A stretch of 64,000 nucleotides of DNA from Nitrospirota bacterium (GTDB taxonomy: Bacteria; Nitrospirota; Thermodesulfovibrionia; Thermodesulfovibrionales; Dissulfurispiraceae). Where the stretch lies: the NCBI GenBank assembly GCA_040758355.1, contig JBFLWF010000007.1, positions 1 to 64,000 on the forward strand, in the 5' to 3' direction. The notes beneath the pieces were generated by a model, which was given only the letters and a program-made list of their open reading frames with translations, was not told the origin of the DNA and did no database searches. The position numbers were made by a program, and so were the translations under genes. This document shows positions 1 through 64,000 of the stretch, one piece after another. How positions within the stretch are numbered: the first letter of the stretch is position 1; the number at the start of each line of letters is the position of its first letter.

Positions 1-157
1 GAAAGATAGCTGAACATAAAGCCCTGTGGATCGTTGATGCCTCTCATCATGCCTCCTGTGATGATGTCGTTCATCAACTATACCTTATGCGTATAAACAT
101 TGGAAGTAGTTTTTCAGCAGCCTGTTAGATCAATGGAAGGCCTATAATAGAAACTAT

Positions 158-823
158 TTGGTGTCTATGTACGAAAATTACTATTTATCTTTTTTCGCTC
201 CAGAAAAGAATTTTGTCCTGGTTGAAAGAGAAAGGATAGATAAGGTTTTGAATGAACTAAAATTACAGTATTCTGGATTAGTAGATATAGGGTTGCAGCA
301 GAAATTAGGTAAAATGATAGGCGCATCGCATTTGTTAATAATAGACTATTCGCGGGTGGTTAAACCAAATTCCGAGATGTTAGATATTGAGATACATAAA
401 TTAATTGAAGTAAGCTCTGGAAAAATATTAGCTAGCGTTCCCTTTAATATAAAAGTGGTAGTTCAAAATAAAACTGCCCCCAGCGATTTATTTTCTGAAG
501 GGTATCATTATTTAGAATCTGGTAAATATCAGGAAGCAATCGAAACATTTACGAAAGTTATGGAAATAAATCCAAATGACACAGACGCATTAGGTAATAG
601 AGGGCTTGCATATAGCAGACATGGTAACCACGAACAAGCTATTAAAGATTTTACACGCCTTATTGAGCTTAAGCCTAAGGATGCTAAGGCGTATTATGCA
701 CGTGCTCTTGCTTATTCTGAGGTGGGGAGTCATTATTTGGCGTTAGATGATTTTAGAACTGCTGCCAGATTAGGCTACAAAGACGCTCAGGATTATTTGA
801 GGTCAAGAGGTATGCAATGGTAG
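158..823 (+). CDS. TPR protein with CsgG/TolB-N-like N-terminal region (start uncertain)
   Basis: FVLVERERIDKVLNELKLQ...LGKMIGA resembles CsgG-type domains; C-terminal TPRs (ALGNRGLAY, AYYARALAY); AT-rich. Confidence 0.6.
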   Translation: MVSMYENYYLSFFAPEKNFVLVERERIDKVLNELKLQYSGLVDIGLQQKLGKMIGASHLLIIDYSRVVKPNSEMLDIEIHKLIEVSSGKILASVPFNIKVVVQNKTAPSDLFSEGYHYLESGKYQEAIETFTKVMEINPNDTDALGNRGLAYSRHGNHEQAIKDFTRLIELKPKDAKAYYARALAYSEVGSHYLALDDFRTAARLGYKDAQDYLRSRGMQW

Positions 824-891
824 AGACCAATAAGTGTAAAAGCAGTCGGTAAAGATGAGAGACTAAATGGAGCCGGCGCGTTTCCTTTTTC

Positions 892-1503
892 TTGGCTGGC
901 TACGTGGGATTGAACCATGATGGGAAAACAATGACGCATGCTGAAACAGTTAACGCAATAATAGCTGTAATCTCTGCTTTAATATCTGCAGTTACTGCAA
1001 TATTTGTGATTTGTTATTGGCGAGAAACACAAAAAATGAAGCTTCAAATGATTGAGCAAAATAAGCTTGCCCATAAGCAGTTGAAAAGCTCAAACATGCC
1101 CATTTTAGATTTAATTATCGAGGATGTTAAGCTCCCTCCAGATATAGCAGAGCATCAACCGCAATTTTCTTACGATTTATTTCTTATCAATAAGGGAAGC
1201 GGACCTGCTTTTGATATATCCATACAGAGACTTCCTTCAGATATATACGGGCAAAAAGAGACTGTAAGGGGAACGCCTGATGTTCAAATAAAATCTTTTC
1301 AAAGGAATAGGAACATTATTGGAAAAGACGAAAAGATTCTTGTTTATAGGGAACATTCAAATTCATATAGAGCATTTACATTAAAAGTTTCATTTTATGA
1401 TATTTTCAGGGATCGTTACGAATGGGAGTTTCAAGGAGATAGAGAAGGTTTATCCTTGAAAAGATATGAAATTTTACGTGCAGAAGATGCAAAACTGCAT
1501 TAA
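892..1503 (+). CDS. Hypothetical membrane-anchored protein (start probably at an ATG near 919-931)
   Basis: 203 aa ORF with one N-terminal hydrophobic helix; AT-rich. Confidence 0.5.
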   Translation: MAGYVGLNHDGKTMTHAETVNAIIAVISALISAVTAIFVICYWRETQKMKLQMIEQNKLAHKQLKSSNMPILDLIIEDVKLPPDIAEHQPQFSYDLFLINKGSGPAFDISIQRLPSDIYGQKETVRGTPDVQIKSFQRNRNIIGKDEKILVYREHSNSYRAFTLKVSFYDIFRDRYEWEFQGDREGLSLKRYEILRAEDAKLH

Positions 1504-1523
1504 CTCTGCCATCCCCATTTTTC

Positions 1524-1602
1524 ATCCCGTTAGAGAATACCCCGTGCTAAGCCTTCAATCGGGGCTTATCACGGGGTTTAAGTGTGAGTTCTCTAACGGG
1601 AT
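1524..1602. mobile_element. MITE/REP-like palindromic element
   Basis: 14 bp perfect terminal inverted repeat ATCCCGTTAGAGAA (1524-1537) / TTCTCTAACGGGAT (1589-1602) plus internal hairpin CCCCGTG..TAAGCC / GGCTTA..CACGGGG. Confidence 0.65.
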
Positions 1603-1664
1603 TCATCTGCTGCGGGAAGTCGGGAAGCCGGAAAATTGTAAAAATGATAAAATAAAGGAAAATC

Positions 1665-1994
1665 ATGGCACTGAAAAATGATCATTACACTTACAGGGTA
1701 ACATGGTCGGCGGCAGACAACGAATATGTCGGACTGTGCGCTGAATTTCCGAGCTTAAGCTGGTTAGCGAAAACCCCCGAAGAGGCTTTAAAGGGCATCC
1801 GTAAATTAGTTGCCAGCGTAATAGCAGATATGAGGAAAACAGGTGAGGTTATACCGGAGCCGATAGCAAACCGCCATTACAGCGGCAAATTCGTTGTGCG
1901 TGTCACCCCTGAAACACATAAAGACCTTGCCATACAGGCGGCTGAAAGTGGGGTAAGCCTAAACCGTCTTGCTGCCGCTAAATTAAGCCGGTAA
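1665..1994 (+). CDS. hicB: HicB-family antitoxin, no HicA gene seen
   Basis: YTYRVTWS..YVGLCAEFPSLS..TPEEAL N-domain and YSGKFVVRV..H..LA..A...GVSLN ribbon-helix-helix. Confidence 0.8.
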   Translation: MALKNDHYTYRVTWSAADNEYVGLCAEFPSLSWLAKTPEEALKGIRKLVASVIADMRKTGEVIPEPIANRHYSGKFVVRVTPETHKDLAIQAAESGVSLNRLAAAKLSR

Positions 1995-2012
1995 CTCTGA
2001 AAAGATAACCCT

Positions 2013-3326
2013 ATGCCCTCTACCCGCCAGATTGCACTCACAGTCCTCAATAAGATCTTCAATAAAGGGATAAAGCCCAAAGAAGCGCTCGATGAATTGT
2101 CCGGTGATTTGGATAAAAGGGACAGGGCGTTTCTTATGGAGATTGTTTATGGAGTTTTGAGATACAGGGATTATCTTGACTATATGCTCAAGGATTTTTT
2201 GAAAAAGCCTTCAGGCCTTTCTCCGAATACATTAAATAATCTGAGGGCTGCTGTTTATCAGCTAAAGTACATGCGTGTGCCTGAATGGGCTGTTGTGGAT
2301 GAGGCGGTGAATCTCGAAAGGTTCAATCAGGGGAAAAGGGCATTGGTAAATGCGGTATTAAGAAATTTTCTGAGACATAAAGACGAGATAAAAGACCCTT
2401 CTAAAGATGACCCTGCTGAATACATATCCATTACTACATCCCATCTGCGATGGCTTGTAAAGAGATGGATTAAAAGATTCGGATTTGACGAGGCATTAAA
2501 GCTCGCAGAGGCGAATAACAGGATACCGCCTGTTGTTTTGAGGGCAGAGAGCGCAGAAAAAAGAGAAGAAATGTTAAAGAAATTTGCCGAAAAGGGTATA
2601 GAGGCTTATCCTACAGAATTTTCACCGGTTGGGATTGTTCTAAAAGAATTTCCTGCAGCTTTAAACTCCGAACTCTTAACTCATAACTTATTTGTTCAGG
2701 ACGAGGCTGCACAGCTTGTAGCATATTTTTTAAATCCATTGCCTCATGAAAGGGTTCTGGATGCCTGCGCTGCGCCTGGAGGAAAGACAACACACATTGC
2801 ACAGATGATGAAAGATAGCGGAGAAATAATAGCGGTAGAGTCGGAAGAGAAGAGGATAAGGCAATTGAAGGAGAATGTTTCGAGGCTCGGCTTGAGATCG
2901 ATCAAAGTTATTCACGGCGATGTAAAATCCCTTGATGTCGCAAGATTTGACAGAATCCTCCTTGATGCCCCATGCTCATCTATTGGTGTCATTAGGAGGA
3001 ATCCTGATGTAAAATACAGGCACACAAAAAAAGACCTCATCGGATATAAGGAAAATCAGCTTGACATGCTCAGGGCAGTATCGCGGTTTCTTAAGACAGG
3101 CGGCATTATGGTATATTCTGTATGCTCCACAGAGCCGGAAGAGGGGGAGGAGGTCATCAAGGAATTTTTACACAGCAACCCTGATTTTAGTATTATAGAG
3201 GGAGACCATGATTTCCTGAAGCCTTTCGAGGTATTAGATAAGGATGGACATCTTTTTTACAGGACATTCCCTCACAGGCATAATATGGACGGCTTTTTTG
3301 CTGCAAGGCTGAAAAGGATCGGATGA
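2013..3326 (+). CDS. rsmB: 16S rRNA m5C967 methyltransferase
   Basis: NusB-like N-domain; VQDEAAQ, DACAAPGGKT, DAPCS, YSVCS, DGFFAA motifs. Confidence 0.93.
   Translation: MPSTRQIALTVLNKIFNKGIKPKEALDELSGDLDKRDRAFLMEIVYGVLRYRDYLDYMLKDFLKKPSGLSPNTLNNLRAAVYQLKYMRVPEWAVVDEAVNLERFNQGKRALVNAVLRNFLRHKDEIKDPSKDDPAEYISITTSHLRWLVKRWIKRFGFDEALKLAEANNRIPPVVLRAESAEKREEMLKKFAEKGIEAYPTEFSPVGIVLKEFPAALNSELLTHNLFVQDEAAQLVAYFLNPLPHERVLDACAAPGGKTTHIAQMMKDSGEIIAVESEEKRIRQLKENVSRLGLRSIKVIHGDVKSLDVARFDRILLDAPCSSIGVIRRNPDVKYRHTKKDLIGYKENQLDMLRAVSRFLKTGGIMVYSVCSTEPEEGEEVIKEFLHSNPDFSIIEGDHDFLKPFEVLDKDGHLFYRTFPHRHNMDGFFAARLKRIG
2664..2689. repeat. 7-mer tandem (AACTCnn) in frame in rsmB
   Basis: aactccg aactctt aactcat aactt, encoding NSELLTHN. 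Confidence 0.55.
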
Positions 3327-3832
3327 ATAAATTAATAAAGATACCGCTCTATATCATCGCAATATTCGCCATCGGTATGATTTCAGGCCACTTCACCTTT
3401 AAAGTGCTGAGCTTCAGCAGGACTGTTACCGTGCCCGACCTCAGGGGCAAGGGTATGGTTGATGCCAATGATATGCTTAGGAAAAAAGGTTTGCATATAA
3501 GGCTTGAGGGAGAAGACTACGATTCCTATATCCCACAAGGGTATATAATACGCCAGGATATACCTCCAAAGAACAGCGTAAAAGAGGGAAGGGAGATAAG
3601 GGTTGTGCTGAGCAAAGGCCCGAAGGTCAGATATGTCCCCGATGTTGTGGGACAGCCCCTTGAGGCTGCAGAGGCCATACTAAAAGAAAAAGGCATAAGA
3701 ATCGGCAAGGTGCTGTACATCCATTCGGATAAAGTAGTAAAGAATATAATACTTGCACAAAGACCCGAGACCAATGAGAAGGGCGGAGATAATTTCAGCG
3801 TGATTGTAAGCTTGGGAGACTTTGAAAAATAG
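3323..3832 (+). CDS. PASTA-domain membrane protein
   Basis: N-terminal TM helix and two VPDL/VPDV..G..A..L PASTA repeats. Confidence 0.85.
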   Translation: MNKLIKIPLYIIAIFAIGMISGHFTFKVLSFSRTVTVPDLRGKGMVDANDMLRKKGLHIRLEGEDYDSYIPQGYIIRQDIPPKNSVKEGREIRVVLSKGPKVRYVPDVVGQPLEAAEAILKEKGIRIGKVLYIHSDKVVKNIILAQRPETNEKGGDNFSVIVSLGDFEK

Positions 3833-3841
3833 GAGGGAAGG

Positions 3842-4495
3842 ATGATAAAGATTGCCCCGTCAATATTATCGGCTGATTTTATGAGACTCGGCGAAGAGAT
3901 AAAGGCTGCTGAGACTGCCGGCGCCGATATGCTTCATCTGGATATAATGGACGGACATTTTGTTCCGAATATCACCATTGGCCCTGCATTTGTTGAGGCA
4001 ATAAGGAGGACAACCACCCTGCCCCTCGATGTGCATCTGATGATAGAGGAGCCCGATAAGTTCTTGAGGGACTTTATTAAGGCAGGTGCGGATTATATCA
4101 CAGTCCATGTGGAGACATCTGTTCATCTTCACAGGACAATCCAGTGGATAAAGGAGAGCGGCGTAAAGGCAGGAGTGTCTTTGAATCCGGCCACGCCTAT
4201 ATGGAGCCTCGATCATATACTGCCAGACCTTGATATGGTGCTCTTGATGTCGGTCAATCCTGGTTTTGGCGGACAGGAATTTATACCCTGTGTGCTGGAC
4301 AAGATAAAGTCATTGAGAAACATCATTAAAGAGAGGGGATTTAATGTCCTCATAGAGGTGGACGGAGGAGTAAAGCCCGACAATGCCAAGGAAATAGCTC
4401 TGGCAGGCGCTGATATTCTTGTTATGGGCTCTGCATTTTTCAATTCAGAGGATTATGGGGTCTTAATGAAACGGCTGAGGGAGATGTTGAAATAG
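3842..4495 (+). CDS. rpe: Ribulose-phosphate 3-epimerase
   Basis: IAPSILSADF, HLDIMDGHFVPN, MSVNPGFGGQ, EVDGG. Confidence 0.97.
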   Translation: MIKIAPSILSADFMRLGEEIKAAETAGADMLHLDIMDGHFVPNITIGPAFVEAIRRTTTLPLDVHLMIEEPDKFLRDFIKAGADYITVHVETSVHLHRTIQWIKESGVKAGVSLNPATPIWSLDHILPDLDMVLLMSVNPGFGGQEFIPCVLDKIKSLRNIIKERGFNVLIEVDGGVKPDNAKEIALAGADILVMGSAFFNSEDYGVLMKRLREMLK

Positions 4496-4499
4496 AGAT

Positions 4500-5591
4500 A
4501 TGGAAGACAAGATATATGAATTGATCAGGCAAGCCGAGATATTAAGGGAGAAAGCTGAATATAAAGATTCCCTCATGCTTTTTAAAAAGGCACTCTCAAT
4601 CAGTAAGAGGCACGGTATCCTCGACGGCGCTCTCGATTCCACCATTGCCATGGCCGATATCTACAGGATGACAGGAAACTTTGATAAGGCTGTGAAGAAT
4701 TATGAGGATGCATTGGAGGCATCCGAGGCATTGGGGAATAAGTTGACTGCTGCTGACTGTATGGCGGGAATGGGTTTGTCTTTACGGGCAATGGGGATGT
4801 GGAGGGATGCCATAAGGTTTATATCTGCTGCAAGAAAGATTTACGAGAAAGAGAAGGACAAAAAGGGGACTGCATTTTCTTTATGGGCAGAGGCAGGCGC
4901 CTTGAGGGTTGCGGGCGATATTACAAGGGCTATTAAAAAATTCAACGAGTCAAAGAATATATTCTCAAGTGCAAAGGATACATCAGGAGCGGCTTATTCA
5001 TTGTGCGGACTTGGCGGTGCACACAGGATTGCAGGCAAATTTAAAGAGTCAATGAATTACTATAAGCAGGCAAACGAGACATTCAGGAATCTCAAAGACA
5101 AATTCGGTATTGCCTATTCCCACTGCGGCATCGGCAATGCCTGCAGGATGCTTGACAATTACAAGGATGCCTTAAGACATTTTGAAAAGGCAACAGCACT
5201 TTATGAAGAGATAGGGGATGTTGTCAGCTATTCCTATACGCTCTGGAGCCTTGCCAATGTGCATAAGATGAAGATGGATTTCGCCAATGCCAAGTTCTAT
5301 ATAACAAAGGCCTTGAGGAATTTTAAAAAGACAAAGGATCCGAGAGGAATCATATACTGCAATCTGACACTTGGAGAAGTAATGTTTATGGAAGGCAGAA
5401 AGGGCATTGCCGAAAAGAAATTTCTTTTTGCCCTTCATAGTGCCGATGGGCATGATTTCAAGCTCGAAAAGTGCCATTCGCAGATGCTTTTAACAGCAGT
5501 CGGCAGTCAGCAGTCAGCAGTTAAAACCGAGTGTTACAAAAAGATGGGAGTATATCTGAAATTTACGGGCATCCCTTTTAATATGCCATGA
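4500..5591 (+). CDS. Tetratricopeptide repeat protein
   Basis: Repeated ~40 aa helical units (AYSLCGLG, AYSHCGIG). Confidence 0.8.
   Translation: MEDKIYELIRQAEILREKAEYKDSLMLFKKALSISKRHGILDGALDSTIAMADIYRMTGNFDKAVKNYEDALEASEALGNKLTAADCMAGMGLSLRAMGMWRDAIRFISAARKIYEKEKDKKGTAFSLWAEAGALRVAGDITRAIKKFNESKNIFSSAKDTSGAAYSLCGLGGAHRIAGKFKESMNYYKQANETFRNLKDKFGIAYSHCGIGNACRMLDNYKDALRHFEKATALYEEIGDVVSYSYTLWSLANVHKMKMDFANAKFYITKALRNFKKTKDPRGIIYCNLTLGEVMFMEGRKGIAEKKFLFALHSADGHDFKLEKCHSQMLLTAVGSQQSAVKTECYKKMGVYLKFTGIPFNMP
5494..5521. repeat. (CAGCAGT)x4 in frame in TPR gene
   Basis: cagcagt cggcagt cagcagt cagcagt, encoding AVGSQQSAV. Confidence 0.8.
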
Positions 5592-6124
5592 ATGTTGTCA
5601 ATATCCCCAATATCATTACCTTTGTCAGGATCATTATCATCCCTGCCTTTGTAACTGCGCTGATTTATAAGAGATACGATTATGCATTGTTTCTATTTAT
5701 ATTTGCCGCTGTTTCCGATGCACTTGACGGTCTCATGGCGAGGATGACAAAACAGAAGACAAAATTAGGGGCATTCCTCGACCCTCTTGCAGATAAATCC
5801 CTTCTTGTGACATCATTTATACTCTTTTCTGTTTATGACTGGATACCGCTGTGGCTGACCATAACCGTTATAAGCCGTGATGTGATAGTGGTGCTGGGAT
5901 GGATTTTGTTGTATCTGTCTGCGCACATAACAAAGATAGAGCCGTCAATAATCGGCAAGGCAGCCATTGCATCGCAGTTGATACTCATTGCATATACGCT
6001 TTTGTCTATCAATGTGAATTATATTCCACCTCCTGCAGGCTTGATGTTCTGGACGGTTGCAGTATTAACGATTGTTTCCGGAATACAGTATATTTATAAA
6101 GGGTTGAAGCAGTCAGCTATGTGA
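5588..6124 (+). CDS. CDP-alcohol phosphatidyltransferase (PgsA-like)
   Basis: NIPNIITFVR; DALDGLMAR..G..LDPLADK motif. Confidence 0.9.
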   Translation: MNVVNIPNIITFVRIIIIPAFVTALIYKRYDYALFLFIFAAVSDALDGLMARMTKQKTKLGAFLDPLADKSLLVTSFILFSVYDWIPLWLTITVISRDVIVVLGWILLYLSAHITKIEPSIIGKAAIASQLILIAYTLLSINVNYIPPPAGLMFWTVAVLTIVSGIQYIYKGLKQSAM

Positions 6125-6135
6125 AAGGGGGATTT

Positions 6136-6162
6136 CATAAGGGGGACAGAGTCCCCCTTATG
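6136..6162. repeat. Perfect 12 bp hairpin (REP-like)
   Basis: CATAAGGGGGAC-aga-GTCCCCCTTATG; no U-tract follows. Confidence 0.55.
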
Positions 6163-6177
6163 TGCTAAAGCAGACAG

Positions 6178-7479
6178 GTGAGAAATAGTTGCGGTATAGA
6201 AATTGAAGAGATAGAAAAGGGGAGCATTGCAGAAAAGGCAGGGCTGAAGTCAGGTGACAGGCTTGTTGCCATAAACAGCCATGAGGTCAGGGACGAAATA
6301 GACCTGCTGTTTTACGGCAATGAACCAAAGGCAAGCTTCCTCATACAGAGAAACAAAGAAAAGATGACGGTCGCTATGCAGATGGATGAGGCAGGTTGCT
6401 CCGGACTTGGTATCGTACTTAAGCCATTTAAGATTAAGACATGCAGAAACAACTGCATATTCTGTTTTGTTGCCCAGCTTCCACGGGGATTGAGGAGACC
6501 CCTATATATTAAGGATGAAGATTACAGGATGTCCTTCCTCTATGGTAACTACATTACCATGACTAATCTTTCGGATGCGGATAAAAAGAGGATTGTGGAG
6601 CAGAGGCTCAGCCCCCTGTACATCTCTGTGCATTCAACTAATACCGAGATAAGGAACAAACTGATCGGCAATCCGCACGCCTCTGACATTCTGAGGGAAA
6701 TAAAGTTCCTTGCCTCGCATAAAATAAGGATGCATACCCAGATAGTCCTTTGCCCGGGTTATAATGACGGCAAGAACCTCGAAAAGACCATAACCGACCT
6801 CTATAAATATTATCCATACGTGGCATCCATAGCTGTGGTTCCTGTTGGGATGACGGCACACAGAAAGAAGGTACTAAGGCCGGTGGAAAAGGAGGATGCG
6901 GCCAAGGCAATCGGGACAATCCAGAAACTCCAGACCAGATTTAAAAGAAAACATGGAGACAACATTGTCTATGCAGCGGACGAGTTATATATAAAAGCGG
7001 AGATACAGTTCCCGCCGCTGGAGCATTATGGGGAGCTCCCGCAGATAGAAAACGGGGTAGGCATGGTGCCGGTTTTCCTTCATCAGGCAAAGAGGATAAA
7101 GGCGCCGCGTGCATCGAAAAAGAAGATGTTCGTCACCTTTACGGGTGTTTCTTTTTATCCGTATCTTTCGAGATTTATCGATAGGCTCATTAAGGATGGA
7201 ATCGGCATAGAGGCAATGTCTGTGGAGAATGCATTCTTCGGTCAAAGCGTAACGGTGACAGGACTTCTCACAGGAAGGGACGTGATTAAATCCCTCGCGG
7301 GCATTGTTAAGAAGGACGATGTTCTGCTTATCCCCGATGTCGTTATGCGGGAAGGGGATGAGGTATTCCTTGACGATGTATCGAGGCAGGATATCGAAGA
7401 TGTGCTCGGAGTAAAGGCAGTGGTTATTGAATCAACACCAAAGGGTCTTGTTGACGCAATTTCGAAGGAGGGTTTATGA
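6178..7479 (+). CDS. PDZ + radical-SAM-like DUF512 Fe-S protein
   Basis: PDZ-like GSIAEKAGLKSGD; CRNNCIFC; KDEDYRMSFLYGNY; QIENGVG. Confidence 0.85.
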   Translation: MRNSCGIEIEEIEKGSIAEKAGLKSGDRLVAINSHEVRDEIDLLFYGNEPKASFLIQRNKEKMTVAMQMDEAGCSGLGIVLKPFKIKTCRNNCIFCFVAQLPRGLRRPLYIKDEDYRMSFLYGNYITMTNLSDADKKRIVEQRLSPLYISVHSTNTEIRNKLIGNPHASDILREIKFLASHKIRMHTQIVLCPGYNDGKNLEKTITDLYKYYPYVASIAVVPVGMTAHRKKVLRPVEKEDAAKAIGTIQKLQTRFKRKHGDNIVYAADELYIKAEIQFPPLEHYGELPQIENGVGMVPVFLHQAKRIKAPRASKKKMFVTFTGVSFYPYLSRFIDRLIKDGIGIEAMSVENAFFGQSVTVTGLLTGRDVIKSLAGIVKKDDVLLIPDVVMREGDEVFLDDVSRQDIEDVLGVKAVVIESTPKGLVDAISKEGL

Positions 7480-8312
7480 ACATAAGCGGAAAGACAAAGG
7501 TGACAGGGCTTTTCGGCTATCCTGTGGAGCACAGCCTCTCACCGGCAATGCATAATGCTGCCTTTGAGTATCTGAATCTGGATTATTGCTATGTGACCTT
7601 TTCCGTAAGACCGGATATGCTGAAGGATGCGGTGCATGCCATCAGGGCGCTAAATTTAAGCGGTGTAAATGTCACTGTTCCTCACAAAGAAAATGTTATG
7701 CCTTTTCTGGATGAAATCAGCGAAGAGGCATCCTTTATCGGTGCTGTTAATACAATAAAAAATAACGATGGGAAACTGACAGGATACAACACGGACGGCC
7801 GGGGCTTTATGCAGTCTTTATCCGAGGCAGGCATAGATGTCAAAAACAAGAAAATATTTATTGCCGGCGCAGGCGGCGCCTCCCGCGCCACAGGCTATTA
7901 TCTCTGCAGAGAGGCATCGGAAGTTTATCTTTATGATGTTGATACAAGAAGGGCTGATGCATTAAAGGGGCATCTGAACAAACTTGAGGGCAATGTTTCC
8001 CTTGCAGATGCGAATGACATCAAGGACAAAGATTTCTTCTCGGGGGTTGATATTGTTATCAATGCAACACCGCTCGGATTAAAGGCTGACGATCCAATGC
8101 CCGTGGACATATCCCTGATTGATAAAAACCATGTTGTGTGCGACCTGATATACAAAGAAACCCCTCTTTTGCGTGAGGCCTCGAAAAAAGGCTGTAAGAC
8201 CATGGACGGCCTCGGTATGCTTCTCTATCAGGGTGTTTTTGCATTCGAGATATGGACAGGAATAATGCCGCCTGTGGAAGTGATGAGACAGGCAATAGGC
8301 AATAGACGATAG
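7476..8312 (+). CDS. aroE: Shikimate dehydrogenase
   Basis: GYPVEHSLSP, NVTVPHK, GAVNT, NTDG, GAGGA, NATPLG. Confidence 0.95.
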   Translation: MNISGKTKVTGLFGYPVEHSLSPAMHNAAFEYLNLDYCYVTFSVRPDMLKDAVHAIRALNLSGVNVTVPHKENVMPFLDEISEEASFIGAVNTIKNNDGKLTGYNTDGRGFMQSLSEAGIDVKNKKIFIAGAGGASRATGYYLCREASEVYLYDVDTRRADALKGHLNKLEGNVSLADANDIKDKDFFSGVDIVINATPLGLKADDPMPVDISLIDKNHVVCDLIYKETPLLREASKKGCKTMDGLGMLLYQGVFAFEIWTGIMPPVEVMRQAIGNRR

Positions 8313-8363
8313 GCAATTGGCGACTTTCATTTATAGCCTATTACCTATTGCCTATCGCCTGTC
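8287..8363. repeat. Inverted pair of (GGCAATA)/(TATTGCC) 7-mer tandems overlapping the aroE stop
   Basis: gacaggcaataggcaatagacgataggcaa ... cctattacctattgcctatcgcctgtc. Confidence 0.8.
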
Positions 8364-8368
8364 GTTAG

Positions 8369-8385
8369 TTGGCATGTAATTTGCC
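8369..8385 (+). promoter_or_regulatory. Sigma-54 -24/-12 site
   Basis: TTGGCATGTAATTTGC, GG-N10-GC, close to the consensus TGGCAC-N5-TTGC. Confidence 0.55.
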
Positions 8386-8414
8386 TTTACAAGACCGTCC
8401 TGCTGTGGTAAAAT
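8386..8414 (+). promoter_or_regulatory. Sigma-70 promoter (probably leaderless lptC)
   Basis: TTTACA-17 nt-TAAAAT with TG extension; ATG 6 nt downstream, no SD. Confidence 0.55.
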
Positions 8415-8420
8415 TTTTAT

Positions 8421-8927
8421 ATGAAAAAATTTTTATTTGTTTGTGCTTCCCTCTTTCTTCTGACAGTATTGATAGTTTATTTAAACCAGGAAAAGGATGC
8501 GAAGATCAAATTGCGTCTTGGCGATAATTCGTATATGGATGAAGTGAGCATTACGCAGAAGAAGGCAGGACTCGTCAAGTGGATACTGAATTCTGAAAAA
8601 GCCGTGTTTTTAACGAACAATGATGTAAAGCTCGATAACCTGAAGATAATATTTCCTGAAAAAGATCTTACCCTCACGTCCAACGGAGGTATATATGATA
8701 TTGAAAGCAGGAATCTGAAGATAGATGGAAATATAAACGCCTTTACCAAGGATTATGAAATTGTGGCGAACACATTGTTCTGGGATTCTTCGAAAAACGA
8801 GATACTTTCCGATGAAAGGGTTCAGATTGTTGGAAAGAGGTTTTTTGCAGAAGGAGATACTATGACAGCAACGACCGACAAGGCGACACTGAATAAAAAT
8901 GTAAAGGCGGTTTTTTATGGAAAATAA
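8421..8927 (+). CDS. lptC: LPS export protein LptC
   Basis: N-terminal TM, beta-jellyroll-like sequence, position upstream of lptA/lptB. Confidence 0.75.
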   Translation: MKKFLFVCASLFLLTVLIVYLNQEKDAKIKLRLGDNSYMDEVSITQKKAGLVKWILNSEKAVFLTNNDVKLDNLKIIFPEKDLTLTSNGGIYDIESRNLKIDGNINAFTKDYEIVANTLFWDSSKNEILSDERVQIVGKRFFAEGDTMTATTDKATLNKNVKAVFYGK

Positions 8928-9438
8928 GACATTGGTTATAGGTTATAGGTTATGGGTCATAGGTATTTTTTTTATTTTTTACCTATCACCTATCACCTAT
9001 CACCTATCACCTGTATTTGCTCAGGAAAAAAAGAGTGCATCGAAAGAACCTACTGTCATAACCTCGGAAATACTGACTGCCGACAATAAGGCCAAGACCG
9101 CCCTTTTTGAGAAGTCAGTCGTGGCAAGGAAGGGAGAGATGACCCTGTTTGCCGATAAGATGCTGGTGTATTATTCGGAGGAGAAGGGGAGCAGCAATAT
9201 TAAACGGATCGATGCCGAGGGGAATGTCAAGCTTATAAAAGGGGAACGCGTTGTAACATCCAAATTCGCTACTTATTTTGCCGAGCCTGAAGAAAAGATT
9301 ATATTCACGGGAGAGCCGAGGGCAACCGAGGGTGAAAATGTGGTGACAGGCACAAAGATGATATATTTTATGAAGGATGACCGCTCCATAGTCGAAAACA
9401 GCAAGGTCTTGTTAATAGAGCGGAGGGGCGGAAGGTAA
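8917..9438 (+). CDS. lptA: LPS transport periplasmic protein LptA
   Basis: Signal peptide; OstA-like motifs (LFADKM, AEGNV, TGEPR, TGTKM). Confidence 0.8.
   Translation: MENKTLVIGYRLWVIGIFFIFYLSPITYHLSPVFAQEKKSASKEPTVITSEILTADNKAKTALFEKSVVARKGEMTLFADKMLVYYSEEKGSSNIKRIDAEGNVKLIKGERVVTSKFATYFAEPEEKIIFTGEPRATEGENVVTGTKMIYFMKDDRSIVENSKVLLIERRGGR
8934..9012. repeat. Inverted 7-mer tandems (GGTTATA)x4 / (ACCTATC)x4 forming the lptA signal peptide
   Basis: 8934-8964 and 8981-9012, encoding VIGYRLWVIG and LSPITYHLSP. Confidence 0.85.
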
Positions 9439-9673
9439 TTAACCTAAGTTAAGCGATTTTATATATGTCAGGTACTGCTCAAAGACTTTAAAGAGTGTTA
9501 TTTCATGTGTATATAAAAAGATTATTAATGCATCACCCAACAAGTATCCAATGTCGTGGATGACGGATATAAGATAAATGTCTTTACAAGTGCGGAGTTT
9601 AAAGTTTTTTCGCTACACCTGACATATATTTCTAAATTAGAATCGCTCAATTTGGGATTAAGTAAATAAAGAT

Positions 9674-10414
9674 ATGAACCATGCCCTTGAAATAAAAGGT
9701 CTGTCCAAGGCATACGGCAAGAGATATGTGGTGCGTGATGTAAACATATCTGTCAGGACAGGTGAAATAGTGGGACTGCTCGGCCCAAACGGCGCAGGGA
9801 AGACCACAACCTTTTACATGGTGGTGGGTATGATACGTCCTGAGCAGGGCGACATTACACTCGATGGGGAGGATATAAGAAGGCTTCCGATGTATCAGCG
9901 GGCACGAAAGGGTATCGGCTATCTGCCCCAGGAGCCGTCGATATTCAGAAAATTGACCGTGAGGGAAAACCTGAAGGCTGTTCTCGAGATAAGCGGAATG
10001 GGAAGATCAGATGGGAATAGCGGAGGCATACAGGGAGAGGTCGACAGGCTTCTTGAAGAATTCAATTTGACAAATTTCGCCGACAGGGATGGATACCGGC
10101 TTTCCGGTGGAGAGAGGAGACGTACCGAGATTGCGAGGGCTATTGCCTTAAAACCGATGTTTATGTTGTTTGACGAGCCCTTTGCCGGCATTGACCCTAT
10201 TGCGATAATCGAATTGAAAAAGATGCTGACGTATCTGAAATCAAAGGGACTCGGCATCCTTATAACAGACCATAATGTAAGGGAGACCCTCTCAATTACG
10301 GACAGGGCATATATCATCAGCAACGGTCAGGTTTTAGCCGAGGGGACACCGGATGACCTGATAAAAAATCCGTCTGTAAAAGAGGCATATCTCGGAGAGG
10401 AGTTCAGGTTATAA
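9674..10414 (+). CDS. lptB: LPS export ABC ATPase
   Basis: GPNGAGKTT, YLPQEPSIF, LSGGERRR, DEPFAGIDP. Confidence 0.95.
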   Translation: MNHALEIKGLSKAYGKRYVVRDVNISVRTGEIVGLLGPNGAGKTTTFYMVVGMIRPEQGDITLDGEDIRRLPMYQRARKGIGYLPQEPSIFRKLTVRENLKAVLEISGMGRSDGNSGGIQGEVDRLLEEFNLTNFADRDGYRLSGGERRRTEIARAIALKPMFMLFDEPFAGIDPIAIIELKKMLTYLKSKGLGILITDHNVRETLSITDRAYIISNGQVLAEGTPDDLIKNPSVKEAYLGEEFRL

Positions 10415-11844
10415 TGGCACTTGAAAGCAGATTAGACTTAAGACTCGCTCAAAAGCTCATCCTTACGCCGCAGCTCCAGCAGGCTATCAAGCTTTTGCAG
10501 ATGCCCCAGCTCGAACTCGCCCAGACATTGAACAACGAGCTTATAGAGAATCCTTTTCTGGAAGAAGAATTTGAAGAGCCGGAAATGGAGGAGCATACCG
10601 TTGAGGATACCACTCCATCCATCGCTGCCGATGACGCCGAAATGCCTCTCGAGGGTCTTATGAACTTCAGCGTCGATGAATATTTTGAAGAAAGGAGCAG
10701 CGACGGCAGGGACCTCGGTTATTTTACGCCGGACATCGAAGAACAACCGTCATATGAGCTATTTTGTTCCAAGAAGCCGGATCTGTACGACCATTTACTC
10801 TGGCAATTGAGATTGAGCACTGCAGATGATGGAATAAGAAGGGTCGCAGAGGCAGTAATCGGCAATATCGACGAAGACGGCTATCTCAGGGCTACGGATG
10901 AGGAACTGGCATCTGTCACCGGTGCGGATATCGATACAGTGAGGTCTGCCATTGCGCTTGTTCAGGGCTTTGACCCTCCCGGCGTTGGCGCACGGGATCT
11001 GAAGGAGTGCCTCTTATTGCAGCTTAAGGCCTTAAACCTGAGCGGCACTCTGGTTGAGAAGATAATCATTAACAATATGGAAGATTTGCAGAAAAAGAAA
11101 TACAGCAACATAGCAAAACAATACAACTCGCCCATGGACGATATAATAGCCGCTGTCAAGATAATAGAAGGACTCGATCCGAGGCCTGCCACAAGTTTTT
11201 CCAACGTTGAAACCAATTACATAGTGCCCGATGTCTTTATATCAAAGACCGAAGAAGGGTACCAGATAATCCTGAACGAAGACGGCATGCCGAGGTTGCG
11301 GCTGAACAGCAGCTACCGTAAGCTCCTCTTGAGGAAGGAATCCCTTACAAAGGAAGAGAGGGAATTTTTAAAGGAGAAGCTGAGACTTGCCACCGAGTTG
11401 ATAAAGAGCCTTGACCAGAGAAACAGGACAATATATAAGGTTTCTGAAAGCATCCTGAAATTTCAAAAGGAATTTTTCGACATAGGAGTTCAATCCCTGA
11501 GGCCTTTGAATCTCAGGGATGTGGCATCCGATATTAATATGCATGAAAGCACGGTAAGCAGGGTGACATCGAACAAATTCCTTGCATGTAACCACGGGGT
11601 CTTTAGTTTCAGGTTCTTTTTCAGCAGTGCAATCCAGTCAGAGACAGGCGAGGTTTCGTCTACCTCTGTGAAGGACATTATTAAAAAGATTGTTTCGGAG
11701 GAGGATCCCAAAAAGCCCCTGAGCGATCAAATGATAGCCGACAGGTTGAAGAACCAGAATATCACAATTGCGCGAAGGACAGTTGCAAAATATCGGGAGG
11801 AATTGAAGATTCCACCCCAGAATCAGAGAAAGATATACGAATAA
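10414..11844 (+). CDS. rpoN: RNA polymerase sigma-54
   Basis: LQQAIKLLQ region I, HESTVSR, RpoN box ARRTVAKYRE. Confidence 0.97.
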   Translation: MALESRLDLRLAQKLILTPQLQQAIKLLQMPQLELAQTLNNELIENPFLEEEFEEPEMEEHTVEDTTPSIAADDAEMPLEGLMNFSVDEYFEERSSDGRDLGYFTPDIEEQPSYELFCSKKPDLYDHLLWQLRLSTADDGIRRVAEAVIGNIDEDGYLRATDEELASVTGADIDTVRSAIALVQGFDPPGVGARDLKECLLLQLKALNLSGTLVEKIIINNMEDLQKKKYSNIAKQYNSPMDDIIAAVKIIEGLDPRPATSFSNVETNYIVPDVFISKTEEGYQIILNEDGMPRLRLNSSYRKLLLRKESLTKEEREFLKEKLRLATELIKSLDQRNRTIYKVSESILKFQKEFFDIGVQSLRPLNLRDVASDINMHESTVSRVTSNKFLACNHGVFSFRFFFSSAIQSETGEVSSTSVKDIIKKIVSEEDPKKPLSDQMIADRLKNQNITIARRTVAKYREELKIPPQNQRKIYE

Positions 11845-11854
11845 GGAGGAAAAT

Positions 11855-12373
11855 ATGAATATCATTGTCAATGGCCGTCATCTGGAGATAACGCCTGCAT
11901 TAAGGAGTTATGCCGAGGAGAAAATCGGGAGGTTCGAGAAGTACATCTCCAATATTACCGAAGCTGTCGTGACCCTCGGTGTGGAAAAGTACAGGCATAA
12001 GGCAGAGGTGCTTCTAAAGGTCAATGGAGTCATGATCCAGGCAGAAAGCGTAACAGGCGAGGTCTATTCCTCCATAGACGAGGTTGTGGAGAAGCTCGAG
12101 AAACAGGTTCTCAAGCACAAGGAGAAGATACACTCCTACAGAAAGGGAGAGAAAAAGGCTCCTGCAGCAGTTGCAGCAGGGATAGCCGAAAAGGGAAGGA
12201 TAATTAAAAACAAGAGATTTGATATGAAGCCAATGAGCCCAGAAGAGGCTGTCGATCAAATGGAGCTTCTTGATAAGGACTTCTTTGTCTTCAATAATGA
12301 TGCAAGTGGCGTTATTAACGTCGTCTATCGAAGAAGAGACGGCAATTTCGGACTGATAGAACCGGTGAAATAG
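11855..12373 (+). CDS. hpf: Ribosome hibernation promoting factor (long HPF)
   Basis: GRHLEITPALR; C-terminal KPMSPEEA..FFVF..VVYRR.DG. Confidence 0.93.
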   Translation: MNIIVNGRHLEITPALRSYAEEKIGRFEKYISNITEAVVTLGVEKYRHKAEVLLKVNGVMIQAESVTGEVYSSIDEVVEKLEKQVLKHKEKIHSYRKGEKKAPAAVAAGIAEKGRIIKNKRFDMKPMSPEEAVDQMELLDKDFFVFNNDASGVINVVYRRRDGNFGLIEPVK

Positions 12374-13230
12374 TGAGAGTTGTTATCGTCAGCGGGCTCT
12401 CGGGTGCAGGCAAAACCGTTGCCCTGAGGGCCCTTGAAGACATCGGCTATTTCTGCATAGACAATCTTCCTGTCACACTCATAGAACCATTTCTTTCTAC
12501 CATCAAAACCAAACAGGACATAGAAAAGATAGGCATAGGCGTGGATATACGGGAGAAGGAGTTTCTATCCGACGCCTATAATATCCTGTCCTTTCTTAAA
12601 GGGCAGTACAGGATCGAGATACTGTTCTTAGAGGCGGAAAAGGATGTGATGTTGAGAAGGTACAAAGAGACGAGGCGTCCTCACCCAATGTTGTCCATAC
12701 GCGGTGAAATGAGCATGGAAGCGGCCGTAGAAGAAGAGAGAATGCTGCTTTCGGTTATAAGGGACGCTGCCGATAAGATAATAGACACTTCAAACTATAC
12801 CCCCCACCAGTTGAGATACCTAATAACATCAATGTACGGAAATGTGATAGAGACACAGGCCATTAATATATCGCTCATATCATTCGGATATAAATTCGGT
12901 GTGCCGCAGAATGTAGACCTTCTGTTCGATGTCAGGTTCCTGCCCAATCCGTATTTTATCCCTGAACTCAAGCCTCTAAAAGGCACCGACTCCGTTGTAT
13001 ATGACTTCGTCATGAAGAATAATGAGACAAAGGAATTCTTAGGTCATATAACACGTCTCATTGATTTTCTGTTGCCGCATTATATCAGGGAGGGAAGGAC
13101 ATATCTCGTCATGGGCATAGGATGCACCGGAGGGAGGCACAGGTCTCCTGCAATTGTAGAGGATATTTCAAAATATATAAAAGAGAAGCACGGCATAAAG
13201 CCGAATGTAATACACAGGGATATGGAATGA
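12373..13230 (+). CDS. rapZ: RNase adapter RapZ
   Basis: GLSGAGKT, DNLP, SFGYKFG, DVRFLPNP, GCTGGRHRS. Confidence 0.95.
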   Translation: MRVVIVSGLSGAGKTVALRALEDIGYFCIDNLPVTLIEPFLSTIKTKQDIEKIGIGVDIREKEFLSDAYNILSFLKGQYRIEILFLEAEKDVMLRRYKETRRPHPMLSIRGEMSMEAAVEEERMLLSVIRDAADKIIDTSNYTPHQLRYLITSMYGNVIETQAINISLISFGYKFGVPQNVDLLFDVRFLPNPYFIPELKPLKGTDSVVYDFVMKNNETKEFLGHITRLIDFLLPHYIREGRTYLVMGIGCTGGRHRSPAIVEDISKYIKEKHGIKPNVIHRDME

Positions 13231-14390
13231 TTTATCTTGATCACAATGCCACGACTCCCATCGATGAAGATGTAAAGAAGGCAATGGCTGATGTCTTCCA
13301 ATTATTCGGCAACCCTTCAAGCAGCCACAGCATCGGCAGGGCAGCAAAGGCTGCTGTGGACAGTGCGAGAAAACAAGTTGCTGATTTAATTGCATGCGAT
13401 CCTTCAGAGATAATTTTTACATCAGGGGGTACGGAATCGAATAATCTTGCCATAATCGGCACTGCTTATAAATATCAAAAGGGACATATAATAACATCCG
13501 TTATCGAGCATCCTGCTGTTTTAAATCCTGTGAAATGGCTTGAGATGAAGGGTTTTGCGGCTACCTATCTTCCGGTGGATTCTGAGGGAAGGGTCAATCC
13601 TGATGATGTAAAAAGAGCAATAAGAAAAGATACTATTCTGATAACTATTATGCATTCCAACAATGAGACAGGAGTGCTTCAGCCTATTCAAGAAATTGGT
13701 ATGATTGCGCGTGAGCACAACATAACATTTCACTCGGATGCTGCACAGAGCGTCGGGAAAATGGATGTGAAGATCTCTGAATTGATGGCCGATATGCTTA
13801 CTATTGTATCGCACAAGTTTTACGGACCCAAGGGCGTTGGCGCATTATACTTAAGGAATGGAATTGATGTGATGCCCATAATGTTCGGTGCAGGGCACGA
13901 AGGGGGAATAAGGCCGGGAACAGAGAATGTCATAGGGATCTCCGGCCTTGGAAAGGCATGCGAAATTGCTGTGCGTGATATGCCTTTTAGATATGAACGC
14001 ACACTCAAGCTTAGAGACGCACTGTTTTCTCTATTGGGAAGCAAACTCGCTGTTAAACTCAACGGGCATAAGACAATGAGGCTTCCGAATACGCTTAATG
14101 TATCTATAATCGGGTCAAGGGGCAATCTACAAGACCCTGCGGGGGGTCAAGGGTCAAGGATTTTAGGTGAAGATATTGTGGAACAATTAAAAGATAAAGT
14201 TGCTTTCTCTGCAGGCTCTGCATGCCATTCAGGCATCAGAAAACCTTCGTCCGTCTTAAAGGCAATGGGATTATCAGATGAAGATGCCCTTTCGTCAATA
14301 AGACTGAGTGTAGGCAAAGACAATACCATCAGAGAAATAGAAGATGCCGCAGAGATGATAATTCAGACCGTAAATGAGTTAATGAGTTAA
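13227..14390 (+). CDS. iscS: Cysteine desulfurase (IscS/NifS family)
   Basis: MIYLDHNATTP from ATG 13227; GNPSS, SGGTESNN, SHKFYGPKG, GSAC. Confidence 0.9.
   Translation: MIYLDHNATTPIDEDVKKAMADVFQLFGNPSSSHSIGRAAKAAVDSARKQVADLIACDPSEIIFTSGGTESNNLAIIGTAYKYQKGHIITSVIEHPAVLNPVKWLEMKGFAATYLPVDSEGRVNPDDVKRAIRKDTILITIMHSNNETGVLQPIQEIGMIAREHNITFHSDAAQSVGKMDVKISELMADMLTIVSHKFYGPKGVGALYLRNGIDVMPIMFGAGHEGGIRPGTENVIGISGLGKACEIAVRDMPFRYERTLKLRDALFSLLGSKLAVKLNGHKTMRLPNTLNVSIIGSRGNLQDPAGGQGSRILGEDIVEQLKDKVAFSAGSACHSGIRKPSSVLKAMGLSDEDALSSIRLSVGKDNTIREIEDAAEMIIQTVNELMS
14112..14159. repeat. GGGTCAA tandem with 28 bp hairpin core, in frame in iscS
   Basis: Core caatctacaagaccctgcggggggtcaa at 14123-14150 is identical to 24190-24217. 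Confidence 0.9.
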
Positions 14391-14433
14391 TGGGCTGAAC
14401 TCATACATTTATCTACCCATTTGCCCATCTACT
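14370..14433. repeat. Inverted 8-mer tandem pair (GAGTAAAT-type) at the iscS end
   Basis: gtaaatgagttaatgagttaatggg ... atctacccatttgcccatctact; supplies the iscS TAA. Confidence 0.65.
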
Positions 14434-14487
14434 TGTAATTATAATTTTAATCTAATTAATTATAAAAAATTATAATCGCCCAAATCC

Positions 14488-14516
14488 TTGACAAAAAAAA
14501 AGGCGTGTGTTAATGT
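14488..14516 (+). promoter_or_regulatory. Sigma-70 promoter of the atp operon
   Basis: TTGACA-17 nt-TAATGT with TG extension; AT-rich 11 bp inverted repeat upstream (14438-14476). Confidence 0.55.
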
Positions 14517-14589
14517 TCAATCCAACGTTTTCAAAAAGGCCATAAAACAAAGCACGGCGCTGGGAGAGGCGTCAAAAGAGGGGTGTAAT

Positions 14590-15009
14590 ATGTTAGAGTT
14601 CAATCAGTGGTTTTTTGTTCTCCTCGCGAATTTTCTTGTCCTGCTTTTCGTACTCAACGCAATCCTCTTTAAACCCCTTGCAAAGGTATTCAAAGAAAGA
14701 GAAGCTGCTACAGCCGGCGCCCTTGATGAGGCAAAATCATTGGCTGTAAAAAAAGAAGATGCCATTACAAAGATGAATGCCGAGCTCATGTCAGCTAAAA
14801 ACAAGGCAAAGGAGACATTTGATTCATTAAGGGAAGTGGGAGTCGCAAGGCAGAAAGAGATGCTCTCAAAGGCAGAGGCCGAGGCAGTGGAGATGATAGA
14901 GAAGGCACGGAAGGAGTTGCAGGCAGAGGCTGAAAAGGCAAGGACAACATTGAAGGCGGACATCGAGAAGTTCTCGGAAGAAATCGTGAGCAAGTTGGTG
15001 AAGGCATGA
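14590..15009 (+). CDS. ATP synthase F0 subunit b'
   Basis: ATG 14590 after GAGGGG; NFLVLLFVLNAILFKPL TM followed by coiled coil. Confidence 0.85.
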   Translation: MLEFNQWFFVLLANFLVLLFVLNAILFKPLAKVFKEREAATAGALDEAKSLAVKKEDAITKMNAELMSAKNKAKETFDSLREVGVARQKEMLSKAEAEAVEMIEKARKELQAEAEKARTTLKADIEKFSEEIVSKLVKA

Positions 15010-15593
15010 AAAAAATTTCAAATTTCAAATTTCAAATTTCAAATTTATTGTTTACTGTTTGCTTTTCACTATTCTCCGTGACTGCTTTTGCAGCAGAAGC
15101 TGGCGGCGAGCACGGTGGTTCGATAATGGAGTGGGTATGGAGAATAGTTAATTTTGCAATACTCGTATTTATTCTCGTTAAGTTCCTTAACAAACCTCTT
15201 AAAAACTATCTTCAGCAGAGAAAAGAACTGATAGAAAAGAGCATCAAAGAGGCACGGGAGGCAAAGGAGCTTGCCATGAAGGCTCTCGCAGAGGTCGAGG
15301 AGAGACTAAAGGTCAAGGATAAAGAGATGGAGGAGATTATTTCCTCTGCAAAGAGTTCAGGCGAAAAGGAAAAGGAAAGGCTTATAGAAGAAGGAGAGAA
15401 ATTAAAGGCCAAGATTCTGGAGCAGGCAAAGACAAATATCGAATACGAGGTCAAGAGAGCAAAAGAGACGATCAAGGCAGAGGCGGTGGATGCAGCCATG
15501 CAGCTCGCAGAGGAAAAGATCAAGGCCAAGATGACAAAGGATGACCAGGAGAAACTCCTCGCAGAGTCTTTAAAGCTGATGCATAAAAATTAA
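15006..15593 (+). CDS. atpF: ATP synthase F0 subunit b
   Basis: WRIVNFAILVFIL..KP TM followed by coiled coil; operon context. Confidence 0.9.
   Translation: MKKISNFKFQISNLLFTVCFSLFSVTAFAAEAGGEHGGSIMEWVWRIVNFAILVFILVKFLNKPLKNYLQQRKELIEKSIKEAREAKELAMKALAEVEERLKVKDKEMEEIISSAKSSGEKEKERLIEEGEKLKAKILEQAKTNIEYEVKRAKETIKAEAVDAAMQLAEEKIKAKMTKDDQEKLLAESLKLMHKN
15013..15046. repeat. (AAATTTC)x~5 in frame in the atpF N-terminus
   Basis: Encodes ISNFKFQISN. Confidence 0.9.
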
Positions 15594-15616
15594 TTAATAA
15601 AATTAGAGGGAAGAAA

Positions 15617-16156
15617 TTGAAAAAGGTAAAAGGTGTAAAGAGATACGCCAAGCAGTTTTTAAGCACAGTGGATTTGACCGAGGTTCCACAGGCCATTGAG
15701 CAGTTAAGCGCCATCTCCAGCCTGATGGAAAAAGACAAGACATTTAAAAACATCATGGTGAGTCCCATATTCAGCGAAACAGAGAGCCAGCAGATAATCA
15801 TCTACATGGGACAGAAGCTCAAGATGTCAGAGAAGACCGTCAAATATATCCAGTATCTTTCCACATCAAAGGCTATCGGTGCGATGCCAGAGATAGTAAG
15901 TGCCATAGTAGCGGCATATCTCGATATGAAGAAAAGGGCAAAGGCAGTTGTAACATCCCCTGTCCAGATAACTAAGGATTATGAGGATAAACTGAAAACA
16001 TCCCTCAAGGAGATTACCGGCAGGGACATCGATATGGAATTTGTTATAGACCCCGCCCTCCTCGGCGGTGTCCGCATAAAGGTCGGCAGCACAATGTATG
16101 ACAGCAGTATAAAAGGCCAATTAGGGCTTTTAAGAGATAAGCTTATAAAGGGGTGA
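15617..16156 (+). CDS. atpH: ATP synthase delta
   Basis: [23 protein letters not shown] start after GAGGG. Confidence 0.92.
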
Positions 16157-16160
16157 GAAT

Positions 16161-17669
16161 ATGGAAATCAAAGTGGAAGAGATCAGCGAGTATCTGAAAA
16201 AACAAATAGCCGATTTTGAGAAGCGCGTTGATGTCAGCGAAGTCGGCGTCGTTACCAATGTGGGTGACGGTATCGCCAGAATCTACGGCCTTGACAACTG
16301 CATGGCATCAGAGCTCCTCGAGTTTCCCAACGGCGTGTTCGGAATGGCGCTAAACCTCGAAGAGGACGTAATCGGTGCGGTTCTCTTCGGTGAGGATACC
16401 CTTATTAAAGAAGGCGATGTGGTAAAGAGGACAGGAAAAATCATGTCTGTCCCTGCCGGAGAAGAGATGGTAGGCAGGGTTATCAATGCCATCGGCCAGC
16501 CCATCGACGGCAAGGGCCCCATCAATGCGAAGTCAAGCAGGATAGTCGATGTCGTTGCACCCGGTATTGTTGACAGGCAGCCTGTCAGAGAGCCTCTCCA
16601 GACAGGAATAAAGGCAATCGATGCCATGATCCCCGTTGGGAGGGGACAGAGGGAACTCATCATCGGCGACCGCCAGACAGGAAAGACAGCAATTGCCATC
16701 GATGCAATCATCAACCAGAAAGGCGGCGATGTAATTTGCATATATGTCGCAGTCGGTCAGAAGAGGGCTTCTGTTGCCCGTGTTGTCAAGACCCTCGAGG
16801 AGCACGGTGCAATGGCGCACACCATCGTTGTTTCAGCAACTGCCAGCGAGCCGGCACCACTTCAGTACATAGCCCCTTATACCGGATGTGCAATCGGCGA
16901 ATATTTCAGAGACAATGGGAAGCATGCATTAATCATATATGACGACTTAAGCAAACAGTCTACAGCATACAGACAGCTCTCTTTGCTCCTCAGGCGTCCT
17001 CCCGGACGCGAGGCATTCCCCGGAGATGTTTTCTATCTCCACTCAAGGCTTCTCGAAAGGGCGGCAAAATTGAGCGATGAGCTGGGCGGAGGTTCATTGA
17101 CCGCACTCCCAATAATCGAGACACAGGCCGGCGACGTTTCAGCATATATTCCCACAAACGTCATCTCCATTACAGATGGACAGATATATCTCGAGCCCGA
17201 CCTCTTCTATGCAGGCGTCAGGCCTGCAGTCAATGTCGGTCTCTCGGTCAGTCGTGTCGGCGGCGCAGCACAGACAAAGGCAATGAAGCAGGTTGCAGGA
17301 ACCCTCAGACTCGACCTCGCACAGTTCAGGGAGCTCGCAGCATTTGCACAGTTCGGCTCCGACCTCGACAAGGCGACACTGGCCCAGATTGAGAGAGGCA
17401 AGAGAATGGTCGAGATACTGAAGCAGGACCAGTATGTGCCGCTCCCTGTCGAGGATCAGGTGGCCTTAATCTTTGCAGGTTCTCAGGGGCATCTCGATGA
17501 CATACCTGTTGAAGCGATTAAGAGATTCGAGGCCGAGTTCCTCTCTTTTATGAGAGACAAAAAGGCTGATGTGAAGAACGAGCTGAAAGAGAAGAAGGCA
17601 ATTGACGATACCATGAAAGAGAAGCTCAATTCTGCGATTGCCGAATTCAAGAAGGGCTTTATTATTTAG
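16161..17669 (+). CDS. atpA: ATP synthase alpha
   Basis: [31 protein letters not shown]. Confidence 0.99.
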
Positions 17670-17748
17670 TAAATGAGTGAATCAGTAAATGAGTAAATGG
17701 GCAAAATATTACTCATAAACTCATTAACCCATATACTCATTAACTCAT
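17668..17748. repeat. Intergenic inverted 8-mer tandem pair
   Basis: agtaaatgagtgaatcagtaaatgagtaaatggg ... tactcataaactcattaacccatatactcattaactcat. Confidence 0.85.
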
Positions 17749-17765
17749 AGGTGAGAGGAGAATAA

Positions 17766-18636
17766 ATGCCTGGTTTAAAAGAGATACGAAAGAGAATAGG
17801 CTCTGTCAAGAGCACAAAGCAGATCACCAAGGCTATGAAGATGGTTGCAGCAGCCAAGTTCAGAAAGGCACAGACGAGGATCCTTGAGCTCCGTCCCTAT
17901 GCAGACAAGATGAATTTGGTGCTCACATCCCTTGCAAAGACGGTGGAGACAGGGCATCCGTTGCTCGAAGTGAGACCGAGGAAAAAAGTTGAAGTGCTTG
18001 TCCTTACCGGTGACAAGGGACTCTGCGGCGCCTTCAACACCAATATAATGAAGGCTGCATTCAAGCTTATTAAGGAAATCCAGTCAGAAGGCATAGAGGT
18101 GAGCGTCAGTGCCATCGGGAAAAAAGGAACGGACCTCTTAAAAAGGAGAGGATTCACACCGCGCCAGTCGTGGGCTGGCATCTCGGGAAGGGTGTCTTAC
18201 CTGAATGCAAAAGAAATCACCGGCAATATTATAGAAAACTATATTAGTGAGACTTTCGATGAGGTCATTCTCATTTACAATGAGTTCAAATCCGCCCTTG
18301 TCCAGAAGGTTTCTATTGTTCGACTTTTACCACTCGCACCGGTAAAGACCGAGGAGTCCGAGTCACAGGAGCTAACAGCAGCATTCCTGTATGAGCCTTC
18401 ACAACAGGCCATATTCGATAACCTGCTGCCGAAGAACCTTGAAATACAGGTCTTCAGGGCATTGCTCGAATCGCAGGCATCGGAAGAGGCAGCAAGGATG
18501 ACCGCAATGGAGAATGCTACGAAGGCTGCCGATGACATGATAGCAAGCCTGACACTGCAATATAACAAGGCAAGGCAGGCATCCATTACAAAAGAACTTA
18601 TGGACATCGTTGGCGGTGTCGAGGCGTTAAAACAAT

Positions 18637-18638
<2 letters not shown>
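17766..18638 (+). CDS. atpG: ATP synthase gamma
   Basis: ITKAMKMVAAAK, DKGLCG, RQASITKEL. Confidence 0.98.
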
Positions 18639-20096
<1,458 letters not shown>

Positions 20097-20100
20097 CATT

Positions 20101-20133
20101 AAATTTCAAATTTGAAATTTCAAATTTCAAATT
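20101..20133. repeat. (AAATTTC/G) 7-mer tandem, intergenic
   Basis: aaatttcaaatttgaaatttcaaatttcaaatt. Confidence 0.85.
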
Positions 20134-20144
20134 AAGGATAGGAT

Positions 20145-20555
20145 ATGGAGAATAAATTGAGGTTGGATATTGTTACACCGCATGGCCTTGTGCTGAGCGA
20201 GGATGTTGATGAAGTAACCGCAGCAGGCACAGAGGGGGAATTCGGTGTATTGCCGGGGCATGTGCCTTTCATTACGACTCTGAAGGTCGGGATGCTTATC
20301 CTAAGAAAGGACAACAAGACAGAGTATGTGTTTGTGAATTCGGGCTACGCCGAGGTCTCTCCTGACAAGGTAGTGATTCTTGCTGATAGTGCAGAGCGTG
20401 CAGAGGATATTGATGTTGAAAGGGCGCTTGCAGCAAAGAAACGTGCAGAGGAAAGGATTGCACAGGCTGAGAAGTACGATTTTGGACGGGCAACTGCAGC
20501 CCTTGAAAGGGCAACCATAAGGATTCATCTGGCTGAAAAGAAGACCCCTCGCTAA
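20145..20555 (+). CDS. atpC: ATP synthase epsilon
   Basis: [20 protein letters not shown]. Confidence 0.97.
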
Positions 20556-20577
20556 TAACTGGCAAATATATACGATA

Positions 20578-20609
20578 AGGGGGGCAGCTTTTGCTGCCCC
20601 CCTTTATTT
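20578..20609. terminator. Intrinsic terminator between convergent atpC and cls
   Basis: GGGGGCAGC-tttt-GCTGCCCCC followed by TTTATTT. Confidence 0.8.
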
Positions 20610-20611
20610 GT

Positions 20612-21769
20612 TTAGAGCCTTCTTCTGAAAAACGAAAAAAAATACTCTTTCAATTTTTCTTTTAACGGTCTTTTATGCCACTCCTCAAGGTTTAGCCTGA
20701 TGGAGTGCTTTAAATCATCTTCGAATATCTCATTCATTTGCGCTGCGAAATCAGCATCGAGGATTCCCACATTCCCCTCGTCATTGTATCTCAATGACTG
20801 GAAATCGAGATTTGTGGAGCCTATGACACTCCAGCAGTCATCGAAGATATATGTTTTTGCATGGAGGATTTCACCTGTATAATTGTATATCTCCACTCCT
20901 GCCTTTAAAAGCCTCGAGAAAAAAGCCTTTCCTGCATATGATGCAGCAGGCACATCGCTGATGCCGGGAACAAGCAGTCTGACACTTACTCCACGGTTTA
21001 CCGCATTTTCCAATATTTCAACCATTCTTCTGCTCGGCGTGAAATAGGCAGTCGTTAAAGCGATGCTTTTTTGAGCATGGTTGATGCTGTAATAGAGAAG
21101 TCTCCTCATCCTTCTCCTTCCCCTTGCAGAACTGACAAAGAGGGGGATTGCAGGAATGCCATCCTTTAAATTTGAAATTTGAAATTTGAAATTTGAAATT
21201 TCGATTGGTTCCCCTCTCCATATGTACCACCATTTCTTAAATGCCTTAAAAAGATCGTCCACTATCGGGCCTTCGAGCATTATTCCCGTGTCGCGCCATC
21301 CCCTGCCTTTGGTCCGCAGATGGAATCCGCTGTACTCGTTGGCAATGTTCAATCCGCCGGTAAATGCCTTTTTGTTGTCTATTACGACAAGCTTTCTGTG
21401 ATCCCTGTGCACATAATTGAATGGAGACGTCCATTTAAAAGGACGGGATGCCCTTATTTTTATGCCAGCGTTTTTCATATCCTTCCAGAAACTTCCCGGG
21501 GTTCCGAAAGAGCCGAAATGGTCGTAGAGCAGATATACATTAACTCCTTCCCTGCTTTTTTGTTTTAATAACTCTGATAAATCCGTGCCTGTTTCGTCAT
21601 TTCTGAATATGTAGAACTCAAGGCATATTAGTTTCTCTGCATTCCTAATCGCATCAAAGATGGTAGTAAATGATTCATTCCCTTTCCAGAGGAGTTGAAT
21701 ATTGGTGGCAGAGGAAAATTTGCCTTTAAATATCTTTTCGATGGCATGCGTTGTGAATGTGTCGGCCAT
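20612..21769 (-). CDS. cls: Cardiolipin synthase (ClsB-like, phospholipase D family)
   Basis: Two HKD motifs (HRKLVVID, HAKTYIFD), WRDT, GSTNLD. Confidence 0.9.
   Translation of the reverse strand: MADTFTTHAIEKIFKGKFSSATNIQLLWKGNESFTTIFDAIRNAEKLICLEFYIFRNDETGTDLSELLKQKSREGVNVYLLYDHFGSFGTPGSFWKDMKNAGIKIRASRPFKWTSPFNYVHRDHRKLVVIDNKKAFTGGLNIANEYSGFHLRTKGRGWRDTGIMLEGPIVDDLFKAFKKWWYIWRGEPIEISNFKFQISNLKDGIPAIPLFVSSARGRRRMRRLLYYSINHAQKSIALTTAYFTPSRRMVEILENAVNRGVSVRLLVPGISDVPAASYAGKAFFSRLLKAGVEIYNYTGEILHAKTYIFDDCWSVIGSTNLDFQSLRYNDEGNVGILDADFAAQMNEIFEDDLKHSIRLNLEEWHKRPLKEKLKEYFFSFFRRRL
21168..21201. repeat. (AAATTTG)x~5 in frame in cls
   Basis: Encodes EISNFKFQISNL between the two PLD domains. Confidence 0.9.
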
Positions 21770-21819
21770 GTGTAATTATATCAATATTCTGTATTTTGTG
21801 TGGTGTGTTATTATTAAAT

Positions 21820-22242
21820 ATGAAATTCGAAATTCTGGACATATCGGGTGATATTGGCATAAGGGCTTATGGGCAGAGCTGCGAAGATGCGTTTGTGAAT
21901 GCGGGCATTGGTATGTACAGCCTGATTACGGACATTGAAAGGATTGACGGAAAACAGGCAATAGATATAGATGCCAAAGGCGATTCGTTGGATGGTTTGC
22001 TTGTTTCATATCTCAATGAACTGATATTTCAGTTTGATACCTATGGATTTATCGGCAAAAGAATAGAGATAATCACTTTCAGCAATCAGCCTTCGGCTTT
22101 TATTAAGGTAAAGGTATACGGCGAGGAGTTTGACCCCAATAGGCATGAAAGGAGGCTGCTTGTGAAGGCAGCGACTTATCATAATATCAGGGTTGAGAAG
22201 ATAAACAGCAGATGGGAGATAGAGGTTGTGTTTGATATTTAA
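21820..22242 (+). CDS. Archease
   Basis: ATG 21820; DISGDIG, YLNELIF, VKAATYH, C-terminal FDI; directly upstream of rtcB. Confidence 0.88.
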   Translation: MKFEILDISGDIGIRAYGQSCEDAFVNAGIGMYSLITDIERIDGKQAIDIDAKGDSLDGLLVSYLNELIFQFDTYGFIGKRIEIITFSNQPSAFIKVKVYGEEFDPNRHERRLLVKAATYHNIRVEKINSRWEIEVVFDI

Positions 22243-22254
22243 TGGAGGTGCGTC

Positions 22255-23700
22255 ATGTCCATTGAGAGACTTAAAAGGATAGATGAAAACAGGCTGGAAG
22301 TCCCCGGCGACTACAAGCCCGGGATGAGGACGAAAGGGATTATTTATGTGGATAATGTTCTTGAGAAGGAACTGGAATCCGAATCCATCGAGCAGGTTGC
22401 GAATGTGGCCACGCTTCCTGGTATTGTTGGCGCATCGCTGGCAATGCCTGATATTCATACGGGCTATGGGTTTCCCATCGGCGGCGTTGCTGCATTTGAC
22501 ATTAAAGAGGGAATAATCTCTCCTGGCGGTGTCGGGTATGACATAAACTGCGGGGTCAGGCTTCTAAGGACTAATTTTAAAAAAGATATTCTTGTCCCGA
22601 AACTAAAAGAGCTTATTGATGCCCTTTACAATGAAATACCATCGGGTGTTGGCTCAAAGGGCAAAATTAGACTCGGCCCGGAAGAAGAAGAAAAGCTGCT
22701 TTTAAAGGGTGCGAGATGGGCTGTTGAAAAAGGGCTTGGAGACACATCAGACCTTGAAAAGATCGAGTCTGGAGGATGTCTTGAAGGTGCAGACCCATCC
22801 ATTGTCAGCCAGAAGGCATACGAAAGGGGAAGGGCTCAGCAGGGGACTTTAGGCTCGGGTAACCATTTTCTTGAGGTTCAGTATGTGGATGAGATATACG
22901 ATGAAAAGACAGCAAATGCCCTCGGTCTTTTTAAAGATCAGGCAACTGTTATGATACATTCAGGTTCGAGGGGATTCGGCCATCAGGTGTGCACGGATTT
23001 CCTTGAGGTGATGGGCAGGGCTGTCCAGAAATATAATATTGTACTGCCTGACAGGGAGCTTGCATGCGCGCCGTTTAACAGCCCCGAGGCGCAGGATTAT
23101 TTTGCTGCAATGAAGGCTGCTGCCAATTATGCATGGGGCAACAGACAATGCCTTATGCACTGGACTCGAGATGTTTTTATGTCTGTATTTAATGTTTCGC
23201 CCTCAGAACTCGGCATGACACTGATTTATGATGTTGCTCATAACATAGCAAAGATAGAAGAGCATATTGTTAATGGAAAGAAGAAAAAATTGGTGGTTCA
23301 CAGAAAGGGCGCTACACGGGCATTTCCACCGGGACACCCCGAACTGCCAGCAGTTTATAGAAACTTAGGACAGCCTGTTCTTATCCCTGGCGATATGGGC
23401 AGGGCATCATTTGTTCTTATCGGTACAGAAAAGGCGATGAATGAGACATTTGGCTCCACGTGCCACGGTGCAGGAAGGGTGATGTCAAGGCATCAGGCAA
23501 TCAGGCAGGCAAAGGGGCGGGCTATATGGCGCGAGATGGAGGATAAAGGCATAATTGTGAGGGCTGCTGGAAGGGAAACCCTTGCCGAGGAGATGTCAGA
23601 GGCTTATAAGGATGTCTCCAATGTGGTTGAGGTTGTGCATAATGCAGGGATTTCTTTAAAGGTTGCGAGGTTGAGGCCGATGGGAGTGATAAAGGGATAG
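22255..23700 (+). CDS. rtcB: RtcB RNA ligase
   Basis: PDIHTGYGFPIGG, DINCG, GNHFLE, HSGSRG, HRKGAT, HGAGR. Confidence 0.97.
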   Translation: MSIERLKRIDENRLEVPGDYKPGMRTKGIIYVDNVLEKELESESIEQVANVATLPGIVGASLAMPDIHTGYGFPIGGVAAFDIKEGIISPGGVGYDINCGVRLLRTNFKKDILVPKLKELIDALYNEIPSGVGSKGKIRLGPEEEEKLLLKGARWAVEKGLGDTSDLEKIESGGCLEGADPSIVSQKAYERGRAQQGTLGSGNHFLEVQYVDEIYDEKTANALGLFKDQATVMIHSGSRGFGHQVCTDFLEVMGRAVQKYNIVLPDRELACAPFNSPEAQDYFAAMKAAANYAWGNRQCLMHWTRDVFMSVFNVSPSELGMTLIYDVAHNIAKIEEHIVNGKKKKLVVHRKGATRAFPPGHPELPAVYRNLGQPVLIPGDMGRASFVLIGTEKAMNETFGSTCHGAGRVMSRHQAIRQAKGRAIWREMEDKGIIVRAAGRETLAEEMSEAYKDVSNVVEVVHNAGISLKVARLRPMGVIKG

Positions 23701-23703
23701 AAA

Positions 23704-23734
23704 AGTAATGGAGTAATGGAGTTGTGGAGTAATG
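23704..23734. repeat. (GGAGTAAT) 8-mer tandem supplying the mqnA SD and ATG
   Basis: agtaatggagtaatggagttgtggagtaATG. Confidence 0.75.
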
Positions 23735-24553
23735 AAATTAAGAATAGGCAAGATTCCTTATGCAAATCTTTTTCCTATATTCTATATGCTGGGAAAAGAG
23801 TGCGATTGCTCGTTTTATGAATTTATCGAAGGCGTGCCTTCGAGACTCAATAAAATGCTCAGAAAAGGCGAAATAGATGTAAGCCCGTCTTCATCCATCG
23901 AGTATCTGAAAAATCCATCCCTTTATCAGATTATCGAAGGCCATTCCATCAGCTCCAGAGGCCCGATTGGAAGCATCTTCCTTTTCAGTAAAAAGAATAT
24001 TCATGGATTGAATAACAGCACCGTGCATGTATCTTCACAGTCAGAAACATCTGTTGCCTTGCTTGATATTATCCTTAAAAAATTTTACGGTATTCAGTGT
24101 AAAATGCAGGTGTCACGGAATCCCGAAAACTCAGGTGCTGAGGCATTTCTGCTTATTGGCGATGATGCAATTAAACAAGGGTCAAGGGTCAATCTACAAG
24201 ACCCTGCGGGGGGTCAAAGGTCAAGGGTTTACGACCTCGGAGAGATTTGGTATGAAAAAACAGGTTTGCCATTTGTCTTTGCTTTATGGATTGCGAGGAA
24301 GAAACTTTTTGAAGGTCAAGGGTCAGGGGTCAAGGGTCGAAGGGAGTTATTGAATAAATTCATCAAAGATTTGGATACAGCAAAAGAGATTGCTTTAAAG
24401 AAGCTTGTAGAGATTGCACAGCACTCGCCAATGAAAGAGTTCATGTCAGAAGAGGAGATTATCTCTTACTGGAATAAGATTGACTATGAGCTTACACCAG
24501 AGCATAAGAGAGGGCTTGATTTGTTTAATCGATATCTAAAGGAACTATCTTAA
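23732..24553 (+). CDS. mqnA: Chorismate dehydratase (futalosine menaquinone pathway)
   Basis: IGKIPYANLFP, SETSVAL, LIGDDA, DLGEIW..TGLPFVFALW. Confidence 0.88.
   Translation: MKLRIGKIPYANLFPIFYMLGKECDCSFYEFIEGVPSRLNKMLRKGEIDVSPSSSIEYLKNPSLYQIIEGHSISSRGPIGSIFLFSKKNIHGLNNSTVHVSSQSETSVALLDIILKKFYGIQCKMQVSRNPENSGAEAFLLIGDDAIKQGSRVNLQDPAGGQRSRVYDLGEIWYEKTGLPFVFALWIARKKLFEGQGSGVKGRRELLNKFIKDLDTAKEIALKKLVEIAQHSPMKEFMSEEEIISYWNKIDYELTPEHKRGLDLFNRYLKELS
24176..24228. repeat. GGGTCAA tandem with 28 bp hairpin core, in frame in mqnA
   Basis: Encodes QGSRVNLQDPAGGQRSRV; core identical to the iscS copy. Confidence 0.9.
24313..24343. repeat. Second GGGTCAA tandem in mqnA
   Basis: aggtcaagggtcaggggtcaagggtcgaaggg, encoding GQGSGVKGRR. 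Confidence 0.8.
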
Positions 24554-24627
24554 TTTTTAACCTCAAATCTATCTAAAAACCTTGAGATTTTTATATAAGA
24601 CTGTTAGTATATAAGTCAATTTAAAAT

Positions 24628-24708
24628 GTGAATGGGCGTATGAGTGAATGGGTAGATGAGCGGAGTTTTTTACCCATATACTCATTAACTCTTTTACTCA
24701 TTAACTCA
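24628..24708. repeat. Intergenic inverted 8-mer tandem pair
   Basis: gtgaatgggcgtatgagtgaatgggtagatgag ... tacccatatactcattaactcttttactcattaactca. Confidence 0.8.
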
Positions 24709-24728
24709 AAAACAATCGGAGGTGTTAA

Positions 24729-25079
24729 ATGTTTCTATTTAATTTGATTACAGAGGCGTATGCTATGGGTCCTGCTCCTCAGGCAGGAGGACAGGCAGGT
24801 GGGGCGCAGGGCATGATCGCAAGCCTGCTTCCCTTGATACTTATCTTTGTGGTCTTCTATTTCCTCCTCATAAGGCCACAGCAGAAAAAGGCAAAAGAGC
24901 ACAAACAGATGCTCGAAAACCTTAAAAAGGGCGATAAGGTAATAACTGGAGGCGGCATCTACGGAGTTGTTGAAAGCGTTGGCAATAACACCATTGTCTT
25001 AAAGATAGCCGAGAATGTAAAGGTGAAATTCGGAAAAGGCTACATCGCTGCCGTAAGGCCGGCAACGGACGAAGACTAA
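24729..25079 (+). CDS. yajC: Preprotein translocase YajC
   Basis: FYFLLIRPQQK, KGDKVITGGGIYG. Confidence 0.95.
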   Translation: MFLFNLITEAYAMGPAPQAGGQAGGAQGMIASLLPLILIFVVFYFLLIRPQQKKAKEHKQMLENLKKGDKVITGGGIYGVVESVGNNTIVLKIAENVKVKFGKGYIAAVRPATDED

Positions 25080-25097
25080 TTGGAGGATATGATATAA

Positions 25098-26720
25098 ATG
25101 AAGAAAGGTGTATTCTGGAGGGTAATCCTTATAACTCTGACTGTAGTAATCGCTGCAATTTTCTTTCTGCCAAACACACCGTTGTTTCAGGGCATGCCTG
25201 ATTGGTGGAAGAAGACCATGCCTAACAAGGGCATGGTCCTCGGGCTTGACCTTCAGGGCGGATTGCATCTGGTTTTTGAGGTGGAAGGAGATAAGGCCGT
25301 AGAGATTGCCACCGAAAGGATTGCATCCTCTTTGCCAGGAATCCTCGAAAGAAAAAAGATTCAGGCAAGCGTAAAAAAGGATGGACTCTTTGTGGTTGTG
25401 ACACCTGCCAATATGGATATAAGAAAGGTTATAGAGGATACGTATCCTGTGCTGACACTTGCGGAAGGCAGCGGTGTGCTTAAATACAAGCTTTCTGCAA
25501 AGGAGGTTCAGAGGATTAAGGATACGGCCACAGACCAGGTGCTCGAGATTATAAGGAACAGGATAGACCAGTTCGGCGTTTCAGAGCCGGTTATACACAG
25601 ACAGTCGGAAAATGAAATCGTTGTCCAGCTTCCAGGCGTAAAAGATCCCAAAAGGGCGGTGGAGATTATAGGTAAGACGGCATTGCTTGAATTCAAGCTT
25701 GCCGATGATGAATCACCTCTCGCTGCAGAGTTACCTGCTTCCATAATGCCAGGAGAGGAGACACAACTTTTCGAGAGGTTCAGAAACAGGATCCCTGAAG
25801 GGGATGAGATACTCTTCCAGAAGGTTATAAACAAAGAGACAGGCGTTGTCACAAAAAGACCTGTCCTCCTCAAAAAGGAAACGCTCCTCACAGGCGATCT
25901 TTTGACAGAGGCAAGGATCAACATAGACGAGAGGTTCAACGAGCCGTACGTCTCCATTAGATTTAATCCGGCAGGAGCAAAGATATTCGAGGATATAACA
26001 GGGCAGAATGTAAAGAAGAGGCTCGCCATAATCCTCGATGGAAATGTGTATTCCGCACCTGTGATTCAGGAGAGGATAAGCGGAGGAGATGCCCAGATAA
26101 CAGGAAGCTTCACAATGGATGAGGCAAAGGATCTTGCAATCGTATTGAGGGCCGGTGCATTGCCTGCTCCTGTTAAGACACTCCAGAATGTTACTGTCGG
26201 GCCATCCCTCGGAAGGGATTCCATCGAGGCCGGCAAGATGGCGGGTATTGTGGGTACAATACTTGTTGTTGTATTCATGATTTTCTACTACAGGCTTTCA
26301 GGGGTTATAGCTGATTTTGCACTTGTTTTGAATATCATACTTTTGTTGGGTGCAATGGCATCCCTTAATGCAACCCTTACCATGCCCGGCATTGCGGGTA
26401 TAATACTGGCAATAGGCATGGCAGTAGACTCCAATGTCCTTATGTTCGAGAGGATGAGGGAAGAGATAAGGACAGGCAAGACACCGAGGGCTGCGGTTGA
26501 GAGCGGATATAAAAAGGCATTCTGGACAATATTCGATTCCCACGTAACGACACTTATAACTGCTGCCGTATTATTCCAGTTCGGAACCGGCCCTATAAAA
26601 GGCTTTGCGGTTACATTGAGCCTCGGCGTTGCCATAAATCTCTTCACAGCACTTATAGGGACAAAGACTGTCTTTGACGTCATCCAAACCAAGAAAGAGG
26701 TCAAGAGGTTGAGCATATGA
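25098..26720 (+). CDS. secD: Protein translocase SecD
   Basis: [38 protein letters not shown]. Confidence 0.97.
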
Positions 26721-27613
26721 TAGAACTGCTGAAAGGCACAAATATAGATTTTATGGGTAAAAAAAGGTATGCCTTTATAGTTACTGGCATACTGTCGGTG
26801 CTTGGTATTATAGCTATTGTTCAGATAGCTCTTGGTAATGCAAATTTAGGTGTTGATTTTGCCGGTGGAACCGCGGTGCAGATAAAGTTTGCACAGTCGG
26901 TATCTCTGCATGATGTCAGGAAGGCATTGGAAGAAGGAGGGCTGAAGGATTTCGACTTGCAGGATCTGCCTACGGAGAATAAAATTCTTATAAGGGTGAA
27001 AAAACAAGAAGAGAAACTCGGAGGCTTTTCCGAAAAGATAATACAGGTTCTTTCCAATAAATTTTCAGATAAGAAACCTGTTGTGGATTCCACTACAGAG
27101 ATAGGTCCTAAGGTTGGATCGAAGCTGAGAAAGGATGCATTATGGGCTGTATCAATGGCTATTGTGGGTTTGCTGATATATGTGGGCTGGAGGTTTCAGT
27201 TAAGATTCGGAGTCGGTGCAACCATCGCCACATTTCATGATGTCCTTGCTGTTCTCGGCATCTTTTATGTACTCGATAAAGAGATGAACCTGATTGTTCT
27301 AAGTGCCCTGTTGGCCATTGCAGGCTACTCCCTTACCGATACAGTTGTTGTATTTGACAGGATAAGGGAGAATATGAAACGCATGCTGAAAGAACCAATA
27401 GAGGCTGTTATTAATAAGAGTATCAACGAAGTGCTTTCCCGCACTATCATAACATCCTTTACAACATTTCTTGCAGCCCTTGCATTGTTTTTATTCGGCG
27501 GGGAGGTAATACACGATTTCGCCCTTGCCATGCTTATAGGCTTAGCGATTGGAACATACTCTTCCATTTTTGTTGCGAGCCCAGTTGTTGTGCTTCTTGG
27601 TAAAAAGAGGTAA
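26717..27613 (+). CDS. secF: Protein translocase SecF
   Basis: [35 protein letters not shown]. Confidence 0.97.
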
Positions 27614-27620
27614 GGAGTAG

Positions 27621-29396
27621 GTGCTTAACGGCACAACATACAAATGGCTGGTAAACAGAACCAACCCCGAGTATGTTGATTATATTTCGAGGATTGCCTC
27701 TGTATCTCCTGCATTTGCACAGGTATTAATAAACAGGGGAATTAAAACACCCGACCATCTCTATGCCTTCCTCAATCCTGCCATTGACAGGCTGTCAGAC
27801 CCATTTGAGTTGCCTCACATTAAAATCGCCATAGACAGGATCAGGGAGGCAAAGAGAAACGGCGAGCGGGTTCTTGTCCACGGAGACTACGATGCAGACG
27901 GCGTTACTGCAACGGCAATAATGGTTGAGGGTCTGAAAAAAATCGGCGTTGATGTTCACTATTTCATTCCAAACAGAATAGCCCACGGTTATGGATTCGG
28001 CAGTGCAGGAATTGAAAGGGCAAAGAAGATCGGTGCAAAACTCATCATCACTGTGGACTGCGGAATTACATCGTTTGATGCTGTCTCTACCGCAAATTCT
28101 CTCGGAATAGATGCGATAATCACAGACCATCATGAACCGGTAAGGCAGTCAGCAGTCAGCAGTCAGCAGTCAGCAGTCAAAGGAGAATTTTTGCTTCCAG
28201 ATGCATTGGCAATAGTAAATCCTAAAATTCAACACTCCAGCACTCCAGCATTCCAACATACCAATCTCTCCGGTGCTGGGGTTGCATTCAAGCTCGTAAC
28301 AGCCCTTTTTGAGAATAATATCGATGATGTATATGAACTCCTTGACCTCGCTGCGATCGGGACTGCTGCCGATGTTGTACCTGTGATCGGAGACAACAGG
28401 ATTATCCTCAAAGAAGGCATTAAATTAATACAGTCAGGAGAAAGGGTTGGCATCAGGGCTTTGAAGGATGCATCCGGAATTCGACCGGACTTTTTTAAAA
28501 CTTCATTTTTGTACTACATTCTCATACCCAGAATTAACGCTGCAGGCAGGGTGGCAGATGCGAACGACGTTGTCAGGCTTTTAACCACAAAATCAGAGGC
28601 AGAGGCAGGAGAACTTTCCAGATGGCTCCATGATTTGAATTCAAAGAGACAGGAGATAGAGGAATCTGTTTATAATGAAGCCATGGAGATGCTCCAGAAA
28701 TTCGAAATTCGAAATTCGAAATTCGAAATTGGTGGAGCAATTGTTCTTGCATCGGAAGGATGGCATCACGGTGTGGTCGGTATTGTGGCATCGAGGATTG
28801 CGGAACAATACTACAGGCCGACATTTATACTATCCATAGAAAACGGCGTGGCTAAAGGCTCTGCGCGGAGCATCCCTCCTTTTGATATTCATCACGGTCT
28901 TACGCTTTGCAAGGATATCCTTAAAAGATTTGGCGGGCATAAGCAGGCAGCAGGGTTGAGCCTTTCATCCGGAGATATTGAAAAGTTCAGGACAGTGATC
29001 TCCGATATTGTAAACAATACCCTATCCGAAGACGACTTTGTTCCTGTCTTGAATATCGATGCTGCCGTAAATATGTCCGATATCAGCATAGAACTTATAG
29101 ATGAAATTGCGAGACTCGAACCCTTCGGCTATGGCAATGACGAGCCATTATTCGGCGCAAGAGGACTGGAAGTAATACAGCCGAGGATCGTGGGAAATAA
29201 TCATCTCAAGATGCACTTAAGGCAAAACGGGCGCAGGATAAACAGCATAGGATTCGATTTTGGAGGGCTTTTGAATGCTGTTGAAGATAATGCATTGATT
29301 GATGCTGTGTTTTTGCCGATAATAAATGAGTGGGACGGAGGGAGATATTTGCAGTTGAATCTGAAGGCGATAAGGAAAACACAGAGTAATTTATGA
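27621..29396 (+). CDS. recJ: ssDNA exonuclease RecJ
   Basis: [40 protein letters not shown]. Confidence 0.96.
28145..28179. repeat. (GCAGTCA)x5 perfect, in frame in recJ
   Basis: Immediately after DHHEP, encoding [11 protein letters not shown]. Confidence 0.95.
28228..28258. repeat. (CACTCCAG) 8-mer tandem in recJ
   Basis: ttcaacactccagcactccagcattccaaca, encoding [11 protein letters not shown]. Confidence 0.8.
28697..28730. repeat. (GAAATTC)x~5 in recJ
   Basis: Encodes [11 protein letters not shown]. Confidence 0.92.
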
Positions 29397-30187
29397 AAGT
29401 TACAATTAATGATTTTTTGAAGATGAAGCAGGAAGGGCAGAAGATCACAATGCTTACTGCCTACGACTATCCTTTTGCACAGATTGTCGATGAGGCGGGT
29501 ATAGATGCAATTTTAGTAGGCGATTCACTATCGATGGTCGTTCAGGGGCTTGAGAATACCCTTCCTGTAACAATGGATGAGATGGTATATCACACAAAGA
29601 TGGTTTCGAGGGCAGCAAAGAGGGCCATGGTTATAGCCGATATGCCTTATCTTTCATATCAGATAAGCATTGAAGATGCAGTAAGAAATGCAGGAAGATT
29701 TATTAAAGAGGCTGGCGCACATGCTGTAAAAATAGAAGGCGGAAGGGAAGTAGCTGAAAAGGTTGAGGCGATGACAAAGGCAGAAATTCCTGTTATGGCG
29801 CATATAGGCCTTACTCCTCAGGCTATCCATAGGATGGGAGGATATAAGGTGCAGGGCAGGACAGAGGAGGCAGCAAAGACACTTTTAGAAGATGCAAAGA
29901 TCCTTCAGGACGCAGGTGCATTCTCGCTGCTCCTTGAGGCAATCCCTGCAGGACTTGCAGCACAGATAACAAAAGATTTAACGATACCAACAATCGGCAT
30001 AGGCGCGGGGCTTCACTGCGACGGACAGGTTTTGGTTATACATGATGTCCTCGGATTGTTCGAGAGGTTTGTGCCGAAGTTTGTTAAGAGGTATGCAAAT
30101 CTCAAGGATGATGCTTTAAAAGCAATAAAGCAGTATAAGGAAGAAGTCGAGAAAGGCTTGTTTCCCGGAAAAGAACATTCGTTTTGA
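29393..30187 (+). CDS. panB: 3-methyl-2-oxobutanoate hydroxymethyltransferase
   Basis: LTAYD, LVGDS, VKIEGG, HIGLTPQ, GIGAG..CDGQVLV. Confidence 0.97.
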
Positions 30188-30193
30188 AAATAC

Positions 30194-30271
30194 AGTAATT
30201 GAGTAATCAAGTAAATGAGTAATTGAGTTTTTGATTTCTTATTTACTCAATAACTTAATCGCTTAATTACT
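30194..30271. repeat. Intergenic inverted 8-mer tandem pair
   Basis: agtaattgagtaatcaagtaaatgagtaattgag ... ttatttactcaataacttaatcgcttaattact. Confidence 0.8.
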
Positions 30272-30281
30272 TTCGGAGGCA

Positions 30282-30710
30282 TTGATGGCAAAGAAATCTG
30301 TTTTAGTGTGCGTGAAAAAGGATATTGTCCATCCAATAAGCTGGGCATTGAGGGAATTTGAAAAGCAGATAAGCGTGAGGTATCTCGACACTACAAAGCA
30401 GCTTGGAATGGTTCTTGGAGATGTGGAGAACTGCTGCGCCGTAATCCTCGATTCCAACATTGGCGATGAATCGACCCTTGATTTTGCAAAGGAGATAAAG
30501 AATGATAAGCCGTCTCTGAAAATCCTTCTAATAGCCTCTTCGGGAACTACAAAGGAAGAGATAGTCGGACTTATCCAATCAAAGATAGTGAGCGGAGTCC
30601 TTATAAGGCCTTTTACTGCAGAACAGGTGAGCGACTATATTTACAAGCTCTGCGGTTTTCAGAAGCCTTCAGAGGTTCCATGGTATATGCAAACAGGGAT
30701 GAAGCCGTGA
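30282..30710 (+). CDS. Atypical stand-alone receiver-domain-like protein
   Basis: VILD..G..LDFAKEIK..ILLI..RPF pattern; canonical acidic pocket and Lys are altered. Confidence 0.55.
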   Translation: MMAKKSVLVCVKKDIVHPISWALREFEKQISVRYLDTTKQLGMVLGDVENCCAVILDSNIGDESTLDFAKEIKNDKPSLKILLIASSGTTKEEIVGLIQSKIVSGVLIRPFTAEQVSDYIYKLCGFQKPSEVPWYMQTGMKP

Positions 30711-32266
30711 AAGTCGTTACAGCCCAAGAAATGAGAGAAATCGACAGGATTACCATAGAAGACTACGGCATTCCCGGCCTTGTCCTTATGGAAAGGGCGG
30801 GGCTTGCGGTTGCTTTAAAAGTAAAGGAACTCTATCCAGACAAAAAAGTTGTTGTCCTTTGCGGGGGCGGAAATAACGGCGGAGACGGGCTTGTGGCAGC
30901 GAGGAATCTCCATAACCGGGGATTTGATGTTAAAGTGTTTCTCGCAGTAGAACCTAAAAAGCTGAGCAGCGATGCTTTAGTTCAGTATAAGATTGCACGC
31001 AAGTTTGGCTTAAGTACAATGCCTCTTAATGAGTTATTAACCCATCACTCATCACTTATTACTCATCACTGTCTTATCGTTGATGCAATATTCGGCACAG
31101 GTCTCAGCCGTCCTGTAAAAGGAAGTCTTGCCGAGGTTTTTAGCCTTATAAACGATTCGGATATTCCTGTTGTTGCAGTGGACATTCCATCAGGCATTTC
31201 CTCCGATACAGGTGAGGTTCTTGGAGAGGCCATAAAGGCTGATTTTACTGTTACCTTTGGATTGCCGAAGAGAGGGCATCTCCTCTATCCCGGCGCAGAA
31301 TATGCGGGCAGGCTTTTTGTCGAAGACATAGGATTCCCTGCGAAGCTCCTTGCATCGGAAAAAATAAAAGTCGAACTGATTGACATGAAGATGGCGTCAG
31401 ACCTGATCCTGCCGAGACCGAAATATTCCCATAAAGGCGATTACGGGCATGTTTTGGTCATAGCAGGTTCAAAGGGCAAGACAGGTGCAGCATTGATGGC
31501 TGCAAAGGCGTGCCTTAGAAGCGGTTCAGGACTTGTGACCATTGCTGTTCCTGAATCATTGATGGATGTTTTTCAGGGAAGGGTTACAGAGGAGATGACA
31601 TTGCCATTGCCTGATGACGGCAGCGGAATGCTCTCATCAAAGGCGATAGATGTTATTTTAAATTTTGCTGCTAAGAAAATCGATGTTATTGCAATCGGCC
31701 CGGGCATAGGAGTTTCACATGACACTGAAAAGGTTGTGATGGAACTCATTCAGAGATCATCTATCCCGCTTGTGATAGATGCGGATGGAATAAACTCTAT
31801 TAGCAGGGCAATAGGCAATAGGCAAGGGACAATAGGTCTTTTTAAAAAGGCAAAAGCGCCCATTATCCTCACACCGCATCCTGGTGAAATGGCGAGGCTA
31901 TTACAAGGGTCAAGGGAAGCAGAAAAAAATAGAATCGATACAGCGATTTCATTTTCAAAAGAAACCGGAGCGTATCTTGTTTTAAAAGGAGTTCCAACAA
32001 TTGTTGCAGAGCCGGATGGGAATGCATTTATAAATACAACAGGAAATCCCGGCATGGCTACCGCGGGCTCCGGCGATGTTTTAACAGGCGCCATTGCTTC
32101 TTTGCTGGGGCAGGGATTGAATCCTATGGGCGCATCTTTACTCGGCGTTTATCTTCACGGACTGGCAGGAGATGCAGCTGCAAGGGAAAAGGGCGAGCAT
32201 TCCCTCATTGCCTCGGATATTATAGATTTTCTGCCGGGTGCATTTGTGCAATTGCTTGACAGTTAA
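30680..32266 (+). CDS. nnr: Bifunctional NAD(P)HX epimerase/dehydratase (start probably GTG near 30707)
   Basis: LMERAG, GNNGGDG, DAIFGTG, HKGDYG, DADG, TPHPGE, AGSGDVL. Confidence 0.94.
   Translation: MVYANRDEAVKVVTAQEMREIDRITIEDYGIPGLVLMERAGLAVALKVKELYPDKKVVVLCGGGNNGGDGLVAARNLHNRGFDVKVFLAVEPKKLSSDALVQYKIARKFGLSTMPLNELLTHHSSLITHHCLIVDAIFGTGLSRPVKGSLAEVFSLINDSDIPVVAVDIPSGISSDTGEVLGEAIKADFTVTFGLPKRGHLLYPGAEYAGRLFVEDIGFPAKLLASEKIKVELIDMKMASDLILPRPKYSHKGDYGHVLVIAGSKGKTGAALMAAKACLRSGSGLVTIAVPESLMDVFQGRVTEEMTLPLPDDGSGMLSSKAIDVILNFAAKKIDVIAIGPGIGVSHDTEKVVMELIQRSSIPLVIDADGINSISRAIGNRQGTIGLFKKAKAPIILTPHPGEMARLLQGSREAEKNRIDTAISFSKETGAYLVLKGVPTIVAEPDGNAFINTTGNPGMATAGSGDVLTGAIASLLGQGLNPMGASLLGVYLHGLAGDAAAREKGEHSLIASDIIDFLPGAFVQLLDS
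31040..31070. repeat. (ACTCATC) 7-mer tandem in nnr
   Basis: Encodes THHSSLITHH. Confidence 0.8.
31807..31916. repeat. Two further tracts in nnr: GGCAATA (31807-31836) and GGGTCAA (31904-31916)
   Basis: Encode RAIGNRQGTIG and QGSRE. Confidence 0.65.
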
Positions 32267-32284
32267 GGCATTTCATGGTATGTT
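32256..32284 (+). promoter_or_regulatory. Sigma-70 promoter of the TonB receptor gene
   Basis: TTGACA-17 nt-TATGTT with TG extension. Confidence 0.55.
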
Positions 32285-32312
32285 AAACACAATTCACATT
32301 GCAGGAGGCTTA

Positions 32313-34412
32313 ATGGCAGGAGCATTGTGGTTTTTATCGATAGTTTTTGCCTTATTATTCTCCGGTATCAACATCGTATCAGAAGCCTCGGATAATCCAT
32401 CTCATGATAAAATAAAATTTGCATCAAAAAACTCCCAAGCTAAAGACACCACAAAGGAAGAACTGCTCTTATTCTATGAGGAAAAAGACCTTGTGGTTGC
32501 AACGAAACGGGCAACCCCTTTGAGAAAGGCTCCTGCAATTGCAACGATTATTACTGCCGAAGAGATAAAGAACATGGGAGCAAGGAATTTAATGGATGTG
32601 TTAAAGATGGCTACAGGGATAGGCGTATCCATAAACGAGTTCGGCAGGTACATGTTTGAGGTGAGAGGCATAAGGACAGCAACCTCCGAAAAGATACTGG
32701 TTATGATCGACGGGCACCGGCTGAATGAATCCTATACAGGAAGCGCCCTTGCAAATATTTATAATGACCTGCCTGCTGAGAATATCAAGCAAATAGAAAT
32801 AATCAGGGGGCCTGGATCTGCCCTTTACGGAGCTAATGCATTTGTGGCTGTCATAAATATAATTACAAAAAATTCGGATGATATAAAGGGTGTGGATGTA
32901 TCTGCTACAGGCGGAAGTTTTGATACGAAAAAATTCAATCTCCTTACAGGCGGTTCTTATGAAAAACTGCAGGTATCAGGCAGCATCGATTATCTGAATA
33001 CAAACGGCCCGAAACTGGTTATAGATAAAGACAGGTTTGCAGGACAGTCGTATACGGCAGCACCGGGAAGGACTGACATGAGTCTCGAAAAGGCCGATAT
33101 GTTTTTAAAAGCCTCATACGGGGATTTGACATTTAAAGGACAATATATAAACAAAGACAGGGGTGCATACATCGGCAATTCCTATGCGCTTACCGATGAG
33201 AATTTTATTACATTTAGAAATTTTTGGACCGAACTAAGCTACAAACAGTCAATTACAGACAACTTTTCTTCAAGTCTTAGGCTTTATTTTGACCAGTTCG
33301 AGCAGGATGGAAAGTTAGAACTTTTTCCAGAAGGATATCCGGGCTTCCCAGACGGTGTTGTGGGAGCACCTCTCCTTAAGAACAGAACCCTTGGTACCGA
33401 GCTTCAATTTGAGTACGAATTTTCTGACAATAACCAACTAATCTTCGGGGGTCTTTATGAGAACATAAGACAGTTTGATGTAAAGCATTTTGCAAACTTC
33501 AACCCCAACACCCTTGCTCCCCTCGGCTCCTTTCAGGATATAACATACAGGTGGAATTTCAATAAAGATACGAGGAGGGAAATATGGGCGGCATTTATTC
33601 AGGATGAGTGGGATATCAGGGATAACTTTAATATTACAGCAGGGGTCAGATACGACCATTACAGCGAGTTTGGAGATACAACCAATCCGAGAATCGGTAT
33701 TGTATGGGGCTTTATAGAGAATGCAGATTTGAAACTGCTATACGGTCAGGCATTCAGGGCGCCAAATTTTCTTGAGTTATACAATGCAAATAATCCTACC
33801 GTTGCAGGCAATCCTAATCTCAAGCCGGAAAAGATAAGGACTTATGAAGTGGCTGTGGGCTATAGGTTTACAGATAATTTCAGGATTGATGTGGATTATT
33901 TCACGAACCTGATAGATGACCTCATTGCAAGAGATACATCGGTTTCACCTCCACAATATGCAAATAAACAGGGAGCGAGGGTCAGGGGAATAGAGGTAGA
34001 GCTGACAGGAAATTATTCTACATCCAATTACTGGAGATTAAGTTATACATATCAGGAGCCAAAGGACTCTGATACAAATATGAGGCTTCCGGATGTACCA
34101 TCGCAAAGAGCAACTGCAAGCCTGAACTATGAACTCTCAAAGTATATAAATTCGCATATCGATGTTTTATGGACAGGCTCAAGACCAAGAGCATCTGGAG
34201 ATACAAGGGGAAAGATGCCTCACTATGCCACTGTGGATTTAAATTTGATTGCCAAAAATATTTATAAGAATCTTGAAATAAAAGGTTCGGTCCATAATCT
34301 CTTTGATAAGCGGTATAAAGACCCCGACACATCAGGGTCTTTACAGAGAATACCCAACGATTTTCCAAGGGAAGGGATTTCTGCTTTAGTAACTGTCAGC
34401 TATAAATTTTAA
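32313..34412 (+). CDS. TonB-dependent outer-membrane receptor
   Basis: ATG after GGAGG; plug (IEIIRGPGSALYGANA), AGVRYDHY, NPNLKPE, NLFDKRY, C-terminal YKF. Confidence 0.92.
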   Translation: MAGALWFLSIVFALLFSGINIVSEASDNPSHDKIKFASKNSQAKDTTKEELLLFYEEKDLVVATKRATPLRKAPAIATIITAEEIKNMGARNLMDVLKMATGIGVSINEFGRYMFEVRGIRTATSEKILVMIDGHRLNESYTGSALANIYNDLPAENIKQIEIIRGPGSALYGANAFVAVINIITKNSDDIKGVDVSATGGSFDTKKFNLLTGGSYEKLQVSGSIDYLNTNGPKLVIDKDRFAGQSYTAAPGRTDMSLEKADMFLKASYGDLTFKGQYINKDRGAYIGNSYALTDENFITFRNFWTELSYKQSITDNFSSSLRLYFDQFEQDGKLELFPEGYPGFPDGVVGAPLLKNRTLGTELQFEYEFSDNNQLIFGGLYENIRQFDVKHFANFNPNTLAPLGSFQDITYRWNFNKDTRREIWAAFIQDEWDIRDNFNITAGVRYDHYSEFGDTTNPRIGIVWGFIENADLKLLYGQAFRAPNFLELYNANNPTVAGNPNLKPEKIRTYEVAVGYRFTDNFRIDVDYFTNLIDDLIARDTSVSPPQYANKQGARVRGIEVELTGNYSTSNYWRLSYTYQEPKDSDTNMRLPDVPSQRATASLNYELSKYINSHIDVLWTGSRPRASGDTRGKMPHYATVDLNLIAKNIYKNLEIKGSVHNLFDKRYKDPDTSGSLQRIPNDFPREGISALVTVSYKF

Positions 34413-34414
34413 AC

Positions 34415-35437
34415 CTATCTCCCCCACCGCATCACAACTGCAGAATGGTGAAATCCAGCGCCCGGGCCGCACATAACCACAAGGTCGCTATCCTTTATCT
34501 TTCCCATAGTGACAGCTTCGTGGAGATTAGCGCCGATACTGGCTGCGCTCATGTTGCCATACTTCTCAAAAGTGATGTGTGCTTTTTCCGGAGGCACATT
34601 TAATGCCTTCTGCCATAAATTCACGAGTATAGAGGTTGGGTTGTGGGTTATCAGGAAGTCTATATCTTTTTCGGTATAACCTGCCTTTGCGAGGGCCTTT
34701 TTAGCCACTTCAGGCGTTCTTATGGGGCCTGAGCGTCTTATCTCTCCGATGCCTGAGTCACCGCGGTCAATATAGAAATATACCTTTTCCCTCGGCCCCT
34801 CAAGATAATTGCCTGCAGTGTAATTTTCTATAAGTGCCCTTGGAAGCCTCAGATTCCTGCCTATTGCACTATAGCAGCTCCCATCTGTTTCAAGGTGGGC
34901 ACTCAATATGCCCTTGCCTTCACTTACCGGCTGCATTATTAAAGCTGCTGCACCATCGCCGAGTAGCATACAGTTTTTCTCTGTATAGTCGGCAGTTATT
35001 GTCCAGTTCGTTGAGCCTATGCATGCAATGGTGTTATACATGCCGCTTTTTATGAGCGCCCACGCAATTGTAATCTGTGAAAGCAGGGATGTGCATGCGC
35101 TCTCCACATTTATCGCAGCAGCATTCTTCGCCCCTGATTTATACTGCACGAGTGCGGCATTGCCGGGCTGGGGCTGGTCACGGAGATTGGGGCCGTCGAG
35201 GATAAGCTCTACGTCCTCTATGTTGATGCCGGCATTTTCAACGGCTGATAGCAGTGCCTTTGTTTCCATACCCGAAGCTTTTTCTCCTTTTGCACAAACC
35301 CTGCGCTTTGTTACGCCTTCGTTGTCAAAGAGTTCATCTACCGGCAGCAAGTCAAATTGCTTGAACCACTCATTAGTTCTTACATCTTCAGGCAGATAAA
35401 GACCGGTTCCTACTATTCCTGCATTTCTCATTTCCAT
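34415..35437 (-). CDS. FabH/KAS III-like ketosynthase
   Basis: GTGLYLP; catalytic Cys (SACTS), His (ITHNP) and Asn (YGNMSAAS); GDGAAA; WG C-terminus. Confidence 0.88.
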   Translation of the reverse strand: MEMRNAGIVGTGLYLPEDVRTNEWFKQFDLLPVDELFDNEGVTKRRVCAKGEKASGMETKALLSAVENAGINIEDVELILDGPNLRDQPQPGNAALVQYKSGAKNAAAINVESACTSLLSQITIAWALIKSGMYNTIACIGSTNWTITADYTEKNCMLLGDGAAALIMQPVSEGKGILSAHLETDGSCYSAIGRNLRLPRALIENYTAGNYLEGPREKVYFYIDRGDSGIGEIRRSGPIRTPEVAKKALAKAGYTEKDIDFLITHNPTSILVNLWQKALNVPPEKAHITFEKYGNMSAASIGANLHEAVTMGKIKDSDLVVMCGPGAGFHHSAVVMRWGR

Positions 35438-35471
35438 AATTACCCCTATTTATAATTCACAGATATTTTAT

Positions 35472-35518
35472 CAGAAAACATACAAATTATTGCTTTGTCT
35501 GAAGTTTTCTGCTATATT
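35472..35518. promoter_or_regulatory. Divergent promoter region with palindromic operator candidate
   Basis: CAGAAAAC (35472-79) / GTTTTCTG (35504-11); TTGCTT-17 nt-TATATT with TG extension, 8 nt before ATG 35527. Confidence 0.45.
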
Positions 35519-35526
35519 TCCTTCAG

Positions 35527-37224
35527 ATGACCGCAGCCGAGATTATAGTCAAATGCCTCGAAAATCACGGTGTCGAATACATCTTCGGCATCCCCGGCGG
35601 GGCATTAGAGCCTCTCAATAACGCCCTATATAAAAGCAAAATCAAAGTAATCGTTACAAAACACGAAGAAGGCGCTGCATTCATGGCAGATGGATATGCA
35701 AGACTGAGCGGAAAGTTAGGAGTATGCTGTGGCACAGCCGGTCCGGGCTCTACAAACCTTACCACTGGTATTGCATCTTCTTATGCGGATTCTATCCCAG
35801 TACTTGCCCTTACCGGACAGGTTGCTACATCGGTATTCGGTAAGAGTGCTGCACAAGAATTCGCAGGTGAAAGCGTAAGTATCGTGGACATGTTTAAAAA
35901 AATTACAAAGCACAGCGATATTGTAATAAATGAGAAAAGGGTACAAGAAATGGTTTCAAAGGCGTTGAGAGTAGCATTGACAGGCAGAACCGGGCCTGTT
36001 CATCTGAACTTGCCGAATGATGTTATGAAGCGGGAAGTTGATGAAATTGATATTTATAGCTACATTAAGCGTACAATGGTTTTTGACAGGGACGGTGTAA
36101 AACAGTCTGCGAAGTTTCTTCTTTCTGCAAAAAGACCGGTTATTGTAGCGGGGTGGGGAATGGTTCTTTCGAGGGCTGACGGGGAACTTCTTGAACTTGC
36201 AGAAATGATGAATATCCCTGTTGCAACTTCACCTAAGGCAAAAGGAATTGTCAGTGAGCTTCATCCTCTTTCACTCGGCGTCCTTGGATTTGCAGGCTCG
36301 CCTGTGGCAAAGGAATATATCATCAAAAATGACGTGGATGTTATGCTCGCCATAGGTACGAGCTTTAATGAATTGGTGACATCAGGCTGGGATAAGAGGC
36401 TTCTCCCGGATAAAGCACTTATTCAGATCGATATAGACCCTGACGAAATCGGAAAGAATTATCCTGTTGGTGTCGGAATTGTAGGAGATGCAAAGGTGGT
36501 TTTAAGGGAGCTTATTTATGAAATAAAGAGACAGTTTGGGAAAAAAAAGACAGTTGGGGCTGATAGACTGAGCGAAGTGAAAAAAATAAAGATGAAGTTT
36601 ATATCTGCAAATAAAGAAAAGTCGGCAAAGTCGAATAAGATATATAAGCCACAGAGATTAATAAAAGACCTTATGGACAGTTTGCCCAAAGATACCATAT
36701 ATTTTTCCGATATCGGCAACAGCATGGCATGGACTATCCATTGCATTAAGAGCATTAACCCCTATTCATTTTATGTTCCACTCGGCTTTGCTTCAATGGG
36801 ATATGCAGTGTGTGCTTCGATCGGGGCTAAACTGGCTATGCCTGATAGACCCATCATTGTCATAGCTGGTGACGGTGCATTTTTAATGAACGGCATGGAG
36901 GTGTCCACAGCGGTTAATTATAATATTCCGGTGATATGGGTTATAATGAATAATTCTCTGCTCGGGACTGTATATCACGGAAGAAGACTTGCGTCACTTC
37001 CTGAAGGTATCCCATCAAGATTTAAACAGGTGGATTTTGTTAAAATTGCAGAGGGTCTTGGAGCAAGCGGTATTAGAATTACAAAACCAGGAGAGATAAA
37101 TAAAAAATTTATGGATGATATAATATCATCGGGGAAACCTACAGTTCTGGATGTAATCATAGATCCGGAAGAGGTTCCGCCAATCCAGTCGAGGATTAAG
37201 ACACTTGATAGAGTTTACACGTAA
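35527..37224 (+). CDS. ThDP-dependent enzyme (acetolactate synthase-like)
   Basis: FGIPGG, HEEGAAFMADGY, GPGSTN, GDGAFLMNG..NN; no ilvN/ilvC nearby. Confidence 0.9.
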   Translation: MTAAEIIVKCLENHGVEYIFGIPGGALEPLNNALYKSKIKVIVTKHEEGAAFMADGYARLSGKLGVCCGTAGPGSTNLTTGIASSYADSIPVLALTGQVATSVFGKSAAQEFAGESVSIVDMFKKITKHSDIVINEKRVQEMVSKALRVALTGRTGPVHLNLPNDVMKREVDEIDIYSYIKRTMVFDRDGVKQSAKFLLSAKRPVIVAGWGMVLSRADGELLELAEMMNIPVATSPKAKGIVSELHPLSLGVLGFAGSPVAKEYIIKNDVDVMLAIGTSFNELVTSGWDKRLLPDKALIQIDIDPDEIGKNYPVGVGIVGDAKVVLRELIYEIKRQFGKKKTVGADRLSEVKKIKMKFISANKEKSAKSNKIYKPQRLIKDLMDSLPKDTIYFSDIGNSMAWTIHCIKSINPYSFYVPLGFASMGYAVCASIGAKLAMPDRPIIVIAGDGAFLMNGMEVSTAVNYNIPVIWVIMNNSLLGTVYHGRRLASLPEGIPSRFKQVDFVKIAEGLGASGIRITKPGEINKKFMDDIISSGKPTVLDVIIDPEEVPPIQSRIKTLDRVYT

Positions 37225-37270
37225 GAACATTAAAGCTTTCCAGTTGTATAATAAGAATAAAAATTTTTCC

Positions 37271-38119
37271 ATGCTTTTTTTGTTTCTCCTCTTTTTCTGC
37301 GTATCTCTCTGTGAAGCATCGGATGTGATTATTGTCGGCGACACACAACTTAAACCCGTAAACGATATCATTTCCGGCATAAAGGAAAAACTGGATTCTG
37401 TGAAAATATTATCTCCATCTGATGCCAAAGGCAGGTTAAAAGGCATTGCAGCAAAGGAGGAGGCAAGCGTTGTTATAGCACTTGGAAGAGAGGCGCTCGA
37501 AGAGTCGCTTAAACTCCCATCATCCATTGCCGTTATTTATGACCTTGTCATAACGCCGCCTGAGATTGACAGGCCTAACACAACAGGCGTTTATATGGCA
37601 ACGCCTGTGAAGGAGTATGTGGACATTGTTAAGAGTTACCTGCCGCAAATCAGACGGATAGCGGTTGTCGGCAGTCATGACTTGATGAGGATACTTGACG
37701 GAACTGCCAACCCGCAGGTCTCGGCCTACAGCGTGAGGAACTCATTCGAGTTCGTGAGTGCCGTCAAACAGGTTGATTCAGCCGGCGCTATTTTACTTCT
37801 GCCCGATGTGGGGCTGCTTACCGACACAACAATAGAAGAGGTCTTTCTGTCGTCCTTCAGAAAAAATATTCCTATACTCGGGATTTCGGAAAGGCATGTA
37901 AAACAGGGTGCGCTGCTTGCACTTACCTTTAACCCTGTCAGTGTCGGAAGACATCTCGGTGAAAAGGCAACAAGGGCGCTCAAAGGGGTGGATATGGGGA
38001 CAATACCTCCGTCCCCGTCCCAAGAGTTTGATCTGTACATTAATACGAATACAGCGAGGAAGATGGGGATACATGTACCTGCCGAACTTTTAAGAAAGGC
38101 AAAGAGGATATATCCATGA
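37271..38119 (+). CDS. Periplasmic ABC-type substrate-binding-like protein without a transporter
   Basis: Signal-like MLFLFLLFFC; LP.IRRIAV, KQGALLAL, INTNTARKMGI..P..LL typical of ABC_sub_bind. Confidence 0.75.
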   Translation: MLFLFLLFFCVSLCEASDVIIVGDTQLKPVNDIISGIKEKLDSVKILSPSDAKGRLKGIAAKEEASVVIALGREALEESLKLPSSIAVIYDLVITPPEIDRPNTTGVYMATPVKEYVDIVKSYLPQIRRIAVVGSHDLMRILDGTANPQVSAYSVRNSFEFVSAVKQVDSAGAILLLPDVGLLTDTTIEEVFLSSFRKNIPILGISERHVKQGALLALTFNPVSVGRHLGEKATRALKGVDMGTIPPSPSQEFDLYINTNTARKMGIHVPAELLRKAKRIYP

Positions 38120-40344
38120 GACTGACATTCAGAAAAAAGGCGCTTTTTTTAATGATCCCGATCCTCATTTTTGTCTCCATGGTATATACCTATGAGGCAA
38201 TAAGGACAGAAAAGGATATATCGAGGAAGGAGATTATAAAGAGGTCAGAGGTTGTAACCACATTGGCGAGCAAGACGGTAGAGCTGCCGATCCTTTCTGG
38301 AAATGCAGAGCTTCTGAAGAAGACAGCATCATTTATCAAGAATTCTCCTGACGTTGCATTTGTCTCCTTCTATGACAAAAAAGAGAACCTGCTGATACAC
38401 GAAGGCAGTCCGTTCTCCGGGAGGCTTCCTCTGCTGTCTTCCAATTCGCCGCTGTCATTCTTCGAAGACAGCGACTTCTTCATTTTTTATGCCCCTGTAT
38501 TTACGGTAAGGGCGTCTGAAGATATCGGCATATTTCAGGAAGAGACGGCGAAGCAAACCACGGAGAACATTGGATGGGTGAGGGTAGGCTTTTCGAAATC
38601 CACCATGAAAGAGACCGAGAACAGGATTGTTCTCAGGGGGCTCATGCTTGCGCTGATTTTTGCGGCAGGCAGCAGTGTTGTCGTCTACTTCCTGATTACC
38701 ATAGCCACACGTCCTCTTGCAGTGCTCTCCGGTGCAGTAAAGAGGATCGGGGAAGGAGAATATCCTGAAATAAAGATAGAGCCCACAGGTGACGAGATCG
38801 GTGAACTCGCCCATGAGTTTAACAGGATGACCACTGCAATAAAGGATAGAGAGTCGAAAATAATGGAGTCCGAAAAGAAGATAAGGGATCTCTTCGAAAG
38901 GGTCGAACATGCCATTTTCAGACTCGATAAAGACGGCAATATAATCGAGACAAACAGGAAGTTCGATGAGCTCTGCGGCGGCGCAAATAGATTCTGCGGA
39001 TTGTTCACATCTGACATGGAAGGACTTAGATTGCAAAAGGTCATATCTGCCGGTGGTTTGAAAAACGCAGAGGAAAGGCTTATGGGAAAAGACGGCAATG
39101 AGCTTGTTGCTATTATGAGCGTATATCCTGAGTTTGACGAACAGGGCGCTGTCACAGGCTTTGACGGCTATTTCGTTGACATAACAGAAAAGAAGAGACT
39201 GGAAGAGACTCTTGTCCAGACCCAGAAGCTGGACAGCCTCGGAATGCTTGCAGGCGGAATCGCCCATGACTTCAATAATATCCTGACAGGCGTTCTGGGG
39301 TACGCATCGTTATTGAAGACCGTGGTGCCGGAGACGGACAAGATGTATAAGTATATCGATATCATAGAAAAATCCGCATCGAGGGCGGCAAACCTCGCAC
39401 AGCAGCTCCTGGGCTTTGCGAGAAAAGGCAAATACGTTATGACGAAATTATCGATCAACGACCTTGTGAAGGAAATGTCTTCATTCTTAAAGGAGACCTT
39501 TGACAGGAGCATAACGATCGTTGTGGATACCGAAGAAAATCTTCCGCCTGTGGAAGGGGACAGCAACCAGCTCTATCAGGCGCTCATGAATCTCTGCATA
39601 AATGCACGGGACGCAATGCCGGAAGGTGGCAGGCTTTATATAAAGACCGAATTCTATCTGCTTCATGACGAAAAGGTTGTCGACTATTTCCAGATTCCTC
39701 CGGGCGAGTATGTCCGTGTGAGCGTCACGGATACCGGTGTCGGCATGCCTCCAGATGTGAAGAAGAAGATATTCGAGCCTTTCTATACAACAAAGGGTAT
39801 TGGCAAAGGGACGGGTCTCGGTCTTGCCATGGTTTACGGGATAATAAAAAACCACGGGGGATACATCACAGTCTATTCGGAGATAGGACTGGGCACCACT
39901 GTGCGTTTATATCTGCCAAAGGGAGACGGGGCCGTGGAGGAAAAAAGGAGGGACAAAGTTATGAACGAAAGACCTAAAAAGGGTACGATCCTTCTTATCG
40001 ATGACGAGGAGGTGGTAAGGGAACTCGGGAAAGATATCCTTGAGGCGTACGATTATGAAGTGATTCTTGCTATCCACGGAAACGAAGGAGTGCGCATGTT
40101 CAACGAATATAAAGACAGGATTGACCTCGTCATCCTCGATATGGTAATGCCTGAAAAGGGCGGCAGACAGACATTTAAGGAGATAAGGTCGTTAAAGCCG
40201 GATGCAAGGGTGCTGATATGCAGCGGATATGGCGAAGAGCAGTATTTTTATGAGTTGTTCGAGGCCGGGGCAGCAGGCTTCCTTCAGAAGCCGTTTCAAC
40301 ATACAGAACTGCTGAGCAAGGTTGAGGAGGCAATGGCAAGATGA
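38116..40344 (+). CDS. Hybrid sensor histidine kinase (TM-periplasmic-TM-HAMP-PAS-HisKA-HATPase-REC)
   Basis: DEIGELAHEFN HAMP; GIAHDFNN H-box; NARDAM, DTGVG, GTGLGL; REC with IDDE, LDMVMP, KPF. Confidence 0.95.
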   Translation: MRLTFRKKALFLMIPILIFVSMVYTYEAIRTEKDISRKEIIKRSEVVTTLASKTVELPILSGNAELLKKTASFIKNSPDVAFVSFYDKKENLLIHEGSPFSGRLPLLSSNSPLSFFEDSDFFIFYAPVFTVRASEDIGIFQEETAKQTTENIGWVRVGFSKSTMKETENRIVLRGLMLALIFAAGSSVVVYFLITIATRPLAVLSGAVKRIGEGEYPEIKIEPTGDEIGELAHEFNRMTTAIKDRESKIMESEKKIRDLFERVEHAIFRLDKDGNIIETNRKFDELCGGANRFCGLFTSDMEGLRLQKVISAGGLKNAEERLMGKDGNELVAIMSVYPEFDEQGAVTGFDGYFVDITEKKRLEETLVQTQKLDSLGMLAGGIAHDFNNILTGVLGYASLLKTVVPETDKMYKYIDIIEKSASRAANLAQQLLGFARKGKYVMTKLSINDLVKEMSSFLKETFDRSITIVVDTEENLPPVEGDSNQLYQALMNLCINARDAMPEGGRLYIKTEFYLLHDEKVVDYFQIPPGEYVRVSVTDTGVGMPPDVKKKIFEPFYTTKGIGKGTGLGLAMVYGIIKNHGGYITVYSEIGLGTTVRLYLPKGDGAVEEKRRDKVMNERPKKGTILLIDDEEVVRELGKDILEAYDYEVILAIHGNEGVRMFNEYKDRIDLVILDMVMPEKGGRQTFKEIRSLKPDARVLICSGYGEEQYFYELFEAGAAGFLQKPFQHTELLSKVEEAMAR

Positions 40345-40360
40345 GCTATGAGCTATGAGC
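40341..40360. repeat. (ATGAGCT)x3 supplying the kinase stop and the pgeF start
   Basis: atgagct atgagct atgagc. Confidence 0.8.
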
Positions 40361-41193
40361 CAATAATTACCCCTCATATTTTCAGTGGGTTTCCTGTAAA
40401 GGCCTTTTTCACAACAAAGACATTGGACAGTTTGGAGTTTGGAGTTGAGAGTGCGGAGTTAAAGGGAAAGGTTTCCAAATTGTTGAACATATCGCCAAAG
40501 AATATCTACCTTCCTATCCAGAAACACACAGACAAGGTCTTAATCGTGGATTATGACGTTGAGCCCAAAATAGCAGACGCTGTTATTACTAACAGGGAAG
40601 ACATCTTGATTGGAGTTCAGGTTGCAGACTGTGTGCCTATTCTTTTATATGATATGCAAAAGAATGTTGTTGGAGCCGTCCATGCAGGATGGCGGGGGAC
40701 TGCAGAAGAGATTCTGAAGAAGACTATAAAGGCAATGATGGATAGATTTTGCTCAATACCGTCTGATATAGTGATTGCTATAGGTCCCGGCATAAGGTGG
40801 TGCTGTTACGGGGTTGGTTACGAAGTAATAGAGGCAGTTGAGAAAGTGACGAGTTATGGGGACTGTCCCAGATTTACGGACGCCGACAGGCGTCCCCTCA
40901 CCTGTCATTGCGAGGGACGAAGTTCCGAAGCAATCTCGTCCGTTCGGGGCAGGCTCCGAATCGGGACTGTCCCCGCTCCAAAGTCAAAAAACTACATAAT
41001 TAAAAAGGGTGAGAAATACTGTCTTGATTTACCGACTGCAAATAAATATCAGGCACTTTCTTTAGGTGTCCCATTAGAAAATATATGGATGTCTGATGAA
41101 TGCACATTCTGCCTCCCTGAAAAATATTATTCATACAGGTATGCAAAGGGAACAACCGGGAGGCAGTGCGGATTTATAGGGATTGTAACATGA
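40348..41193 (+). CDS. pgeF: PgeF/YfiH purine nucleoside phosphorylase-like protein with insertions
   Basis: QKH, ADCVPIL, HAGWRG, IGPGI..CCY, CT.C, YSYR..GRQ. Confidence 0.88.
   Translation: MSYEPIITPHIFSGFPVKAFFTTKTLDSLEFGVESAELKGKVSKLLNISPKNIYLPIQKHTDKVLIVDYDVEPKIADAVITNREDILIGVQVADCVPILLYDMQKNVVGAVHAGWRGTAEEILKKTIKAMMDRFCSIPSDIVIAIGPGIRWCCYGVGYEVIEAVEKVTSYGDCPRFTDADRRPLTCHCEGRSSEAISSVRGRLRIGTVPAPKSKNYIIKKGEKYCLDLPTANKYQALSLGVPLENIWMSDECTFCLPEKYYSYRYAKGTTGRQCGFIGIVT
40429..40460. repeat. (GGAGTTT)-type tandem in pgeF
   Basis: Encodes SLEFGVESAEL; reverse complement of the rsmB tract family. Confidence 0.65.
40858..40974. mobile_element. Nested palindromic element in frame in pgeF
   Basis: GGGACTGTCCC at both ends, hairpin GGACGCC/GGCGTCC, internal GTCATTGCGAG..GAAGCAATCTC. 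Confidence 0.75.
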
Positions 41194-41622
41194 TTACACA
41201 GATTAAAATAGATTACACAGATTATGGAAAATAGGGACCCTCTTACAGAGCAGATAATAGCATGTTGTTACAGGGTTCACTCAGATTTAGGTCCTGGATT
41301 TAATGAGAGGATATATCATGCTGCTCTTAAAGTAGATTTTGAACAGCAGGGATTAAAATACGAAACGGAAAAGCGATTCGAAGTTTATTATCAAGGCAAA
41401 AAAGCAGGTAATTTTGTTGCAGACTTAGTTGTTGAGGATAAAATTATAGTTGAAATTAAGGCAGTATCTGGAAATATTCCAGATATTTTTAAATACCAGG
41501 TGCTTTCTTATCTAAAGGCATCTAATCTAAAGGTTGGCTTATTAGTTAATTTTGGGAATAAGAGTTGTCAAATCAAAAGATTTGTGTTTTAATCTGTGTA
41601 ATCTGATAAAATCTGTGTAATC
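41192..41622. mobile_element. Repeat-bracketed GxxExxY cassette
   Basis: GATTACACAGATT x2 (41192, 41211) on the left and AATCTGTGTAATC x2 (41591, 41610) on the right, with 6 nt spacers. Confidence 0.75.
41224..41592 (+). CDS. GxxExxY protein (PD-(D/E)XK-like)
   Basis: LGPGFNERIY motif; ADLVVEDKIIVEIK; QVLSYLK..GLLVNFG. Confidence 0.92.
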   Translation: MENRDPLTEQIIACCYRVHSDLGPGFNERIYHAALKVDFEQQGLKYETEKRFEVYYQGKKAGNFVADLVVEDKIIVEIKAVSGNIPDIFKYQVLSYLKASNLKVGLLVNFGNKSCQIKRFVF

Positions 41623-41642
41623 AAGATTAAAAAGGAGATACT

Positions 41643-42092
41643 ATGCTAAAAGCAAAAGACATAATGACGCGCGATGTTATAACAGTCAAACCAACCACCA
41701 CCATAGAAGAGATGGCACGGATATTTATAGAAAAGAAAGTCAGCGGTGCGCCTGTGGTGGATGACAATGGTGATGTAATAGGCATTGTTACCGAAAATGA
41801 TCTCATAAGCCAGAATAAAAGGCTGCATATTCCGACTGTTGTGCGGCTGTTTGACGCCTTTATAATGCTCGAGAGCCCGAGCAAGATAGAAAAGGAAATC
41901 AAAAAGATGGCTGCGGTTACAGTGTCCGATATATGCGTCAGGGATGTCATAACAGTTGCGGAAGACACCGCCGTGGAAGACATAGCCACGATAATGTCTG
42001 AGAAGAAGGTGCATCTTATTCCTGTTGTTGAGGGCAAAAAGGTTCGCGGAATAATCGGCAAGATGGATATAATCAAAGGGATGGTGAGATAG
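41643..42092 (+). CDS. CBS-domain pair protein
   Basis: AKDIMTRDVITV, GAPVVD..GIVTENDL, second CBS repeat. Confidence 0.9.
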   Translation: MLKAKDIMTRDVITVKPTTTIEEMARIFIEKKVSGAPVVDDNGDVIGIVTENDLISQNKRLHIPTVVRLFDAFIMLESPSKIEKEIKKMAAVTVSDICVRDVITVAEDTAVEDIATIMSEKKVHLIPVVEGKKVRGIIGKMDIIKGMVR

Positions 42093-42157
42093 CTGATAGC
42101 TGATAGCTGATAGCTGATAGCAAAAGACTATGAGCTATGAGCTATGAGCCATGAGCT
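42088..42157. repeat. Inverted (GATAGCT)x5 / (CTATGAG)x4 pair supplying the CBS stop and the tsaE start
   Basis: TAG 42090-92 and ATG 42144 both lie inside repeat units. Confidence 0.9.
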
Positions 42158-42599
42158 GCGGATTATTACTAAATCGCCGTCAGAGACCGAGGGTGTTGGT
42201 TTTAGACTCGGGATGTTTTTAAAAATGCAAAGAGGCGCAACGGTATGCCTCTATGGAGACCTTGGTGCAGGCAAAACTACATTAATCAAAGGGATTGCAT
42301 CGGCTTTCGGCATTCCTGAAAGGGATATCGGCAGCGCAAGCTTTGTCATAGTAGCAGAATACGAGACCACTCCCCCTTTTTATCACATAGACCTTTACAG
42401 GGTTGAGCGGGAAAATGATATCGATGATCTGGGCATATGGGAATATATAGGATCGGGTGGAATTGCCGTAGTCGAGTGGGCCGAAAGGCTTTCCGAACTT
42501 CCTGAAGACGCAATTAAAGTAAGGATGAATTATGTTGACGAAAATTCGAGAGAGGTAATTATAGAAGGGATAAATGAAAAAGATTGGCATAATATGTAA
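42144..42599 (+). CDS. tsaE: tRNA threonylcarbamoyladenosine ATPase
   Basis: GDLGAGKTT, YHIDLYR, VVEWAE. Confidence 0.92.
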   Translation: MSHELRIITKSPSETEGVGFRLGMFLKMQRGATVCLYGDLGAGKTTLIKGIASAFGIPERDIGSASFVIVAEYETTPPFYHIDLYRVERENDIDDLGIWEYIGSGGIAVVEWAERLSELPEDAIKVRMNYVDENSREVIIEGINEKDWHNM

Positions 42600-43425
42600 G
42601 ATCGGAAGACCCGAGCCGGTCGAGATATTGAAGGAGTTTCTCCCGTGGCTGAGGAATAAGGGCTATGAAGTGTTTCTGGACATAGAAACAGCAGGGCTCC
42701 TTAATATGGAGGGCTATTCGAGGTCACAGATACCCTCGATGGCAGATGTGATTATAGTCCTCGGCGGTGACGGGACAATGCTGGGTGTTGCGCGCCTTGT
42801 CGGCGATAGAGGGGTTCCAATACTCGGCGTCAACCTCGGAGGGCTCGGTTTTATCACAGAGGTGAACAGGGACGAGATATTCGAGGCTGTGGAAAAGGCG
42901 CTTGCAGGCAGATGCTCCATAGAAGAGCGGATAATGCTGACCGCTGCTGTACATCGTCATGGAGAAAGGATTGCCGATTTTGTAGTCTTAAACGATGTCG
43001 TCATCAATAAAGGGGCGCTTGCACGGATTATAGACCTCGAAACGTACATCAACAATTCCTATGTTACAACCTTTAAGGCTGACGGTCTGATCATTTCGAC
43101 ACCAACTGGATCAACGGCGTATTCCCTGTCAGCCGGCGGTCCTATACTGTATCCTACATTGAACAGCATTGTCCTTACGCCTATATGCCCGCATACCCTT
43201 ACGAACAGGCCCATTGTCCTTCCCGATGATTTCACCGTCGAGATCATGATGAGATCGGAAAGCGAAGACGTCTTTCTTACTCTTGACGGGCAGGTTGGGT
43301 TTTCACTGAGGAAGAACGACGCCATCGAGGTGAAAAAATCGGAATTCACGACAAAGCTCCTCATGCCATGCGAGCGTGATTATTTTCAGGTCTTAAGAAC
43401 AAAGCTCAAATGGGGTGAGAGATAA
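42574..43425 (+). CDS. nadK: NAD kinase
   Basis: GGDGT, NLGGLGF, LNDVV, TPTGSTAYSLSAGGP. Confidence 0.96.
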   Translation: MKKIGIICKIGRPEPVEILKEFLPWLRNKGYEVFLDIETAGLLNMEGYSRSQIPSMADVIIVLGGDGTMLGVARLVGDRGVPILGVNLGGLGFITEVNRDEIFEAVEKALAGRCSIEERIMLTAAVHRHGERIADFVVLNDVVINKGALARIIDLETYINNSYVTTFKADGLIISTPTGSTAYSLSAGGPILYPTLNSIVLTPICPHTLTNRPIVLPDDFTVEIMMRSESEDVFLTLDGQVGFSLRKNDAIEVKKSEFTTKLLMPCERDYFQVLRTKLKWGER

Positions 43426-45736
43426 TATCAGAAGTATAATGGATTGCATTAAGACTTATATCAAAAAAGCATTTATCTATACGCTTTCTCTTTCGGTGGC
43501 AGTGTTTTGTCTGTGCCGCACTGCCGCAGCAGAATACGCTATCAACCAGACAATCTTTCAGAAAATACGGTACATTGACGGCAAACAGGAACAGATCATC
43601 AAAGCTGTGTATACGATAACGGAAGTTAAAGAGACAAAATCCGTAGGAGAAGGGGTATTTGCAAAGAGAGCCGATGGAAAGTTCATCATCGTGAGATTTA
43701 AGGTCCATAATAAAAGCAGTAACCAGATCCCTTCAGATATATTAACAGACCTCATGCTCATCGACAATAAAAAGAGACGTTGGGATCAGTCCCTTGGCGC
43801 TACAGGTTCCATGAGGCTCGGCACCGAGAGCTTCGGGCGCATGGAAATAAGTGCCGATAAGGGAATAGAAGATGTCATAGTATTCGACGTGCCTGAAGAT
43901 GTCCGTGATTATCTGATTCTCCTCCCTGGAGGTGCAAGGGTTGCGCCTGTTGCTCAGAAGAAAACAGCAAGACCCGAAGGAGAATTAAAAAGGGAAGTAG
44001 GTGAGATCAAGCCTTCGAAGGCAGGAAAACCTCTGGAGGAAAAGCAAGAAAAGGCTGCTGAAGATAAGATTAAACAAGAGCCTGAAAAGAAGCCGATAAT
44101 CGAAAAAATAGGCGACAGTACAAAGAAAGATAAGGCTGCAAAAACCGTTATAGTCAATGTGCATACTGCAAATCTGAGACGTAAACCGTCCCTTGATTCC
44201 GACCCTGCTGCCTCGGTTAATAAAGGTGCAGTCCTCGAAGTTGCAGGAGAATTCAAGGAGGACAACGGCAGGAAATGGTATAAAGTAAGAAAAGATGGCA
44301 AGGAGTACTGGATTATTGAAAAGATTGTAAAGATTGTAAAGGTTAAGGAAAATGGTGTCGGGGGGAAATCGGTTAAAAAATCCCTTCCAGATCTGCTTGA
44401 CGAGGCAAATGCCTTTTACAGGGAAGGCAAGTGTGAAGACTTTATAAATGTCAATGAGAAGGCCATTGAAATAGCCTCGAAGCAAAATAATCTGCCTGTT
44501 CAAGGGCGGCTGCATTACAATGTGGCAGAGTGCTACACAAGGTTGAACAAATATGATGATGCACAAAGGCATCTTGGCAATGCTATAAATATTGGAGCAA
44601 GGATAAAAGACCTTGAACTGGAAATCCTCGCACTGATAGACAGGAGCAGGGTGCTTATTGCCAAAGGCGACAAAAAGGGCTCTGCTGAAGTTTTTCGGGT
44701 GGTCTCGGACAGGGCGAATAAGGAAATATTTCTGAATATCGCAGCAAAAGACCATATAAAGGCGCTGGTTTCCATGCAGATGGCCGGTGTTTTGTTGGAC
44801 ACGGGAGACAAAGAGAGGGCAAAAGAAAGGCTGGAATATGCATTGATGGTGAATAATGATTTCAAGCTTGAGGAAAATATTATAAACATCTTGAGGTCAG
44901 CAGGGCTTAAGGCGCACACGGAGTTATCAGGCATAAATGATGTGTTCGATGAGGCATGGACATTTTACGAGAAGGGCGATTATAAGGGCATGGAAAGGGT
45001 TTCGAGGATTGCCGTGGAAAAGGCAAAAAAACTGGGTTATAAAAGAGGTGTATTCGGCGGTAATTATTATATTGCGATGTCTCTCATAAGCATGGATGAA
45101 CATGATAAGGCAATAGACCATGCGCTCCTTGCCCAGGAGCTATCCGAAAAAGGCAATGACGAGGCAAGGCTCGGCATGGTTTATAACCTCATCGGCAACA
45201 TCTTCAAGCAGAAGAAGTCATACGAAAAGGCCATGTATTATTACAATAAATACTTTGACAGCGTGAAGAGGACAGGGAACAGGGAAGGGGAGGCAGTGGC
45301 ATTAAGCAATATGGGCAATGTCTTGATGGATAAGGGTGAATACAGGGATGCCCTTAAATATTATGAAGACTCGTTAAAGGTCAGCCTCGAGATAGGGACC
45401 GTCAGGCACATAATTGCCCAGGCATACATGAGCATCGGGCGTGTTTTGAAAAAGCTCGGCGATTATAAAAATGCGGAAAAGAGCATAGTCATTGCCATTA
45501 ATATCTTCAGGGAATTGGGGAATGAAGGAGGCGAGGTTGTCGGTCTGTGGGAGATGGCGGACAACTATGCATTGCAGTTAGAATACCCGTCGGCCATAAA
45601 ACTCCTTGAGGATAATCTCAATCGTGCGGAGAAGTTCGGGATGAAGAATAATTTCATAGATGATCTTATCAACAATGCTGAAAAGAATAAAGACTACTTA
45701 AGGGTTGAGAAATATAAGGATATGAAAGTCAATTAA
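43415..45736 (+). CDS. Secreted multidomain protein: DUF4352-like + SH3b + TPR
   Basis: Signal peptide; GKFIIVRFKVHN..VFDVP; ANLRRKPS..GRKWYKV SH3b; TPR array. Confidence 0.7.
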   Translation: MRDNIRSIMDCIKTYIKKAFIYTLSLSVAVFCLCRTAAAEYAINQTIFQKIRYIDGKQEQIIKAVYTITEVKETKSVGEGVFAKRADGKFIIVRFKVHNKSSNQIPSDILTDLMLIDNKKRRWDQSLGATGSMRLGTESFGRMEISADKGIEDVIVFDVPEDVRDYLILLPGGARVAPVAQKKTARPEGELKREVGEIKPSKAGKPLEEKQEKAAEDKIKQEPEKKPIIEKIGDSTKKDKAAKTVIVNVHTANLRRKPSLDSDPAASVNKGAVLEVAGEFKEDNGRKWYKVRKDGKEYWIIEKIVKIVKVKENGVGGKSVKKSLPDLLDEANAFYREGKCEDFINVNEKAIEIASKQNNLPVQGRLHYNVAECYTRLNKYDDAQRHLGNAINIGARIKDLELEILALIDRSRVLIAKGDKKGSAEVFRVVSDRANKEIFLNIAAKDHIKALVSMQMAGVLLDTGDKERAKERLEYALMVNNDFKLEENIINILRSAGLKAHTELSGINDVFDEAWTFYEKGDYKGMERVSRIAVEKAKKLGYKRGVFGGNYYIAMSLISMDEHDKAIDHALLAQELSEKGNDEARLGMVYNLIGNIFKQKKSYEKAMYYYNKYFDSVKRTGNREGEAVALSNMGNVLMDKGEYRDALKYYEDSLKVSLEIGTVRHIIAQAYMSIGRVLKKLGDYKNAEKSIVIAINIFRELGNEGGEVVGLWEMADNYALQLEYPSAIKLLEDNLNRAEKFGMKNNFIDDLINNAEKNKDYLRVEKYKDMKVN

Positions 45737-45739
45737 ATT

Positions 45740-46492
45740 ATGAACAAGATTGACAGCTTGAAAATAGTTCTTGAGTTTTATAAAGAACTCGGCTTTGAGA
45801 GACTGCCGCTTAATTACAGCGGTCAGCAGTCAGCAGTCAGCAATCAGGGCGTTAAACGAGCTGAACCTTTTGAACGAATTACTACTGTAGGCGGTTCAAG
45901 CCGTTCAAGAAGTTCAAATAGTCACAAAGAGGCTTTACTCAAGGTGATTCGCGATGAAATCGGCGACTGCCAGAGGTGCAAGCTTTCCATAGGAAGGACG
46001 CATATCGTCTTTGGCGAGGGCAATGCGAATGCAAAAATAATGTTTATCGGAGAGGGCCCTGGAAGGGAAGAAGACCTGCAGGCACGGCCTTTTGTAGGCG
46101 ATGCAGGACAGCTTTTGACAAGACTCATTGAGAGGATGGGCTTTAAGAGGGAGGACGTGTATATTGCGAATATCGTAAAATGCAGACCGCCCATGAACAG
46201 GGATCCGCAGGATGACGAGATATCTACATGTTTCCCTTTTCTTGATAAGCAGATCGATATAATATCTCCAGAAGTGATAGTGTCCCTCGGGAAGATATCC
46301 GCATACATGCTCATGGGAGTTAAAGGCCCTATAAGCAAATTCTCCATTACAAAGGTCCGTGGAAGATTTTATGAATATAAGGGAATTCCTGTGATGCCCA
46401 CATTCCATCCGGCGTATCTTTTAAGAAATCCAAAGGATAAGTGGCTTACATGGGAGGATGCGCAGGCAGTGCTTAAGAAGTTAAGTAAATGA
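45740..46492 (+). CDS. udg: Family-4 uracil-DNA glycosylase
   Basis: CQRCKL, GEGPG, PFVG, NIVKCRPP.NR, TFHPAYLLR. Confidence 0.94.
   Translation: MNKIDSLKIVLEFYKELGFERLPLNYSGQQSAVSNQGVKRAEPFERITTVGGSSRSRSSNSHKEALLKVIRDEIGDCQRCKLSIGRTHIVFGEGNANAKIMFIGEGPGREEDLQARPFVGDAGQLLTRLIERMGFKREDVYIANIVKCRPPMNRDPQDDEISTCFPFLDKQIDIISPEVIVSLGKISAYMLMGVKGPISKFSITKVRGRFYEYKGIPVMPTFHPAYLLRNPKDKWLTWEDAQAVLKKLSK
45817..45918. repeat. CAGCAGT tandem plus inverted 9-mer (TTGAAC/GTTCAA) tracts in the udg linker
   Basis: Tracts at 45817-47, 45852-76 and 45892-918, encoding SGQQSAVSNQ..GGSSRSRSSN. Confidence 0.75.
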
Positions 46493-46555
46493 AGTAAATA
46501 AGTAAATAAGTGAATGAGGTGTCAATGACTTAATAACTCAATAACTTATTTGCTC
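46483..46555. repeat. Inverted 8-mer tandem pair at the udg end
   Basis: aagtaaatgaagtaaataagtaaataagtgaatgag ... gacttaataactcaataacttatttgctc. Confidence 0.7.
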
Positions 46556-46565
46556 TGGAGGTTGC

Positions 46566-47060
46566 ATGAAAACTATTTGGGCGCCGTGGAGGATGGAGTA
46601 TATACTTTCAGAAAAGGATAAGGAGTGTCTTTTCTGCGTAAAACATAAGGAGAATAATGACAGGGATAACCTTATTCTTCACAGGTCAGAACATGTCTAT
46701 GTGATCATGAATAAGTATCCTTATAACAACGGTCACCTCATGGTCGTTCCCTATTTCCATACATCCTCATTTGACGGACTTCCTGATACTGCTCTTTCAG
46801 AGCTTATGAAGATTACAAAGTATTCTGTGGAGTGTCTTGGAAAAGCCTTTAATCCTGAAGGCTTTAATATAGGCATTAACTTCGGAGAGGTTGCAGGTGC
46901 AGGAATCGAGGAACATATGCATATCCATATTGTCCCACGGTGGGCAGGGGATGCGAGCTTCATGACAGTGCTCGGCGAAGTGAGGGTTATACCAGAGCAT
47001 ATACTTGAGACCTATGACAAGCTCCATCTTATTTTTAATGCCCTTGAAAATTTACGATAA
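46566..47060 (+). CDS. HIT-family hydrolase
   Basis: WAPWR, CLFC, NKYPYNNGH, HMHIHIVPRW. Confidence 0.93.
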   Translation: MKTIWAPWRMEYILSEKDKECLFCVKHKENNDRDNLILHRSEHVYVIMNKYPYNNGHLMVVPYFHTSSFDGLPDTALSELMKITKYSVECLGKAFNPEGFNIGINFGEVAGAGIEEHMHIHIVPRWAGDASFMTVLGEVRVIPEHILETYDKLHLIFNALENLR

Positions 47061-47113
47061 ATTTACGTTAGCTCTCCTTGACTATGGAGTTTTACCTTTA
47101 GTAGACTAATCGC

Positions 47114-47698
47114 ATGGAAAGAAAGATAATCAAGGCATTTGAAGACAGCATAAACATAAAGGGGAAATTCGTTAAGGAAAACGCATCGCTTATCGCAGAG
47201 GTATCAAAACTGATAGCCGATGCATTTAATGACGGCAAAAAAGTTCTCCTTTTCGGCAACGGCGGAAGCGCCTGCGATGCATCCCACATTGCAGCAGAGT
47301 TTGTTAACCGCTTTAAAAAGGACAGGCCCGGCTTGCCTGCTATTGCATTGAATACGGACATGGCGGTGCTCACATCCATATCAAATGATTATGACTACTC
47401 GGAAATCTTTGCGCGACAGGTCAAGACATTATCAGAGCCCGGAGATATTGTCATAGCCATAAGCACAAGCGGGAGCTCAAAGAATATCCTTAAGGCAGTT
47501 GATGTGGCAAAGAAAAAGGGCTTAAAGACCATTGCCTTTACCGGGTTAAAAGGCGATAAGTTCGCTTCCAAAAGTGATTATGCCTTTGTTGTGCCTTCCG
47601 ATGATACCCCGCGCATTCAGGAGACCCATATAACGCTCGGGCATGTCTTATGCCAGATGGTGGAAGAGATACTCTTTGAAGCACCGAGAAAAAGATGA
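47114..47698 (+). CDS. gmhA: Phosphoheptose isomerase
   Basis: GNGGSA.DA.H, NDY, STSG, RIQETH. Confidence 0.95.
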   Translation: MERKIIKAFEDSINIKGKFVKENASLIAEVSKLIADAFNDGKKVLLFGNGGSACDASHIAAEFVNRFKKDRPGLPAIALNTDMAVLTSISNDYDYSEIFARQVKTLSEPGDIVIAISTSGSSKNILKAVDVAKKKGLKTIAFTGLKGDKFASKSDYAFVVPSDDTPRIQETHITLGHVLCQMVEEILFEAPRKR

Positions 47699-47702
47699 AG
47701 GA

Positions 47703-48260
47703 ATGAAAATCCTCGGAATCGATCCCGGAAGTATAAACTGTGGGTATGGACTAATAACAAAAATTAGAAAAATTAGGGACACATCCCATATTTATGGAAG
47801 TATAAGCCGAAAGGTGGATACAAATATGGGATGTGTCCCTAATTTTTCTAAGCTCCAGTATCTTTCCTCCGGCAGAATTGTTCTTCCTGCCAAAAAACCC
47901 CTTTATGTGAGACTCAGAGAACTCTACACATCCCTTGCGGATGTGATTGCTGAATATAAGCCCGATGAAATAGTGATCGAAAAGATATTTTTTGCAAAAG
48001 GCACTAAGGCTGCCCTCAGCCTCGGGCATACAAGGGGAGTGGTGCTTCTTGCTGCTTCCTTAACCGGCCTTTCTATTTATGAGTACAGCGCCCTTGAGGT
48101 GAAGAAGGCAGTAGTGGGTTACGGCAGGGCTGATAAGAATCAGGTGCAGAAGATGGTAAGGGAAATATTAAACATTAAGCATTCATTATCTCCGGACAGC
48201 GCAGATGCGCTCGCATTAGCAATCTGCCATGCAAATACGAGACAGTTTGATTTGCGATAA
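47703..48260 (+). CDS. ruvC: Holliday junction resolvase with in-frame palindromic insertion
   Basis: MKILGIDPG, IEKIF, LGHTRG, KKAVVGYG.A.K.QV, DSADALA. Confidence 0.93.
   Translation: MKILGIDPGSINCGYGLITKIRKIRDTSHIYGSISRKVDTNMGCVPNFSKLQYLSSGRIVLPAKKPLYVRLRELYTSLADVIAEYKPDEIVIEKIFFAKGTKAALSLGHTRGVVLLAASLTGLSIYEYSALEVKKAVVGYGRADKNQVQKMVREILNIKHSLSPDSADALALAICHANTRQFDLR
47764..47851. repeat. Perfect 30 bp inverted repeat inside ruvC
   Basis: TTAGAAAAATTAGGGACACATCCCATATTT (47764-93) and its exact reverse complement (47822-51). Confidence 0.95.
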
Positions 48261-48465
48261 GCATAACTGACTTGAGCGAATTGTTATTTTTCGTTAACAG
48301 TTCTTAGCGAAATGGAGCGTCAGGCAATGGTATAATCTTGGAGCGACCATACCATTGCCTGACAGCCGCAACTGTCTGAGCGAAGCGAGTTTTGCGGCTG
48401 TAGCGGAATGAGCTTAGAACTGTAGAAAAGTAGCACCTGAAGCGAAAGTCAGTTATGCTTATCGC
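48254..48465 (+). other. 212 bp multi-branched structured element (ncRNA or MITE)
   Basis: 20 bp perfect terminal IR, 15 bp and 10 bp internal hairpins, 8 bp stem, recurring AGCG in unpaired parts. Confidence 0.75.
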
Positions 48466-48522
48466 CATTATTACTGTTATTAAATGCTGACTACTGGCTG
48501 CTGTTTGCTGTATACTAATGTT

Positions 48523-49092
48523 GTGATTGCATCGCTGCGTGGAAAACTGATTTCAAAAAGGCCGGAGAGCCTGACAGTAGATGTGGGAGGCGTCGGTTAC
48601 AGTGTTCAGGTGCCTTTAACGCTGCTTTCATCCCTTCCTGAAGAAAACAGAGATGTCTTTCTGTACATATACACACATGTGAGAGAGGATGCCATACAGC
48701 TCTATGGCTTTCAGGCAGAGGATGAGAAAAGGATATTCACCACGCTCATAGGCATATCAGGAATAGGGCCGAAGGTAGCATTAAATATACTCTCAACTAT
48801 TCCGCCGGATAATTTTCACAATGCAATAAATTCCGAGGATGTGGACGTCCTCTGCAGGGTGCCTGGACTCGGCAAGAAGACAGCCCACAGGTTAATCCTT
48901 GAGCTGAAGGGAAAGCTTCCATCCATTAAAGAAAAGAAAGACACTATTTATGACGACACCCTGTCCGCACTCGTAAACCTCGGCTATAAAAAGAACATTG
49001 CCCAGGATGCCCTTGAAAAGGCATACAATAACGGCTACAGGGATATTGAAAGTTTACTCAGGGAGTCATTAAAATACCTTACAAAAGAGTGA
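48523..49092 (+). CDS. ruvA: Holliday junction branch-migration protein RuvA
   Basis: GTG start (MIASLRG); GVGY, HVREDA..LYGF, GIGPK, PGLGKKTA, ALVNLGY. Confidence 0.95.
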   Translation: MIASLRGKLISKRPESLTVDVGGVGYSVQVPLTLLSSLPEENRDVFLYIYTHVREDAIQLYGFQAEDEKRIFTTLIGISGIGPKVALNILSTIPPDNFHNAINSEDVDVLCRVPGLGKKTAHRLILELKGKLPSIKEKKDTIYDDTLSALVNLGYKKNIAQDALEKAYNNGYRDIESLLRESLKYLTKE

Positions 49093-49096
49093 CTGA

Positions 49097-49128
49097 ATGG
49101 AGTATTGGAGTGATGGAGTAATGGAATA
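49097..49128. repeat. (GGAGTAAT)-type 8-mer tandem, intergenic
   Basis: atggagtattggagtgatggagtaatggaata. Confidence 0.8.
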
Positions 49129-49129
49129 G

Positions 49130-50152
49130 ATGAGAATAGAGGACAACGAACTAAGTCCGCTTTCTCCTGAAGTAAGCCAGGAGGAACTGACATACGAGAT
49201 AAACCTCAGACCCCGCTCCCTCGATGAATTTATAGGGCAGGAGCGGATCAAGGAAAACCTTAAGGTATTCATTGCCGCAGCACGCCTCAGAAAGGAACCC
49301 CTCGACCACGTGCTTTTCTGCGGCCCTCCCGGGCTTGGAAAGACTACCCTTGCCACAATAATAGCCAATGAACTTATGGTGAACATAAAGACCACATCAG
49401 GCCCTGTTCTTGAAAGACCGGGTGACCTGGCTGCCATACTCACCAATCTCTCTGACAGGGATATCCTGTTTATAGATGAAATCCACAGATTGCCCCGAAT
49501 TGTGGAAGAGGTGCTGTATCCGGCAATGGAGGATTATAAGCTCGACATAATCATCGGGCAGGGGCCAAATGCAAGGACGCTGAAATTAAATCTCCCGAGA
49601 TTTACCCTTATAGGCGCAACAACGAGGACAGGACTTCTGACATCGCCATTGAGGGACAGGTTCGGAGTCATATGCAGGCTTGAGTTTTATAATCCTGAAG
49701 AGTTGAAGGAGATAGTAAACCGCTCTGCCCATCTGCTCGAGATAGAGATAAGGGGTGACGCTGCTATAGAGATCGCAAAGAGGTCCCGCGGCACACCAAG
49801 GATTGCAAACAGACTTTTAAAACGGGTGAGGGATTTTGCACAGGTAAAGGGCGACGGAATCATCGATATGAAGATAACAAAGGATGCCCTTCATGCCTTA
49901 AATGTGGATGTCCTAGGCCTCGACGAGATAGACAGGAAGCTCATTCTCACAATAATAGAAAAATTCAGCGGAGGACCTGCCGGAATAGATGCCATTGCTG
50001 CATCTTTAAGGGAAGACAGGGAGACGATAGAGGATGTGTATGAGCCTTATCTCTTGCAGGAAGGCTTAATCGAAAGGACCTCAAGGGGGAGGCTTGCCAC
50101 AAGGCTGGCTTATGAGCATTTGGGGAAGAGTCTGCCGCAGGGATTGTTTTAG
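49130..50152 (+). CDS. ruvB: Holliday junction helicase RuvB
   Basis: [34 protein letters not shown]. Confidence 0.98.
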
Positions 50153-50154
50153 AA

Positions 50155-50682
50155 GTGAAACTGCTGATGCATATATGTTGTGCCAATTGTGCTCTATATC
50201 CTTTGACTGTTATCAAGCAGAGGGGTATCGATGTGAAAGGCCTCTGGTTTAATCCGAATATCCATCCATTAACAGAATACAAAAGCAGACTGGATGCCTT
50301 AAAAAAACTTGAAACCCTGTGGAATCTAAATGTGGAATATACCGATTACTACGGATTGAAGGAATATCTCAGGAATGTGGTCGGCAATGAAGATAATCGA
50401 TGCGAATATTGCTACACGGTCAGATTGGAGGAGACTGCTAAAAAGGCCAGAGATATTAATGCCGATGCCTTTACTACATCTTTATTGGTGAGCCCTTACC
50501 AAAAATTTGATATGATTATAGATATAGGCAGGATGATGCAGGAGCGGTATTCCGTGGAGTTTTTTATCGAGGACTTCAGGAATGGGTTCAATGAGGGCAG
50601 GAGGATGTCGAAGGAACTGGAACTTTACCGCCAGAAATACTGCGGCTGTATATATTCTGAAATGGAGAGGTATGGAAGATAG
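50155..50682 (+). CDS. queH: Epoxyqueuosine reductase QueH (DUF208)
   Basis: HICCANC, NPNIHP, RCEYC, YRQKYCGCIYS. Confidence 0.9.
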   Translation: MKLLMHICCANCALYPLTVIKQRGIDVKGLWFNPNIHPLTEYKSRLDALKKLETLWNLNVEYTDYYGLKEYLRNVVGNEDNRCEYCYTVRLEETAKKARDINADAFTTSLLVSPYQKFDMIIDIGRMMQERYSVEFFIEDFRNGFNEGRRMSKELELYRQKYCGCIYSEMERYGR

Positions 50683-50697
50683 GGAGGAGATGAGACG

Positions 50698-51699
50698 ATG
50701 AGAATATGGAGTATTCGTGTTGCTGTCTTTGTGCTGTTTATTGCCTATTGCCTATTGCCTATTGCCTCATTCGCCGAGACCACCATAAGGGTATTGCTTG
50801 TTGACGGCAAGAATGCAAAGCTTCCCAAAAAGGACGAAAAGATTGAGAGGTTCGGCAATGCAAAGGGAGAAGTGCTTTTGAGCGGACTGAAGTATTCAGG
50901 TTCTATAGAGGTGTGGAAAGGGGACAACGGTCTTTACATTGTAAATGAAATACCCATTGAGGATTATATAAAGGGCGTTGTCGCCGGAGAGGTGGGAAAT
51001 AGCTGGGATATAGAGGCGCTGAAGGCACAGGCTGTTGTGGCGAGGACTTATGCCCTTTATCAAAAGCTGAATAGCAGTAAAATGCCTTATCATCTGACAT
51101 CGTCCGTTCTTCATCAGGTCTATAAGGGCGGCAATATACCCGAGAATATAGCAAAGGCAGTGAATGATACGAGGGGCGAAATATTGACATATGAAGGCAA
51201 GCCGATAATCGCATACTATCATTCCACAAGCGGCGGCATGACAGAAGACCCTGCCGAGGTGTTTGGAAAGAGCTATCCATATTTGAAGCCAGTGGAGACG
51301 AGCTGCGAACTATCTCCTTATTTTATGTGGGAGAAACGCATACCTGTGTCCGAAATTGAGCGGGCATCAAATGTGACAGGCGTAAAAGAGATTATGATAG
51401 ATGATCTGACGGTTTCCAACCGTGCGAGGGATTTTAGGATTATTACAGAGAACGGTGAACATAAAATTCCCGCCAAGGAATTAAGGAAGAGCCTCGGCTG
51501 GGACAGACTGCCGAGCACCATGATAACAAATATCGCAAAGGACGAGGATTTCTACATATTCGAGGGCAGGGGCTACGGACATGGTGTCGGGATGTGCCAG
51601 TGGAGTGCCCTCGATATGGCAAAGAAGGGAACGAGTTACAGGGATATATTGTCTAAGTTTTATCCGGGGACTGTCATAGAGTTACATGAGAACCGCTGA
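50698..51699 (+). CDS. SpoIID/LytB domain protein
   Basis: EALKAQAVVARTY, QVY, GYGHGVGMCQW. Confidence 0.9.
   Translation: MRIWSIRVAVFVLFIAYCLLPIASFAETTIRVLLVDGKNAKLPKKDEKIERFGNAKGEVLLSGLKYSGSIEVWKGDNGLYIVNEIPIEDYIKGVVAGEVGNSWDIEALKAQAVVARTYALYQKLNSSKMPYHLTSSVLHQVYKGGNIPENIAKAVNDTRGEILTYEGKPIIAYYHSTSGGMTEDPAEVFGKSYPYLKPVETSCELSPYFMWEKRIPVSEIERASNVTGVKEIMIDDLTVSNRARDFRIITENGEHKIPAKELRKSLGWDRLPSTMITNIAKDEDFYIFEGRGYGHGVGMCQWSALDMAKKGTSYRDILSKFYPGTVIELHENR
50739..50766. repeat. (TATTGCC)x4 in the signal peptide
   Basis: Encodes IAYCLLPIA. Confidence 0.9.
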
Positions 51700-52729
51700 C
51701 TTTGATTTTTACCTGCCAAAGGATTTAATTGCATTAAGACCTTCGGAGAAACGGGATAATTCGAAGCTCCTCGTCCTGCACAGGGATGGAAGCATCGAGC
51801 ACAGGAGGTTTTTTGATATTGCCGAATACCTGAAGGAAGGGGATATGCTTATGCTTAACAACACAAAGGTATTCCCTGCAAGGATTATTGCAACAAAACC
51901 TTCAGGCGGGAAGATTGATGTTCTGCTCATTAAAGATACAAATGAGGATAGTACATGGGAGATAATGTGCAGGGGCAGGTTTAATGGCATGGTAACAATT
52001 GGTGATGGGGTTAAGGCAGAGGTGTGGACAGAAGAAGTCAAGAGTCAAGAGTCAAAAAAGTTTTTAAGGTTTTTGAATATAGAGCCATCAAAGGTTAATG
52101 ATGTGTTCTGGCAATATGGCCGTATGCCTTTGCCTCCATACATAAACCGCATGCCTGACGATGCAGATAAACAGAGATACCAGACCGTTTATGCAGAACA
52201 TCAGGGGTCGATTGCTGCCCCAACTGCAGGCCTCCATTTTACCGAAGAGCTTCTCAATAAAATAAAAGATAAAGGTGTATCTGTTGAGGCATTGACACTT
52301 CATGTAGGTACTGGTACATTTAGACCTATAAAGACAGAGTACTTAGAAGATCACAGAATGGATTCAGAATATTTTGAGATAAAATCATCTCTGGCGAATA
52401 AAATACAGAAGACAAAAGAGTCCGGCTGCAGGCTTATAACAGTAGGGACAACAGCAACAAGGGCGTTGGAGGGTTTTATGAGCGGTCTGTTTCAGAGACT
52501 CAGCTCTGTAAATGGTTCTGTGCGTGGATACACGGATATCTTTATATACCCGGGGTATAAATTTAGGGCAGTGGACAGCCTTATAACCAATTTCCATCTC
52601 CCGCGTTCCACTCCGCTGATGCTTGTATCTGCGTTGAGCGATTTCAAGAAAATATTACATGCTTACAAGGAGGCAATTGCCATGGGTTATAGATTTTTTT
52701 CCTATGGTGATGCTATGCTCATTTTATGA
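51686..52729 (+). CDS. queA: SAM:tRNA ribosyltransferase-isomerase
   Basis: DFDFYLP, PLPPYI, AAPTAGLHF, TNFHLP, FFSYGDAM. Confidence 0.97.
   Translation: MRTADFDFYLPKDLIALRPSEKRDNSKLLVLHRDGSIEHRRFFDIAEYLKEGDMLMLNNTKVFPARIIATKPSGGKIDVLLIKDTNEDSTWEIMCRGRFNGMVTIGDGVKAEVWTEEVKSQESKKFLRFLNIEPSKVNDVFWQYGRMPLPPYINRMPDDADKQRYQTVYAEHQGSIAAPTAGLHFTEELLNKIKDKGVSVEALTLHVGTGTFRPIKTEYLEDHRMDSEYFEIKSSLANKIQKTKESGCRLITVGTTATRALEGFMSGLFQRLSSVNGSVRGYTDIFIYPGYKFRAVDSLITNFHLPRSTPLMLVSALSDFKKILHAYKEAIAMGYRFFSYGDAMLIL
52035..52056. repeat. (GAGTCAA)x3 in queA
   Basis: Encodes EVKSQESK. Confidence 0.6.
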
Positions 52730-53511
52730 GGGTTAGAGGACCGGAAAGATCGTCCATTTTGCTCCTCGGCAGAAGCACCGTGATTATCGGCGCCATTGTC
52801 ATAACTGTCCTGAGTTTTGGCCTTGGATACTTCTGGGGATACAAGGGGAGTGACGTTTCCCAGACAGAGGACGAGGTTAAAAAAGATACGGAACAGAAGG
52901 TGATTATTCCTCCTGAGGACAAAAGGGTGCTGGAGACTACTTCAACCACTCCAAAGGAGGCTCCTATAGCACCTTCTATAAAGCCTCCTGAGTTCCCTCA
53001 GGAGACCACGCCTCAAAAATCAGCAGAGCCTGAAAAGGAGTTGCCCAAGGAGCAGAAAACTGCTGAGAGCAAAGCAGGTAAAAGCCATGGGGTAGAGATC
53101 GCAGAGGGCAGGGGTGAGCAGGCAGAGAAGGCAGAGAAGGATTCCTCAGAGGTGAAAGGGCCTGAAGTAAAGGCCGAAACAAAGGCCAAAACAAAGGAGA
53201 ATACGCCTGCTGCCAATAAAGAAAAAAATACAGCAAAGAGTGCAGTAAAAAAGAATGCATTTCCAAAAACATCAAAGTCCGTAAAACTTTATGCTATACA
53301 GTTTGGGGCATTCCCTAATAAAGAAGGGGCTGAGCAGCTCCGGCAAAGCCTGATCTCAAAGGGTATTAAGGCATACATTGTCAGCAGGACCGAAAGCGAT
53401 CCCTACTTCAGGGTAAGGGTAGGAACTTATAAAACCAAGAGAGAGGCTGATCTGGCAGCAGTATCACTGCAGAAGAGAACAGGAATGCAGAATTTTGTAA
53501 CGGCTAAGTAG
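52726..53511 (+). CDS. SPOR-domain membrane protein (FtsN/DedD-like)
   Basis: TM helix, low-complexity linker, YAIQFGAF..FRVRVG SPOR domain. Confidence 0.85.
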   Translation: MRVRGPERSSILLLGRSTVIIGAIVITVLSFGLGYFWGYKGSDVSQTEDEVKKDTEQKVIIPPEDKRVLETTSTTPKEAPIAPSIKPPEFPQETTPQKSAEPEKELPKEQKTAESKAGKSHGVEIAEGRGEQAEKAEKDSSEVKGPEVKAETKAKTKENTPAANKEKNTAKSAVKKNAFPKTSKSVKLYAIQFGAFPNKEGAEQLRQSLISKGIKAYIVSRTESDPYFRVRVGTYKTKREADLAAVSLQKRTGMQNFVTAK

Positions 53512-53589
53512 TAAATGAGTATATGGGTGAATGGGTATATGAGTAAGAAATATTACTCATCAACTCATATGCTCATCTACGCATTAACT
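53510..53589. repeat. Intergenic inverted 8-mer tandem pair
   Basis: agtaaatgagtatatgggtgaatgggtatatgagta ... tactcatcaactcatatgctcatctacgcattaact. Confidence 0.85.
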
Positions 53590-53607
53590 TTTAAATAGGA
53601 GGCATTT

Positions 53608-54579
53608 ACGAGAACTATAGAGATCGAACTGGACGAAGAAAGGGAATATCCTTTTCTTCACGGCGGAATAGACAAGACCCTGAAGGTTATAGAAAATTCC
53701 CTCAGGGTTGCTATCAGTGTCAGGGGCAATAAACTCCTCATTCAAGGGGATGACGGAAACGTTGACAGGGCGGAGAAGGTAATCCAGGAAATACGGGAGG
53801 TAAATAAAAACGGATACATTCTAAAGCCCGAAGATATAAGCTATGCCATTAAATCCCTGTCAGAGGGCAAAGAGGTCTCTGTAAGGGATCTTTTTAAGGG
53901 CAATATCCCTGTTTCTTCAAAGAAGAGATTTATAATCCCGAAGACAGAAACACAGAGGCAATATATAGACTCGATAAACGAGTACGATATAATCTTCGGC
54001 ATCGGACCTGCCGGCACCGGCAAGACGTACCTTGCAATGGCAATGGCCATCAATGCCTTTCTCACAAAACAGGTATCGAGGATCGTCCTTGTAAGACCCG
54101 CTGTCGAGGCAGGCGAGAAATTAGGTTTCCTGCCGGGCGATATAGCGGAAAAGGTCAGCCCTTATCTCAGGCCGCTGTATGATGCCCTCTTTGACATGAT
54201 GGAGATAGACAAGGCATCAAAGCTGATAGAACGGGGCATTATCGAGATAGCACCCCTTGCATTTATGAGGGGAAGGACATTAAACGATTCCTTTGTGATC
54301 CTTGACGAGGCACAGAACACAACGTCGGAACAGATGAAGATGTACCTGACAAGGCTCGGCTTCGGCTCAAAGACGGTAATCACAGGCGATATAACACAGA
54401 TAGACCTTCCAGCCGGCAGGATGTCAGGGCTTGTCGAGGCATTAAAGATACTCAAAGACGTGGAAGATATAAAGATAGTATACTTTTCCGAAAGAGATGT
54501 TGTCAGACACAGGCTCGTCCAGGAGATTGTAAGGGCATACGAAAGGTATGAAAAACGGGACCCAGAAGAGCAGCAGTAA
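53608..54579 (+). CDS. phoH: PhoH-family ATPase (non-canonical start; the ORF track shows only the C-terminal half)
   Basis: Frame open from 53599; PKT..Q, GPAGTGKTYLA, RPAVEAGE, RGRTL, DEAQN, VVRH. Confidence 0.88.
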   Translation, partial: TRTIEIELDEEREYPFLHGGIDKTLKVIENSLRVAISVRGNKLLIQGDDGNVDRAEKVIQEIREVNKNGYILKPEDISYAIKSLSEGKEVSVRDLFKGNIPVSSKKRFIIPKTETQRQYIDSINEYDIIFGIGPAGTGKTYLAMAMAINAFLTKQVSRIVLVRPAVEAGEKLGFLPGDIAEKVSPYLRPLYDALFDMMEIDKASKLIERGIIEIAPLAFMRGRTLNDSFVILDEAQNTTSEQMKMYLTRLGFGSKTVITGDITQIDLPAGRMSGLVEALKILKDVEDIKIVYFSERDVVRHRLVQEIVRAYERYEKRDPEEQQ

Positions 54580-56218
54580 GGGCCTCCAGAAAGCCTTTGA
54601 AGCAAAGGATATCTGGAGCAGGCTCAAGGAATACATGGGAAGGCATAGGGACGATATATACAAGATTATTGTCCTGATAGCCCTCGGTCTTATCGCTGCC
54701 CTGATAATTCAGGAAAAGATAGGTATCGATCGCTTTGCCGGCAGCTTCCTTATAGCAGCAGTAATCCTGTTCATCTTCTATAAAGACATAAGGCGTTATA
54801 AGCCAGGTTACCTGAGGGATTACAAGATGCTGCTCCTTTTAGGCCTCCTTGTGACAGGCACGCTCCTGCTTGGAAGGGTATATGAATACTTGCTGTCAGG
54901 ACTTCACAGGGGGCTTGCCTTTCCCGATGGCAACGCCTTTATCTACGGCATACCTATCCCCATAGGAGCCATGCTCGTAAAACTTATATTTGACTTTCAC
55001 ACATCCATAATATTTTCATTTGCCATAAGCCTTTTGGCAGGAATATGGCTCAACGATCCTCTCTATACGGTTTATGTTTTTATCGGAAGTTTAACCGCCG
55101 CATTCGGGGTGGCGAGGTGCAAAAGGCGCTCGGCCCTTATAAAAGGCGGCATGTATGTAAGTGTTGTAAATGTTGTTACTGCCGGCATCATCCTGCTCCT
55201 CAACGGGAACCTTATCTCCCAGATGTCGCCTTCTGCTTTCCTGTTTGCTGCCCTGTCCGGAATTATGGTCTCTGCAACGGTCTCCATAATATTGCCTGTT
55301 ATCGAATATATTTTCGGAATAACAACCGATATAAGCCTTGTGGAGCTGCTCGACCTCGATCAGCCGTTAATGCGCAATCTTATGATAACTGCTCCAGGAA
55401 CATATCACCACAGCGTTATTGTCGGAAACCTTGCCGAGGCAGCGGCAGAGGCCGTGGATGCCAATCCCCTCCTTGCGAGGGTAACGGCCTATTATCACGA
55501 CATCGGCAAGATAAAGATGCCCGAGTATTTTGTGGAAAACCAGACGAGTACAGCAAGCAAGCATGAGAAGTTAACGCCCCATATGAGCAGCATGATACTT
55601 ACTTCCCATGTTAAAGAGGGCGTTGAACTGGCTAAACAGTATAAATTGCCGAGGTTGATTACAGACATCATACAGCAGCATCACGGCACAAGTCTCATAA
55701 CATATTTTTATCAGAAGGCTATAGAGCAGGCCGCAGACGTATCCCATGAGAATTATCGTTATCCCGGACCCAAACCGCAGACAAGGGTAGCAGCCCTTGT
55801 CATGATGGCCGATGCAGTCGAGGCAGCTTCCCGTGCGCTTACAGACCCCACACCTGCAAGGATTTCAGCCCTTGTGGACAGGATAATAAACAATATCTTC
55901 CTTGACGGGCAGATAGATGAGTGCGAGCTTACCTTGAAGGATATCTCGGAAATCAAGAAGCGATTTACCTATATCCTGACCAGCATCTTCCACAGGAGGA
56001 TAGAATATCCCGAGCTTGATATAAAGGGCCTGCGCAATCCCGAAAAAACAACCTTTGAAGCCGGCATCCACAAAAACCCTGCAGAAAGGGGTTCTTTTGT
56101 GATGTCATTATTACAGAACAATGGAAATAACAATAAGGAACAACCAAAGACTGATAAGGATAAACCAGCGCCGTATAGAGAGCATCCTGAAAAAAGTCCT
56201 GAAACATCTAACCCTTAA
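54548..56218 (+). CDS. 7TM HD-domain phosphohydrolase (PgpH-like)
   Basis: Multiple TMs; APGTYHHS, YYHDIGK, QHHGT, MADAVEA. Confidence 0.85.
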   Translation: MKNGTQKSSSKGLQKAFEAKDIWSRLKEYMGRHRDDIYKIIVLIALGLIAALIIQEKIGIDRFAGSFLIAAVILFIFYKDIRRYKPGYLRDYKMLLLLGLLVTGTLLLGRVYEYLLSGLHRGLAFPDGNAFIYGIPIPIGAMLVKLIFDFHTSIIFSFAISLLAGIWLNDPLYTVYVFIGSLTAAFGVARCKRRSALIKGGMYVSVVNVVTAGIILLLNGNLISQMSPSAFLFAALSGIMVSATVSIILPVIEYIFGITTDISLVELLDLDQPLMRNLMITAPGTYHHSVIVGNLAEAAAEAVDANPLLARVTAYYHDIGKIKMPEYFVENQTSTASKHEKLTPHMSSMILTSHVKEGVELAKQYKLPRLITDIIQQHHGTSLITYFYQKAIEQAADVSHENYRYPGPKPQTRVAALVMMADAVEAASRALTDPTPARISALVDRIINNIFLDGQIDECELTLKDISEIKKRFTYILTSIFHRRIEYPELDIKGLRNPEKTTFEAGIHKNPAERGSFVMSLLQNNGNNNKEQPKTDKDKPAPYREHPEKSPETSNP

Positions 56219-56618
56219 TCACCGCAGATACAGCTTTATCGAGTCTGCCGAGATAAGCGTGCTCTTTGTAAATGACAGGAAGATGAGGGAACTGAATCTG
56301 CAGTATCGCGGGAAAGATAAAACTACCGATGTCCTGTCGTTCCCACAAATTGAACAGTTCAAACAGTTTAAACGGTTTGAACTGTTAACTTCTCTCGGCG
56401 ATATTGTTATTAACCTTTCCCAGGCAAAAAGGCAGGCGAAGGAACACGGGCTGACCTTTTATAATGAGATCGCATGGCTTCTAATTCATGGAACCCTCCA
56501 CCTGCTCGGATATGACCATGAGAAGAATAAATACCAGGCAAGGAAGATGAGGGAGATGGAAAAAGAATTACTTACACTCCCTCTTAACACCATCAAGGAG
56601 GCTTCCTATCTGGTCTGA
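56121..56618 (+). CDS. ybeY: rRNA maturation endoribonuclease YbeY
   Basis: [34 protein letters not shown]. Confidence 0.93.
56350..56386. repeat. 9-mer tandem (TTnAACnGT) in ybeY
   Basis: Encodes [13 protein letters not shown] between DVLSFP and LGDIVI. Confidence 0.75.
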
Positions 56619-58466
56619 TATGTTCTCCATTTCTTTGTACAGTCTTTCTGCCTTTGCTTTATCCCCTGCATTACATGCAGAGACCGCCTCCTTTGCCATT
56701 GCGTGTATCTTTGCATGGGGATCGTCTAATGCCTTAAAATTCGGTAGATTGCCGCACATCTGCATTCCCTCTCCGAAATACCATTTGCCGAACCTGCAGT
56801 TATGATGGTCTGGCAGTTGTGACGGATCAATGGAGGCATCTCCCTTTAAGCAAGCGCCGATTTTGCCCATGAATACTCTGTGATCTGTCTTTGCTAAATC
56901 CAGTATCATCAACTCGCTTCCCTTTGTCTTAAATCCTGCAGTTGAATTTCTCAATTCCTCAGATATCTTTGTCAGTGTGTTTACCTGATGCATCACGTCA
57001 TCGGCCATCTTCTCCATGTTCTTTGATATTGCCGATGTCTTTTCTATATTCTTTGCCACTTCCTCAGATGCAGCAGACTGCTCGTCAACTGCTGTTGCTA
57101 TCTGTGTTATCTGGTCTCTGACCTTCTGGACCGCCATGACTATATGATTTAATGAATCTCCCACCTGTCTTATGTAGTCCGTTGCCTTTGTGACCTCTCC
57201 TGATGCTTCTTCCATCGACTTCATCGTTTGTTCGGACTCTGTCTGTACTGTGCTTATCTTGTCCGTTATCTCTGTGGTTGCCTTAACTGTTCTTTCTGCA
57301 AGTTTTCTTACCTCATCCGCAACTACTGCAAAGCCTCTCCCCTGCTCTCCTGCCCTCGCTGCCTCGATTGCTGCATTTAGCGCTAAGAGATTTGTCTGGT
57401 CTGCTATGTCTTTGATTACTGTTACTATGTCTCCTATCTCCGATGCACGATTATTCAATTTCTCCACCATTGTGGCAAGTTCTACAGTCGATGCGTAAAC
57501 CCTGTTTACTGTCTCTACTGCGCCGTCTGCTACATCTTTGCCTTTTCCTGCTGTTTCCATTGCCTCGGATGATGACTCTGATGCAACCGATGCATTTTTT
57601 GCTATGTCCGTAATTGTCTGGCTCATCTCCTCTGCTGCTGCGGCTATCTGCGATGCCTGACCGGATTGGTTTCTCGCTCCCTCCGATGTCTTATCCGCTC
57701 TCGCCCTTAACACATCCACTGTGGATACCACATTATTAGCAGATGTTAGTATGCTGTTTACCATATTGCCGAAGGATATAACCATTGTCTCCATTGCGCA
57801 TGAAAGGGCATTTATCTCATCCCCTTTTGTTCCGCACGTGACATCTACCTTGAGATTGCCCTTTGAAATCTCTTTTACATCATCTGTGAGCTTCTGAAGG
57901 GGCGATGCTATCTTTTTCATGCTCATTATCCATATGCCTGCCAGTATAATGAGGTTTAACGCAAAGATGATCGTCTGTATTGTCTTGAGTGTTTTTACCT
58001 TGCCTTCAGATACTGCTGCAAAGATAGTGGTTGCCTCATCTGCAAGCTTTAAGAAGTTTTCGCTTTCTTCAACGAGGGCTTTTAATGCCGATGGGTCGTT
58101 TTTTGCCTTCTCGATTGCCTCTTTGTATTTCTGCCAAGAGGCCTCAAGCTCTCTCATCTTTGAAAGAGCCTTTTCATCCGTTGCCTTTGGCAGCTTCCAT
58201 TCTGCATCGCCGTTTATCAGGCCTTTTACTATCCTGTCGAGAGTGACTGTGAGTTCTGCTATCTTGCTTTCCGTATCAATCCCGTGCTGCTTTGCAAATA
58301 CGTATTTTGCGAGTCTCTGTGATATTGCCCTTTGCCTTCCGGAATAATTGACCACATTGCCGTCATCGGCCATCCTGTTCAATTGCAGAAAAACCGATGC
58401 CGTACTGATTAGAGAAAAACTCAACAATACTGCAACTACGATTTTAAGACTCGTGCTGATCTTCAT
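56568..58466 (-). CDS. Methyl-accepting chemotaxis protein (PilJ/NarX-like sensor, HAMP, C-terminal CZB)
   Basis: [68 protein letters not shown]. Confidence 0.93.
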
Positions 58467-58542
58467 ACGCTGTTACCCCCTTGTTTTCAAACCTTACCCT
58501 TCTTGTCCGAAGGGTGGTAAAAATTATCTTGTTTTTGTATAA

Positions 58543-58818
58543 TTGATTATGGAAGTCATTATAGACACTTTAAAAATATACGAACGCCTCAAAGCAGCGG
58601 ATCTGCCTGAAAAGGCATCTAAAGAGATTGCAGAGGTCTTTAGAGAAACCATTGAAGAGCGTCTTGCCACAAAACAGGACTTAAAAGAACTTGAAAGACA
58701 TTTAGACCTACGTTTAAAAGAATTAGAATCATCAGTAAAAGCCGACCTCATCAAATGGGTAGCGGGAATGCTCGTGGCGCAGGCAGTAGTCATTGCAGCC
58801 CTTGTGAAACTGCTCTGA
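58543..58818 (+). CDS. Small DUF1640-like coiled-coil protein with C-terminal TM
   Basis: IDTLKIYERLK..LATKQDL..LIKWVAGML. Confidence 0.7.
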   Translation: MIMEVIIDTLKIYERLKAADLPEKASKEIAEVFRETIEERLATKQDLKELERHLDLRLKELESSVKADLIKWVAGMLVAQAVVIAALVKLL

Positions 58819-58836
58819 AATATCATAAACGCTCTC

Positions 58837-59379
58837 CTACTGCATTACAAAATCAGTAAAATAAATATTTTTGACATTGCCTTCTCCCAGTATCCGATTC
58901 AATCCGGCAAGCAATTCATCTTTAAGCTGCTGCTTCCCTTCAAACGAAGATATGTCATCAGGGGACTTGCTTGTAACAAGCATAATGATTGCATCCCTGA
59001 TGGCTCCTGTTTTTGTTTTTGCCTTTTCTGTTGCAGCCGGTGATGAAAGCTCAAGGTTTATGGACAGTTTTAAAAATCTGCTGCCCACATTCAGGATGAA
59101 TGGTTCTAACTGAAACATTGGCGTTTCTGCATCCTTTTTTGAAGATTTGCTGGCGTAACTATCGGTTGTGAAAGCAGGGCACAGAAGACAGAAAACAGAT
59201 AACAGACAAATCGAATATAAGAGATTTGTTTTAACTAATTGATTTGTAAGTTTTTTTTTTGGGGGGGGGGGGTAAATTAGGACATCTCCTATGAGTGACT
59301 TTGTTATTACTGCAGATAAGCATTTTTCTGTTTTGTTCAGCATTTTGTCCATATCAAAAATTAAAATAATATAGCACAC
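58837..59379 (-). CDS. fliL: Flagellar FliL-like protein (start uncertain)
   Basis: LEPFILN, IRDAII.L, EGKQQLKDEL, IYFTDFVMQ. Confidence 0.8.
   Translation of the reverse strand: MCYIILIFDMDKMLNKTEKCLSAVITKSLIGDVLIYPPPPKKKLTNQLVKTNLLYSICLLSVFCLLCPAFTTDSYASKSSKKDAETPMFQLEPFILNVGSRFLKLSINLELSSPAATEKAKTKTGAIRDAIIMLVTSKSPDDISSFEGKQQLKDELLAGLNRILGEGNVKNIYFTDFVMQ
59181..59207. repeat. (ACAGAnn) 7-mer tandem in the fliL TM
   Basis: Encodes CLLSVFCLL on the minus strand. Confidence 0.7.
59251..59272. repeat. T10-G12 homopolymer run
   Basis: tttttttttt gggggggggggg in the 5' part of the fliL ORF. Confidence 0.85.
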
Positions 59380-59518
59380 CAGAGGGTAAATTTTTTGTTA
59401 ATCTCATTTGTTCATTGCGGAATTAATATACAATCCTGCGTTGTATATGTCAAGATTGTTAGGTTTCAGAATTTGTTCGCTATCAAGATAATTGCTAACA
59501 TGCATGATATAATTATTC

Positions 59519-60454
59519 ATGACCATACACCCTATGCTCGCAAAATCATCCCGCCCCTTTGATTCTGAGAACCACACCTTTGAATTGAAATGGGATGGCA
59601 CACGCTGTATTGCATTTGTGGATAGGAACAATATAAGGCTCCAGAACAGGAGACTCCTTGATATAACCTACAGGTATCCCGAATTTCAACAATTAAAAAA
59701 ATATCTCAAAGTAAAATCCGCTGTCTTTGATGGAGAGATTGTTGTTTTGAGGGAAGGAATACCGAATTTCGAAAAACTCCAGCAGAGGGAACACATAGAG
59801 AATATGGAGAGGATCGAGATATTGTCGGGGCTTATTCCTGCCACATATGTGGTTTTCGATCTCCTGTATCTGAATGGAAAGTCAATAATGCATAAACCAC
59901 TTGCAGAAAGAAGGGATTTGTTAAGAGGCTTGTTCCCAATGTCAGATAATGTCATATTGTCTGAATCCTACAGCGAAGGGAAAAAGCTATTTAAGATGGC
60001 TTTAAAGAAGGGATTCGAAGGCATAATGGCAAAGGAAAAGACAAGTCCCTATCTGCAGGATGAAAGGTCTGGATACTGGTTGAAGATTAAGAAATTTTCT
60101 GATGTCGATGCTGTTGTGTGCGGTTACCTTGAAGGCGAGGGCAGCAGGAAGGATTATTTTGGATCTCTAATCCTTGGCGTGTATGATAAAGGCAAGCTAA
60201 GACATATCGGCCAGGTAGGAACAGGCTTTGATGAGAAGATGATAAAACGCTTATTCAATATATTGAGCAGTATGAAGACAGACATCTCTCCTTTTGATAC
60301 GGTTCCTGAATTAAAGAGGAGGGCATTCTGGTGCAGGCCGGAAATTGTCGTAAGGGTTGGTTATCATGAATGGACAAAGGACAATAAATTGGGGGTTCCT
60401 GTATTTAAAGGTATAAGGGATGACAAGGGGCCGGAGGAATGCAGGTTGGAGTAA
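59519..60454 (+). CDS. ligD: ATP-dependent DNA ligase, LigD ligase domain only
   Basis: PMLA, ELKWDG, FDGE, VFDLL, EGIMAK, WLKIK, VGTGF, R.DK. Confidence 0.88.
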   Translation: MTIHPMLAKSSRPFDSENHTFELKWDGTRCIAFVDRNNIRLQNRRLLDITYRYPEFQQLKKYLKVKSAVFDGEIVVLREGIPNFEKLQQREHIENMERIEILSGLIPATYVVFDLLYLNGKSIMHKPLAERRDLLRGLFPMSDNVILSESYSEGKKLFKMALKKGFEGIMAKEKTSPYLQDERSGYWLKIKKFSDVDAVVCGYLEGEGSRKDYFGSLILGVYDKGKLRHIGQVGTGFDEKMIKRLFNILSSMKTDISPFDTVPELKRRAFWCRPEIVVRVGYHEWTKDNKLGVPVFKGIRDDKGPEECRLE

Positions 60455-60506
60455 TGGAGCATTGGAGTATTGGAAAAGACATTACTCCATCACTCCAATA
60501 CTCCAT
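60447..60506. repeat. Inverted (GGAGTAAT)/(ATTACTCC) pair between convergent ligD and ku
   Basis: tggagtaatggagcattggagtattgga ... attactccatcactccaatactccat; contains the ligD stop. Confidence 0.85.
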
Positions 60507-60507
60507 G

Positions 60508-61281
60508 TTACGCTGTCTTTTTCTTCTTTTCGAGACTCTTTTTCAGGGCATCCATCAGGCTTACAACCTTTTCCACTTCTTTTTTGGGTGCAACCTTAAT
60601 CTCCCTGCCAGCTATCTTTGCCTTGATTAATTCCATTAACGAGTCTCTGAATTCATCGTGATAGGCATCGATGTTAAATCTTCCTAAGAAGTGCCTTACG
60701 AGCTCTGTTGCAAGGGCAAATTCTTTGTTGTCGAGTGTAATTTTTTTAGGGATATTCAGGGCCTCTGTTTTTGCAATTTCATCTGCATAAAACATGGTAT
60801 GTAACATCAATACATCGTGGAATACCCTCAGAACAGCTATATGTTCTTTATCCTTGAATGTAATCTTTGATAGGGCGACTTTTCCTGCCTCCTTCATTGT
60901 CTCCCTTAAAAGTGCGTATGCCCTTTCTCCTCCCTCGACAGGTTCGAGGTAATATGATTTGTCGTAATAGATGGGATCAATTTCTTTTGCATCTACAAAT
61001 CGCAAGATGTCTATGCCCTTTGATGTTTTGACAGGGATATGGTCGATCTCCTCATCGGATATAACAACAAATTTGCCCTTTTCGTATTCATAACCGTGTG
61101 TGGTATCCTCCCATGCCACATCGGTCTTGCATGTAGTGCAGTATCTTTCATAGGTCATAGGAGTTGAGCATTTTTTATGGAGCAGGTGGAAGTTTATATC
61201 CCTTTTGTGTGTTGCACCGTAAAGCTTCACTGGGATATTCACAAGGGCAAAGCTTATATTGCCTTTCCATAAAGCCTTCAT
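60508..61281 (-). CDS. ku: Ku protein (NHEJ)
   Basis: WKGNISFALVNIPVKLY, GYEY, IDPIYYDKSYYL, AYALLRE, LMDALKKS. Confidence 0.95.
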   Translation of the reverse strand: MKALWKGNISFALVNIPVKLYGATHKRDINFHLLHKKCSTPMTYERYCTTCKTDVAWEDTTHGYEYEKGKFVVISDEEIDHIPVKTSKGIDILRFVDAKEIDPIYYDKSYYLEPVEGGERAYALLRETMKEAGKVALSKITFKDKEHIAVLRVFHDVLMLHTMFYADEIAKTEALNIPKKITLDNKEFALATELVRHFLGRFNIDAYHDEFRDSLMELIKAKIAGREIKVAPKKEVEKVVSLMDALKKSLEKKKKTA

Positions 61282-61367
61282 ATACTAATGATACCATAAT
61301 CCGTGATTTAGCAATAAGGATAAGTCTCTGACCCATCCTTATTGCTGGATTTAGTTTATAATAATAT

Positions 61368-62066
61368 ATGCCTTTAAGAAAATGGATAGACAGCGCAAAC
61401 AATGCCATAGAGGGAATACTGCATGCTGCAAAGACCCAGAGACATCTCAGGTACCATTTTTATTCAGCAGTTGCAGTCCTTGTTTTAAGCTATATCCTCG
61501 GCGTGGCGAGGACTGATTTCCTGATAATCTCCATTGCTGTTATTCTTGTACTGCTTGCAGAAATGATTAATACCGCTATCGAATATGTTGTGGATATGAT
61601 TTCACCCGAACACAGCGAAAAGGCAAGGGTTGCAAAGGATGTGGCTGCCGGAGCGGTTTTAATTACTGCATTCGGCGCCGCAGTCCTCGGATACATCATA
61701 CTGTTCCCATATTTCAGCAGGGTATTTGAGCAGGGTATCGATGTTGCAAAACATTCGAAGGAAGAGATCACGCTCATCACTGTTATCCTCGTCTTGATTC
61801 TTGTGGTGGTATTGAAGGCATACTCAGGCAAAGGGCATCCCCTGCGCGGCGGCATGCCAAGCGGTCATTCTGCGATTGCTTTTGCAGCATGGGTTGCAGT
61901 TACATATATCACAGGAAGTTTCATTGCCTCATTGCTTAGCTTTCTGTTGTCCGTTCTTATAGCCCAGAGCAGGGTAGCAGTAAAGGTTCATTCCCCTTCC
62001 GAAGTGATTGCAGGTGCAATATTAGGGGCAGGAATTACCCTTGTCTTGTTCATTATTTTTTATTGA
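61368..62066 (+). CDS. dgkA: Diacylglycerol/undecaprenol kinase fused to a PAP2 phosphatase
   Basis: EMINTAIE..D, AKDVAAGAVL; GGMPSGHS, SRV..H. Confidence 0.88.
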   Translation: MPLRKWIDSANNAIEGILHAAKTQRHLRYHFYSAVAVLVLSYILGVARTDFLIISIAVILVLLAEMINTAIEYVVDMISPEHSEKARVAKDVAAGAVLITAFGAAVLGYIILFPYFSRVFEQGIDVAKHSKEEITLITVILVLILVVVLKAYSGKGHPLRGGMPSGHSAIAFAAWVAVTYITGSFIASLLSFLLSVLIAQSRVAVKVHSPSEVIAGAILGAGITLVLFIIFY

Positions 62067-62091
62067 CAGTTAACATGTTTTGTGGTAATTT
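62063..62091 (+). promoter_or_regulatory. Sigma-70 promoter upstream of the riboswitch
   Basis: TTGACA-17 nt-TAATTT with TG extension. Confidence 0.55.
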
Positions 62092-62113
62092 TTTTATATA
62101 AAAAGGATGTGTC

Positions 62114-62198
62114 TCTCCCGATAAGGCCAAACCCTCTGCGAGGAGGGGGCGGAAAACAACGGGTCTTTTATAGAAGACGGCCGGGTTGCCGAAGGAGA
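62114..62198 (+). ncRNA. c-di-GMP-I (GEMM-I) riboswitch aptamer
   Basis: GGCCAAACCCTCT-GCGA-GGAGGGGGCGGAAA (P2), GGGTCTT..AAGAC.GCCGGGTTGCCGAA (P3), P1 TCTCC/GGAGA. Confidence 0.85.
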
Positions 62199-62226
62199 AT
62201 CTTCGGCAAGCTCGGCCTTTTTGTTT
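62179..62226 (+). terminator. Riboswitch-coupled intrinsic terminator
   Basis: GGCCGGGTTGCCGAAG / CTTCGGCAAGCTCGGCC followed by TTTTTGTTT. Confidence 0.8.
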
Positions 62227-62261
62227 ATGCTCCAAAGGGGATTGGCCTGAAGGAGGGAAAC

Positions 62262-62681
62262 ATGATGGTAAGGCAGTTAATGCAGAAGGATCTGGTTACA
62301 ATCCTGCCCACATCTTCTGTCCATGATGCGGCTACGAAGATGAAAGAGCATCATATCGGCTCGGTTCTCATAACGGATGAGGGCTGGAAACTGAAAGGGA
62401 TATTGACGGACAGGGATATAGCCATGGCAGTGGCTGCAGATGCCAGGGATCCGAAAACAACATGTGTTTGTGACATTATGACCCAGGATCCCATAACAAT
62501 AAATGCTGATGCCGATTTTGATTCTGCCATGAGGATAATGAATAAGGCTAAGATAAGGAGACTTCCGGTTACAGAAAACGGGAAGTTAATGGGGCTTATA
62601 TCCTCAGATGATATAGCTGCTGCCTTTAAGGAACAGTTTGACCAGTTTATAGGCCTTGAAATGGCCTATGCAAAACATTAA
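62262..62681 (+). CDS. CBS-domain pair protein
   Basis: ATG 62262 after AGGAGG; GILTDRDI, RRLPV..GLIS. Confidence 0.9.
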   Translation: MMVRQLMQKDLVTILPTSSVHDAATKMKEHHIGSVLITDEGWKLKGILTDRDIAMAVAADARDPKTTCVCDIMTQDPITINADADFDSAMRIMNKAKIRRLPVTENGKLMGLISSDDIAAAFKEQFDQFIGLEMAYAKH

Positions 62682-62792
62682 TAAATTTTAAAAAGGCCAA
62701 TCCCCTTTTCAAATTAGAAACTCTCGCATGCGGAGAAGTTCTGCAGTATCAACAACTTGAGGCAGGCAGACTAATACCGCAGGAGGTGTCTT

Positions 62793-63395
62793 ATGTTAAA
62801 AAACAGATTTAAAGGTTATGTAGTTGTGGAATACAAGTGGGTATTTTGGGCAAAGTTTATAGCATTATGTTTTTGTATTGCAGCCGGATATGTTGCGGTG
62901 TATGCACTAACGGACTTCTCCAAGCCGGCAAATGCCGTAGAAGACGAAGGTGTAGATGAAGCGAAACTTGTTGTTATGAATTGGATGAAGGCCAACTCAG
63001 AGATGCCTGAACAGGTGCTTTCAGCAATATATGACGAGGCTGTGAAGCATCCTCACACGGATTTGATACTGGCTATATGTGCGGTGGAATCAAATTTTAA
63101 TCCCAATGCAAAGAGCGGAAAGGGCGCCATCGGTCTTATGGGGATATTGCCTTCGGTCTGGCTGGATGATTTAAAGGAGAATGGAATAATCCGCAGCAAA
63201 AGGGATTTATACCTGATGTCGAAGAATATAACATCGGGTGTGCATATATTAAAGAAATATCTGTTGAGGTCTAATAATCTCACGAAGGCATTGGTGGATT
63301 ATGTAGGCGGCGACCCGAATTATGTCAACAAGGTCTTAAAGGCTATGGGAGAGATTTATCTGGCGAAGATGCTTAATAGTTCGGCCAGTTCATAG
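62793..63395 (+). CDS. Lytic transglycosylase (SLT domain)
   Basis: TM helix; AVESNFNPNAKS.KGAIGLMGI; NI..G..IL; YVNKV. Confidence 0.88.
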   Translation: MLKNRFKGYVVVEYKWVFWAKFIALCFCIAAGYVAVYALTDFSKPANAVEDEGVDEAKLVVMNWMKANSEMPEQVLSAIYDEAVKHPHTDLILAICAVESNFNPNAKSGKGAIGLMGILPSVWLDDLKENGIIRSKRDLYLMSKNITSGVHILKKYLLRSNNLTKALVDYVGGDPNYVNKVLKAMGEIYLAKMLNSSASS

Positions 63396-63999
63396 GAAGG
63401 AGGGGCTGGCTTTCCATAACATCTTCATATTCGGGTATTACTATTCCCCTTTTGACCATGATGTTATAAATGATTTTCGAGCGGTTCTCGACATATCTCG
63501 ATGTTCCAAGAGGATTGTATTTCCTCGGATTGGGAAGCACCGATGCGAGCCTTGCAGCCTCTTCGGGGCTTATGGCCGATGCATGTTTGCCGTAGTAATG
63601 GCGTGATGCAGCCTCGATGCCGAATATCCCCTCTCCCCATTCAGCTACATTAAGGTATAGTTCAAGGATTCTTCTTTTAGGCAGGTTTTTTTCTATGCGC
63701 CATGTGAGGATTGCTTCTTTGATTTTTCTTATGGGATTTTTTGAAGGCGATAAATACAGGTTTTTTGCAAGCTGCTGGCTTATAGTGCTTCCTCCGGCCT
63801 TGAACTTTCCTGCCTTGACATTTTTTTCTACAGCCTTTTCTATTGCCTCAAAATCAAACCCTTCATGATGCCAGAACTTATCGTCTTCTGCAATTAGCAC
63901 AGCCTTTACAAGATAAGGTGATATATGCGAAATAGAAACCCATACCTGCCTGGTTTTTATTTTCTTGCCTTTTTTCTTCCATTCCCTTTCGCGATACTC
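63373..63999 (-). CDS. mtgA: Monofunctional peptidoglycan transglycosylase (5' end beyond the window)
   Basis: AEDDKF..H.G, GGSTISQQLAKNL, RKIKE, ILELYLN, LPNP; frame is open to the window edge. Confidence 0.88.
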   Translation of the reverse strand, partial: EYREREWKKKGKKIKTRQVWVSISHISPYLVKAVLIAEDDKFWHHEGFDFEAIEKAVEKNVKAGKFKAGGSTISQQLAKNLYLSPSKNPIRKIKEAILTWRIEKNLPKRRILELYLNVAEWGEGIFGIEAASRHYYGKHASAISPEEAARLASVLPNPRKYNPLGTSRYVENRSKIIYNIMVKRGIVIPEYEDVMESQPLLPMNWPNY

Positions 64000-64000
64000 C

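Follow-up and report, generated by a model that had tools for sequence, protein, structure and literature searches.

Heptamer arrays inside genes are already known from Geobacter, Xanthomonas, and Beggiatoa, and bacterial heptamer repeats in general have long been noted, in two of the accounts with the remark that no origin is known (PMC4692102; PMC4679880). The IVS of the Coxiella 23S rRNA, with its S23p protein, consists of a four-helix-bundle gene within an inverted-repeat stem, with tandem heptamers by the ORF, whose copy number differs among strains, and a patchy, horizontal spread (PMC4990558). This element resides in rRNA, whereas the elements described here occupy gene junctions and CRISPR ends and have gene-less arms at hundreds of sites; a spread of such arms, mostly inside proteins, is not described in the available text on the Coxiella IVS (PMC4990558). 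In Geobacter metallireducens, four tandem heptamers recur at 49 intergenic and intragenic sites, several of them in some genes, together with paired inverted octamer sites and five-heptamer sites, and the families were interpreted as regulator-binding sites (PMC2700814). Here the sites are roughly tenfold more numerous and the families far more diverse; as far as its accessible text goes, the Geobacter account neither compares orthologs nor describes overwritten loops or a link to a cassette (PMC2700814).

The GGGAATC arrays of Xanthomonas and the GGGGA(C/T)T arrays of Nostoc show a preference for four units, convergent inverted pairs, positions near stop codons, and sites that differ in sister species (PMC4692102). 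The portion of that study at hand describes one G-rich family, 89–93% intergenic in Xanthomonas and explained by G-quadruplexes (PMC4692102), whereas here most families are without G-tracts and more than half of the arrays lie in genes. TAACTGA, found in Beggiatoaceae, Cyanobacteria, and Bacteroidetes, occurs in 2–6 copies with its stop-bearing strand kept from ORFs; horizontal spread was suspected, a repeat-binding protein was proposed as the mobile part, and host regulator sites were also proposed for the Beggiatoaceae repeats (PMC4679880). It is a single family with few and peripheral in-gene copies, and the available text names no four-helix-bundle or IVS protein (PMC4679880). The Rickettsia palindromic elements (RPE) are inserted in frame in unrelated housekeeping genes, to which they add peptides; the excerpt available gives them as palindromes of about 150 bp with a conserved peptide, in 44 copies (PMC10969869). 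The arrays reported here are also found in frame in conserved genes, but they are tandem, about 30 nt long, often replace host sequence, number about 300 in genes, and lack a 100–150-bp palindrome with a conserved peptide. The analogy with RPE drawn in the initial annotation does not carry over to them: 198 of 237 in-gene arrays are solo and nonpalindromic, most measure about 25–38 nt, and inspection by eye showed no target duplication.

Arrays in the Genome and in the Window

The window is the whole stretch of 64,000 nt from contig JBFLWF010000007.1 of a Nitrospirota bacterium (assembly GCA_040758355.1). Loci were scored by TRF, printed sequence context, and a core-motif scan. TRF returned 542 arrays of period 7–9 with at least 2.8 copies in the 2.77-Mb genome, against three of period 7 and none of period 8–9 in a length-matched order-4 Markov control, and an independent autocorrelation scan gave 312, 133, and 20 arrays for periods 7, 8, and 9 (3, 3, and 0 in the control), in both scans far more than expected by chance. 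A few unit superfamilies cover most arrays (419 of 532 assigned). An arm has 4–5 units, each a 5–6-nt core with a variable 2-nt spacer; 290 of the 336 7-mer arrays of this genome have 4–5 copies. A universal limit of five copies was rejected, as at least seven copies occur at 49 of 121 loci of other phyla.

By location (n = 532), 300 arrays lie wholly within called genes, 146 are intergenic, and 86 straddle a boundary. The excess of 7–8-nt tandem arrays fits the long heptameric SSR/STRR class, but the mainly intergenic placement of that class does not apply here. Array-bearing genes make up 217 of the 2741 called (~1 in 13, ~8% of called proteins) and include essential ones, murD, folC, dxs, leuS, and smc being among the carriers; array peptides and shifted starts or stops can mislead gene callers and homology searches.

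Within the window, the tracts that the initial annotation reported in rsmB, a TPR gene, lptA, iscS, atpF, cls, mqnA (two), recJ (three), nnr, pgeF, udg, spoIID, queA, ybeY, and fliL were all located (table 1). Its claim that host frames stay open holds: the host ORFs are open and can be aligned with orthologs along almost their whole length, except fliL, which is alignable only from residue 52. The core-motif scan, as claimed, finds no array in atpA, atpD, secD, ruvB, or positions 32.3–40.3 kb; this last block, which had been called an island, is array-free but syntenic in three relatives, yet uncovered in one close strain.

Table 1. Repeat Features of the Window (G, Genomes of Relatives; X, Sequencing Runs)
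Positions	Strand	Feature	Comparison or remark
2664..2686	+	In-frame AACTCnn array, rsmB	11 aa vs 8 in G003; common to G002
5494..5521	+	CAGCAGT array in TPR gene	13 aa vs 15 and 14; relatives have other fillings of similar length
8290..8364	+	AGGCAAT/TATTGCC hairpin spanning aroE stop	Fold z -6.3
8934..9012	+	GGTTATA/ACCTATC hairpin, lptA leader region	Each unit with one mismatch; fold z -6.7
14112..14160	+	GGGTCAA array with small nested palindrome, iscS	+15 aa; absent in 3/3 relatives
14373..14394	+	8-mer left arm providing iscS stop	
15013..15046	+	AAATTTC array, atpF N-terminus	
17668..17749	+	8-mer hairpin, atpA-atpG	In G002; empty in G003, G010, G022; fold z -3.2
20101..20133	+	AAATTTC array, atpD-atpC	Absent in G010
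21168..21201	-	AAATTTC array in cls	Replacement, no net gain: 36 aa here, 38 in G010, which lacks the array
23704..23734	+	GGAGTAAT solo array, rtcB-mqnA	Empty in G002, G003, G022; G006 has another family
24176..24225	+	mqnA site 1, GGGTCAA array and nested palindrome	Hot spot; different families in relatives
24314..24344	+	mqnA site 2, GGGTCAA array	+8 aa; 17 aa in 4/7 relatives, 25 in G000, G019
24628..24708	+	8-mer hairpin 5' of yajC	
28145..28179	+	recJ site 1, CAGCAGT array past DHH motif	Hot spot; several other families among alleles
28233..28255	+	recJ site 2, CACTCCAG array	13 aa vs 8-10
28697..28730	+	recJ site 3, GAAATTC array	2-unit seed of G022/G016 + 21 nt
30186..30272	+	8-mer hairpin with own stop, panB-response regulator (rr)	In G006; empty in G002, G003, G004, G019, G022
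31022..31070	+	nnr site 1 array	Overwrites ~20 conserved residues; net +4 aa: 41 vs 37 in 8/8 relatives
31807..31836	+	nnr site 2, GGCAATA array	In-frame TAG altered
40429..40455	+	pgeF site 1, GAGTTTG array	+9 aa: 36 here, 27 in 5/6 relatives
40856..40975	+	pgeF site 2, composite GGGACA-type palindrome	REP-like, separate class; skipped in strain X3
41192..41622	+	Complete cassette: GxxExxY gene between 9-mer left arm and inverted right arm	
41224..41592	+	GxxExxY gene (TIGR04256, PF13366)	93% identity in G022; neighbours 60% and 77%
42088..42157	+	GATAGCT/CTATGAG hairpin, cbs stop to tsaE start	Fold z -5.7; replaced in X4, X6
45817..45917	+	udg linker, CAGCAGT array and 9-mer array	
46482..46546	+	8-mer hairpin, udg-hit	Absent in 4/4 relatives
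47760..47850	+	ruvC insert, GGGACA-type palindrome	Separate class; resembles flank of Y1 gene on C21
49096..49125	+	GGAGTAAT solo array, ruvA-ruvB	Other families in relatives
50739..50767	+	TATTGCC array, spoIID leader	
52036..52055	+	AGTCAAG array in queA	
53515..53576	+	8-mer hairpin 5' of phoH	Core-motif scan
56353..56386	+	9-mer array in ybeY	Same-length replacement: 17 aa vs 18 in G017
59181..59206	-	Array, fliL N-terminal region	Reading status and start uncertain; adjoins C/A homopolymer run
60446..60506	.	GGAGTAAT/CATTACTC hairpin, convergent ligD/ku	Empty in G001, G002; fold z -4.7

The repeats are short and the assembly is metagenome-derived, which could suggest an assembly artefact. 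The check rested on contigs of the probable source run: these span the cassette, the panB-rr hairpin, the mqnA tracts, and both main nnr tracts, with 0–2 differences where listed. In addition, the mqnA stretch recurs in a strain from an independent study, these same tracts are found again in further genomes, of which one is a single contig, and frames are preserved. This answers the concern raised in the initial annotation, and we regard an artefact as practically negligible.

Insertion, Replacement, and Variation among Relatives

The tracts had been taken for insertions of net length 3n. Ortholog alignments bear this out for iscS, pgeF, and mqnA, but in cls and ybeY the array overwrites host sequence of the same length, so that the same-length ortholog segments named in the initial annotation as evidence against insertion do occur in part. 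Filled and empty junctions, compared by eye, indicate that the host DNA replaced ranges from hardly any to about 60 nt, with no clear target duplications, in contrast to MITEs, which are characterized by terminal inverted repeats plus a target-site duplication. Individual elements are missing from close strains, and the same loop carries unrelated unit families in relatives; at recJ site 1 the tract spans 18 aa here and 5–12 in the shortest alleles, and a variant of nnr site 1 in X3 and X6 is shorter by 9 nt. Since arrays differ among close strains, this barely studied repeat class is actively rewriting proteins, among them essential ones, at the time scale that separates strains. Identity of the flanks beside tracts is 0.84–0.87 in G002 (0.90 far away) and 0.74–0.78 in G001 (0.81), but the profile is flat in G003 (0.78–0.80 near tracts, 0.81 far) and loops diverge faster anyway, so that co-conversion of flanks is at most faintly suggested.

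Part of this variation could come from a host-driven microsatellite process, in which slippage or error-prone repair would expand chance two-unit seeds of favored words and cassettes would merely carry or collect the products. The recJ site 3 array is an exact three-unit expansion of, or contraction to, a two-unit seed, which suggests that slippage contributes; partial seeds are present at the empty iscS site, arrays end in any phase, long arrays exist in other phyla, and for the dominant TCAGC family no cassette with such arms was found in this 93-contig assembly. The 21-nt difference at recJ site 3 fits unit-wise change; size changes of +45, +27, +24, and +12 nt at other sites are not unit multiples. 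As the whole explanation we nevertheless consider this process rather unlikely. The nnr site 1 array overwrites conserved residues where all eight relatives are seed-free. Periods 7 and 8 stand well above frame-neutral periods within genes (181 and 39 internal arrays, against 26 of period 6 genome-wide), and among 232 intergenic arrays, 151 are either paired or palindromic in themselves, compared with 11 of 5320 control placements. The panB-rr hairpin, missing from strains of runs X3, X4, and X6, points to one-step arrival of whole hairpins, and array load is tied to cassette genes, as detailed below. The period 7–8 excess, the few superfamilies, and the unrelated families at one loop thus favor dissemination over slippage alone, as initially proposed; the array of iscS at 14112 and that of mqnA at 24192 share the same core.

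Filtering by Frame, Strand, and Position

Arrays internal to genes carry their stop-bearing strand antisense in 169 cases and sense in 13, against a split of 47 versus 58 among intergenic arrays. In-frame stop triplets are altered in 20 of 20 instances, a figure partly built in because only open frames were called, and out-of-frame triplets are retained in 39 of 45. The three tracts of RecJ are its only internal low-confidence loops (pLDDT <50 at 178–187 for site 1, 207–211 for site 2, and 366–368 for site 3). All of this agrees with the earlier suggestion of selection for frame and tolerant position. Array density is 5.0 per 100 kb in the top coding-score quintile versus 12.8–19.6 in the other four, a slightly circular comparison, as arrays depress the coding score. 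For the host, the inserts are probably close to neutral, and filled and empty alleles chart which loops of core enzymes tolerate 3–15 foreign residues or full replacement.

Association with Four-Helix-Bundle and GxxExxY Genes

Inverted arms surround four-helix-bundle or GxxExxY genes at 28 of 30 loci from relatives, flank five of the six PF05635 matches of this genome, and adjoin six of seven GxxExxY genes among those listed (all by eye); the cassette sites examined are gene junctions and CRISPR repeats, not 23S rRNA. The unit families of in-gene tracts match those of cassette arms (by eye), and members of these families also occur across the chromosome as hairpins without a gene and as solo arms. 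For the window cassette, runs X4 and X6 each contain a filled and an empty allele, and X3 is empty; G002 retains the right arm of this cassette alone, after a deletion across a 4-nt microhomology, and in another genus the cassette is 89–97% identical against 64–83% in flanking bins.

Array load follows the presence of four-helix-bundle genes: none of 14 relatives lacking such a gene is array-rich, against 16 of 27 with one, and load correlates with gene count (rho 0.65), both across kin that are non-independent. By family, with labels assigned by eye, 6 of 10 genome-family pairs with a resident same-family cassette are rich, versus 12 of 113 without one, and for the isolated bursts in G005, G025, and G010 a matching cassette is present in every case. 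Arm family follows the protein tree (16 changes against a shuffled mean of 29.2, 0 of 200 shuffles reaching it), a clustering that could reflect mere descent as a unit. The suspected link to GxxExxY and four-helix-bundle genes is thus upheld; it was not found in print in our literature search. GxxExxY as the general driver was rejected, as the gene is present in only 6 of 41 genomes and in none of the four same-genus relatives. Carriage by phage was set aside after a low-sensitivity scan of viral contigs for close relatives of one TCAG-arm protein, which confirmed 0 of 16 pattern matches.

Hairpins at Gene Junctions

The window also holds many intergenic hairpins, which, like the GxxExxY cassette, were omitted from the initial annotation. 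In 35 of 53 hairpins the first arm begins within the last 30 nt of the upstream gene, second arms mostly stop directly ahead of the next ribosome site, and co-oriented neighbours are found for 199 of 228 classed intergenic arrays, versus 995 of 1319 gaps. Such placement, with conserved cores and variable spacers, would suit binding sites of a host nucleoid or translational regulator maintained by selection. We think this improbable given presence and absence among close strains, unrelated families at one junction, and arrays being commoner inside genes than between them; moreover, the transcribed strand has no bias of G-U over A-C (120 vs 110, p 0.55), on which ground selection on RNA hairpins was rejected too. 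There is also a purine–purine excess (233 vs 121), as partly expected from an A-rich sense strand.

Proposed Origin

On balance, we favor the reading that the tracts are dispersed, frame-filtered arms of IVS-type mini-cassettes, moved by a catalyst that we infer. The full element consists of an arm, a small gene (four-helix-bundle/S23p or GxxExxY), and an inverted arm. As the junctions compared by eye show, the tracts take the place of up to about 60 nt of host DNA with no clear target duplication, and selection retains net 3n changes, a stop-free strand, and positions in loops or leaders, leaving few arrays in highly expressed genes. Filled, empty, and differently filled alleles may then travel from strain to strain and from species to species in short recombined blocks, as mosaic alleles suggest, by which one loop would cycle through unrelated families.

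A difficulty for this reading is that whole cassettes are incompatible with essential genes, so solo arms must travel by some other route. No mobilising enzyme was identified, and a retroelement (DGR/Avd-linked) route was rejected as the 99% complete assembly has no reverse transcriptase (RVT_1) match. Capture by Ku/LigD was likewise rejected, Ku being present in 12 of 41 genomes and not found in the array-rich G003, G004, G005, G010, G019, and G022. The leading candidate, put forward tentatively, is the cassette's own four-helix-bundle pentamer, which might bind arms of its own family and promote their capture at breaks or forks through illegitimate recombination; the four-helix-bundle protein of this genome matches XCC0516, a solved pentamer (2gsc, five chains, E 2e-16). 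Counting against the reading as dispersed arms are the 12 rich genome-family pairs without a resident cassette, the failure to find a TCAGC cassette here, the exact three units at recJ site 3, and the higher copy numbers in other phyla. More speculatively still, the large and functionally unassigned S23p/IVS family of four-helix-bundle proteins could comprise sequence-specific rings that each read 4–5 units of their own word and mobilise gene-less arms in trans, with no classical transposase; the word of a cassette entering a lineage would then burst over the chromosome and overwrite tolerant loops in hundreds of proteins. If true, this would amount to a novel type of minimal selfish element, account for the heptamer excess long noted in bacteria, and provide a natural loop-insertion scan of essential enzymes. 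The genome already ties heptamer repeats to a defined gene cassette, with a testable candidate binder and family-level pairing.

Palindromes of a Separate Class

The inserts in ruvC and at the second site of pgeF, initially listed among the 7–9-nt arrays, are instead GGGACA-type palindromes. The genome has two PF01797 (Y1) genes, one of them broken, and their flanking GGGACA palindromes match these two inserts, which thus share a palindrome with Y1 gene flanks as REP/REPIN elements with RAYT do. Judging from this sequence match, movement by a Y1 (RAYT-type) HUH transposase is probably the right reading for both. HUH insertion leaves no target duplication, and none is clear at the array junctions; the panB-rr insert, too, is palindromic right to both ends. 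As an account of all tracts, however, RPE- or REPIN-like nonautonomous elements moved by Y1 are improbable, since most in-gene arrays are solo and nonfolding (198/237; recJ fold z +1.2) and arrays flank four-helix-bundle genes instead of Y1 genes.

Distribution and Structure of the Arrays

The window is made up of ordinary housekeeping genes, and every tract of 7–9-nt repeats that the initial annotation had listed in them is present at its site. Of eight named records compared with the genome at the DNA level, four matched, at best with 70–74% identity for Nitrospirota and 68% for a Nitrospinota record; the genome probably belongs to Nitrospirota. In the whole genome (2.77 Mb in 93 contigs, rated 99% complete), arrays of period 7–9 are strongly enriched, with 542 found versus 3 in an order-4 Markov control. 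After merging (n = 532), and with genes called by our own simple caller (2,741 genes), 237 arrays are gene-internal, 63 lie near gene ends, 146 are intergenic, and 86 are straddling; at least one array is hosted by 217 genes. A family could be assigned to 19 of the 20 multi-array hosts scanned, which were picked among the 170 genes with internal arrays; such hosts include murD, folC, dxs, leuS, smc, carB, purL, mfd, rimO, hypF, and nifEN.

Units are built of a core of 5–6 nt and a variable spacer, and 17 core patterns of our own definition cover 419 of the 532 arrays. Copy number is 4–5 in most arrays (290/336 of the 7-mers and 116/159 of the 8-mers), with more than five copies in 14 and 8 arrays, respectively. 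Earlier papers (PMC4692102, PMC2700814, PMC4679880) already describe heptamer arrays that favour four units, form inverted pairs, and in some cases lie in genes.

Among the 232 arrays between genes, 151 are hairpin arms or self-palindromic, versus 11 of 5,320 random placements. Those inside genes are mostly solo (198 of 237). The first arm usually lies over the upstream stop and the second ends ahead of the next ribosome site. Of six hairpins in intergenic or leader positions, five fold with z scores between −3.2 and −6.7, some having a single mismatch in each unit; the panB–rr hairpin folds weakly (z −1.3), and two in-gene stretches fold no better than shuffled sequences. Small palindromes are nested in GGGTCAA arrays at four places, and the core of one is found at just two sites of the genome, both inside the window. 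Two short 8-mer repeats lie directly upstream of a HicB-family gene.

The exact TCAGCAG array was found in many phyla, at 121 loci or more. Among the 121 listed, 19 have an open frame of at least 300 nt on both sides, indicating that in-frame landing is not unique to this lineage, and 49 have at least seven copies, indicating that the limit of five copies is a local feature. Of the same loci, 20 are matched by an inverted partner and 3 lie within 600 nt of a four-helix-bundle gene. In several Poribacteria records (loci L101, L145, L156, L168, and L170), the array lies within long open frames, a hint that a further lineage may have a heavy in-gene load.

Comparison with Orthologues and Close Strains

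Thirty recJ loci and the syntenic stretches of nine relatives revealed four patterns. Net insertion, as the initial annotation had supposed, holds for iscS (+15 aa; three of three relatives empty), pgeF (+9; five of six empty), and mqnA site 2 (+8; four of seven empty). It does not hold for nnr site 1, where some 20 conserved residues are overwritten with a net change of +4 (versus eight of eight relatives), nor for cls (−2) and ybeY (−1); these are replacements, without clear duplication. At recJ site 1, mqnA site 1, udg, and several junctions, unrelated families are found among relatives. Finally, recJ site 3 corresponds to the allele of two compared genomes (G022 and G016) expanded by 21 nt. 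The supposed insertions are thus partly replacements, and slippage has some part in them.

The strain comparison rests on contigs. Those of the probable source run span the mqnA tracts, the panB–rr hairpin, nnr, and the window's GxxExxY cassette, a cassette being a small four-helix-bundle or GxxExxY gene between inverted arms. A strain from a different study, ∼97–98% identical over the listed pieces, lacks both the hairpin and the cassette; its block over recJ sites 1–2 is replaced (130 by 124 nt), and its nnr site 1 is 9 nt shorter. Two further runs hold filled and empty cassette alleles. Together with the bridging contigs, this polymorphism shows that the elements are real, and recent or still segregating. 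Run X3, from a close strain, covers little of a tonB–fabH–ilvB–ABC–kinase block that is syntenic in G001, G002, and G022.

Filtering by Frame and Position

Where only one strand of an array carries a stop, internal arrays read the stop-free strand in 169 cases versus 13, a bias absent from intergenic arrays (47 vs. 58). In the 18 internal arrays whose sense consensus bears a stop, all 20 in-frame stop triplets are changed, a figure partly built in, whereas 39 of 45 out-of-frame triplets are kept. The arrays are therefore filtered by frame. They are also depleted in the top quintile of genes by coding score, and the expectation that tracts fall at tolerant positions was borne out when RecJ was modelled with AlphaFold2 (28 sequences, mean pLDDT 88.6): the three internal segments below pLDDT 50 are the three tracts. 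A rough count suggests that near-random landing over a genome with an 89% coding share, once filtered for frame, stops, and tolerance, gives the order seen, so that no in-frame targeting is needed.

Link to Four-Helix-Bundle Cassettes

The GxxExxY gene of the window (TIGR04256) is flanked by inverted 9-mer arms. The cassette is 89–97% identical to that of G022, from another genus, whereas flanking bins reach 64–83%, showing horizontal movement of this cassette. At the same junction it is not found in G001, G003, G010, and G017, and G002 keeps the right arm alone.

Inverted arms lie beside five of the six four-helix-bundle matches of the genome and, judged by eye, at 28 of 30 loci from relatives (30 of 89 listed matches, of which 40 more were read). 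Their words include in-gene array families; arrays and cassette arms thus have words in common. Heptamer arrays with IVS-type cassette-arm words rewrite loops in ∼8% of called genes. The interpretation given in the initial annotation is supported in part: a disseminating process is favoured over slippage alone, and slippage also acts. Array load (three pattern counts summed) correlates with four-helix-bundle count (rho 0.65), and a load of 7, a cut-off set after the data were seen and among kin genomes that are not independent, is reached in 16 of 27 genomes with such a gene versus 0 of 14 without. Counts of at least 20 occur in 6 of 10 genome–family pairs in which a cassette with arms of that family is resident, versus 12 of 113 without one (labels by eye). 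On a tree of 55 proteins (105 columns only; 18 unlabelled; excluding short fragments and five rows that were distant or partial), the 13 arm groups can be explained by 16 changes, versus a shuffled mean of 29.2. Against the link, the dominant TCAGC family has no matching cassette in this assembly. Searches of a literature set with few subscription journals found no paper linking these cassettes with arrays that are dispersed or lie in genes.

CRISPR-array ends hold four-helix-bundle cassettes between repeat copies, and different cassettes precede one shared trailer in G000 and G002. At the atpG–atpD junction of G003 (region L033), an AAATTTG array is directly followed by a 1.6-kb insert that contains a transposase-like ORF.

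Possible Mechanism

Arms may move alone, with alleles shuffled through short-block recombination, and the agent would be a four-helix-bundle ring, presumably TRAP-like with one repeat unit per subunit; the four-helix-bundle family is related to Avd. Such protein-driven mobilisation is a tentative and rather doubtful reading. The genome's four-helix-bundle protein matches XCC0516; the homopentameric state is described in PMC4990558. No support was found for reverse transcription in the genome, nor for Ku capture among the 41 genomes searched (ku in 12). The ligD–ku pair, likewise in 12 of the 41, has an array hairpin inserted between its genes.

A Second Class of Palindromes and Other Features

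GGGACA-type palindromes make up the ruvC insert and pgeF site 2. They behave like REP elements and are best treated separately from the arrays. The family, with 102 hits of its motif over the two strands, is often in frame in genes, and also flanks both Y1 genes of the genome, one of them broken.

Coordinates of features (window positions refer to contig C7:1–64000)
Feature	Position	Basis
GGGACA-type REP-like family	40856–40975 (pgeF site 2), 47760–47850 (ruvC); C21:13013, C10:9258	motif scan
Palindromes nested in GGGTCAA arrays	14125–14145, 24192–24212; C15:24134, C24:8699	
8-mer repeats; HicB-family gene	1613–1653; 1665	
tonB–kinase block	33100–39900	
ligD–ku pair	59519–61281	
CRISPR-end cassettes	G000 C24:130–660; L068, L054, L079, L258, L259	
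phoH	∼53595–54037	
fliL C/A runs (− strand)	∼59255–59280	

In phoH, no ATG, GTG, or TTG stands where the start is expected; an ACG after the ribosome site, kept in G002 and G003, suggests from the sequence a non-standard start. A long run of C and then one of A precede the likely fliL start, and may represent either a slippage site or an error of assembly.
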